32,000 nt of DNA from Bacillota bacterium (GTDB lineage: Bacteria > Bacillota > UBA4882 > UBA8346): contig JARKQY010000001.1 of assembly GCA_029974635.1 (NCBI GenBank), positions 61,433-93,432 of the forward strand. Direction: 5' to 3'. This document shows, in pieces, positions 1-32,000 of the stretch (positions within the stretch are counted from its first letter, which is position 1; every line of letters begins with the position of its first letter). The notes under the pieces are model-generated. The model did no database searches. It was not told the origin of the DNA and worked only from the letters and a program-made list of their open reading frames with translations. The position numbers were made by a program, and so were the translations under genes.

Positions 1-1033
1 TTTTGATTAAAACTTCCCTTAATGACTCATCGTTGAGCACCCGGAAAATGCCTTGGGCCAATTCCAGTGTATCATAAGGGTTAATTTTTAAAGCGGCGTC
101 ACCGACCACTTCCGGCAAGGAGGAGACATTGGAGGTAATCACCGGGGTGCCGCAAGCCATGGCTTCAATGGGCGGCAGTCCGAAACCTTCGTAAAGCGAG
201 GGATATACAAATAAATCGGCGCCGTTGTAAAACAAGGGGAGGTCCTCGGATTTGATAAATCCGGGAAAGATAACTTCCTCTTCCAGGCCAAGGGATTGGA
301 CCAACATCTGCAACCGGTCCAAATGCCTGCCTTCGGGCCCAAAGATAAGTAATTTTTGGCCCGCCGGGAGTTCCCGGTATATTTTGTAGTAGGCATGGAT
401 GAGTTCCATTACGTTTTTCCGGGGGTTCAACCCGCCGATATACAGAAGATAAGGTTTTTTTATCCCGTACATGAGAGCCAGTTTTTGTTTGGTCTCTTGT
501 TTTGGAAGCCTGCGGAAATAGCCGGAAGGCGCCGAAGGGATCACTACGACTTTGGCCGGATTCACTTTAAAAATCCTGAGAATATCATTCTTCGAAGCTT
601 CGGATACCGTTATTAGCCGGTCCGCCTGTTCCACAATTTGGGGCATTTCGGTAATAAACCGTTTCAAAAAACTGGACCGCACCATTTCCGGTAAAACATA
701 GGGGATGAGGTCGTGAACGGTAACTACAATCTTACAAGTTTTGGTGTTTGGAATCCGGAAGCCGTTCTGGGGCAAATGAAAGATATCAGCCCGTTCCTCT
801 GCTAACCAATAAGGCATCTCCAAGGTTTCCCGCTCATCATCCTTGGGTAAAAAATAATGGCTATAATTCCGGGTGAACGGAATATGGGGCGCCGGACGAT
901 TATCCGTCCACAGAAAGGTGTAATCATTTACGATATCCAGTTCGTTTAATTTTTCGATCAAACAAAAAGTATAATTTCCAATCCCCGTTCCGTAGGACCA
1001 TTTAATCGGTCTGGCTTCGATGGCGATTTTCAA
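1..1033 (-). CDS. Glycosyltransferase, GT4 / group-1 family (C-terminal end lies beyond the window start)
   Basis: Uninterrupted minus-strand frame from TTG (complement of 1031-1033) to the window edge. It is absent from the ORF track because it runs off the edge. AGGAG lies 9 nt upstream of the start. My translation reads [23 protein letters not shown]...[13 protein letters not shown]...[12 protein letters not shown]...[42 protein letters not shown], the typical GT-B/GT4 donor-binding C-terminal motif. Confidence 0.85.
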
Positions 1034-1036
1034 CTC

Positions 1037-1415
1037 AAGTGCTCCTTTCGGCGCTCAATATATTCGGTAGTTTCGAGATGCTCGTTCCGTGTTCATTTTT
1101 TCTTGCTCATTCAAGGGGAGCGTTCCATGTTCCGCGTTTAACGTTCAATGTTTTTAAGTGTTTCGGGGATGCTTCGTTCCGCGTTTCGTGTTCATCGTTC
1201 ATCAATTAAGCAGGGAACCTGAATCTTTGACCCTTGAACTCGGAACATTGAACGATACCCTAATCCCAAACCCGAAACACTGAACGATTGGCCCGGAACC
1301 CTAACCCCAAAATCCCGAACCCGAAACCCGGAACGCTGAACGATGGACCCTAACCCTAAAACCCTAAAACCCTAAAACCCTGAACGATAGGCCCGGAAAC
1401 CAAAACCCTAAGCCC
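1037..1415 (-). repeat. Structured intergenic repeat element, copy A (G/T-rich arm plus A/C-rich arm, read on the minus strand)
   Basis: It fills the whole gap between the GHMP kinase stop (1416) and the SD/start of the GT4 gene. 1129-1207 is a perfect 79-bp reverse complement of 25576-25654, and 1078-1094 is the reverse complement of 25651-25667. The flanks are built from degenerate GTTCC/GTTCA/CGAAAC/TGAACGAT motifs in both orientations. Confidence 0.85.
1348..1380 (-). repeat. Telomere-like tandem tract CCC-TAA-CCC-(TAAAACCC)x3; on the minus (sense) strand this gives G3 tracts with 3-5 nt loops
   Basis: Read directly: ccctaaccctaaaaccctaaaaccctaaaaccc. There are three perfect CCCTAAAA units at 1354-1377. 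A second five-tract run lies at 1299-1329 (ccctaaccccaaaatcccgaacccgaaaccc). Confidence 0.9.
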
Positions 1416-2426
1416 TTATTCCACCCTCCAAGTGGTCAAACCTTGGGTTTCAAAACTGAACGGGGTTACTTGGCCGCCCAATTTTTCCAGCTCTGTAGCG
1501 ATGGAATGCTTACGATTATACGGACAATATAACAGCAGGTAACCGCCTCCGCCGGCCCCGAGTATTTTACCCCCTAGGGCGCCTTTAGCCAAAGCAATAT
1601 GATAAAGGTGGTCGATCTTTTCATTGGAAATTGCGCCGGCAAGGTGTTTTTTTTCTATCCAGGCTTGATGCAGCAGTTCCCCCAGTTGATTGAGGCGTCC
1701 TTGAAGCAGGGCGTTTTTCATAGCGATGGTAATGGCCTTTAATTGATCCAATGCATGAAGGGAGCTCTCATTTTTTTTAAGATAACCATCGACTTGGGCC
1801 GCGATGATATTGGCAGAGAGACGTGTCCTTCCGGTGTAACAGAGTAACAAATGATACTCCAGCTCGTTGACGATTGCCGGTGACAATCTTAAAGGATTTA
1901 CGATGGTTTCATTGTGATAAAACTCAATAAAGTTGAATCCGCCGAATACAGCGGCGTATTGGTCCTGCTTGCCGCCTTGGATACCCAGATCGGTCCTTTC
2001 AATTTCATAGGCCAATTTAGCTAATTCGTAATTAGTCCATGGAAGATTCAGCCACTGCCGGAATAACCCCAGGAGAGCCACCACCATGGTGGAGGAGGAG
2101 CCCAATCCGCTCCCCGGAGGTGCATCACTGTGCAAGAACAAGGAAAATCCTTGTTTCCAACCTTCAAACTTCCGGAGAACCGCTTTCACCAGGTCTAGTT
2201 GGCCATTGAAATCCAGTTTTTGGGAGGCCATAAACCTGGCAAAAGTATCAATATCAAGGGATTCTATCTGAATCTCCTGGTCACTGCGGGGTGCCAGGTT
2301 TCCATAACAATATTTATTAATCGTTGAACTGAGAACTACGCCTCCTTTTTCTGAAAGATAGGGTTCAATATCGGTCCCCCCTCCGGCAAAACTGATCCGG
2401 AGCGGCGCCCTGCTGCGGATTTCCAA
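1416..2426 (-). CDS. GHMP-family sugar kinase, HddA-like (D-glycero-D-manno-heptose-7-phosphate kinase / fucokinase-type)
   Basis: 336-aa ORF with a TTG start preceded by AAGGAGG at 7-nt spacing. N-terminal RAPLRISFAGGGTD, the GHMP ATP-binding motif PPGSGLGSSST, and C-terminal KILGAGGGGYLLLY. The specific sugar substrate cannot be assigned from sequence alone. Confidence 0.8.
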   Translation of the reverse strand: MEIRSRAPLRISFAGGGTDIEPYLSEKGGVVLSSTINKYCYGNLAPRSDQEIQIESLDIDTFARFMASQKLDFNGQLDLVKAVLRKFEGWKQGFSLFLHSDAPPGSGLGSSSTMVVALLGLFRQWLNLPWTNYELAKLAYEIERTDLGIQGGKQDQYAAVFGGFNFIEFYHNETIVNPLRLSPAIVNELEYHLLLCYTGRTRLSANIIAAQVDGYLKKNESSLHALDQLKAITIAMKNALLQGRLNQLGELLHQAWIEKKHLAGAISNEKIDHLYHIALAKGALGGKILGAGGGGYLLLYCPYNRKHSIATELEKLGGQVTPFSFETQGLTTWRVE

Positions 2427-2641
2427 GTCGGTGCCTCCTTGTCACGATTAACTCGAATCATTGACGCAAGTACATGAAATTCGGACTTCAGCATAGGATA
2501 TTTTATGATTTGATTTTCGGGAAGGTTCTTGACGCGATTTTTTGGGACCGTCCGAATATAATATGATAAAAGCATATATTGCAGCATGGCAACAATGTAA
2601 GATCATTCTTTTTTCATCATAAATATTGGGAGGTGCCTCAT

Positions 2642-4072
2642 TTGAAATACCATCACGCAGCCGGTAATAAAATCACTTCGTTTGAAGCTGCCCGAGTCCA
2701 GTTTTTAAAATGGAATACAATAATGCAGCGAACCGGACTGAAGCCACGCCGGTTTTTGCAGAAATCCGATGCGGTTTACTTCGGCACCTCGGAGGGATGG
2801 TTCCGACTAAGCTATGCCAGATACAGCAAACCGGAAGTTCATTGGATCCGGAAGCTTTTGGAGTATTTAGATGAATCCTCGTTTCAAAACTGGGCGGTAT
2901 CATGGCGTAAAACCATTGTATGGGAAGAAAATGACCATTGTTATTTGATCCAGCCCTGGGTAATGAATGGCGATTCTTTTCAAAGGGATGATCCAGCTTC
3001 GATTCAACGAATAGCGGAGATTATGGCTGATTTTTACCGTACCGGCAAGGGTTACGTGGAATCTAAAGGGATTGAAATCAGGCGTGACCGTTGGAGCACT
3101 CTTGAGGTTGAATGGGAAGAGAGCCTGAAAAAAATCGCCAAACTTAAAATTGATAGTCTTCCGGAAAAGATCCGCGGCGGAATGGTTGAACTTCAAAAGG
3201 AATTAGCCGTCTTAATCCGGGAAAACATTAACAACTGGCGGAGTTCCGGGATTCATTCATTGCTGGATCATCAACGCCGAGCCGGTGTATTAGGCCATGG
3301 AAATTTAATCAGCCAAAACATCCTATGGCAAAACAATGATCTGGCGTTATTAAATTGGGAATACTTGGCCTTTCAACCCCGGATTCTGGATTTGGCTACA
3401 TTGATTAACGATGCGTCAAATTGGGAACCGGATTGGATTCTTTTTATCATTGGGGAGTTTTCCAAAGCCCAGCCGTTTTGGCGTGAAGAATATACGGCAC
3501 TCCGGATTTTACTGCGGCACCCCTATCATATTATCAGGATGCTTGAGAGAACTCAGCCTGAAGAGTTGGAACGGAAATTTTTAAAAGAGGCGGTGAAAGA
3601 GTTGGCCCGAAAGGAGCGTTGCCTGGGCAAAGTTTGGCGGGAATTAGGCACTGAGAAACGTTGGGGGGGAGGTATACTGACAAATAATTCAGGTATTGAC
3701 AGGCTTTCAATGGTCTTATCTCCAGTGGAAACCTGGGGTGAGTATAATGGACCGGACTCGGTCATCCGGGTCAGGAATGAAGCCAAATTGCCTGAGGACG
3801 TTATGGAGCGGTTGACCTACTTTGAACAGAACCGGATAGTAGGGGGCAGGGATGGGAGTGTACTTGATGGTTCGGTTTTGCCGGTAACAAGGGAGACTGA
3901 AATAGTACCGGAGAAGAAAACTGAGGATAACCCCGGCGCTGAATTTGACACTGGCGGAGGGCTGAGTGATGTTCCCCTACCGGATATTCTCATCAAAGAG
4001 GAGAGCAGTCCTCCGGAAAACTCCACCAGTTCTGTCCATATTATTCAATGGGGCAATTTTCCCAAAAAATAA
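2642..4072 (+). CDS. CotS-family (aminoglycoside-phosphotransferase-fold) spore-coat-kinase-like protein with a degenerate catalytic loop and an acidic C-terminal tail
   Basis: The ORF track starts the frame at TTG 2579, but an in-frame TTG at 2642 has GGGAGGTG 8 nt upstream. CYLIQPWVMNG and LGHGNLISQNILW...LLNWEYLAFQPRILDLATLI align to the CotS/APH HxDxxxxN and DFD regions, with Asn in place of both Asp. The tail is Glu/Pro/Ser-rich low complexity. Confidence 0.65.
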   Translation: MKYHHAAGNKITSFEAARVQFLKWNTIMQRTGLKPRRFLQKSDAVYFGTSEGWFRLSYARYSKPEVHWIRKLLEYLDESSFQNWAVSWRKTIVWEENDHCYLIQPWVMNGDSFQRDDPASIQRIAEIMADFYRTGKGYVESKGIEIRRDRWSTLEVEWEESLKKIAKLKIDSLPEKIRGGMVELQKELAVLIRENINNWRSSGIHSLLDHQRRAGVLGHGNLISQNILWQNNDLALLNWEYLAFQPRILDLATLINDASNWEPDWILFIIGEFSKAQPFWREEYTALRILLRHPYHIIRMLERTQPEELERKFLKEAVKELARKERCLGKVWRELGTEKRWGGGILTNNSGIDRLSMVLSPVETWGEYNGPDSVIRVRNEAKLPEDVMERLTYFEQNRIVGGRDGSVLDGSVLPVTRETEIVPEKKTEDNPGAEFDTGGGLSDVPLPDILIKEESSPPENSTSSVHIIQWGNFPKK

Positions 4073-5128
4073 ATGACAAAGAGTGGCGAAAACTTGATTA
4101 ACTACAGCGGATATGAATCCTATCAGACATTAAAAGCATTTGGAATTGATGCAAAAGTAATGACATTGCTTCCGGAGGAACCTCATAAAATATCAGCGCT
4201 GCCACCGGATTGCTTAATCTTGGAAAATATTGAAAGCAGATATGCTCTATGGATCCATCACGGCCAGGAAGCCTCATTGGCAAATCAAAATCAACTGTTA
4301 CGGTTTTTTGAATTGAGCGGTTTTGAAGGGTTTTTATATCCAATACCTTTAAATGACCATCGGACTTATGCTCCACTTGACGGGCGACGCTGGTTTTATA
4401 TCACCAGATGGCCGGAGTCGCGCCGTATATTGTTTAGTAGTGACAACGACTTGATGGCATTGGTTAATTTGTTAATCGATTTCCGGAAGGTCTTACATGA
4501 TACAGGAGGAGGGTATTTCCTGCCGGAACGCAAGCGAAATGTTGATTTACAAGTTAAAATACCGGCGATGATCCAGAGCTTGCACTCTTTTGCTCTATTG
4601 GCGAAATATCGTTTGAAGCCTACCAACTTCGACAGATTATTCGTGAGGTACTGTCCGGAAGCCATTGTACAAGCGGAACAGTCTCTCAATTTATTAAAGA
4701 CATCCGGTTACCGGGAATTAATTGCGCAAATTACCATCAAAGATATGACGATGAATCGCCTCATTCGCAGTAATTTGCGGATCACCAGCCAAAACCGGGG
4801 TATATGTCTGCGCAGTTCCGACTTGCGGCAGGATTTGCCGATTATCGACCTGGGAACGCTGTTGGTGAAAACAGGGCGTTCCGCCCAATGGAATTTCCAA
4901 TGGTTTGACAGGTTGGTCGCGCAATATAAGCGGTACTTCAGCATCAGCATGAACGAACAAAAAGTATTACTGGCTTTTCTTACTTTTCCCTGGAGTTTTT
5001 ACCGGTTGGCGGCCCGGTATTATTATAACCGCACTGAGTGGCCGTTAGTGACTTATGTTGATCGTCTGGAACGGATTTTGCGAAGTGAATCGGACCGGGT
5101 TAAGTTAGTAACACTATTGGCTCAATAA
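4073..5128 (+). CDS. Second CotS-like kinase-fold protein (more divergent, catalytic motifs degenerate)
   Basis: Its ATG immediately abuts the stop of the previous gene (taaATG). LIRSNLRITSQN...DLPIIDLGTLLVKTG occupies the position of the catalytic loop and the DFD-xx-DLA region. The size (351 aa) and the WFYITRWPES motif resemble the CotS/YutH family. Confidence 0.5.
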   Translation: MTKSGENLINYSGYESYQTLKAFGIDAKVMTLLPEEPHKISALPPDCLILENIESRYALWIHHGQEASLANQNQLLRFFELSGFEGFLYPIPLNDHRTYAPLDGRRWFYITRWPESRRILFSSDNDLMALVNLLIDFRKVLHDTGGGYFLPERKRNVDLQVKIPAMIQSLHSFALLAKYRLKPTNFDRLFVRYCPEAIVQAEQSLNLLKTSGYRELIAQITIKDMTMNRLIRSNLRITSQNRGICLRSSDLRQDLPIIDLGTLLVKTGRSAQWNFQWFDRLVAQYKRYFSISMNEQKVLLAFLTFPWSFYRLAARYYYNRTEWPLVTYVDRLERILRSESDRVKLVTLLAQ

Positions 5129-5324
5129 GGCAATAAAATGATTGCAGCAATATTTTATCGAAAATTTACTGTATTAACCTGCTCAATTCGGTGAAAAGGG
5201 GCAGGATTTCTACAGTTGGTAAGCGAATATATTTTTGAAGAAACTGTAAATGAAGCCGTGCTTTCCTTTTATAACGGAGAGACTCCGCTGCTGTTATCAC
5301 CAATTGTCCATTAGGAGTGATTTG

Positions 5325-7028
5325 GTGTATTTTTCAAAGATATTAAAGCTCATAAACGGTATGGTATTGATTTCGCTGCTGTGTATTACAGGTTTCGTAC
5401 CGATAATTCATGGACAAACAGCTTTTTTCCCGGTAGCAAAGATAAGACCGGGATTAACTGGTTATGGGTATACAGTTTTTGAAGGAACCAAAGTTGAAAA
5501 ATTTAAGGTAAAGGTTTTGGCGGTCATTGGCAGCGGGTACCGGCAGGATAAATTCATACTGGTGAAACTCTCCGGGGACCGTTTGGAAAAAAACGGGGGA
5601 TTATCCGCCGGGATGAGCGGCAGCCCCGTATATATCCGGGGAAAGCTGGTCGGAGCCATCAGTTATGGTTTTGAAAATGGGGATCCGTTTCTGGCATTGG
5701 TTACTCCAATTGAAATAATGGCCCGTTTAATGGATGAGCAAGTTACGCAAAGGTTAATTCCTGCGGGATTGAAAACGGATTTTCATATGGAGCCGGTTCC
5801 GGTAAGAACTCCGGTAATTGTTTCCGGAATGGGACGCCGGGGTTTCGAATTGATTCAAAAGTCCTTACAAGAATACAATCTAGCGCCCGTATTCGTCCCA
5901 AGCTCTGGGATTCAAGGTGTTGACGGTAGAAACACTGCTTTACGCCCGGGAAGCGCCATCAGTGTTCAGATGGTTACCGGTGATTATCAGGTTTCAGCTT
6001 TAGGTACGGTTACCTTGATTGACAATCAGCAATTTTTAGCCTTCGGACATTCTTTTACCAATCAAGGTGCTGTAGATTATTTGGCTTTCACTGCTTTCAT
6101 CTTTCGAACCGTCAAAAACCAGGCAATGCCATTTAAATTTGGCGCGCCCGTTTCTTTCATCGGCAGTATTACCAACGATCGGCAAGCCGGCATACTTGGC
6201 CGGCTGGGTAAAACCCCGGATTTGATTCAGGTGAACGCCAATATTAAGGATAACGATACAAACCGCCGCCATGATCATCATTTTCAAGTCGTTCAGAATG
6301 AACAGGTGTATCGGGATTTGATCATTTCCGGGATAACCGATGCCATCGACAAAACCATTGACCGGGTGGGTGGCGGAACCGCAACCGTAACTTTTGAAAT
6401 TGTCGCAAAAGATGAAACGCAGTTAATCGTAAGGCAAAACCTGTTTTATGGTAAGGATATCGCCGTCAATTGTTTGAAAGATCTGAAAGCGGCGCTGGAT
6501 CTTATAGCATCCAACGAATATGCGCCGGTTCCGCTTAAATCAATTACCATTGATGCCATAATGTGCAACCAACAGGTTTCTGCCAGAATCGTCAAGTTAA
6601 ATAGCGAACTCACCAAGGCGAGACCCGGTGATACCATAACGGTCAGAACCACAATCCGGCCTTATCGCGGCGCAGAATTGACAGTACCGTTTACAATCAA
6701 GTTACCGGAAAACCTCGAACCGGGCAAGTTGACCCTTAGTGTCCAAAGCGGCTCGAAATATCTTCCGGAAGAAAACGAGGACGCCAAAAAAGATGAAACT
6801 AAGACCGGACATCAGAATTTGGGCTCAATAAGCGCCTTGCTTGCCAATTTCACTGATTCACCCAAAAACAATGAATTGATTTTTGAATATCGCACAGTAA
6901 ATGCCAAAAAAGCAGAAGCCGTCAATCCAGGCGGGGAGAATAAGCTTAAGCAAGACAAATTGAAGGCGGCCACGGATTATTTCTTGGTGGGAGAGGCTCA
7001 ATTGACCTTGGATATTGCCAATCAATAA
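5325..7028 (+). CDS. Secreted peptidase S55 (SpoIVB-like) domain protein with a long C-terminal extension
   Basis: The frame is open from 5250, but GTG 5325 has AGGAG 7 nt upstream. It yields a signal-peptide-like N-terminus (MYFSKILKLINGMVLISLLCITGFVPIIHGQ). KVEKFKVKVLAVIG...GGLSAGMSGSPVYIRGKLVGAISYGF matches the SpoIVB Ser-motif region. ALGTVTLIDNQQFLAFGHSF matches the SpoIVB GALGH His-motif region. Confidence 0.75.
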   Translation: MYFSKILKLINGMVLISLLCITGFVPIIHGQTAFFPVAKIRPGLTGYGYTVFEGTKVEKFKVKVLAVIGSGYRQDKFILVKLSGDRLEKNGGLSAGMSGSPVYIRGKLVGAISYGFENGDPFLALVTPIEIMARLMDEQVTQRLIPAGLKTDFHMEPVPVRTPVIVSGMGRRGFELIQKSLQEYNLAPVFVPSSGIQGVDGRNTALRPGSAISVQMVTGDYQVSALGTVTLIDNQQFLAFGHSFTNQGAVDYLAFTAFIFRTVKNQAMPFKFGAPVSFIGSITNDRQAGILGRLGKTPDLIQVNANIKDNDTNRRHDHHFQVVQNEQVYRDLIISGITDAIDKTIDRVGGGTATVTFEIVAKDETQLIVRQNLFYGKDIAVNCLKDLKAALDLIASNEYAPVPLKSITIDAIMCNQQVSARIVKLNSELTKARPGDTITVRTTIRPYRGAELTVPFTIKLPENLEPGKLTLSVQSGSKYLPEENEDAKKDETKTGHQNLGSISALLANFTDSPKNNELIFEYRTVNAKKAEAVNPGGENKLKQDKLKAATDYFLVGEAQLTLDIANQ

Positions 7029-7040
7029 CATGCGAAATGG

Positions 7041-10000
7041 ATGTTCATCATGCTGTTGACTAATCCGTTCCTCAGAAGATCCATCAAACGAAATATTTTG
7101 ATCGTGGTTGTGAGTGCCATATTTTGTATGGTGGTACTATTCTTTGTGCTGCCGTCCCTGCTGTTAAATGATAAGTTTTTGACGGACGGATTTCGAACCA
7201 TGTTACAGAAGGGATTAAAAGAAAGCGGACTTACGGTTGAGATTGGGAATATCCATTGGGAGTCCTGGAACGGTTTGGTTGGGACCCGGATGTTGTTTAG
7301 GGAACGTAATAGCAAGGAAATTATAATTCAAGCCGAACAGGTCCATTTGCGGTTTAATCCGTTCATCTTAATCACCAATTTCAAAAATCCGGAAGCCTGC
7401 CTGCAAAAGATGGTTTTTATGAAACCCCAGTTAGCCATTGAGCGGTACTCCGACAATACTTGGAATTTGCAACGCTATTTCAAGGGCGGGGGCCGCCGTT
7501 TGTTTTTGGCGGGTTTATTACAGTTAAAAGAAGGACAAGTCTCCTTCCGGGACTATGAGTACGGTAATTATATTCTAAACAAGATTAACGGCAAGGTGAA
7601 CTTCAACAAGTATCCGGCTGTAAGCTGGAGTTTAGCCGGAACCAGTCATTTGGGCAGCGAATTGAATTGGAGCAGCCGGGGGGAAATACGCATTGATCAG
7701 CAGGCGGGTTTCGTGAATCTCGCGGTTAAAAACGGTTTATTGGCAAGAGTAAAGCCGTTTATCCCCCCGGTTTTTGATTACCGGATCAGTTCCGGTTATA
7801 CCGATTTGCAATTGAATTTTGTATTAGCGCGCGGTTATTTCGGAGTTGCAAAAGTTAACGCGACGATCCGGGACGCTGTCGTTTCGATATCCCCGCTCCC
7901 GAAAATGATACGCATCAAATATCTGAAGGGAGAAGTATCACCTGATATGATCCGGGTTGGGAAAGGGGATCTTTTGTATGACCAAACTGCAATTGATCTT
8001 TCGGGAAAAATCGATTTGCGGAGTACGAAAATAGACGCCTCCATTGCCGCTGCCCGTATTAATCCGGAAGATTGGCTTCCTTTCTTGAAAGTACCCGCTA
8101 ACTTGAAAATATCGGGCCGGGCCGGTTTGCAGTTGCAAATTGACGGGGAGATTGACGCCCCCCGGGTTAACGGCCGGATTGATCTGGACAAAATCAGCGT
8201 GCCCATTCAAAATGAGCATCAAATCCAACAAGTTTCCGGACGGATCATGATCGTAAATAATAATTTGAAAATCCAGCGGCTGCGGGGAAGCTGGAATCAA
8301 TGCCCATTAGAAATTAGCGGCCAAATTACGGATATTTTAAATCCCAAATTGAACCTGAGTATCGCAGCGTATCATTTTCGATTACAGGATATCAATTTAT
8401 TCCGGAATTTCAATCTGGGGCTAGAAACGAATGATGAATCGGCTTTACATGCCAATATATCCGGAAGTATTCAATCCCCTGAAATTGCGGCGACGGTTAC
8501 TTTTAAGCAATTGATGTACCAGGAAGTACCGGTAAGCGATATTGAACTCCGGTTTGTTTGGAGTACTGCAAAAAATACGGTTCAAATTCGTAACTTGAGC
8601 GGTTATGTCTGGGAAGGAGAACTAGCCATAAAGGGATTGGTCAAATTCGAACCGTCGGGAGTGCGGTGGCGGGCTTCCGGAAAGGTTTCCAGTCTTGATC
8701 TGGGCAAAATTTCTTTGGGGCCTGATCTTCCCATTCAAGGCAAGGTCTCAACGGACGTTGTATTTCGTGGTAATTGGAAAAACGGACAGCCTTTTAAAAT
8801 AGGAAATGTACTTGGTACTTTCACCGGAACACGTCTAACTCTTAGTGATGCCATAGTGGATCAGGCAGAAGGAGTTTTTAACTGGAGTGACGATAATTTG
8901 ATTATCGATTCAATCCAGGCCCAAATCAAACAGGGCCGAATATTTGGTTCCTTGTCCATGGATAACCAGGGGCAGCTTGCAGTGAATCTGAATGCCGAGA
9001 ATATCCGGATGCGCGATTTATTGCCGGATGCCAAGAAATTTCCTTTGGACGGCACGTTTAAAGGTGGCTTCGTGTTTCAAGGGCCACTGAACCAGCTTTC
9101 CGGAAAAATAGACGGTTCCTTTACGGGGATGACCTTAAATTCGAAGCTCATCGGTGATATCACCGGCAGCTTAATATATGGAAATAATCAGATATCCATC
9201 TCGAATCTGTTGCTGACTAGTGATTTGGGAAATTTTTCTATGCAGGGCAATGTTAATCTGGCGGCTGAACCCAATATTGATATCAATATAATCAGTGCCA
9301 ACACCGATTTAAAGGGGTTAATCAAGTGGCTTCCGGTTGATCCGTCACTTACAATCGACGGTTATGGAGAAATCGACCTCAATATAAACGGCAGTATAGA
9401 AAATCCAGAATTTAGCGGCCGGATACATTTAATGGATCCGGCACTGGAGACTGTTAAAATGAAAGAGGGATTCATTGAGTTCCAGGGAAACCTTACGGAA
9501 ATAACACTGACCAGATGCCTGTTGCAAAATAACAATTCGACATTGGAATTTACGGGAAAGGTAAACCGTGACCGGATTGATTTGAACATTTCCGGTCAGG
9601 ACTTTGATTTAAGCGTGTTGGGCGCGGAAGCTCAAGGCCATCGTTTGCAGGGGTTGGTCAATTTTACGGGCCGATTAAGCGGCGCTGTTTCGAATCCAAA
9701 ATTAACCGCTACTATATCCGGTGGCGAATTAAGCTTTGGTTCGTTATCCTACCGGTCGCTACAAGCCAGAGTCAGTTGGAACTCCGGCGGACTAACCATC
9801 GATAGCGCCGAATTGAGACAAGGCGATAGTTCAGTATCATTTAACGGCCGGGTGATATTCTCTAAAACGGTGGAATGTCAATTGGAAGGCAGAGTAACCT
9901 CGCTTGAAATCAATAAACTCCGCCAGTTCGTGAAGATTCCCACCCAGCTAAAAATTGGCGGGACTTTATCGGGGACCGTCAATATCAATGGTCCCATAAA

Positions 10001-11750
10001 CAATCCGGCTCTTAAAATCACCGGAGATCTCAGCGGTACATTGAATGATACATCTTTGTTCGGGGACTTTGAACTGAATTATTCCAACAATAAAATTATC
10101 TTTGACAGGGTTGAGTTGTATCATGGGAATGGCGCCATTATTGGGCAAGGTTCCTGGCAAAATCAACATTCGCTAAATGCTCGGGTTCAGCTTATCAATT
10201 TTCCTTTGCAGACGGTGAACCAGTTTACTAACCCTTCCGTCCGGTTAAGCGGAGTTATAAACTCAAAGATCACGCTGGAATGGGATAGGGATAAGGTCGC
10301 TGGTGACTGTCATGCGGAAATAACAACTATCGGCCTCAACGGAAATACGTTTGGAAATATGCAATTAACTGGAATCTTCACCGAAGGTGGGTTGCATGTA
10401 AAAGACCTTTCACTGGCCGGCAAAGAGGGGACAATCAATGGTTCGGCTTATATTCCATGGTCTGCGACCATACCGGCGCAGTTAAAGCTGCCGGCCTTAA
10501 ACAATCAGACGTCGGATCAAATGGAAAGCAATTTTACTTTTAAAAACCTGCCGGTATCTCTGGTGAATAATTATATTCCCGGTTTTTCAGCTACTTACGG
10601 TTCGCTGGATGGGAATATACAGGTGAATGGCGAATTATCCATGCCATCCATTTCAGGCATGCTTGAGATAAATAATACTAGAGCCACCATCGATGAGGTG
10701 CCGCTTCCAATCGACAACTTTCAAGCAGTGGTGGAAATCAATAACAATCAGATTGAAATCAAAAAAGCCCGGGGATTATACGGAACCGGCAATTTCACCG
10801 TTACCGGAAAAGCGAGTTTCTATGAATTCAAAAATCTGGAGTTTGATATTAATTTGACCGGATCGCGAATTTATTATAAAAACTTATTTTTTGACGGCTT
10901 TGGCGACCTGAATCTCAAGTTGACCGGTACGCCGGATGATTCTTTAATTTCCGGTGATATATCGGTATCCAATGCCAAAATTGGCGTTCTTGGGATGGGC
11001 GCCGGGAAAAATTCCGATATTGCATGGCAGCCCAGATTTGATGTCAAAATAAAGGCTGAACATAATACCAGATGCCGGGTAATCGGGTTTGCCGATCTGA
11101 TCATCAAAGGAGCGGTTAATCTTAAAGGAACATTAATGGAACCTCTTTTAGAAGGTGAAATCAATTCCAATAGCGGTGTATTGACTTTTTATAACAATAC
11201 GTTTCGAATTAAAAAAGGAAAGGCTGTTTTTCGATACTCTCAGGGGTATAATCCCTATCTGGAGATAGAGTCGAGTATCAAACGGGCGCAGACGGAGATC
11301 AATCTAAATGTAAAAGGGTTGGCGCCGGATGGAATGAATATTAGTTTAACATCCCGGCCCTTTATGACTCAAGCCGATATTTTTGAGTTGTTGAATTGGA
11401 CGGATTTGGAAGCCGGACAACCTATTAATCCGCAAGACATTATCAACCAAAATCTTAGTATGGTTACCGATACAATCTTTGGAGATTTCTTATACGAATT
11501 ACGCCAGTCATTAAACATCAATTATCTATATTTGGAACCGGATCAGGCGCAGAATGATTTTCGAATTAATTTGGGTTCATATTTAACCCAACAACTATCT
11601 TACTCATATAGCCGTTCCATCTTTCCCGAAAATGAAAAAAGTTGGATATTTAGTTTGAGTTATTACTTCGATCCCGTCTGGTCGTTGGAATATAATTATT
11701 CGCCATTGGACGGAACAGTTTGGCGGCTGAGATATCAAATCCAATTATAA
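7041..11750 (+). CDS. tamB: TamB-like translocation and assembly module protein (AsmA-like / DUF490 family)
   Basis: 1569-aa ORF starting 12 nt after the S55 gene. It has a single N-terminal TM helix (ILIVVVSAIFCMVVLFFVLPSLLL), a very long beta-rich repetitive body (repeated xGxIxLxG motifs), and a C-terminal region (LTSRPFMTQADIFELLNW...WRLRYQIQL) resembling the DUF490 end of TamB. Confidence 0.85.
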   Translation: MFIMLLTNPFLRRSIKRNILIVVVSAIFCMVVLFFVLPSLLLNDKFLTDGFRTMLQKGLKESGLTVEIGNIHWESWNGLVGTRMLFRERNSKEIIIQAEQVHLRFNPFILITNFKNPEACLQKMVFMKPQLAIERYSDNTWNLQRYFKGGGRRLFLAGLLQLKEGQVSFRDYEYGNYILNKINGKVNFNKYPAVSWSLAGTSHLGSELNWSSRGEIRIDQQAGFVNLAVKNGLLARVKPFIPPVFDYRISSGYTDLQLNFVLARGYFGVAKVNATIRDAVVSISPLPKMIRIKYLKGEVSPDMIRVGKGDLLYDQTAIDLSGKIDLRSTKIDASIAAARINPEDWLPFLKVPANLKISGRAGLQLQIDGEIDAPRVNGRIDLDKISVPIQNEHQIQQVSGRIMIVNNNLKIQRLRGSWNQCPLEISGQITDILNPKLNLSIAAYHFRLQDINLFRNFNLGLETNDESALHANISGSIQSPEIAATVTFKQLMYQEVPVSDIELRFVWSTAKNTVQIRNLSGYVWEGELAIKGLVKFEPSGVRWRASGKVSSLDLGKISLGPDLPIQGKVSTDVVFRGNWKNGQPFKIGNVLGTFTGTRLTLSDAIVDQAEGVFNWSDDNLIIDSIQAQIKQGRIFGSLSMDNQGQLAVNLNAENIRMRDLLPDAKKFPLDGTFKGGFVFQGPLNQLSGKIDGSFTGMTLNSKLIGDITGSLIYGNNQISISNLLLTSDLGNFSMQGNVNLAAEPNIDINIISANTDLKGLIKWLPVDPSLTIDGYGEIDLNINGSIENPEFSGRIHLMDPALETVKMKEGFIEFQGNLTEITLTRCLLQNNNSTLEFTGKVNRDRIDLNISGQDFDLSVLGAEAQGHRLQGLVNFTGRLSGAVSNPKLTATISGGELSFGSLSYRSLQARVSWNSGGLTIDSAELRQGDSSVSFNGRVIFSKTVECQLEGRVTSLEINKLRQFVKIPTQLKIGGTLSGTVNINGPINNPALKITGDLSGTLNDTSLFGDFELNYSNNKIIFDRVELYHGNGAIIGQGSWQNQHSLNARVQLINFPLQTVNQFTNPSVRLSGVINSKITLEWDRDKVAGDCHAEITTIGLNGNTFGNMQLTGIFTEGGLHVKDLSLAGKEGTINGSAYIPWSATIPAQLKLPALNNQTSDQMESNFTFKNLPVSLVNNYIPGFSATYGSLDGNIQVNGELSMPSISGMLEINNTRATIDEVPLPIDNFQAVVEINNNQIEIKKARGLYGTGNFTVTGKASFYEFKNLEFDINLTGSRIYYKNLFFDGFGDLNLKLTGTPDDSLISGDISVSNAKIGVLGMGAGKNSDIAWQPRFDVKIKAEHNTRCRVIGFADLIIKGAVNLKGTLMEPLLEGEINSNSGVLTFYNNTFRIKKGKAVFRYSQGYNPYLEIESSIKRAQTEINLNVKGLAPDGMNISLTSRPFMTQADIFELLNWTDLEAGQPINPQDIINQNLSMVTDTIFGDFLYELRQSLNINYLYLEPDQAQNDFRINLGSYLTQQLSYSYSRSIFPENEKSWIFSLSYYFDPVWSLEYNYSPLDGTVWRLRYQIQL

Positions 11751-11913
11751 TTTGTGATATAATTATAGCGTAGTTTTAAGGATAAAAATATGTATATTTG
11801 GGAGAAATCAGCTTGATTTCCTGAAGTCTTTTCATTTCTACAGCAGGATATTAAAGAGGTAACGAGAAACTATGTAATTAGTTTCCCTAAGATTTCCCCG
11901 GGAAGGTGACCGG

Positions 11914-12558
11914 TTGATTCATCAGTATTTTTCTGAATTAGCGAAGGTCCGTATACTTTCTGCGGCAGAAGAATCATCGTTATGGAAGCAGTATAAAATT
12001 GAAAATTCACGTGAGGCGCGCTATCGTATTATCGAGGCCTACCAACCTTTGGTGTATAAAATTGCCTCGCGAATCTCCATTAACGAAGAATTGTTTTTTG
12101 ATTTAATTCAAGAGGGCACAATTGGCTTAATTGAAGCCGTCGAGAACTTCGATCTTAAATACGCCGTTAAATTCAGCACTTATGCCCAACACCGCATCCG
12201 GGGAAGAATGATTGATTTTTTACAAAAATTGCAGCGGTATAAGGAACCCTTGGAAATGGCGCTGCAGGAAGAGGAATTCACCCATTTTTTAAGTCGCATC
12301 GCGGATCAACAAGTTAATATCGAAGATGAAGTTACTTTAAAAATCATCAGCGCTCAGGTCAATCAGGCGATTTCACGTTTAAACCTCAAGGAGCAAAAGG
12401 TGATTCGGGATTTATACCTTTTGGATAAAGAGCCGGCCGCTTCCGCCGAGGAGTTGAATATTAGTCTCTCCTATTTGTATAAAATCCAAAAAAAGGCTTT
12501 GCAACGGTTGCGGGGAATGTTATCAAAACTGCGCACGGAAATAAAAACAAACGGATAA
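11914..12558 (+). CDS. Sigma-70 family RNA polymerase sigma factor, group 3 (FliA/WhiG-like)
   Basis: TTG start with GGAAGGTG upstream. Region 2 reads DLIQEGTIGLIEAVENFDLKYAVKFSTYAQHRIRGRMIDFL. The region 4 helix-turn-helix reads LNLKEQKVIRDLYLLDKEPAASAEELNISLSYLYKIQKKALQRLR. It is short (214 aa). Confidence 0.85.
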   Translation: MIHQYFSELAKVRILSAAEESSLWKQYKIENSREARYRIIEAYQPLVYKIASRISINEELFFDLIQEGTIGLIEAVENFDLKYAVKFSTYAQHRIRGRMIDFLQKLQRYKEPLEMALQEEEFTHFLSRIADQQVNIEDEVTLKIISAQVNQAISRLNLKEQKVIRDLYLLDKEPAASAEELNISLSYLYKIQKKALQRLRGMLSKLRTEIKTNG

Positions 12559-12711
12559 CCGGCATAAAGGGGAGAAAAAACGTGGATAGCGGCTATCATC
12601 ACACTAGATACCCTAAAATCGCAAAAAATAAGTTGACGAAAAAATCGTTTGTTTATGGATATTATCTATAGCTTAAATTATTGCAGGTGTTTTTGGAGGG
12701 GTGTGAATAAT

Positions 12712-13371
12712 ATGGAAAAAGTTGATAACCAAAAAGTGCTTGATCACATTGACGGGGCCAAGGATTGGCTGGATAAAGCCAAGGCTGAATACGACAGCGC
12801 CAATCCGGTGGGAGGCGAGTTGATTTTAAATCTTGCCGGAGCGGAAATTAAATATGCCCGGGAACTAAGTTGTTCCCGTTACGTTGTAACTGAAAAAAGA
12901 ATCCCAAAGAGAGCCGGTTCCGGTGATTTTCGAAAAACGGCCTTACCGATAGCCGCATCTGTCATTCTACTTTTGGGAGTTGTTTTTTGGTTGCAAACCG
13001 GTGGATGGAATACATCCAAAAACCTTTCTGCTTTACAGAAGAGCGCCGCACCGGTTTCCAATGAACCAAAAACGGTTGTCAAAAACAATAGCGGGAATAC
13101 CACGGAAAAGGTGTCCGCTGTCAATGAGCAACCGGATAACTTGCAATCGGAAAATGAAACTATTTTGGAGAAATCTGTATCCGAGAGTTGGAAGACCTCA
13201 AGCGAACGGGAACGAACCGTAAGTAACAGCGGGAATACAGCAATTGCAAATCAAAACAGGGTTGCAGATAAAACTGCAACTCAGCCGAAGCTCCAACCCG
13301 TGTCCCAGCTTTCGATTGATGAAGAAGCCTTAACGAAAGAAGCATCTCACAGTTTGCGAAATGGTAAATAA
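12712..13371 (+). CDS. Bitopic membrane protein: about 95-aa cytoplasmic N-domain, one TM helix, Ser/Asn/Thr-rich low-complexity exterior
   Basis: The frame is open from 12649, but ATG 12712 follows GGAGGGGTG. The TM segment is ALPIAASVILLLGVVFWL. No recognisable family. It ends 13 nt before bamA. Confidence 0.6.
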   Translation: MEKVDNQKVLDHIDGAKDWLDKAKAEYDSANPVGGELILNLAGAEIKYARELSCSRYVVTEKRIPKRAGSGDFRKTALPIAASVILLLGVVFWLQTGGWNTSKNLSALQKSAAPVSNEPKTVVKNNSGNTTEKVSAVNEQPDNLQSENETILEKSVSESWKTSSERERTVSNSGNTAIANQNRVADKTATQPKLQPVSQLSIDEEALTKEASHSLRNGK

Positions 13372-13384
13372 TATCTGACAAAGG

Positions 13385-15151
13385 GTGATATGGTTGAAAT
13401 TATTAAGCAGCCTCCGCTTGTTGGGAGGAATGGCGCTGGTTTTTTGTTTGTTTTTTACCCTTTCCTTTAACCCAGTTTCAGCGGAAACAGCTCCCATTGT
13501 GTTGATTTTTGAAGTTCAAGGGAATGATCATGTTCCGGTAGAAAAGATTTTGGGAGCCATCTCGAATAGCAAGGTTGGACAACCACTAGATTCGCAAAAG
13601 GCGCAACGTGATATGCAGTCTATTATGGAGATTGGCTACTTTGCGGATGTTCGTGCGAAAACCGAACCTGTACTCAATGGTATCAAACTGATTTTTGAAG
13701 TGGTTGAAAACCCAACTTTTAAAGAATTACAGATTACCGGACTGCAGAAGATCGATGCCGAACAATTGCATACTTTTTTTACACAAAAGCCGGGAGAGAT
13801 TTTTAACACTACGATCTTCCGGGATGATTTGGCTGAAGCTGTAAAATTTTGTAAGGAAGAAAAGGGCTACTTGGTTCAGTACCGGGCAACCCCGCAAATT
13901 GTTGGCTCCGACGGAGTTGTTCGCTTGGAATTATTTGAGTTGAAATACGGCAAAATTTCGATTCAAGGGTTGACAAAAACCAAAGATTTTGTCGTGCGGC
14001 GCGAGTTGTTATTTAAAGAAGGAGATATTATTGACACCAATATTCTGCAAGAGAGTATCGTCAAAATTATGCGTTTGCGTTTGTTTGACAATCCTGAACC
14101 CCGGTTCGAAATGACTACTGAACCCGATACTGTTGATTTGATCCTGAATGTGAAAGAGGCAGTGGGTATTGGCGTAATCAGTCCGCAGATCTCTTGGTCA
14201 CCGACTACCAATGAGGTAACCGGATCCTTGATCTACTCAACTCCTAATTTAATGGGGCTAGGACAAAATCTGTCCTTAAATCTGAATTTTTCCGAGAGCG
14301 GCAATAACGCCCAGTTTTCATTTAGTGATCCCTGGCTTGATGCCAATCATACTTCATTTCAATTGACAATGGGAAATACTGAAATCACCCGAGATTCAAC
14401 CATAACCAGTTGGTTTCCCGCGGATAATAATATCTATAGTTTGAGTTTACGGCAAACCAATCTTTCACTGACATTCGGGCGGCCGGTTTGGAATGACAGC
14501 ACGGCTACTTTGGGATTTGATTTTGAACGAAATAATATCCAAAATCCGATCAGCGAGTCTCCATCCCGGCCTTTGGAGTTTTGGGATAATTCCATGAGTC
14601 TCGGATTGAGTAAAAATGGACTCACTTATCAGGATGCTTTCTTTGTAAACGGTGGGTATTTTTTATCGAGCCGTTATAAATTATCCAATAACTTTCTAGG
14701 CAGTGATTATAATTATCAACAGTTGGGTTTGGAAGGAAAATGGTTTCATCAGTTGTTCCCCAATATTGTATGGGGAGTTCACCTGACAGGGGATTGGCTA
14801 ACAGGGGATTACCCGGATTATGACGCTTTATATTTGGGAGGAATGTATAAGCTGCGTGGTTACGACACTTATCGTTTCAGTGCTGATCCGGGAGCCAAAG
14901 ATTTGATCGGTAACCAAGCTTATGTTTTCAATACCGAGCTTCGGTACCGGCCGCCGGCAAATAAAAATGCCGAATTTATAGTTTTCGCGGATGTTGGCCA
15001 GATCACCGACGGAGCTTCTACGACCCTAAAGTATGATTATGGAGTCGGGTTCAGGTTTCATGTATCATTTCTCGGTACTTTAGGAGTGGATTATAGTGTG
15101 AACGCGGATAATACTCCCAAAGTCGTGTTTATCGTTGGAGAAACATTCTAA
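13385..15151 (+). CDS. bamA: Outer membrane protein assembly factor BamA (Omp85 family: POTRA repeats plus D15 barrel)
   Basis: 588 aa with a signal peptide (LLGGMALVFCLFFTLSFNPVSAE). POTRA-like FEVQGNDHVPVEKILGAISNSKVGQPLDSQKAQRDMQSIMEIGYFADV and ISIQGLTKTKDFVVRRELLFKEGDI. The C-terminal barrel carries LGGMYKLRGY and ends in GETF. The start may instead be TTG 13394. Confidence 0.9.
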   Translation: MIWLKLLSSLRLLGGMALVFCLFFTLSFNPVSAETAPIVLIFEVQGNDHVPVEKILGAISNSKVGQPLDSQKAQRDMQSIMEIGYFADVRAKTEPVLNGIKLIFEVVENPTFKELQITGLQKIDAEQLHTFFTQKPGEIFNTTIFRDDLAEAVKFCKEEKGYLVQYRATPQIVGSDGVVRLELFELKYGKISIQGLTKTKDFVVRRELLFKEGDIIDTNILQESIVKIMRLRLFDNPEPRFEMTTEPDTVDLILNVKEAVGIGVISPQISWSPTTNEVTGSLIYSTPNLMGLGQNLSLNLNFSESGNNAQFSFSDPWLDANHTSFQLTMGNTEITRDSTITSWFPADNNIYSLSLRQTNLSLTFGRPVWNDSTATLGFDFERNNIQNPISESPSRPLEFWDNSMSLGLSKNGLTYQDAFFVNGGYFLSSRYKLSNNFLGSDYNYQQLGLEGKWFHQLFPNIVWGVHLTGDWLTGDYPDYDALYLGGMYKLRGYDTYRFSADPGAKDLIGNQAYVFNTELRYRPPANKNAEFIVFADVGQITDGASTTLKYDYGVGFRFHVSFLGTLGVDYSVNADNTPKVVFIVGETF

Positions 15152-15163
15152 CGAGGTGATGAG

Positions 15164-16459
15164 TTGCAGGTCCGACTCGGAATACTCCTTCCCGGCATAG
15201 TGTTATTAACTATAGCATTCGTCGTGAACGGATTTACACCTATCAATGCCCGGGTGAATCATGAGGATAGGGTTGAATCCGTTGAAGTGCAACTTAATGT
15301 CGCCGGACAGATTTATGAAGGTTTACAGGAAAGGATAGAGTATAGCATCGGTCGAGTAGGAGAAAAAATCCTGCTTGATCGATCGCTTTCTTTATTGCTA
15401 TCGAATCAGGAAACTGTAAAAACGACAATTTTCAATGTTTTCTCCAAAGTTCTGGTGGGTTTTAAGATCGAAAAAGTAGATTTAAAAGTAGGCAATCATA
15501 CGAAAGTAATCATTTATCTTAAACCTATACCTCCTTTAATTCAAGCAGTGCGTTTGAATATTGAAGTGAGCGGGTTAGCTCCCGAGTTGGTTTTTTTTAC
15601 TCAAGAGATCACTGCAAAAGTAGAAACCGAATTGAATCATATTTTTGTCGGTCTGCCAGTGGAGTCAATTTTATGGGCTGAAGGAATTTTTAATTTAGTA
15701 GCCAATTATCTTTTAGAACGTGAGCTCCCCGGATTTAATACCAAGATCACCTTAAAAACCGGCGTAGAAACCGTATTTAATATTAATCTAATACCTTATG
15801 GACCGGTAATTTCAGATGTGAAGGTAGATTGCAGTGCGGTTAATATTCCGGTTTTATTTATCAAATCTAAAACCAACAAATACCGGAACCAGCTTAACTT
15901 ATTAAAGGGCCTGCCGGTTGAATTTTTGAGTCATTATCAATTACGGCTTCAAGAGTATTTCACCGCGAGATTGAATGATTCCCTGAAATGGGACCAAACA
16001 GGTATGCGGGTGAAGCTGGGAATAAAACCCGGTGTAACAACCAAGGTGGATGTTACTGTAGTCTCCGAAACATTTTTAGTCCGGTTCGATACCCGGTATT
16101 GTATGTATGATGAGGAGTCTTATTGGAATTTCGAAACCTATCTTGGCTATCATACGGAGTATTATGAGTTATTTACCCGGTGGTATCCTTTTTTGAATAA
16201 CCCCGGTGGGACTATTTTTGTAGGCTGTTATTTTCCATTGGCAACTAATTTTAGCGGCGGATTCGAATATGAGTTTGAACATAGTTATAAAAGGATTGGA
16301 TTTCATTTCCAATTTGAGCGAGGTGATTATTTAGAATTACGCTTGGGAATTGACGGGCCGACCGAAGGCATCATTGGCATTCATATAAATGATCAACTAA
16401 ACTTGGAATTGGTCGATCGTGACAATACTTTTGGAGTTCAACTGAAGTTTATTTTTTAG
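15164..16459 (+). CDS. Uncharacterised envelope protein: N-terminal anchor/signal, alpha/beta repeats, aromatic-rich beta-strand-like C-terminus ending LKFIF
   Basis: TTG start with GAGGTG upstream, 12 nt after bamA. The C-terminal ~110 aa show alternating hydrophobic/aromatic patterns (GGFEYEFEHSYKRIGFHFQFERGDYLELRLGI...FGVQLKFIF) and a terminal Phe, as in OMP beta-signals. No family recognised. Confidence 0.6.
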   Translation: MQVRLGILLPGIVLLTIAFVVNGFTPINARVNHEDRVESVEVQLNVAGQIYEGLQERIEYSIGRVGEKILLDRSLSLLLSNQETVKTTIFNVFSKVLVGFKIEKVDLKVGNHTKVIIYLKPIPPLIQAVRLNIEVSGLAPELVFFTQEITAKVETELNHIFVGLPVESILWAEGIFNLVANYLLERELPGFNTKITLKTGVETVFNINLIPYGPVISDVKVDCSAVNIPVLFIKSKTNKYRNQLNLLKGLPVEFLSHYQLRLQEYFTARLNDSLKWDQTGMRVKLGIKPGVTTKVDVTVVSETFLVRFDTRYCMYDEESYWNFETYLGYHTEYYELFTRWYPFLNNPGGTIFVGCYFPLATNFSGGFEYEFEHSYKRIGFHFQFERGDYLELRLGIDGPTEGIIGIHINDQLNLELVDRDNTFGVQLKFIF

Positions 16460-16499
16460 ACTGTTTGAATGAATAATTTGGTAAAGGGGCGCAATAATC

Positions 16500-17096
16500 A
16501 TGAAAATTAACAAACAATTTACATTTTTGGGATTTGCAATTGTTATATTAACAGTAGTTTTGTTATTAGGTAGTCTGACTTGGGCTGCCACAAAAACCGC
16601 GAAGACATCCAATTCACCGGTGGGATATGTGGATATGGAGCGAATTCAAAAGGAGCATCCTGATTTTATCAGTTTTGCCGAATTAGTAAAGGATAAGGAA
16701 GCGGAGTTTAATTTCTTTAAGAATTATCTCAATAAGCAACTTGAGGGACTTAGCAAAGATCTTCAGAAAAAAGTCGATCAGGAAAAGAGCGGGAAATCCG
16801 CGGATGAACAGGCCAAAATTCAACAGAAGTACCAGGAAGAATTTCAAAAAAAGAGCGGCGAATTAAATAACCAACTTACGCAAAAGAATAATGAGATAAG
16901 CGGTTATTTGAGCCAACAGAGAAAGGTGATTACGGATAAATTGATGAACATCATCGAGGAAATCGCCAAAGAAAAGGATTTAAGCCTGGTAGTCGATAAA
17001 AGTACGCGTTTTTATGGTGGCAACGATATTACCGATGAAGTTCTCAAAAAAGTGAAAGCCAGTGGCAATGGAAAAACGGATAAAACCGGGAAATAG
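16500..17096 (+). CDS. Skp/OmpH-family periplasmic chaperone, paralog 1
   Basis: Signal peptide, then VGYVDMERIQKEHPDF, a Lys/Glu/Gln-rich coiled-coil body, and an OmpH-type C-terminus (KDLSLVVDKSTRFYGGNDITDEVLKKV). Confidence 0.8.
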   Translation: MKINKQFTFLGFAIVILTVVLLLGSLTWAATKTAKTSNSPVGYVDMERIQKEHPDFISFAELVKDKEAEFNFFKNYLNKQLEGLSKDLQKKVDQEKSGKSADEQAKIQQKYQEEFQKKSGELNNQLTQKNNEISGYLSQQRKVITDKLMNIIEEIAKEKDLSLVVDKSTRFYGGNDITDEVLKKVKASGNGKTDKTGK

Positions 17097-17125
17097 ATTT
17101 GTATTTATTTAAGGAGAAATGCCGA

Positions 17126-17701
17126 ATGAATTTAAATATTCTTCGCGGGCTGCGGCGCTTTCTAATTCTTTCTTTTATATTAGTTCTAGCCGGGGTAAGT
17201 TTGAATGGAACTGTTTTCGGTAAATCCTTAAAGGTTGGATTTATCGATATGGAGCTTCTGCGGACGGAACTCCCTTATTACCAAGAATTAGAAAATATTT
17301 TCAAAGCAAAGGATGCCGAGCTTGAAAGTTTTCGGGGCAGCCTATACAAAGAATACTTGCAGTTTTATCAGCAAAGAGAGCAAAATTATTTAAAGGAGAA
17401 AACGGGGCGATCCTCGGAAGAACAAGAGCGGCTTTCCCAACGTTTTCAGACTGAAGTCAAAGCCAAAATGGCTCAATTGAACGAACAGTTGGAAAAAAGG
17501 CAAGGGGAGTTAGAGAAGTTTAAGGAAGAGCAGAATCAGATGTTGATTGATAAGGTAAATGAACTCATTAACACTGTTTCCGCCAAAGCAAAGGTTGCCA
17601 CAGTCATTGAAAAAAAATATGTATTTTACGGCGGTACCGATATTACCAAGAAAGTTATCGACAAAGTTAAAAAGGATAGCCAAAAGAAAACTAAACCGTG
17701 A
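17126..17701 (+). CDS. Skp/OmpH-family periplasmic chaperone, paralog 2
   Basis: ATG 17126 follows AAGGAG; the track frame opens at 17099. Signal peptide, VGFIDMELLRTELPYYQ, coiled-coil body, and C-terminal VIEKKYVFYGGTDITKKVIDKV parallel to paralog 1. Confidence 0.8.
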   Translation: MNLNILRGLRRFLILSFILVLAGVSLNGTVFGKSLKVGFIDMELLRTELPYYQELENIFKAKDAELESFRGSLYKEYLQFYQQREQNYLKEKTGRSSEEQERLSQRFQTEVKAKMAQLNEQLEKRQGELEKFKEEQNQMLIDKVNELINTVSAKAKVATVIEKKYVFYGGTDITKKVIDKVKKDSQKKTKP

Positions 17702-17717
17702 GAAATCATCCACCCTG

Positions 17718-17751
17718 AATTATCATAGATAATTAATTATCATAGATAATT
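17718..17751 (+). promoter_or_regulatory. Perfect tandem duplication of a 17-bp unit, each containing the palindrome ATTATC-N3-GATAAT (candidate operator pair)
   Basis: aattatcatagataatt occurs at 17718-17734 and again at 17735-17751, in the 124-bp gap upstream of the 17826 gene. Confidence 0.6.
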
Positions 17752-17785
17752 TAAAATTCAAGCTTCGCTTTAATACGGGTGGCTG

Positions 17786-17807
17786 TTTCTACTAGAAAAA
17801 TTTCTAG
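17786..17807 (+). promoter_or_regulatory. Overlapping palindromes TTTCTA-C-TAGAAA and CTAGAAA-AA-TTTCTAG
   Basis: Read directly: tttctactagaaaaatttctag, 19 nt upstream of ATG 17826. It could be an operator or a small hairpin. Confidence 0.45.
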
Positions 17808-17825
17808 ATAGCAAAAGTGTAATTC

Positions 17826-18767
17826 ATGAAAAAACCGGTTCAAACACGGGTATACAGTTATCCGAAAAAGGTTGGTCTTTTTCGCAAACTTTTAATGGTA
17901 ATTTCAAATTGCAGTCCGGCCGTAAAGTGGGTTGGCAGCGTATTTGGATTATTGGGATTGATTTTTGCCTTGATTATTGGTGGAATCATACCAATAAAAC
18001 CCTCCAACGCCCATTTACCGGATTATGCGGCTATTGTCAGTCATCGTGCCAATTGGACTCAATATCAAAAAATAACTGAGGGTCTTGATACTCTAGACAA
18101 GGACTGGTTCCGTAATCATCGAAACTGGAAACCGCCAAATGATCAATTTGAACAGCAAATTGCCAGGGAGTCGTTGAGTTCCCAAACTTCCCAAATAAAG
18201 TCAATGTTTGTCGGGGAAGAAACTTTTCGCCGTATTGGGCTTGAGGAAGCGCTGAAATTATTCAATACCCAGCTTCATCAGGATATTGAGCAGCGAATTA
18301 GCATTAAATCGGGTGTTTTAAGAAAAAAGCTGGACGAGGACCTTGGTTTCAAGGGGCGGGAACATGAAAAGGCCATGGCTGATTATAATCAAGAACTGGT
18401 GAATGACTACCAGGTAACCTTGACCAATTTGCAATTGCAATTATTATTAACCGATTTATTCAATAATACCAAGGATCCGGTTGAGGAGAAGAAAAGGATT
18501 CAAAATCAAATTAATCATATTCATCAAGAAATGCATGAAAAGATTTCCATCCGGCAGCAACAATTAAACGCCGAATTGGAAGTCTATAAGAAGCAGCGGC
18601 AAAAGGAGACGGAGTCGGAGTTGGAAATGCTGCGCGGCCAATGGGAGGCTTACGCCGTGGAGGAGTTACGCAAATATGGTCAGACATTGGAGGAAGGTTT
18701 TCAGAATTGGCTGGAACAACGCCAACGGGAAACTCAGTCAGCTATTGATCAACGCATGAATTTTTGA
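17826..18767 (+). CDS. Membrane-anchored coiled-coil protein of unknown function (Gln/Glu-rich periplasmic domain)
   Basis: 313-aa ORF with one TM helix (WVGSVFGLLGLIFALIIGGII). The remainder is heptad-like and Q/E/K-rich (QLQLLLTDLF...QQQLNAELEVYKKQRQKETESELEML). No obvious SD, so the start is uncertain. Confidence 0.55.
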   Translation: MKKPVQTRVYSYPKKVGLFRKLLMVISNCSPAVKWVGSVFGLLGLIFALIIGGIIPIKPSNAHLPDYAAIVSHRANWTQYQKITEGLDTLDKDWFRNHRNWKPPNDQFEQQIARESLSSQTSQIKSMFVGEETFRRIGLEEALKLFNTQLHQDIEQRISIKSGVLRKKLDEDLGFKGREHEKAMADYNQELVNDYQVTLTNLQLQLLLTDLFNNTKDPVEEKKRIQNQINHIHQEMHEKISIRQQQLNAELEVYKKQRQKETESELEMLRGQWEAYAVEELRKYGQTLEEGFQNWLEQRQRETQSAIDQRMNF

Positions 18768-18802
18768 ATAATAATGCTGAATGAATCGAACGAATTACTA
18801 AA

Positions 18803-19240
18803 ATGGAGGAGATTTTATTGTTGAATGAGAAATTAAATAAATATTTAGTACCGGGAGCTATTCTGCTAGGATTCATCATATTAACAGCCGGATTGATTTG
18901 GGGATTGAGCGCATTTTCGTTTCAAATCGGCAGCGTGGATATTAACCGCTTGAAGTCCGACAATAAATATGTGAAACAATTAAATTCCGAAATACAAATC
19001 AAAAGCCAACAACTGCAGGAACAATTTAAGAACGCCAAAACCGAGTCCGACAAAAACCAGATTCAAATGGAGTATCAGCAATACACGGCTGAGATGGACC
19101 GCCAATTTACCCAAAAAGTACAAGAGGTTATCAAGGGAGTCGCCAAAAAGAAGGGCATTAAAGCGGTGGCCAATTCTCAATCAATCATGTACAGCTCCGT
19201 TGACTTAACGGAGGATGTAATCAAAGTGTTGGATAAATAA
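18803..19240 (+). CDS. Short Skp/OmpH-like protein, paralog 3 (uncleaved-anchor type)
   Basis: N-terminal hydrophobic segment, IGSVDINRLKSDNKYVKQL, a coiled-coil body, and C-terminal SIMYSSVDLTEDVIKVLDK, which is OmpH-like. The start may be TTG 18818 or 18821, both of which follow GGAGGAG. Confidence 0.65.
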   Translation: MEEILLLNEKLNKYLVPGAILLGFIILTAGLIWGLSAFSFQIGSVDINRLKSDNKYVKQLNSEIQIKSQQLQEQFKNAKTESDKNQIQMEYQQYTAEMDRQFTQKVQEVIKGVAKKKGIKAVANSQSIMYSSVDLTEDVIKVLDK

Positions 19241-19266
19241 GGACCATAAAAGGAGCTCTGATCAAA

Positions 19267-20295
19267 ATGCCATCTTTGCTGGAGTTAGCTCGCTTAGTAA
19301 ACGGTGAATTAGTTGGGGATGGTAATATTCAAATATACGGGGCTTCTGGAATTGATGATGCGGAAGCCGGGGAGATTACTTTTGCTGTTTCCAACCGGAT
19401 TTTAGAAGCGACAGGCCGCTCTAAAGCTACTGCCGTGCTAGTTCAACCAGATGCTCCCGAACTTGATAAAGCGGTTATTAAGGTTCGTAATCCCCGGCTG
19501 GCTTTCGCCCAGATATTGACTTTATTTGCTCCTAAAAAGGATTTTAAGCCGGGTATTCATCCATCAGCCCAAATTGGCCGGGAGTTTGAGGGGCAGGATA
19601 TTTCAGTTGGTCCGTTTGTTTATATTGGTGATCAAGTACGTATCGGAAAAGGCAGCATAATTTACCCGGGGGCAGTCATCGACGACCGGGTTGTTATTGG
19701 TGAAAACTCGATAATTCATGCCAATGTGGTCATCCGGGAAGACACTGTTATCGGAGATCGGGTTCAAATCCATGCTGGAACTGTGATCGGATCGGATGGA
19801 TTCGGTTATGAGACTATAGCCGGCGGCAAGCACTTTAAAGTTCCCCAAGTTGGAAAAGTCGTCATTGAAGACGATGTGGAGATTGGCTCCAATGTTTCGG
19901 TAGACCGGGCAACAACCGGAGTGACCTTGATTAAAAGGGGAACTAAGATTGATAATTTGGTTCAAATTGCCCATAATTGTCAAGTTGGCAATGATAATAT
20001 TTTATGTGGACAGGCGGCCATTGCGGGCAGCACCAAAACCGGCGACCGGGTTACTCTGGCGGGCAAAGCCGGTTTGGTCGGACATATTAAAATAGGTGAT
20101 GATTCGGTGGTTGCCGCCTGTGCGATGGTAATCAGCAGCTTGCCGCCTAATTCATTTGTTTCGGGTAGTCCTGCCCGGCCTCATGCGGAAGATATGCGGA
20201 TTCAGGCGGCCATGAATCGCCTGCCCGATCTGCTAAAAGAGATTAAAGAACTTCAAAAAAGAGTAGCGGAACTGGAAAAACGAATGCCTGATTAA
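19267..20295 (+). CDS. lpxD: UDP-3-O-acylglucosamine N-acyltransferase
   Basis: 342 aa with an LpxD-type N-terminal domain (LLELARLVNGELVGDGNIQIYG). Left-handed beta-helix hexapeptide repeats, DGFGYE...FKVPQVGKVVIEDDVEIGSNVSVDRAT...TKIDNLVQIAHNCQVG, and a C-terminal helix. Confidence 0.9.
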   Translation: MPSLLELARLVNGELVGDGNIQIYGASGIDDAEAGEITFAVSNRILEATGRSKATAVLVQPDAPELDKAVIKVRNPRLAFAQILTLFAPKKDFKPGIHPSAQIGREFEGQDISVGPFVYIGDQVRIGKGSIIYPGAVIDDRVVIGENSIIHANVVIREDTVIGDRVQIHAGTVIGSDGFGYETIAGGKHFKVPQVGKVVIEDDVEIGSNVSVDRATTGVTLIKRGTKIDNLVQIAHNCQVGNDNILCGQAAIAGSTKTGDRVTLAGKAGLVGHIKIGDDSVVAACAMVISSLPPNSFVSGSPARPHAEDMRIQAAMNRLPDLLKEIKELQKRVAELEKRMPD

Positions 20296-20362
20296 AAACC
20301 AGGGAGAAATCTCCTTGTCTAGAGTCCGCTTCATTAGCAGGATTATATTATAAACTGGGCGA

Positions 20363-20398
20363 AATAATTCCTGATATAATTCAGGAATTATTTTTTTT
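20363..20398 (+). terminator. Rho-independent terminator after lpxD
   Basis: 12-bp perfect stem aataattcctga / tcaggaattatt with a 6-nt loop, running into a T tract extending to 20398. Confidence 0.8.
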
Positions 20399-20488
20399 GT
20401 TGGATGAACCCGGTTTTTATTTTTCCGCTAACCCCGAAATTGGCCAGGATACTGCGAGTAACACTTTAGTTATAGACAGAGGTTAACC

Positions 20489-21568
20489 GTGCGAATTATT
20501 CACCGTTATATTTGGAAAGAGTTTTTACAACAATTTTTATTATGTTTTTTGGGTTTTACCGCTTTGGGTATCGGTAAAATCTTTTTTGAAAACAATGATT
20601 TGTTTATTGGATACAGGATGCCCATGCGTTTGATCTGGACGCTGTTGTTGGATAAGATACCTTCATTATGGATGGATGTTATTCCAGCGGCTGCTTTATT
20701 CGGAATCATTTTAGCCCTCGGCAGGTTGCTGCGTGAAAAAGAGTTTGATGTCATCCGGGTTAGCGGTGTGAGTCTAGTCAAAACCACTTTGCCTATTTTT
20801 ATCGGTGTCGCTATCATCTGTTTTGGTGCATATTGGTGGAATGATTTAGTGGTGTCTTCGGCAAATCACCGTTTTGAAATGGAGATTAAGCGGCTTTCCA
20901 ACCGGGAGAACTTACCACTATTGAAAGAAAATGTTGTTTTCAGGGGGCCGCAAAATCGTTATATTTATTTAAATAAAGTAGAAAACCGGTTAAAAAAGAT
21001 TAGCGGAATTTTAGTGATGGAGCTTGGAGTTTCCGGGAAATGGCCCCGGCTGATAACCGCTGAATATGGAAAAGTACAAAACGGGGTTTGGATCCTTTAT
21101 AATGGCATAATTCATGAAATGGATGAAAATGGTGTGATAAAAACCGAATTAAAATTTCCCAGAATGGAATTATTGATGACCATTGATTATACGGTAATGA
21201 TGGGGGATAAAAGCCCTTATGAGATGAGAGCGGGCGAATTGCTTCAAAAAATAAAAATAAATAAAGAGTATGGGTCTTTTAACCCGGTTTATTCCGTCTA
21301 TTACCATCAAAAATTTGCCGACCCGGTGATATCCTTGGTACTGGTCTTTTTGGCGATTCCCTTGACAATGTTGACCGGACGCAATTCAAGCTGGCTGGGA
21401 CTCGTCTGGTGCTTTTTAATCATAATGGGTTATTATGTGCTTCAGGTTGTGGGACGAACCATGGGTTGTAATGGAGTTATATCCCCCTTCGCTGCAGCCT
21501 GGGTTCCCCATATTCTAATTTTTTCCGTTGGCCTTTTTCTATTAGTGGCGACCGAACAACGGAGGTAA
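20489..21568 (+). CDS. LPS export ABC transporter permease, LptF/LptG (YjgP/YjgQ) family
   Basis: GTG start with AGAGG upstream. The N-terminus MRIIHRYIWKEFLQQFLLCFLGF is typical of the family. Three TM helices, a ~150-aa periplasmic insert, then three TM helices. It is the only such gene in the window. Confidence 0.85.
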   Translation: MRIIHRYIWKEFLQQFLLCFLGFTALGIGKIFFENNDLFIGYRMPMRLIWTLLLDKIPSLWMDVIPAAALFGIILALGRLLREKEFDVIRVSGVSLVKTTLPIFIGVAIICFGAYWWNDLVVSSANHRFEMEIKRLSNRENLPLLKENVVFRGPQNRYIYLNKVENRLKKISGILVMELGVSGKWPRLITAEYGKVQNGVWILYNGIIHEMDENGVIKTELKFPRMELLMTIDYTVMMGDKSPYEMRAGELLQKIKINKEYGSFNPVYSVYYHQKFADPVISLVLVFLAIPLTMLTGRNSSWLGLVWCFLIIMGYYVLQVVGRTMGCNGVISPFAAAWVPHILIFSVGLFLLVATEQRR

Positions 21569-21570
21569 GG

Positions 21571-23799
21571 ATGGAGAAACGTTTTACTGCGGGTATCATC
21601 ACAGTCCTGTTGATATTGCTGTTCTCTTCATCTGTTGCGGCGGATTCGGAAGCGGCAAAGATAACGGCCGACCAAATAACTTATGATTATCAGCATAAAA
21701 GGATGGAGGCTTCCGGAAATGTAAAGATCATTTACAAGGATATAAGCGTTGCAAGTGAAAAAGCCTTTATTGATCAGGAACAAAACATAATTCTAGCAAC
21801 TGAAAACGTTCATATCATTAAAAAAGATTCCCGATATACCGGTAACCGTTTTCTATATTATATGAATACTGAAGAGGGTTTATTGGCTCCGGTGGACTCC
21901 GAAATTCGTGATAAGCAAATCAACGGGCCAATCAAGTTCTCCTCCCGTGAATCCTACTTCATCGGCGAAGTTATTAAATCAAGAGGAGCTTCTTTTACCG
22001 GATGTGATCGCGATCATCCCCATTATCATTTTGTCGCCAAGCGGGTGGAGTATTATCCGGAAGACCGGGTGGTAATGCATAATGTATGGTATTGGGAGCA
22101 CAAAGTTCCCCTGATGTATCTGCCGGTTTTTTATATTTCTCTAAAAGAAGAACGGGATAATTTTGAGTTTTCCATGGGGCAAAATCAAATCGAAGGATTC
22201 TTTGTAAAAATAGGATATAACTATATTTTTAGTGATAATAATTACGGCAAAGTATCCACCCGGTTGACGGAAAAGGGGGGCAACGAGTTAGGTGTCAAGC
22301 ATTATTCAAAATTCAATGAACGCAGTAAGTTTTATCAAGATTATAGTTTGGTGGAGAACAGTAAATTAGGTAATCCTCATCTGGATTATAAGATTGGTTT
22401 CGGCTATGAAAATGAGGTCAATTCCAAATTTAGATTCTCCACCGCATTTGAGGACTGGAAACGTTCCTATATTTATCTTTCAGGAATTCGTTATGAAAAG
22501 CCGCACCAGGAACGGGCTTTTAATTTTCTGGCAACCGGTCAGTCTCCGTATCCGGGATTAAGCGTTAGGTATAGCGAAAATACCGGAACAGGCTATTATT
22601 TATATGATTTCAGCAGTAACTGGAGTTTAAGTCCCGATCCTTCGCTGGGTTTTAGTTTCAACGGCCGTTATGTCCTGGAAAATCTATTAAATATTCCTTG
22701 GAATACGCCTGTCGATATCAACAACATCCCGCAGCAAAGCGCCAATAACTTTAATTATTCCGGAACGTTAAGAAAAGATTGGGGATGGTCCAATCTTTCC
22801 ATTACTCATACCGATACGCAGGTATACAATGGAAATATCAGCAGCAATAATTTAAAACCGGATGCCGTTTATACGATTCCCAAGTGGCATTGGCCACTGC
22901 TGGGAGATGTCAAAGTAAGTGGGGGTTATTTATATTTAGAAAAATCCAATAATGGAGTAATTATCGACCATGGTGAGCGTTGGGCTCTTGACATACAAAA
23001 GATCCCGCTTAGTCTATGGCAGACATCACAATCATCCTTAAATTGGGAAAGCAAATTTGGCTACCGCGACTTTTTTAATACCAATACTGCGAATTATATC
23101 TATCATCAAAAAGAAACGGAGCTTTATGCCTTAACAACCAATCTGAACCTTTCCCACCAATTCACCAAGGTGTTTTCCACCAATTTAAAATTGGGATATA
23201 CTGAAGCGGAAGGTACGCCAAACTACTTTTTCGGCAGGACCGACGATAATATTCTGGACGGAGCATTCATTAGTAATGAATGGAGATGGCAGAGTTCGGC
23301 TTTTTATACTTTGGTAAGCACCGGCTATAATATTACCCGGGAGATTGCCAGCCCGCTCACGGTATCCTCCCGTTGGACGCCGGCCGCAGGGAGCGAAGTG
23401 AATTTTAACACTACTTATGACTGGTTAAAGGGATTAGGCTTAACAACCATCCAAGCCAATTATAATCCCAATCAAAATTGGCGGCTGGCATTGAGTGCGG
23501 GGTATGATTTTCAACTGGATAGCTGGAGTCAAAAACAATTTGAGGCGTTGATCCGGCAAAAGGTTTTTTCCAAGCTTGAAGCGGAAGTAATTGCCAAGTT
23601 TGATATGTTTCGGAACGCTTTTGTTGAGGCGAAAACCGGGTTGGTTTATGATTGGCATTGCCGTAAATTCAAGCTGAATTACGATTGGCTCCGGAGTCAG
23701 TATACGCTCACCCTTATCTTTAATGCCATTCCTGGTTCGCCACTGGAGTTTTCATCCGAGCACGGTTTCGAGGGGATGTTCAATGCGATTCAGTTTTAA
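21571..23799 (+). CDS. lptD: LPS-assembly outer membrane protein LptD (OstA N-domain plus large beta-barrel)
   Basis: Starts 2 nt after the permease stop and has a signal peptide. OstA-like ITADQITYDYQHKRMEASGNVKIIYKDISVASEKAFIDQEQN. FTGCDRDHPHYHFVAKRVEYYPEDRVVMHNVWYWEHKVPLMYLPVFY. Tyr/Asn-rich barrel region, C-terminal ...MFNAIQF. Confidence 0.85.
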   Translation: MEKRFTAGIITVLLILLFSSSVAADSEAAKITADQITYDYQHKRMEASGNVKIIYKDISVASEKAFIDQEQNIILATENVHIIKKDSRYTGNRFLYYMNTEEGLLAPVDSEIRDKQINGPIKFSSRESYFIGEVIKSRGASFTGCDRDHPHYHFVAKRVEYYPEDRVVMHNVWYWEHKVPLMYLPVFYISLKEERDNFEFSMGQNQIEGFFVKIGYNYIFSDNNYGKVSTRLTEKGGNELGVKHYSKFNERSKFYQDYSLVENSKLGNPHLDYKIGFGYENEVNSKFRFSTAFEDWKRSYIYLSGIRYEKPHQERAFNFLATGQSPYPGLSVRYSENTGTGYYLYDFSSNWSLSPDPSLGFSFNGRYVLENLLNIPWNTPVDINNIPQQSANNFNYSGTLRKDWGWSNLSITHTDTQVYNGNISSNNLKPDAVYTIPKWHWPLLGDVKVSGGYLYLEKSNNGVIIDHGERWALDIQKIPLSLWQTSQSSLNWESKFGYRDFFNTNTANYIYHQKETELYALTTNLNLSHQFTKVFSTNLKLGYTEAEGTPNYFFGRTDDNILDGAFISNEWRWQSSAFYTLVSTGYNITREIASPLTVSSRWTPAAGSEVNFNTTYDWLKGLGLTTIQANYNPNQNWRLALSAGYDFQLDSWSQKQFEALIRQKVFSKLEAEVIAKFDMFRNAFVEAKTGLVYDWHCRKFKLNYDWLRSQYTLTLIFNAIPGSPLEFSSEHGFEGMFNAIQF

Positions 23800-24436
23800 G
23801 ATGCTAACGGTACTTTTTATCATGAGTTTCGTTTTGCTGGGGTATTTTGGCGGATGGTGGGATACCCTTTGGGCTGAACTATGGACGCGTCCGGGAGCCT
23901 CAATTGTTGCACCGAAGCCCGATCCGCCCGCCATTGTAATTTCCCAGCCGCAATTAACCGGTTGGGATGATTTGAAGAAAACATGGCAAATTGAAGCTGA
24001 GCGGATATGGCAATCTTCTAAGGGGAATACGTTTCATTTTACGAAAATTTTGAACGGCGTAGTATTTTCCGCAAAGGATGAACGAATCGAGTTTAGCGCC
24101 GGGTGGGGTCGTTTGGAGAAGTCCAGTTCCGATTTATATATTGGCGGTGAGCTGGAAGCCATAATCGGCGAGGGCCGATTCAAAACTGCGGAAGCTTTTA
24201 TGAATTATAAACGGGAAGAACTGTTATGCCCGAACGATGTTATTTATATTGAAAATGAGATGGTCATTCAAGCCCAAAAAATGGAAATTCAGTATTCTAA
24301 AGATGAGATTCTTTTGGAAGGAGATGTACAACTTTTCGAGAAAAGAGATCTTATGACAGCCGACGGTCTCCTATATAATACTAAGGAAAAAAAATACTAT
24401 ATGATTCATCCTAAAGAGATTACGTTGTATCCATGA
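23783..24436 (+). CDS. lptC: LptC-like protein (N-terminal TM anchor plus OstA-like beta-jellyroll)
   Basis: The frame is open from 23723, but ATG 23783 follows GAGGGG and gives MRFSFKMLTVLFIMSFVLLGYF. It overlaps the lptD end by 17 nt. Its size, topology and position upstream of lptA fit LptC. Sequence similarity to LptC is weak by eye. Confidence 0.65.
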   Translation: MRFSFKMLTVLFIMSFVLLGYFGGWWDTLWAELWTRPGASIVAPKPDPPAIVISQPQLTGWDDLKKTWQIEAERIWQSSKGNTFHFTKILNGVVFSAKDERIEFSAGWGRLEKSSSDLYIGGELEAIIGEGRFKTAEAFMNYKREELLCPNDVIYIENEMVIQAQKMEIQYSKDEILLEGDVQLFEKRDLMTADGLLYNTKEKKYYMIHPKEITLYP

Positions 24437-25452
24437 AAAACTTTGGCTGTATTATATTCGTCGGCTTTTTATTCATCGCCGGATGGGTTTTTGCGGAGAG
24501 TGAACCCGTAAAGATAACCGCCCTGAAGGTATCCGGTGATACAGCAAAAAAAATAACATATATTGAAGGCAATGTTCGGATTGTTCAAGGCCAAACATTG
24601 ATTACCACTGAATATGTAACTATTAACCTGGATCAAAAAATTGCCCGGCTAGACCAAGGGGTTCTTATGCAAGACCCAGATATCCATATTAAATCGACCC
24701 GTTTGGAGTATAACCTCAAAGAAAAGACCGGAACCTTTCGGAAGCAGGTTGTTTTAAAACGGCTGGAAACAGAGAAAAATGATAAGGATCCTTTTGAGTT
24801 GTCCGCCGATGAGCTTTATTTCGAAACGGATTCCAGAAATTTTAAAGCACGGCGAAATTGCTATATCAAACATCAAGAGTTTGAAGGAAAAGCCGCCTAT
24901 ATCGAATATGATGATGCCGGACAAAAGCTTAGCTTTACCGGCAATGTGGTCATCGAACAAGATTCCACTATCATCCGTTCTAAAATGGTGGTTATTGACT
25001 TGCGTAAAAAAGAGCTGCAATTAGACACCGCAACCGACTTGGCCAGCAGGGAGATCAAAGTTAATGCGGACGCACTCACCTATGACTATCAAAAAAAAGC
25101 AGGGAGATTCAAACAAAAAGTTGTTTTGGAGCGTTCCCAAGTTAAGGATTCCAAAGGCAAGGTCAGCAAAGAGCCTTTTAAGTTAACAGCGGATGAACTA
25201 TATTTCGAAACGGACACCAATAACTTTATGGCGGAAGGCGGCCGGATTGACCATCAGGAGTTTGCCGGAACAGCAGCCAAGATTGGTTATAACGATGAAA
25301 AACAGCAGTTGAGTTTTGCCGGCGGCGCTGTGCTAAACCGGCCTCAAGGCGACGAGTTAAGAGGCGACTTGATTGAGATTAATTTGCAGGAGCAAAGCTT
25401 TATGGTTCATAAAAATGGAAATATTAGACTACAGGTTCAGGAGGATGAATAA
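24433..25452 (+). CDS. lptA: LptA/OstA-family periplasmic protein, double length with an internal duplication
   Basis: ATGA overlap with the lptC stop, and a signal peptide. OstA-like KITALKVSGDTAKKITYIEGNVRIVQGQTLITTEYVTINL. Two modules: KDPFELSADELYFETDSRNF...HQEFEGKAAYIEYDDAGQKLSFTGNV and KEPFKLTADELYFETDTNNF...HQEFAGTAAKIGYNDEKQQLSFAGGA. Confidence 0.8.
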   Translation: MKNFGCIIFVGFLFIAGWVFAESEPVKITALKVSGDTAKKITYIEGNVRIVQGQTLITTEYVTINLDQKIARLDQGVLMQDPDIHIKSTRLEYNLKEKTGTFRKQVVLKRLETEKNDKDPFELSADELYFETDSRNFKARRNCYIKHQEFEGKAAYIEYDDAGQKLSFTGNVVIEQDSTIIRSKMVVIDLRKKELQLDTATDLASREIKVNADALTYDYQKKAGRFKQKVVLERSQVKDSKGKVSKEPFKLTADELYFETDTNNFMAEGGRIDHQEFAGTAAKIGYNDEKQQLSFAGGAVLNRPQGDELRGDLIEINLQEQSFMVHKNGNIRLQVQEDE

Positions 25453-25728
25453 AGGGTTTTGGGTCCGGGTCAATCGTTCCGCGTTTCGAGTTCAAGTTTT
25501 GGGTTTGGAGTTTCGGGCTTATCGTTCAGCGTTCCGAGTTCAATGTTCCGGGTTCAAAGTCGTAACTTCCATGCCAATTGATGAACGATGAACACGAAAC
25601 GCGGAACGAAGCATCCCCGAAACACTTAAAAACATTGAACGTTAAACGCGGAACACGGAACGAGCATCCTCGAATCACAGAAGATAATGAACACAAAACA
25701 AACATCTTCGAAACTACAGGAGATAAAG
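25453..25728 (+). repeat. Structured intergenic repeat element, copy B (same element as 1037-1415, opposite genomic orientation)
   Basis: It starts directly after the lptA stop with AGGGTTTTGGGTCCGGG and contains the 79-bp core (25576-25654). A related motif copy continues to about 25766, inside the first codons of the next CDS. Confidence 0.85.
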
Positions 25729-26619
25729 ATGCGGAACACGGAACGAAGCATCTTCGAAATTACAGAAAAAATCAATGATGAGATGGAACTCGTCCGGGAA
25801 ACGGAAATGTTCAATGAAGCCGGATGTTTTGTAGCCATATTGCTGCAAACGGTAAATATCGATCTATTATTTCCCGGTATTGAGTCCCTGACGAAGGACC
25901 TGCGATTAATTTATGGGATTGGAGATGCAACTGCCGCCAAATTAAACGAGACCGGCGTACAATCCATTGGTGATCTGCTAAAGCATCCCCGCTGGCAGAG
26001 AGCCGCCCAAGACTTGTTACGGGCTATTGAAAGACGGGATGTTGATCGATTGGTTCATTACGGCGCATCTGATTTTCAGTTATTAAGTTTTTTCCAACCC
26101 GAGTCTGTTAAATTTATTGACATTGAAACACTTGGACTCTACTCTATTCATCCCGTTTTTTTAGTAGGAATTTTAAGTTTTGAAAATAAAAGGGGCTGTG
26201 TCAAACAGTTCCTCGCCCGTAGTTTTGAAGAAGAAAAAGCAATTTTGAAAGAAACATTTACTGAATTAAGTAATGCCAGGGTCATTGCCAGTTTTAACGG
26301 CCGCAGTTTCGACTTGCCGTATTTGCGAAACCGCATGCGATATCACCGGTTAAATGAGGAAGTTAATGGGTTGCATGTAGATCTGCTGCGGCCGGCCCGG
26401 AAAAAGTACCGGGGTATATATCCAAACTGCCGTTTATTGACCTTGGAAAAGGAACTGTTAAACCGGGAACGGGTCAATGATATTCCCGGTTCCGAAATCG
26501 CTGCATGTTATTATCGTTATCTGGATAGCGGCGATGGTTCCATATTGAATTCCATTTTACTTCATAATGCCATGGACCTGTTATCAATGGCCAAGCTGTT
26601 AGGGATTTTAACGAAATAA
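25729..26619 (+). CDS. RNase H-like (YprB/COG3359-type) predicted exonuclease with an N-terminal helix-hairpin-helix
   Basis: The frame is open from 25687, but ATG 25729 follows AGGAG at 6-nt spacing. HhH-like LIYGIGDATAAKLNETGVQSIGDL. The exonuclease core reads KFIDIETLGL...VIASFNGRSFDLPYL...LLHNAMDLLS (DEDD-like acidic residues). Confidence 0.65.
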   Translation: MRNTERSIFEITEKINDEMELVRETEMFNEAGCFVAILLQTVNIDLLFPGIESLTKDLRLIYGIGDATAAKLNETGVQSIGDLLKHPRWQRAAQDLLRAIERRDVDRLVHYGASDFQLLSFFQPESVKFIDIETLGLYSIHPVFLVGILSFENKRGCVKQFLARSFEEEKAILKETFTELSNARVIASFNGRSFDLPYLRNRMRYHRLNEEVNGLHVDLLRPARKKYRGIYPNCRLLTLEKELLNRERVNDIPGSEIAACYYRYLDSGDGSILNSILLHNAMDLLSMAKLLGILTK

Positions 26620-26629
26620 GGTGACCATC

Positions 26630-27592
26630 ATGGAATTGAAAAAAGTAGCAGGGGATCGTCCAGTCAGCGGCCAATATTTAATTATCGAAAATCAGTTGCG
26701 GACGGCAAAAAACGGCAGTTCTTATCTGGCGATGAAGATCGGCGATAATTCCGGAGAGATGGCGGTAAAAATATGGGACGCCGATGAGGTGCTGTACAAC
26801 CGGTTGGAGGTTGGCCGGGTAATTGAGATCCGCAATATTCAGCCCAAAATCTTCAAGGACCAAGTTCAGCTGGAATGGGAAGGCCGTAACCAAGACGCGT
26901 TTCAACTTGTGCCGGATTCGAAGGTCGATTATGCCCGTTTCTTGCCTCAATCCCCCGGAAATCTGGCAACCTGTTGGGATTTTTTAGTGGAGACTGTTGC
27001 CGGGATTCAAGATCCGTTTTTGCGGCAGATTTTGAACTCATTTTTTACGGATGAAACTTTTAAGGAGCGTTTTATCAGGGTTCCGGCGGCATTAAAGCGT
27101 CATCACGCTTATATCGGAGGATTGCTGGAACATACAGCAGGGGTTACCGCCCTGTGTAAAGCCGCCGTAGATTACTACCCTCTTATAAAACGTGATTTGC
27201 TTTTAACCGGAGCTATTTTGCACGATATAGGAAAAATCAGATCTTATAAAATTGAAAAAGGTTTTGACGGGACCGATGAGGGAAAACTGATGGGCCATTT
27301 GATTTTGGGAGTGGAAATGGTACAACGGGCTATTCGGGAAACTGCCGCTGCTAGACAAGAAGATCATGATAATGGTTTGAGTTTACTTCATTTGCTGGTT
27401 AGTCATCATGGAATCATGGAATGGGGTTCGCCGGTGGAGCCGTTAACTCTGGAAGCTTGTATACTTCATCATGCCGATAATATGGATGCTCAAGTCACGA
27501 AATTCCTAACGATTATCAGATCCCAGGAAGGAAATAATCAATGGGCTCCTTACGATCCCGGGTTGGGGCGTTCCATTTTTCTAGGCTCTTAA
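26630..27592 (+). CDS. yhaM: OB-fold plus HD-domain 3'-5' exoribonuclease, YhaM-like
   Basis: ATG 26630 follows AAGGTG; the track starts at GTG 26621. The OB-fold N-terminus reads QYLIIENQLRTAKNGSSYLAMKIGDNSGEMAVKIWDA. The HD domain reads HHAYIGGLLEHT...GAILHDIGKI...HLLVSHHG...HHADNMDA. Confidence 0.75.
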   Translation: MELKKVAGDRPVSGQYLIIENQLRTAKNGSSYLAMKIGDNSGEMAVKIWDADEVLYNRLEVGRVIEIRNIQPKIFKDQVQLEWEGRNQDAFQLVPDSKVDYARFLPQSPGNLATCWDFLVETVAGIQDPFLRQILNSFFTDETFKERFIRVPAALKRHHAYIGGLLEHTAGVTALCKAAVDYYPLIKRDLLLTGAILHDIGKIRSYKIEKGFDGTDEGKLMGHLILGVEMVQRAIRETAAARQEDHDNGLSLLHLLVSHHGIMEWGSPVEPLTLEACILHHADNMDAQVTKFLTIIRSQEGNNQWAPYDPGLGRSIFLGS

Positions 27593-27911
27593 CTCTAATT
27601 TTTCTTAAAAGTTGAAATAAAATAAGTTTGCAAATTCCATCGGTCTAAAACAAGGTAACTGGACAGGATTAAGGGGATTTTCATAAAAGCAAAGTCAAAA
27701 GCGAAAGGGCAAAAATGATTCAATCCAATAAATCCTGTACATCCCGTCGAATAATAGGTTTGTGAACTTAATAGTCCTAAACAAGGTACTAAACAGGATG
27801 TGCGGGATGAAAAATCCGTAAAATAATAATGTTAAATCCTGATCTGGCTTGTCCGGATTAGGGAATGTATAGTTATGATGAAATAACTTGGGACGAAGGG
27901 GAAAGATCAAA

Positions 27912-28517
27912 ATGGAGTTGTTCTGGAACATTATTATCATCCTGTCCACGTTAGCCGGCGGTCTGGTGATTCAGTATTTTATTCGTTTATCACCCTGGGT
28001 TAGTCTAGCGATTTCGTTTCCCATAATCCTTTTTCTACCGCCATTTTATAGTTTTGGGCTAATCTGCGGTTTTTGGCTCTGTTGCGCATTTGGTACCTTT
28101 CATCCGGAAGCGGAAAGCAAGATTGATACGCCGAACCGCCTCCGTTGGTATAAAGTTATCGGGTATTCATTGTTGACATTTTCAGGTTTTCTGCTCACAT
28201 TGATTCTGCTATGGAAATTGAAAATCACCACCGATTTGCCATCTGTTCAGCGGGAGATTTTTGCCTGGGTCTTTTTGATAATCATCGAAATATGCCTTTA
28301 CAAGATAATCGCCCGGCTTTCCCCCGGTCTCTACCGGATACCGTTGGGTTATGGAATTGCAGTCCTTGATTTTCTGATGATTTTTTATTGGCTTATTTCC
28401 AAAGGGATAATATTTACATTACTGGTTTTTCTCACTATGCTGTTCCTTAGTCCCTTAATTTTAACATGGGTGGAACCGGTTGTTAGAGAAGGAGAACCTT
28501 ATTCGTGGAGAAAATAA
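27912..28517 (+). CDS. Polytopic membrane protein of unknown function (about 6 TM segments)
   Basis: ATG 27912 follows GAAGGGGA. The sequence is hydrophobic throughout (IIIILSTLAGGLVIQYF, FPIILFLPPFYSFGLICGFWLCCAF, LLTFSGFLLTLILLW, and so on). No family recognised. Confidence 0.55.
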   Translation: MELFWNIIIILSTLAGGLVIQYFIRLSPWVSLAISFPIILFLPPFYSFGLICGFWLCCAFGTFHPEAESKIDTPNRLRWYKVIGYSLLTFSGFLLTLILLWKLKITTDLPSVQREIFAWVFLIIIEICLYKIIARLSPGLYRIPLGYGIAVLDFLMIFYWLISKGIIFTLLVFLTMLFLSPLILTWVEPVVREGEPYSWRK

Positions 28518-28518
28518 A

Positions 28519-29799
28519 TTGAAGGTAGCCTTTTATACCCTCGGTTGCAAGGTTAATCAAAATGATTCCGCCAGTCTGGCGTCGCTGTTTCGGGATAAAG
28601 GTTATCAGATTGTTTCATTTGAATCGGGAGCAGATATCTATATTATCAATACCTGCTCGGTTACCGGAGTCAGTGATCGCAAGTCGGCTCAAACAATCCG
28701 GAGAGCTACCGGTTTGAGGCCCGGTGCCGTAATTGTAGTTACTGGCTGCTATGCGCAGATGGCACCCCGTGAAGTCGCCGGTATACCGGGGGTCAATTTG
28801 GTGATTGGAATGGCCGACCGGCCGCGAATTGTTGAACTGGTTGAGGAATACATTGCTTCGCGGCAAAATAGACTGGTGGTTAAAGATGATGCGGAAGCTC
28901 CCTTTTGGAGCTCCGGCAATCCCGAAACGACGGATCGGACAAGAGCCATGCTAAAAATCGAGGAAGGTTGCGAGCAATTTTGTTCTTATTGTATCGTGCC
29001 GTACACCAGGGGCAGGGTTCGAAGCCAGCCCCCGGATCTGGTCAAAGAGGATATAAAGCGTTTTCTGGGGAGGGACTTCAAAGAAATCGTTCTTACCGGA
29101 ATCCATCTTGGTTCCTATGGGAAGGATTTGGGAATCACCTTGGCGGATCTGCTCCGGGAACTCATCACACTCCCCGGAGATTTCCGGATTCGAATGGGCT
29201 CCATCGAACCCCATGATTTGGATGATGCTTTAATCGGCATAATGACCGCGGGCGAGAAAATCTGCCCTCATTTGCATATTCCGCTCCAAAGCGGTTGTGA
29301 CCGAATTTTACAGCAGATGAACCGGGGTTACGATACGGCTTATTACGCTGAGTTACTGCGTAAAATCCGGCAACAAAACCCATTGATGGCCATTGGAACC
29401 GATTTAATCGTAGGTTTTCCGGGAGAAACCGAGAGTGACTTTGAGGAGACCCGGAGATTCATTAGTGCGCAAAGTTTTAGTCGGATTCATGTTTTTCGTT
29501 TTTCACCGCGGCCGGGAACTAAAGCTGCAGGTCTACCGGGGCGGGTTCCCAAGAAAATTCAACAAAGCCGTAGCGGAGAGATTCAAGAGATTGCCGCCGC
29601 GTCCTCTTTGGCATATGCCCGAAAATTTAGCGGCAACCCGGTTCAGGTATTGTTTGAAGAGCCTCAAGCCGATGGTTATTTGGGTTTATCCGGAGAGTAT
29701 CTTAAGGTTTGGGTTCAAACCGGGGCGGATCTTCGCAATCAATTACAGCAAGTTTTCATAACGGAAATTTCCGGAGAGTATTTAGTCGGCAAATTCTAA
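28519..29799 (+). CDS. mtaB: tRNA t6A37 methylthiotransferase MtaB (radical SAM MTTase)
   Basis: In-frame TTG 28519 follows GTGGAG at 8-nt spacing; the track starts at 28480. The UPF0004 N-domain reads KVAFYTLGCKVNQNDS...IYIINTCSVTG. The radical-SAM motif is EEGCEQFCSYCIVPYTRGRVRS, followed by a C-terminal TRAM-like region. Confidence 0.85.
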   Translation: MKVAFYTLGCKVNQNDSASLASLFRDKGYQIVSFESGADIYIINTCSVTGVSDRKSAQTIRRATGLRPGAVIVVTGCYAQMAPREVAGIPGVNLVIGMADRPRIVELVEEYIASRQNRLVVKDDAEAPFWSSGNPETTDRTRAMLKIEEGCEQFCSYCIVPYTRGRVRSQPPDLVKEDIKRFLGRDFKEIVLTGIHLGSYGKDLGITLADLLRELITLPGDFRIRMGSIEPHDLDDALIGIMTAGEKICPHLHIPLQSGCDRILQQMNRGYDTAYYAELLRKIRQQNPLMAIGTDLIVGFPGETESDFEETRRFISAQSFSRIHVFRFSPRPGTKAAGLPGRVPKKIQQSRSGEIQEIAAASSLAYARKFSGNPVQVLFEEPQADGYLGLSGEYLKVWVQTGADLRNQLQQVFITEISGEYLVGKF

Positions 29800-29870
29800 C
29801 TTTGGTGAAGTTTTTTGAAGGAAATTAAAAGTTTGGTGTCGAATAAAAATTGATAAAGGGGAGAGAAATT

Positions 29871-30215
29871 GTGTCCGATTGTTTATTTTGCAGGATTATA
29901 GCCAGGGAACTGCCAAGCCAGGTTGTTTTTGAAAATGATCAGATAATGATCATCAAGGATATTGAACCTGTTGCCCCCGTGCATTTGCTGGCGATTCCCA
30001 AAAAACATATTGATAATGCTTGCGATCCCCGGATTTTGGAGTCAACAACATTGAATGCGATATATTCCGGGGTTCAAGAGGTTGTTGAAAATTTGAAGAT
30101 CAAGGAAAGTGGTTTCCGGTTAGTTTCCAATGTAGGCCGGGATGCCGGGGAAACGATACCTCACTTTCACATGCATATTATAGCCGGGCGTAAACTGGAT
30201 ACATCAATGGGTTGA
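29871..30215 (+). CDS. HIT-family (HinT-like) nucleotide hydrolase
   Basis: GTG 29871 follows GGGGAGAG. The N-terminus SDCLFCRIIARELPSQVVFEND and the histidine triad IPHFHMHIIAG are present. Confidence 0.85.
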   Translation: MSDCLFCRIIARELPSQVVFENDQIMIIKDIEPVAPVHLLAIPKKHIDNACDPRILESTTLNAIYSGVQEVVENLKIKESGFRLVSNVGRDAGETIPHFHMHIIAGRKLDTSMG

Positions 30216-30218
30216 TTA

Positions 30219-30248
30219 TTGACAATCAACTGATTGATAGAGTATAAT
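30219..30248 (+). promoter_or_regulatory. Sigma-A-type promoter for rpsU (TTGACA, 18 nt, TATAAT)
   Basis: TTGACA at 30219-30224 and TATAAT at 30243-30248, about 100 nt upstream of the rpsU start. Confidence 0.6.
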
Positions 30249-30346
30249 ATTATAATGTGATCGAAAAATGTTTTTGTTTTGCATTTTCAAACCGGACACT
30301 GCAGACCGGGCATGTGAGGAGAGAGCAGTGGAGGGGAGGGAAATAT

Positions 30347-30523
30347 GTGGCTGAAGTTAAAATCGGTAAAAATGAAACTTTAGATAGCGCGTTACGCCGT
30401 TTTAAACGCCAATGTCAAATGTCGGGCATTTTGGCTGAGGTTCGGAAGCGTGAGCATTACGAGAAACCTAGCGTACGTCGGAAGAAAAAATCAGAGGCAG
30501 CAAGGAAACGGAAATCTTCATAA
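30347..30523 (+). CDS. rpsU: 30S ribosomal protein S21
   Basis: GTG 30347 follows GGAGGGGAGGG. The 58-aa product is [55 protein letters not shown]. The upstream part of the track ORF (from 30257) is non-S21 leader. Confidence 0.9.
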
Positions 30524-30531
30524 TAAACAAC

Positions 30532-30556
30532 AAACCCGTCACAGACGGGTTTTTTA
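30532..30556 (+). terminator. Rho-independent terminator after rpsU
   Basis: aaacccgtc-acag-gacgggttt followed by a T run. Confidence 0.85.
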
Positions 30557-30733
30557 ATGTTTTAAATAACTTATTTGATATTGTTGCCTTGCCGTTTTTG
30601 ATAGTTTGGATGTAATAGTATAAAAGCCTTTTGTATTTATTCCCGTTTTCTCCGGGAGGAAAATCTTATTTTATAATGAATTATAATGAATAATTATATA
30701 ATTGTCCTTAAAAAGTCTGCTTTTTTCGCAAAC

Positions 30734-30774
30734 TTTTAGGGGCAATTTTGAATTGTAGTTGCGCTACAATAGGG
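30734..30774 (+). promoter_or_regulatory. 41-bp conserved motif copy 1, containing the palindrome ATTGTAG-N5-CTACAAT (upstream of nadK)
   Basis: ttttaggggcaattttgaattgtagttgcgctacaataggg; near-identical to 31896-31936. Confidence 0.6.
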
Positions 30775-30835
30775 ATGTTCAATTATTAGCCCACTATTAT
30801 CCCATAAGGGAAAATAACGATTGCGAGGTTTTTTA

Positions 30836-31693
30836 GTGAAGCGGATTTTGATCCTGCCAAACCCGTTGAAGCCGAAAGCGCTGGAGTTTACTGCGGTACT
30901 CTCCGAATTATTACCGCGTTATGATTTTGCTCCGCTTTTGGAACAGGAGATCGCCGAGTCTTTAAATCTACGGAATTTGGAGTATAATCCTTCCGGTAAC
31001 TGGGATGGAATTGATCTGGTTATCGTTTTAGGCGGCGATGGTTCGATGTTGAATGCCGCCCGTAAAGTTTACCCGCATCAAATTCCTTTGCTCGGAATTA
31101 ATATGGGCCGGTTGGGGTATTTGACCAAAATTGAAATCCATCAAGTGGAAACCGCTTTGGCTGATTTGCAGGCCGGGAAGTACCAGTATGAGGATAGGGC
31201 CATGCTGGAGGCTGAAGTAATCCGAGGCGGCCAATTGGTAGCGAAATTCACCGGGCTAAATGATCTGGTAGTCGCAAAGAATGCCTCAAGCAGGATGATC
31301 CGGCTTGAAACCCGGATTGATGGCAAATACTTCACTACTTACCCGGCGGACGGCTTAATTGTGGCGACTGCAACCGGATCTACCGCCTATTCATTATCCG
31401 CGGGCGGTCCGATTCTCGATCCGCGTTTGGAAGCCATATTACTAACTCCCATTTGCGCCCATTCATTGTATGCCCGGCCGGTGATATTGCATCGGGAAGC
31501 TCTAGTGCAAATCGTTCTAGATGCCACCCATACAGATATGAGTCTTACGGCGGACGGGCAAACCGGTATTACCTTGCAGCCGGGAGATATAATTAACTTC
31601 CGGCGGGCGCTGTACTATACCAAATTGGTCTATTTTGAAAACCAGGGAATATTTGAGGTTTTAAAGATCCATTTGGGTGAGGGCAGAGTTTGA
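30836..31693 (+). CDS. nadK: NAD kinase
   Basis: VIVLGGDGSMLNAARKV, GINMGRLGYLT, NDLVV and DGLIVATATGSTAYSLSAGGPILDP. The start is either GTG 30836 (GAGG upstream, giving MKRILILPNP) or TTG 30821 as in the track. Confidence 0.9.
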   Translation: MKRILILPNPLKPKALEFTAVLSELLPRYDFAPLLEQEIAESLNLRNLEYNPSGNWDGIDLVIVLGGDGSMLNAARKVYPHQIPLLGINMGRLGYLTKIEIHQVETALADLQAGKYQYEDRAMLEAEVIRGGQLVAKFTGLNDLVVAKNASSRMIRLETRIDGKYFTTYPADGLIVATATGSTAYSLSAGGPILDPRLEAILLTPICAHSLYARPVILHREALVQIVLDATHTDMSLTADGQTGITLQPGDIINFRRALYYTKLVYFENQGIFEVLKIHLGEGRV

Positions 31694-31746
31694 CAAGACT
31701 TATGATAAGCAAAAACCGGGGTTAAGATATAAAATTATCCTTAAAC

Positions 31747-31812
31747 CTCGATCCGGCAAGTAAATTACAATTTCCTGCTCTGACGCGGAAAAATTCGCCG
31801 GATCGGGTTTTT
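31747..31812 (+). terminator. Possible terminator after nadK (long-loop hairpin plus T5)
   Basis: cgatccggc (31749-31757) pairs with gccggatcg (31797-31805), followed by gggttttt. The large ~39-nt loop makes it atypical. Confidence 0.35.
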
Positions 31813-31895
31813 GACAGAATCCGGCAAGTTCTCATCATAAGCGATTTTGAAAGTTACTTGCCGGATTCATGTGAAAAAGTTTGTACAAAAACAAA

Positions 31896-31936
31896 TTTTA
31901 GGGATGATTTTGAATTGTAGCTGCGCTACAATATGG
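31896..31936 (+). promoter_or_regulatory. 41-bp conserved motif copy 2, containing the palindrome ATTGTAG-N5-CTACAAT (upstream of the last gene)
   Basis: ttttagggatgattttgaattgtagctgcgctacaatatggg, about 40 nt upstream of ATG 31975. Confidence 0.6.
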
Positions 31937-31974
31937 GTTGAAAAGGCTATTGTGAAAAGAGTGGGGAGTATGCC

Positions 31975-32000
31975 ATGAAGAATAACCGGCAGGCAATGAT
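31975..32000 (+). CDS. 5' end of an unidentified CDS (MKNNRQAM...); by Firmicutes nadK-argR-recN synteny possibly an ArgR-type regulator
   Basis: The ATG is preceded by GTGGGGAG at 6-nt spacing. Only 8 codons are visible, so the product call rests on synteny alone. Confidence 0.3.

Follow-up and report, generated by a model that had tools for sequence, protein, structure and literature searches.

Two inverted copies of a modular heptad repeat in operon spacers of an uncultured double-membraned spore-former

How did two inverted copies of a non-coding repeat, ~320-380 bp each, come to lie within a pair of divergent operons in an uncultured spore-former with two membranes, and what kind of element are they? 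The window, that is, the whole analyzed stretch of 32,000 nucleotides, had been interpreted in a sequence-only reading, which proposed a dispersed REP/MITE-like family, an intercistronic RNA element, or a substrate for inversion of the segment between the copies. We re-analyzed the anatomy of both copies, their insertion sites in relatives and their similarity to known repeats.

Anatomy of the two copies

A repeat search of the window identified an inverted repeat with 87-nt arms (1121-1207 and 25576-25662) that are 99% complementary and separated by 24,368 nt. The perfect 79-mer reported previously (1129-1207 against 25576-25654) lies inside this block and cannot be a chance match in 32 kb, and the second reported match (1078-1094 against 25651-25667) was also recovered. 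The search revealed no third copy in the other spacers; the two known copies are both located within the window.

Copy A is located on the minus strand, downstream of a GHMP-family sugar kinase gene (1416-2426; D-glycero-D-manno-heptose-7-P kinase-like, Pfam GHMP_kinases_N/C), whose product is a 100% match to P0121 and has homologues at 86-90% identity. The 5' arm (1232-1415), G/T-rich on the transcribed strand, directly follows the TAA stop codon of this gene (1416-1418) and consists of approximately four sub-units of 32-56 nt, each terminating in ...ATCGTTCAG. Then follow a central spacer, the hairpin loop region, diverged from copy B (1208-1231, approximate boundaries); the A/C-rich 3' arm, or core (1121-1207, 87 nt), which is built of two ~47-nt modules (direct-repeat spacing 47) and matches 25576-25662 at 86 of 87 positions; and a distal part (1050-1120) with an extra 38-nt module and the module GAACACGGAACGAGCATCTCGAA (1072-1094). 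The 38-nt extra piece noticed earlier in copy A is thus an additional tandem module, the same period of 38 being present in copy B at 25651-25726. Comparison with the L040 and L042 spacers suggests that the remaining sequence, with the SD AAAGGAG (~1041-1047), is native spacer. The downstream gene encodes a GT4-family glycosyltransferase (2-1033, minus strand, TTG start at 1033) and runs off the window; the order GHMP kinase to GT4 is also found in relatives.

Copy B is located on the plus strand, downstream of an LptA/LptD_N-like gene (24433-25452; Pfam LptD_N, LptC, OstA_2) with the TAA stop codon at 25450-25452. Its 5' arm of G/T-rich heptads (25453-25553), directly after this stop codon, has about two sub-units with a 48-nt period and is followed by the central spacer, or hairpin loop region (25554-25575, approximate boundaries), the 87-nt A/C-rich core (25576-25662), which is the reverse complement of 1121-1207 at 86 of 87 positions, and three distal tandem units of 38-46 nt (25651-25775) of the form GAACACGGAACGA(A)GCATCYTCGAAWYWACAG-RAGATAA. 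SD-like and ATG sequences occur in the distal modules, the last of which extends over the start of the gene that follows. This gene encodes a YprB-like RNase_H_2 protein (25729-26619, plus strand; PolB-exonuclease-like; start as in the public protein P0001, 296 aa), and approximately its first 15 codons come from copy B. The earlier statement that each copy stops at the SD of the following gene therefore holds for copy A but not for copy B, where the last sub-repeat (25734-25775) passes the start at 25729. Both copies do begin directly 3' of a stop codon and have the same orientation relative to transcription, as had been described.

The gene content assigned to the segment between the copies was confirmed by Pfam matches to a CotS/APH-like kinase, a SpoIVB-like S55 peptidase, TamB, an ECF sigma factor, BamA, three OmpH/Skp proteins, LpxD, LptF/G, LptC and LptA. 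No transposase was present among the 27 ORFs scanned, and a composite transposon had been correctly rejected.

Degenerate heptads, in which only GTT/AAC is kept, make up the element: an array (NNNNGTT)n comes first and the inverted array (AACNNNN)n second. The heptads are grouped into 38-49-nt modules, the number of which differs between copies A and B; there is a strong 7-nt period and a higher-order period of 47-49/38 nt. The lag-7 autocorrelation of the arrays is 0.46-0.54; in the 5' arm of copy A it reaches 0.54 (0.30 expected), with tandem periods of 49 (2.8 copies) and 8 (x3.8), and in that of copy B it is 0.53, with 0.63 at lag 48. Short motifs are indeed shared: with up to 3 mismatches allowed, CCGGGCCNATCGTTCAG has 5 occurrences (0.13 expected). 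The succession of a G/T-rich and an A/C-rich arm is real and moderate in effect: G and T together make up a fraction of 0.65-0.75 of the first arm and 0.20-0.33 of the second (window mean 0.52, sd 0.07). The description of each copy as an imperfect long palindrome is true but weak, the best arm-to-arm alignment being 55/76 (72%) in copy B and 28/35 in copy A.

Insertion sites, divergence and searches for relatives

Both insertion sites are empty in all relatives recovered. The spacer between the GHMP-kinase and GT4 genes is 52 nt in L039/L040 and 78 nt in L042/L043, versus 382 nt in the window; the lptA-like and yprB-like genes overlap in L001/L002 and L047/L048 and are 76 nt apart in L049, versus at least 276 nt in the window. 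Each copy is therefore an insertion specific to this lineage, placed in a spacer within an operon. The element had no blastn match in the relatives' loci compared, and no comparable inverted repeat was found in the four of these loci that were scanned.

In a relative (L044/L045), the GHMP-kinase junction is occupied by a 20-nt tandem array of independent origin that copies the 3' end of the gene; this spot is therefore slippage-prone.

Copies A and B are collinear over ~320 nt and differ by indels of whole modules. Their identity is uneven: 91/125 (73%) in the 5' arm, 86/88 (98%) in the core and 51/83 (61%) in the distal part (Fisher p = 9e-10). Such a sharp identity block points to gene conversion between the copies, or else to selection on the core; purifying selection on a functional module could explain a 98%-identical core between 61-73% flanks equally well.

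No relative of the element was found in GTDB genomes, JGI metagenomes, viral contigs, phages or plasmids. The genome scan with one core motif gave 33 matches, all of them single chance matches in unrelated taxa, the metagenome scan with a distal-module motif gave 3 matches, and the viral scan with the core motif gave 0. A six-frame search of 5.8e9 protein clusters detected no homologue of any reading frame of the element, and no Rfam family matched it, even in permissive mode. The sole database match consisted of perfect heptamer arrays on a Caballeronia megaplasmid. Neither a clear TIR nor a convincing TSD was identified in the element, and no partner transposase or RAYT was found.

Comparison with known repeat systems

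REP/BIME/REPIN sequences, which are associated with RAYT in enterobacteria and Pseudomonas, are extragenic and often located just after stop codons inside operons. They form mosaics of units in alternating orientation and mRNA hairpins, and they can stabilize upstream mRNA and serve as recombination substrates. However, a REP unit has 20-40 nt, forms an imperfect palindrome and bears a conserved GTAG head, whereas the unit of the element is 47-49 nt and not itself palindromic; there is also no RAYT transposase in this window. Among the three options proposed for the locus, a dispersed REP/MITE-like family is nevertheless the best-supported kind, as both copies are inserted, absent from relatives, modular, non-coding and intra-operonic, although clear TIRs and TSDs and a palindromic 20-40-nt unit are not evident. 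The hallmark of such families is dispersal through the genome; here two copies are known.

MIRU, which Supply et al. are said to have described in 1997, are reportedly 40-100-bp tandem units in operon spacers, oriented as the flanking genes and variable in number, which abut adjacent genes at their stop and start codons or overlap these codons; ~40 loci per genome and regular small in-frame ORFs are also reported. The element is MIRU-like in that its array starts at a stop codon and its last module supplies the start of the next gene. In contrast to the element, MIRU are direct repeats only, without an inverted arm or hairpin, and their small in-frame ORFs are regular, whereas the module spacings of the element (38, 42 and 46 nt) are not all divisible by three.

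Heptanucleotide long simple repeats, including the cyanobacterial STRR reportedly treated by Mazel et al. in 1990, share with the element an intergenic location and a 7-nt building block, presumably made by slippage. In the element, however, the heptads are degenerate, frozen into 38-49-nt modules and arranged as an inverted pair of arrays, and the same higher-order arrangement occurs at two distant loci. Mrazek et al. 2007, as summarised in PMC4679880, surveyed repeat-rich genomes, in which the long simple repeats most often had heptamer units, and attributed this to polymerase slippage.

BOX elements of Streptococcus pneumoniae (boxA-boxBn-boxC, 67-637 bp) resemble the element in being modular and non-coding, in having a ~45-nt internal module in variable number and complementary 5' and 3' parts that let the transcript fold as a long stem-loop, and in being intergenic, co-transcribed with their neighbours and confined to a single species or a handful of close relatives (PMC3049150). 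These species-restricted, structured repeats are judged parasitic, yet they can alter the genes beside them and give rise to ORFs (PMC3049150). The two are unrelated in sequence and in host; BOX have defined TIRs and TSDs and >100 copies per genome, whereas the element has two known copies and no evident TIR or TSD, and neither its pervasive sub-period of 7 nt nor the G/T and A/C skew of its arms is described for BOX.

Origin and possible effects of the element

We slightly favor, at little better than even confidence, a lineage-specific, non-autonomous modular heptad repeat, non-coding, that was pasted into two operon spacers and later part-homogenised. Two alternatives appear unlikely. In the first, selection maintains a cis-acting site in both operons, either the co-transcribed hairpin or the invariant 87-nt A/C-rich arm, which might act as a processing site for RNase III or another enzyme, as a 3'-end stabiliser of the upstream cistron, or as a binding platform for a protein that reads the heptads in RNA and uncouples or tunes downstream expression. 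The sense strand of the element carries neither a sigma-70 promoter nor an intrinsic terminator, and the downstream genes therefore depend on read-through; the element is probably read through within each operon's mRNA, in keeping with this reading. The shared orientation and the extension from the stop codon to, or over, the next start are as expected of a functional intercistronic element, but with n = 2 would arise by accident about half of the time. Copy B folds better than its shuffles (z = -3.64), but copy A does not do so significantly (z = -1.66), and neither strand is consistently the more stable (sense versus antisense, -123 versus -95.6 kcal/mol in A and -84.5 versus -90.7 kcal/mol in B). 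The core is 86/87 identical against 61-73% in the flanks; however, the partner with which this 98%-identical 3' arm pairs is only 73% identical between the copies and ~72% complementary to the arm, a pattern not expected from selection on a helix. It is therefore not the helix that is conserved. Effects on co-transcribed genes are known for REP and BOX-type elements (PMC3049150), but no Rfam family matches this one and the operons of the relatives work with empty sites.

Equally doubtful is a purely local origin, in which a heptamer minisatellite arose by slippage and was copied once to the other junction, by a single ectopic recombination or duplication, with no dispersed family or mobility. 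The heptad and module structure is typical of slippage products, the 20-nt array of L044/L045 lies at the same GHMP-kinase junction, and no further copies were found by the genome, metagenome and viral motif scans or in the rest of the window. Even so, copying ~320 nt over 24 kb, in inverted orientation and exactly into a spacer, between non-homologous sites, still needs a mechanism.

It is physically possible but improbable that the 87-nt inverted repeat (99%, arms 24,368 nt apart) serves, or at least acts, as a substrate for homologous inversion of the 24.4-kb segment 1208-25575. If true, GT4 would follow lptA, and yprB-HD with the following genes would follow the GHMP kinase, with operon continuity preserved; the genes would stay co-directional in either orientation because both copies have the same polarity relative to their own operons. 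The sharp identity block, as a gene-conversion signature, suggests that the copies probably paired and recombined. Nevertheless, both junctions and the relative orientation of the genes are the same in the assembly as in relatives (the 315-kb contig Ga0498943_000167 has GHMP kinase and yprB in divergent orientation, ~30 kb from each other), and this synteny shows the assembled orientation to be the ancestral one. No invertase or recombinase was present among the scanned ORFs, and 87 bp supports only low-frequency RecA recombination.

Least credible is a small protein encoded by the core (copy B, ATG 25581, ORF 25578-25778, 66 aa; copy A equivalent, 31 aa): the identity block starts 2-5 nt upstream of the start codon, no stop codon interrupts the frame anywhere in the core of either copy and the N-terminus MNDEHETRNEASPKHLKTLNVKRGT is common to both, but neither copy has an upstream Shine-Dalgarno sequence, the C-termini are wholly different in sequence and length, the internal ORFs have no Pfam match, the 66-aa ORF has no homologue in 1.84e9 representatives nor any in the 5.8e9 clusters, and large BOX elements likewise yield ORFs on both strands (PMC3049150).

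In the favored reading of a pasted heptad repeat, one copy would have entered each short operon-internal spacer, GHMP-kinase to GT4 and lptA-like to yprB-like, after the lineage split from all sampled relatives, by ectopic recombination, template switching or trans-mobilisation as candidate routes. Module number would vary as in a minisatellite, the arrays would have diverged via slippage and indels, and gene conversion may have homogenised the 87-nt tract. In the operon mRNA, the element could form an imperfect hairpin of roughly 75-100 bp, and the yprB-like gene would now take its start codon and the codons next to it from copy B. Effects on mRNA stability or processing, or a 24.4-kb inversion, would be by-products rather than the purpose of an element that may be selfish or neutral, and that has the look of a small, ordinary "junk" repeat such as pneumococcal BOX or mycobacterial MIRU, not of a new regulatory device.

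Anatomy and genomic setting of the two copies

An inverted repeat with 87-nt arms that are 99% complementary was identified at positions 1121-1207 and 25576-25662, with 24,368 nt between the arms. This confirms the repeat noticed by the sequence-only reading, whose perfect 79-mer and second, 17-nt match both lie in or adjoin the 87-nt block. The 32-kb window contains two copies of the surrounding element. Copy A fills the entire 382-nt spacer between genes for a GHMP-family sugar kinase (1416-2426, minus strand) and a GT4 glycosyltransferase (minus strand, TTG start at 1033). Copy B is flanked by an LptA-like gene (24433-25452) and a YprB-like RNase_H_2 gene, the start of which is the ATG at 25729 in the public annotation (P0001, 296 aa, 100% identical). 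The genes between the copies encode a CotS/APH-like kinase, a SpoIVB-like S55 peptidase, TamB, an ECF sigma factor, BamA, three OmpH/Skp proteins, LpxD, LptF/G, LptC and LptA, and the two divergent envelope operons concerned are those for spore-coat/glycosylation and for outer-membrane/LPS transport. The best protein matches are MAGs labelled merely as Bacillota or Firmicutes bacterium, by which we assign the host to an uncultured, double-membraned, spore-forming lineage of Bacillota.

In the orientation of transcription the two copies are collinear over ~320 nt (alignment A1) and are built of the same four parts. The G/T-rich 5' arm begins at the first base after the stop codon and consists of sub-units ending in ...ATCGTTCAG (about four of 32-56 nt in copy A, about two of 48 nt in copy B). 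It is followed by a short central spacer that has diverged between the copies, by the 87-nt A/C-rich core, which comprises two ~47-nt modules, and by a distal part made of 38-46-nt modules of the form GAACACGGAACGA(A)GCATCYTCGAAWYWACAG-RAGATAA, with spacings of 38, 42 and 46 nt (~1.5 modules in copy A, three in copy B). What had been described as a 38-bp insertion in copy A is indeed an extra piece, and it corresponds to one additional copy of a 38-nt tandem module; Tandem Repeats Finder (TRF) detects the same period in copy B (25651-25726). Short motifs common to both copies, as had been noted, occur far more often than expected by chance: five occurrences of CCGGGCCNATCGTTCAG within 3 mismatches (0.13 expected) and three of GGAACGAAGCATCNNCGAAA (0.01 expected). 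The succession of a G/T-rich and an A/C-rich arm is likewise present, with a skew that is only moderate (G+T fraction 0.65-0.75 in the first arm and 0.20-0.33 in the second; window mean 0.52, sd 0.07). The palindrome is also only moderate, the best arm-to-arm alignment matching at 55/76 positions (72%) in copy B and 28/35 in copy A.

A 7-nt period runs throughout the element (autocorrelation of 0.40-0.54 at lags 7, 14 and 21, against 0.26-0.30 expected), and its register is (NNNNGTT)n in the 5' arm and (AACNNNN)n in the 3' arm. The heptad array is degenerate rather than simple: TRF returned a perfect 8-mer repeated 3.8 times and, at period 7, only one weak row with 71% matches (1292-1334). Because this GTT/AAC register lies beneath the modules, we describe the element as a degenerate heptamer array joined to its own inverted complement and frozen into higher-order modules.

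Several other features of the window were recorded. Its only two canonical G-quadruplex motifs (0.135 expected in shuffles) are found at 1305-1329 and 1354-1380 on the minus strand, both within copy A, on the transcribed strand of its 5' arm, and one of them includes a telomere-like (GGGTTTTA)3; since copy B has no such motif, the G-quadruplex was rejected as a common feature of the element. A perfect 17-nt unit that is also palindromic (AATTATCATAGATAATT) occurs twice at 17718-17751, in the spacer that follows the second skp/ompH gene, and may be an operator site. An ~80-nt promoter-like module (...TTTTTCGCAAACTTTTAGGGGnAATTTTGAATTGTAGnTGCGCTACAATAnGG) is found three times, at the start of a 313-aa ORF or upstream of it (17851-17930), upstream of the NAD kinase gene (30695-30774) and after it (31893-31936), with a mean column identity of 72% in a three-way alignment. 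Finally, four sizeable ORFs that are syntenic in relatives lack a Pfam match (21571-23799, 15164-16459, 12649-13371 and 27888-28517), among them a 742-aa ORF between lptF/G and lptC; these are candidate uncharacterised components of outer-membrane or LPS transport in diderm Bacillota.

Insertion status and search for further copies

Both copies are insertions, as comparison with the loci of relatives shows. At the site of copy A, the spacer between the GHMP kinase and GT4 genes measures 52 nt in L039/L040 (kinase 89% identical) and 78 nt in L042/L043 (87%), against 382 nt in the window, and in L044/L045 (86%) a different gene follows the kinase. At the site of copy B, the lptA-like and yprB-like genes overlap in L001/L002 and L047/L048 and are separated by 76 nt in L049, against at least 276 nt in the window. 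The element had no match in the compared loci of relatives (blastn, word size 7, E up to 1), and when four of them were scanned separately, no comparable inverted repeat was found.

The flanking genes have the same order and orientation in relatives as in the window; on the 315-kb contig Ga0498943_000167, for example, the GHMP kinase and yprB genes are divergent and ~30 kb apart. From this we conclude that the 24.4-kb segment has the ancestral orientation; an assembly artefact was rejected as the source of the repeat, both junctions being syntenic with relatives. In one relative (L044:10998-11054, also in L045) we observed 2.8 tandem 20-nt copies of the 3' end of the GHMP kinase gene including its stop codon (GGAGGATGGAATAACCATCC), located exactly at the junction where the window holds copy A. 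This independent array suggests that the junction is a hot spot for slippage or repeats.

The insertion of copy B extends into a coding region. The annotated start of the yprB-like gene at 25729 falls in the last module of the copy, thus approximately the first 15 codons of the gene (25729-25775) are derived from the element. Two further in-frame ATGs, at 25687 and 25783, are alternative starts. Homologues of the protein have unrelated, variable N-termini ahead of a conserved EL.LV.E..NEAG motif.

Further copies were sought in several sequence collections. The core motif gave 33 matches in 185,579 species-representative GTDB genomes, all of them single chance matches in unrelated phyla with an extension of at most ~25 nt, and none in viral contigs. 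Three matches of the distal-module motif in JGI metagenomes are all on one unrelated sequence. A BLAST search with copy B returned nothing from phage genomes and one match from plasmids, which is the sole database match of the element: an unannotated region (399903-402985) of the Caballeronia sp. M1242 plasmid NZ_CP071130.1, where perfect heptamer arrays stand back to back over more than 1 kb (GGTTCTT x40, GCCTTTT x23, TTTGGCG x67, GCGTTCA, TCGGCAG x12, TTTGGCC x16). Homology to these megaplasmid arrays was rejected, the resemblance being one of low complexity. Since genome, metagenome, viral, phage, plasmid and protein searches yielded no related sequence, the element is, as far as can be seen, novel in sequence and limited to this lineage.

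Comparison with known repeat classes and signals

Among the readings proposed from the sequence alone, a REP/MITE-like family comes closest to the evidence, although the element has neither the terminal inverted repeats of a MITE nor a REP unit. The outermost 5' sequence (GGGCTTAGGGTTTTGG / AGGGTTTTGGGTCC) finds no complementary partner at the 3' extremity (...GCATCTCGAAACTACCG / ...CGAAATTACAGAAAAAA), and complementarity is purely internal, linking the core with the inner 5' arm. A comparison with the empty sites for target-site duplications gave only 5-nt coincidences within chance (GAATA for copy A, GATGA for copy B), and the distal modules of copy B resemble the stop/start junction sequence. 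Whereas the REP/BIME/REPIN unit is an imperfect palindrome of 20-40 nt, the units here are 38-49 nt long, strand-skewed (G/T or A/C) and not self-complementary. The location agrees with that class, each copy being extragenic, placed between co-directional genes and beginning at a stop codon, within or after transcription units. No RAYT gene was found in the window.

Two other classes are closer in architecture. As in BOX repeats, an internal module of ~45 nt, present in variable number, is enclosed by partly complementary (~72%), stem-loop-forming ends. Pneumococcal BOX elements are modular, with a variable module of ~45 nt, form stem-loops and are co-transcribed with their neighbours; they are species-restricted, can create ORFs and alter neighbouring genes, and are judged parasitic (PMC3049150). 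The likeness is one of architecture only: the host is unrelated and the published logos differ in composition from our element, so no homology to boxA, boxB or boxC is expected. MIRU repeats are tandem units of 40-100 bp that occupy operon spacers, are co-oriented with the genes and touch stop and start codons, and the tandem units of our element are placed in the same way; however, MIRUs contain in-frame small ORFs for translational coupling, whereas here the spacings are 38, 42 and 46 nt and the frames are broken by stops. Given these shared features, we file the element as a BOX-like/MIRU-like repeat by architecture that is novel by sequence. Integron attC sites, retrons, CRISPR and composite transposons were ruled out, as the partner gene is absent and the architecture is wrong.

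Signals of other kinds were also sought. Neither copy has a sigma-70-like promoter or an intrinsic terminator on the sense strand, hence a promoter or terminator role was rejected. Searches of Rfam 15 gave no match in the whole window at gathering thresholds and, in E-value mode with both copies, a single spurious match to a lncRNA (E = 2.3). Inspection by eye revealed no convincing match to the LexA/Cheo box, the CtsR heptad repeat, the Spo0A box or HutP-type UAG-N4 repeats. The predicted RNA fold of copy B reaches -98.6 kcal/mol (z = -3.64), and that of copy A has a z-score of -1.66. The sense strand folds more stably than the antisense strand in copy A (-123 vs -95.6 kcal/mol) and less stably in copy B (-84.5 vs -90.7 kcal/mol). 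The copies thus disagree in this test of selection at the RNA level, and the transcript lacks a G-U signature that would indicate selection.

Origin of the element and its significance

Identity between the copies is markedly uneven (alignment A1): 91/125 positions (73%, 34 gap columns) in the 5' arm plus spacer, 86/88 (98%, no gap columns) in the core and 51/83 (61%, 7 gap columns) in the distal part, the difference between core and flanks being significant (Fisher's exact test, p = 9e-10). This pattern fits either a tract of recent gene conversion or a core under purifying selection. We favor conversion, because conservation does not extend to the arm with which the core would pair, meaning that the helix is not kept, because all relatives do without the element, and because the flanks are slippage-prone, fast-diverging arrays.

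On balance, the element is somewhat more probably than otherwise of the BOX/MIRU/BIME kind: an intergenic repeat, modular and non-autonomous, that has been copied, partly homogenised and read through. It would have originated from slippage of heptamers; according to the summary in PMC4679880, Mrazek et al. 2007 observed that long simple repeats in repeat-rich genomes are most often built from heptamers and ascribed this to polymerase slippage. The element would then have been copied into two operon-internal spacers, and gene conversion would have made the copies partially homogeneous. As part of the operon mRNA, through read-through, it would form an imperfect long hairpin, presumably of neutral effect.

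A selected intercistronic element for RNA processing, stability or binding (an intercistronic RNA element was also put forward by the sequence-only reading) would account for the shared polarity of the copies, for their placement between a stop and a start codon and for the invariance of the core. We regard it as unlikely: the pairing of the arm with the core is not conserved, no Rfam family was recovered and the copies disagree on strand asymmetry. A strictly local origin of the two copies, with no wider family, is also unlikely, although the independent 20-nt array at the same GHMP-kinase junction in a relative speaks for it.

There is a slim chance that the core, with its heptad-spaced GAAC motifs, is either a selected cis module for both envelope operons or the crossover site at which the 24.4-kb segment reversibly inverts. 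As a cis module it could offer a heptad-reading factor, one that binds RNA or DNA and co-regulates the distal genes of both operons, a platform for binding or processing; as a crossover site it could allow a flip that swaps their downstream genes. Taken simply as a substrate or switch for inversion of the 24.4-kb segment, as suggested earlier, the repeat is physically possible and also attractive, since co-directionality is kept in either orientation, and flanking inverted repeats are shared with inverton/shufflon-type switches. However, these have an adjacent site-specific recombinase, whereas none of the 27 ORFs scanned in the window has a transposase or recombinase domain, and the assembled orientation is the ancestral one, which makes such a role highly improbable. 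A small protein encoded by the core can be dismissed almost entirely, as the 66-aa ORF over the core has no match in Pfam or among 1.84 billion representatives and the concatenated six-frame peptides of both copies have none among 5.8 billion protein clusters.

In practical terms, the repeat is a place where the 24-kb segment could be mis-joined or inverted when metagenomes of this lineage are assembled, and the variable number of modules could serve as a strain marker. The finding would gain greater importance only if the 87-nt core is selected or the 24-kb segment inverts. If the reading as a copied, non-autonomous intergenic repeat holds, the element represents a sequence-novel small repeat family in a poorly sampled group of uncultured, double-membraned, spore-forming Bacillota and a clean example of a heptamer-derived minisatellite frozen into higher-order modules. 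It would have inserted into operon-internal spacers of essential envelope operons, leaving the operons unbroken and giving one gene a new start codon and N-terminus.

Follow-up and report, generated by a model that had tools for sequence, protein, structure and literature searches.

The 20-kb stretch at positions 5325–25452 of the window (the whole 32,000-nucleotide stretch of DNA analyzed) is, as the best explanation of the data taken as a whole, probably a conserved outer membrane (OM) biogenesis cluster of diderm Firmicutes. It encodes machines that insert β-barrel proteins (BamA, SonA, TamB, Skp) and LPS (Lpt) into the OM, a role assigned because the functions of these protein families are established. 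The genes are arranged in the order S55-like protease–TamB, sigma factor, SonB–BamA–SonA–Skp–Skp, coiled-coil protein–Skp–LpxD, and LptF/G–LptD-like–LptC–LptA. Pfam and NCBIfam profiles confirm the single-strand OM/LPS cluster proposed in a preliminary description of this DNA, with all genes on the forward strand, and its assignment to the large clusters of diderm Firmicutes is borne out by the same gene order in relatives and Halanaerobiales.

The first unit comprises an S55-like (SpoIVB-related) serine-protease-like protein with an N-terminal membrane anchor (5325–7028, alternative start 5250; Pfam S55, E 2.5e-12) and the 1569-residue, AsmA-like TamB (7041–11750; PF04357, E 3.2e-33). These are followed by a 214-residue sigma factor with regions 2 and 4 (11914–12558; PF04542, E 6.5e-19), a SonB-like bitopic membrane protein (12712–13371), BamA with POTRA domains and an Omp85 barrel (13385–15151; PF01103, E 1.7e-27; PF07244, E 8.2e-22; TIGR03303, E 8e-55), and a SonA homolog (15164–16459). 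Three Skp/OmpH genes (16500–17096, 17099–17701, and a short 18803–19240; PF03938, E 1e-16, 3.6e-13, and 2.2e-9) flank a membrane-anchored coiled-coil protein (17826–18767) that is weakly conserved at the same position in family relatives and Capillibacterium, and that hhalign relates to Skp with a probability of only 19%. LpxD (19267–20295; PF04613, E 6e-15, plus hexapeptide repeats) precedes a single LptF/G permease (20489–21568; PF03739, E 7.6e-71), which LptF and LptG models score about equally, LptC (23723–24436; PF06835, E 2.3e-8), and LptA with two OstA-like repeats (24433–25452; TIGR03002, E 1.4e-25, above cut-off). Most names in the earlier gene list are thus supported by profiles. The exception is LptD (21571–23799), a weaker call based on size, conserved synteny, and a position kept among the compared loci; its N-terminal OstA-like segment gives sub-threshold PF03968 and PF06835 matches at residues 23–80, and a PDB sequence search returned no match. 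The earlier statement that the proteins at 12712, 15164, and 17826 have no recognizable family holds for Pfam and NCBIfam, which give no match to any of them, but the first two are identified below as SonB-like and SonA proteins.

Most intergenic gaps measure 2–40 nt, in line with the mostly 0–40 nt given earlier, but four are larger: the sigma gene, sonB, 17826, and lptF/G are preceded by 163, 153, 124, and 193 nt, respectively. The gap upstream of lptF/G contains a terminator-like hairpin (20361–20394, forward strand), in which a 14-bp stem leads into a T run. The cluster therefore consists of several transcription units rather than one operon.

Profile searches show that the host genome (assembly 88% complete) encodes two copies of Spo0A, SpoIVA, SpoIVB, SigF, SigG, and SigK. 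SigG and SigK pass their NCBIfam cut-offs, the SigF-like protein exceeds only that of the SigB/F/G subfamily, and a SigH-like protein is weak, falling far under its cut-off. Named relatives of the genome are UBA8346 MAGs and Capillibacterium, and the latter has been characterized as a Gram-negative spore-former (PMC8375423). As a Firmicute of the Hydrogenispora/Capillibacterium-like class, whose members are Gram-negative and form spores, the host belongs to a spore-former lineage and not to a non-sporulating classical Gram-negative one. SpoIVA is present in 55 of 58 genomes of the class, with every family represented, and BamA in all 58.

The gene order recurs beyond chance, in dozens of independent genomes and metagenome contigs. 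It is kept in full in family f1 and, as far as the contig ends, in families f4 and f5; f6 lacks SonA, and f2 and f3 lack the sigma factor, SonB, and SonA. TamB is syntenic at every locus examined, and Halanaerobiales display the order S55-like–TamB–BamA–Skp–LpxD–Lpt. A TamB/BamA/Skp/LPS cluster is known from Negativicutes and Halanaerobiales (Antunes et al. 2016, PMC5007114). Both have TamB–BamA and as many as three Skp genes ahead of lpxD and lpt on the same strand, encode one LptF/G, and come from Firmicutes with sporulation genes. The present cluster differs in belonging to another class, in an S55-like gene that directly abuts tamB, in the lack of OmpM, Mla, TolC, flagellar-ring, and further lpx/kds genes within the 20 kb, and in the location of LpxC and LptB on a separate contig (C48). 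The window holds just part of the LPS pathway.

The protein at 15164–16459 is a homolog of SonA. Its family profile matches Acetonema longum SonA (F7NM22) with E 5.4e-42, and its AF2 model (pLDDT 87.3) contains three β-α-α-β-β units, corresponding to three POTRA domains, and a 10-stranded β-barrel, as in the A. longum protein; TamA and BamA are the top Foldseek matches. The gene order is also identical to that of the sonB–bamA–sonA–skp1 operon whose expression was described in A. longum (Beskrovnaya et al. 2026, PMC13018214), and 12712–13371 encodes a SonB-like protein, a homolog of the recently named SonB. That description omits a sigma gene directly upstream of sonB, which is present here and in Negativicutes-like metagenome loci. 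The authors who described SonB regarded it as a putative OM lipoprotein (PMC13018214). The protein here likewise has one membrane helix (approximately residues 60–95), flanked by a conserved N-terminal motif and by a variable tail that ends in a short conserved motif. However, it has neither a signal peptide nor a lipobox, and the most conserved part is the helical motif of the N-terminal segment, most likely cytoplasmic because basic residues precede the membrane helix. Its architecture and position after the sigma gene make it a candidate anti-sigma factor, while it has no match among known anti-sigma families.

The sigma factor is an ancient and constant component of the cluster. At 65 of 68 loci, the gene immediately upstream of its orthologs (38–80% identity) is tamB, and at 44 of 48 bamA lies downstream, which sustains the earlier proposal that it is dedicated to the cluster. 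Among the best 80 metagenomic orthologs, nearly all with sufficient flanking DNA sit between tamB and sonB–bamA; orthologs are abundant at gut and rumen loci resembling Negativicutes, and the set includes loci encoding a SonA 36–45% identical to that of A. longum or Selenomonadaceae. Of 35 diverse loci read, 31 have SonB directly after the sigma gene; the remaining four calls could not be interpreted. Within the class, the sigma factor occurs in f1 (27/30), f4 (3/3), f5 (1/1), and f6 (1/1), and in neither f2 (0/20) nor f3 (0/2); SonA is distributed identically except in f6 (0/1). The sigma factor, SonB, and mostly SonA are thus kept or lost together, independently of sporulation genes (SpoIVA is kept in f2, 20/20, and f3, 2/2) and of flagellar genes. 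This last point bears on whether the protein could be the flagellar sigma-28 (FliA) of the lineage, placed here since clusters of this kind also house flagellar ring genes. Its region 2.1 (YQPLVYKIA) is FliA-like, WhiG and FliA are the best named models, and a second FliA-like sigma factor was not found in the 88%-complete genome. Against this, it scores 65.5 bits where the FliA/WhiG cut-off is 189.6, lies below the cut-off of every named NCBIfam sigma model, and passes only the generic TIGR02937 (sigma-70 superfamily); the genome's own flagellar locus is apparently missing from the assembly. FlhA is present throughout the sigma-less f2 (20/20) and absent from the sigma-bearing f4 (0/3) and f5 (0/1), a distribution that contradicts the FliA reading and leaves it very improbable.

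The S55-like gene was found in 39 of 41 relatives. It occupies the same cluster position in class members without the sigma factor as well as in Halanaerobiales. Only residues 74–143 match the S55 profile (positions 126–196). Like SpoIVB of Bacillus subtilis, the protein has the Ser-bearing half of the protease fold with a GxSGSP motif and conserved Ser, Asp, and His; GMSGSP, D220, and FGH242 are invariant across 33 homologs. Unlike SpoIVB, it has no detected PDZ domain, its Ser motif precedes its His motif, and approximately 330 additional C-terminal residues form β-rich domains. The best folds for its AF2 model (pLDDT 83) are SpoIVB (9lnf) and DegS, both local matches. The protein is not the SpoIVB ortholog: it scores 39.6 bits against TIGR02860 (equivalog cut-off 305), and the true SpoIVB is encoded separately, beside spo0A on another contig.

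Conserved SigH-type promoter-like motifs before the S55-like–tamB unit and the sigma gene are a new observation of this study. The first, GCAGGATTTCTACAGTTGGTAAGCGAAT (5201–5228, forward strand), emerged from a genome-wide scan, and this motif class is enriched (43, compared with 3 in the reversed control); equivalent motifs precede the S55-like ortholog in relatives L045–L050 and L059, whereas none was detected in L051, L054, or the Capillibacterium genome L056. The second, GCAGGATATTAAAGAGGTAACGAGAAA (11843–11869, forward strand), is conserved in relatives, with two blocks, AGGAta-N12/13-CGAGAA(T/A), upstream of the sigma gene in 11 members of the family; the tamB–sigma gap contains no sigma-A-like match. 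The SigH assignment is one of consensus likeness and three marker promoters, the host SigH-like protein being far under its cut-off. On these sequences, we consider it an even chance that both units would be read from SigH-type promoters. Upstream of sonB lies a different promoter-like element, GACG-N19-GATATTAT (12635–12665, forward strand), whose two blocks stand in a constant 23-nt register among family relatives. In 10 of 32 diverse loci, a GAT(A/T)(T/A)TA(T/A) box lies 10–70 nt ahead of sonB, compared with 2.5% in shuffles. A search for a regulon of this box found none, and it could be an ordinary housekeeping −10 element.

It is tempting to speculate that the FliA-like sigma factor and SonB form a sigma/anti-sigma pair, with SonB sensing OM assembly and the sigma factor driving sonB–bamA–sonA–skp, a joint proposal that we put a little short of an even chance. 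The conserved cytoplasmic two-helix domain of SonB would hold the sigma factor, the long tail on the periplasmic side, together with the conserved motif at its C-terminus, would signal the status of OM assembly, and released sigma factor would act at the conserved box upstream of sonB. The arrangement recalls the E. coli envelope stress pathway of RpoE (sigma-E)/RseA with DegS and RseP, where the gene after the sigma gene also encodes a bitopic membrane protein whose cytoplasmic N-terminal domain is small. The genes linked here, bamA, skp, lpxD, and lpt, are members of the E. coli sigma-E regulon, and the cluster also contains a trypsin-fold serine-protease-like gene, the S55-like one, with DegS among its best folds. 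In contrast to RpoE, the cluster sigma factor is not of the ECF type, having a region-1.2-like N-terminus and FliA-like region 2.1; SonB lacks sequence similarity to RseA, the window has no site-2 protease gene corresponding to RseP, and the S55-like gene persists in genomes without the sigma factor. Alternatively, the two proteins could be neighbors and not partners, SonB being a structural accessory of the BamA/SonA machine and the sigma factor regulating something else or merely co-transcribed with tamB. SonB has been proposed as an OM-associated partner co-expressed with BamA (PMC13018214), resembles no anti-sigma family, and could dock through its C-terminal periplasmic motif on BamA, SonA, or TamB, and at many loci the sigma gene starts within 20–60 nt of the end of tamB. 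We nevertheless regard this as unlikely, given that the most conserved part of SonB precedes the membrane helix, with neither signal peptide nor lipobox, and that sigma factor and SonB are never apart in the loci read, are lost together, and occur as a pair without SonA in f6.

The preliminary description had instead seen the S55 protease and sigma factor as sporulation-type regulators coupling endospore formation to de novo OM assembly. The host's diderm spore-former lineage (PMC8375423), the half-domain common to the S55-like protein and SpoIVB, and the up-regulation of BamA, SonA, SonB, and TamB during A. longum germination (PMC13018214) would agree with such a link, but its sole specific hint is the SigH-type motif pair, a motif that also precedes both spo0A copies and the spoIIAA–sigF operon. 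The same motif fronts many housekeeping genes, such as obg and mraZ. The genome carries its canonical SpoIVB and sporulation sigma factors at other loci, f2 and f3 lack the sigma factor yet keep SpoIVA, and sigma orthologs abound at Negativicutes-like metagenome loci. The S55-like protein occurs in Halanaerobiales and in sigma-less genomes, and a similar SpoIVB-domain protein conserved in diderm Firmicutes, Vpar_0521, is reported from the non-sporulating Veillonella parvula (PMC5491611). During A. longum sporulation, transcripts for LPS synthesis and transport are enriched, but genes for core OM assembly (BamA/OMP pathway, TamB, Mla) show no differential expression, and SonA/SonB presence is independent of sporulation ability (PMC13018214). 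The proposed coupling is thus improbable. The S55-like gene and sigma factor are standing parts of the cluster and show no specific tie to sporulation, and the cluster is not a sporulation device, receiving at most input from a transition-state sigma factor.

The CotS/GT4 spore-coat-like locus reported next to the cluster is also adjacent in only one relative, of the same genus (L045), and is a weak call: the pair of CotS-like proteins reach 73 and 100 bits, far under the cut-off of 172.7. A neighboring GHMP kinase is most similar to the heptose kinase HddA.

The genes between window positions 5325 and 25452 form a single-strand run, as the preliminary description had proposed, and ORF listing together with Pfam and NCBIfam scans bore this out. 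In order on the forward strand, they encode an S55-like protein related to the SpoIVB protease (5325–7028; Pfam S55 match restricted to residues 74–143), TamB (7041–11750), a sigma-70-family protein referred to here as the cluster sigma (11914–12558), a SonB-like protein (12712–13371), BamA (13385–15151), a SonA homolog (15164–16459), two Skp proteins (16500–17096 and 17099–17701), a coiled-coil protein (17826–18767), a short Skp (18803–19240), LpxD (19267–20295), LptF/G (20489–21568), an LptD-like protein (21571–23799), LptC (23723–24436), and LptA (24433–25452). The LptD-like assignment draws on a sub-threshold N-terminal OstA-like match, size, and synteny; a PDB sequence search with this protein returned no match. 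The longest lptC frame shares 77 nt with the 3′ end of the lptD-like gene (23723–23799), and the true lptC start is probably further downstream. Four intergenic gaps in the cluster exceed 100 nt, one of them containing a terminator-like hairpin (20361–20394); the run is therefore divided into several transcription units.

Outer membrane (OM) clusters are in themselves textbook for diderm Firmicutes. The large conserved locus of Negativicutes and Halanaerobiales contains TamB, a single BamA, up to three Skp proteins, and LPS synthesis and transport genes (PMC5007114, Antunes et al. 2016). In the window, tamB, bamA, and the skp genes are likewise neighbors on one strand, an arrangement kept in relatives, and LPS synthesis and transport are represented by lpxD, lptF/G, lptD-like, lptC, and lptA; this set is incomplete, with lpxC and lptB located on contig C48, away from the cluster. 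Scanned window ORFs of at least 80 aa gave no SLH or porin match that would indicate OmpM (SLH-porin) tether genes. An endospore gene set in the host genome accords with a Firmicute origin. The region 5325–25452 is the known diderm-Firmicute OM cluster in a new class, and the arrangement now extends to the Gram-negative spore-formers of the Hydrogenispora/Capillibacterium-like class. Downstream of lptA (25687–31693) lie genes for an RNase-H-like exonuclease, an HD hydrolase, MtaB, HIT, and S21, whose order is conserved in other families of the class (loci L116, L119, and L121). The entire region is thus a syntenic block of long standing.

The window is part of contig 16 in an assembly of 4.29 Mb and 88% completeness. 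Relatives were located by a scan with a 7-sequence BamA alignment, the reference collection comprising 58 species of the host's class, and those with names are “Bacillota bacterium” MAGs, UBA8346, and Capillibacterium sp. The host encodes SpoIVA, RpoD, and two Spo0A proteins, with a canonical SpoIVB gene adjoining spo0A on contig 38. Its SigG and SigK score above their equivalog cut-offs, its SigF-like protein above the SigB/F/G subfamily cut-off only, and its SigH-like protein weakly; several further ECF-size sigma factors are present. A classical non-sporulating Gram-negative host would have counted against the preliminary description. The sporulation genes, together with the relationship to Capillibacterium (C. 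thermochitinicola has been described as Gram-negative and spore-forming, PMC8375423), argue against such a host. The two Spo0A paralogs are full-length (C38:89353–89664 and C5:224227–224535, loci L001 and L002; open reading frames of 269 and 274 aa).

Three proteins, starting at 12712, 15164, and 17826, had been described as lacking a recognizable family, and Pfam and NCBIfam indeed give none; two of them can now be read as SonB-like and SonA, names taken from the sonB-bamA-sonA-skp1 operon of Acetonema longum (PMC13018214, Beskrovnaya et al. 2026). The 431-aa product of 15164–16459 is a SonA homolog. Its AlphaFold (AF2) model (pLDDT 87.3) comprises three β-α-α-β-β POTRA units and a 10-stranded barrel, the same architecture as A. 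longum SonA (approximately 426 aa, three POTRA units, 10-stranded β-barrel), and TamA and BamA rank highest in Foldseek. A profile of 32 family members matches A. longum F7NM22 with an E value of 5.4e-42, and the accession confirms this entry as SonA. The gene lies directly 3′ of bamA, 12 nt away, and ends 40 nt before skp. Scanning metagenomes with a Selenomonadaceae SonA gave no matches, and a third protein search, using a mixed SonA alignment, did not have A. longum SonA among its matches. The product of 17826–18767 is a membrane-anchored coiled coil, weakly conserved at its position; its candidacy as a fourth Skp was dropped at an hhalign probability of just 19%.

The gene at 12712–13371 occupies the sonB position, directly upstream of bamA with a 13-nt gap, and its product is SonB-like. 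It shares a common motif and 27% identity (E value 3e-5) with same-position proteins of Negativicutes-like loci, the only proteins on which the homology rests (A. longum SonB itself is F7NM24). The gene following sigma was read in 35 diverse loci, and all 31 interpretable calls encode the same SonB-type protein. This has a conserved N-terminal motif (xAKxWLxxAxxxY...GELNLxLAQAEvxxA) followed by a basic stretch, a single membrane helix (at about residues 60–95), a variable Pro/Ser/Ala-rich tail, and a short conserved C-terminal motif. In the window protein, approximately 75 polar residues precede the sole hydrophobic helix (at about residues 76–94), and neither an N-terminal signal peptide nor the lipobox cysteine of an OM lipoprotein is present. 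Seven SonB-like proteins scanned against Pfam at lenient settings gave no match. The C-terminal motif, (D/E)xxxLxxxAxxxLR, follows the long low-complexity tail at the end of SonB-like proteins (window 13300–13371; also in L054, L110, L144, L150, and L164), where it may allow docking to an OM partner.

The cluster sigma reaches the cut-off of no named sigma model; the generic sigma-70 superfamily model TIGR02937 alone is passed. Region 2.1 (YQPLVYKIA) is FliA-like, and the closest solved structures are SigA region 2 and FliA. Assignment to the FliA/WhiG sigma-28 group was rejected at 65.5 bits against a TIGR02479 cut-off of 189.6, as was assignment to SigE, SigK, SigF, or SigG at 55–78 bits against equivalog cut-offs of 250–457; SigG, SigK, and SigF-like proteins are encoded separately in the genome. 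Distribution was compared over six families of the class (f1 to f6). The cluster sigma is found in 27/30 members of f1, 3/3 of f4, 1/1 of f5, and 1/1 of f6, and in 0/20 of f2 and 0/2 of f3. SonA shows the same counts except in f6 (f1 27/30, f4 3/3, f5 1/1, f6 0/1, f2 0/20, f3 0/2), and region-level synteny agrees with this family pattern. SpoIVA is present in 27/30 of f1 and in all members of the other families (f4 3/3, f5 1/1, f6 1/1, f2 20/20, f3 2/2), and FlhA in 28/30 of f1, 0/3 of f4, 0/1 of f5, 1/1 of f6, 20/20 of f2, and 0/2 of f3. The sigma therefore tracks neither sporulation genes nor flagella, and the difference from the FlhA distribution led to rejection of a flagellar FliA. FlhA was not found in the 88%-complete host assembly and is present in both same-genus genomes; the flagellar locus and true FliA of the host are probably unassembled.

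The cluster sigma occurs together with SonB and, in most cases, with SonA. In the f6 locus L116 (G036:C7:4500–24400), sigma and SonB are kept with no SonA between bamA and skp, so the sigma is bound more closely to SonB than to SonA in its occurrence. Scanning metagenomes with a ten-ortholog sigma alignment yielded at least 564 relatives. Among the best 80, which were inspected, TamB lies directly upstream of sigma in 65 of the 68 loci with upstream sequence, BamA downstream in 44 of the 48 with enough downstream sequence, and SonA in 33 of 43. Gut and rumen samples supplied many of the sigma loci, and SonA in these shares 36–45% identity with its Selenomonadaceae or A. longum counterpart. This synteny and the divergence of SonA indicate that the TamB-sigma-SonB-BamA-SonA-Skp arrangement is old and widespread. 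Four loci (L132, L133, L140, and L141) have TamB-sigma-SonB and no recognizable BamA in approximately 6.5–8 kb downstream; they may represent more distant lineages or a rearranged cluster. For A. longum, we only infer a sigma gene between tamB and sonB (the would-be F7NM25), from accession numbering alone.

The S55-like protein is found in 39 of 41 relatives, and its gene precedes tamB in Halanaerobiales and in each family of the class for which the contig extends far enough. Across 33 homologs, GMSGSP, Asp220, and FGH242 do not vary, and the model of the window protein (pLDDT 83) has local-only matches to SpoIVB (PDB entry 9lnf), DegS, and MucD over approximately 115–125 columns. SpoIVB identity was rejected: the score is 39.6 bits against the TIGR02860 equivalog cut-off of 305.25, and in place of the SpoIVB order of PDZ then His...Ser there is no PDZ match and the invariant Ser98 precedes Asp220 and His242. 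The protein is a SpoIVB paralog, not an ortholog. A protein with an N-terminal SpoIVB domain, Vpar_0521, is conserved in diderm Firmicutes and was detected in the OM fraction of the non-sporulating Veillonella parvula, where its gene lies five genes before tamB (PMC5491611, Poppleton et al. 2017). Two tandem S55-like genes precede tamB in L174, L177, L197, and L198, and in three of these loci SonB is rich in Ala, Arg, and Gly.

Motifs common to relatives lie upstream of both the sigma gene (AGGAta-N12/13-CGAGAA(T/A), in 11 family relatives) and the S55-like gene (AGGATTT-N14-CGAAT, in most relatives), and fit the familiar Bacillus SigH consensus (AGGAWWW, 11–12 nt, RNNGAAT). The pattern GCAGGAWWW-N13-15-GAAT occurs 43 times in the host genome against 3 for a reversed control, directly upstream of both spo0A copies and of the spoIIAA-spoIIAB-sigF operon among others; many housekeeping genes are also preceded by it. 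Enrichment is equal in f2 and f3 genomes lacking the cluster sigma, and this sigma is therefore not the reader of the motif. There is about an even chance, on these promoter-like sequences, that transcription of the sigma gene and of the S55-like-tamB unit starts at SigH-type promoters. A looser initial pattern, AGGA-N-CGAKAA, had three intragenic sites in the window, and a sigma-A-type promoter scan left the gaps preceding the sigma gene and sonB without a candidate. Upstream of sonB lies a separate box pair, GACA-N19-GATATTAT, conserved in the family; a GAT(A/T)(T/A)TA(T/A) box is found there in 10 of 32 diverse loci, compared with 2.5% after shuffling. No sonB-box regulon was detected in the host genome (17 matches against 6 in the control, mostly an unrelated repeat family). 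The same scan turned up a dispersed repeat, GACGGGATTAACGGGATTTAnnGGATTATAT (for example C16:99170, C23:123746, C23:89415, C47:164124, and C56:213129), which may be related to the C3/G3-tract arrays near window 1299–1415.

The cluster sigma and SonB-like protein are encoded by adjacent genes, the latter with a small, probably cytoplasmic domain at the N terminus, a single membrane helix, and a tail on the extracytoplasmic side. RpoE–RseA has the same adjacent-gene and partner layout. The two proteins may form a sigma/anti-sigma pair controlling the bamA unit, a tentative reading to which we give slightly less than an even chance. No description of a sigma–SonB pair was found in the literature searched, and the word “sigma” is absent from both PMC13018214 and PMC5007114. 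The pair is conserved in the cluster across diderm Firmicute lineages and lost along with SonA in some; V. parvula does not have the module. If the switch is real, it would be a Terrabacteria counterpart of the sigma-E envelope response and a handle on control of BamA synthesis, germination included.

The preliminary description had seen in the S55 protease and the sigma a link from sporulation to OM assembly. This is not supported: both genes are standing members of the cluster with a distribution independent of sporulation, leaving the SigH-type motif as the sole remaining hint. Presence of SonA and SonB in general is independent of sporulation ability, and when A. longum sporulates, its core OM-assembly genes (BamA/OMP pathway, TamB, and Mla) show no differential expression, while transcripts for making and transporting LPS are enriched; on germination, BamA, SonA, SonB, and TamB increase (PMC13018214). 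It is possible to speculate on a three-step cascade, in our view unlikely, that would tie OM rebuilding to the growth–sporulation–germination cycle of diderm spore-formers. SigH would activate the gene for the cluster sigma as well as the S55-like-tamB unit; the sigma would be held by SonB as an inner-membrane anti-sigma, whose approximately 100-residue tail would extend to the BamA/SonA machine; and when OM assembly is needed the sigma would be freed, possibly through cleavage by the S55-like protease, to drive sonB-bamA-sonA-skp. The putative SigH-type promoters make a link to the transition-state regulon directly testable.

For the adjoining locus (1416–5128), previously termed CotS/GT4 spore-coat-like, the spore-coat identity is weak, neither of the two CotS-like proteins reaching the CotS family cut-off. 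Its adjacency to the OM cluster recurs in one same-genus genome only. The GHMP kinase of the locus is HddA-like (heptose-7-phosphate kinase, 325 bits), and these neighbors appear to resemble glycan genes at least as much as spore-coat genes.
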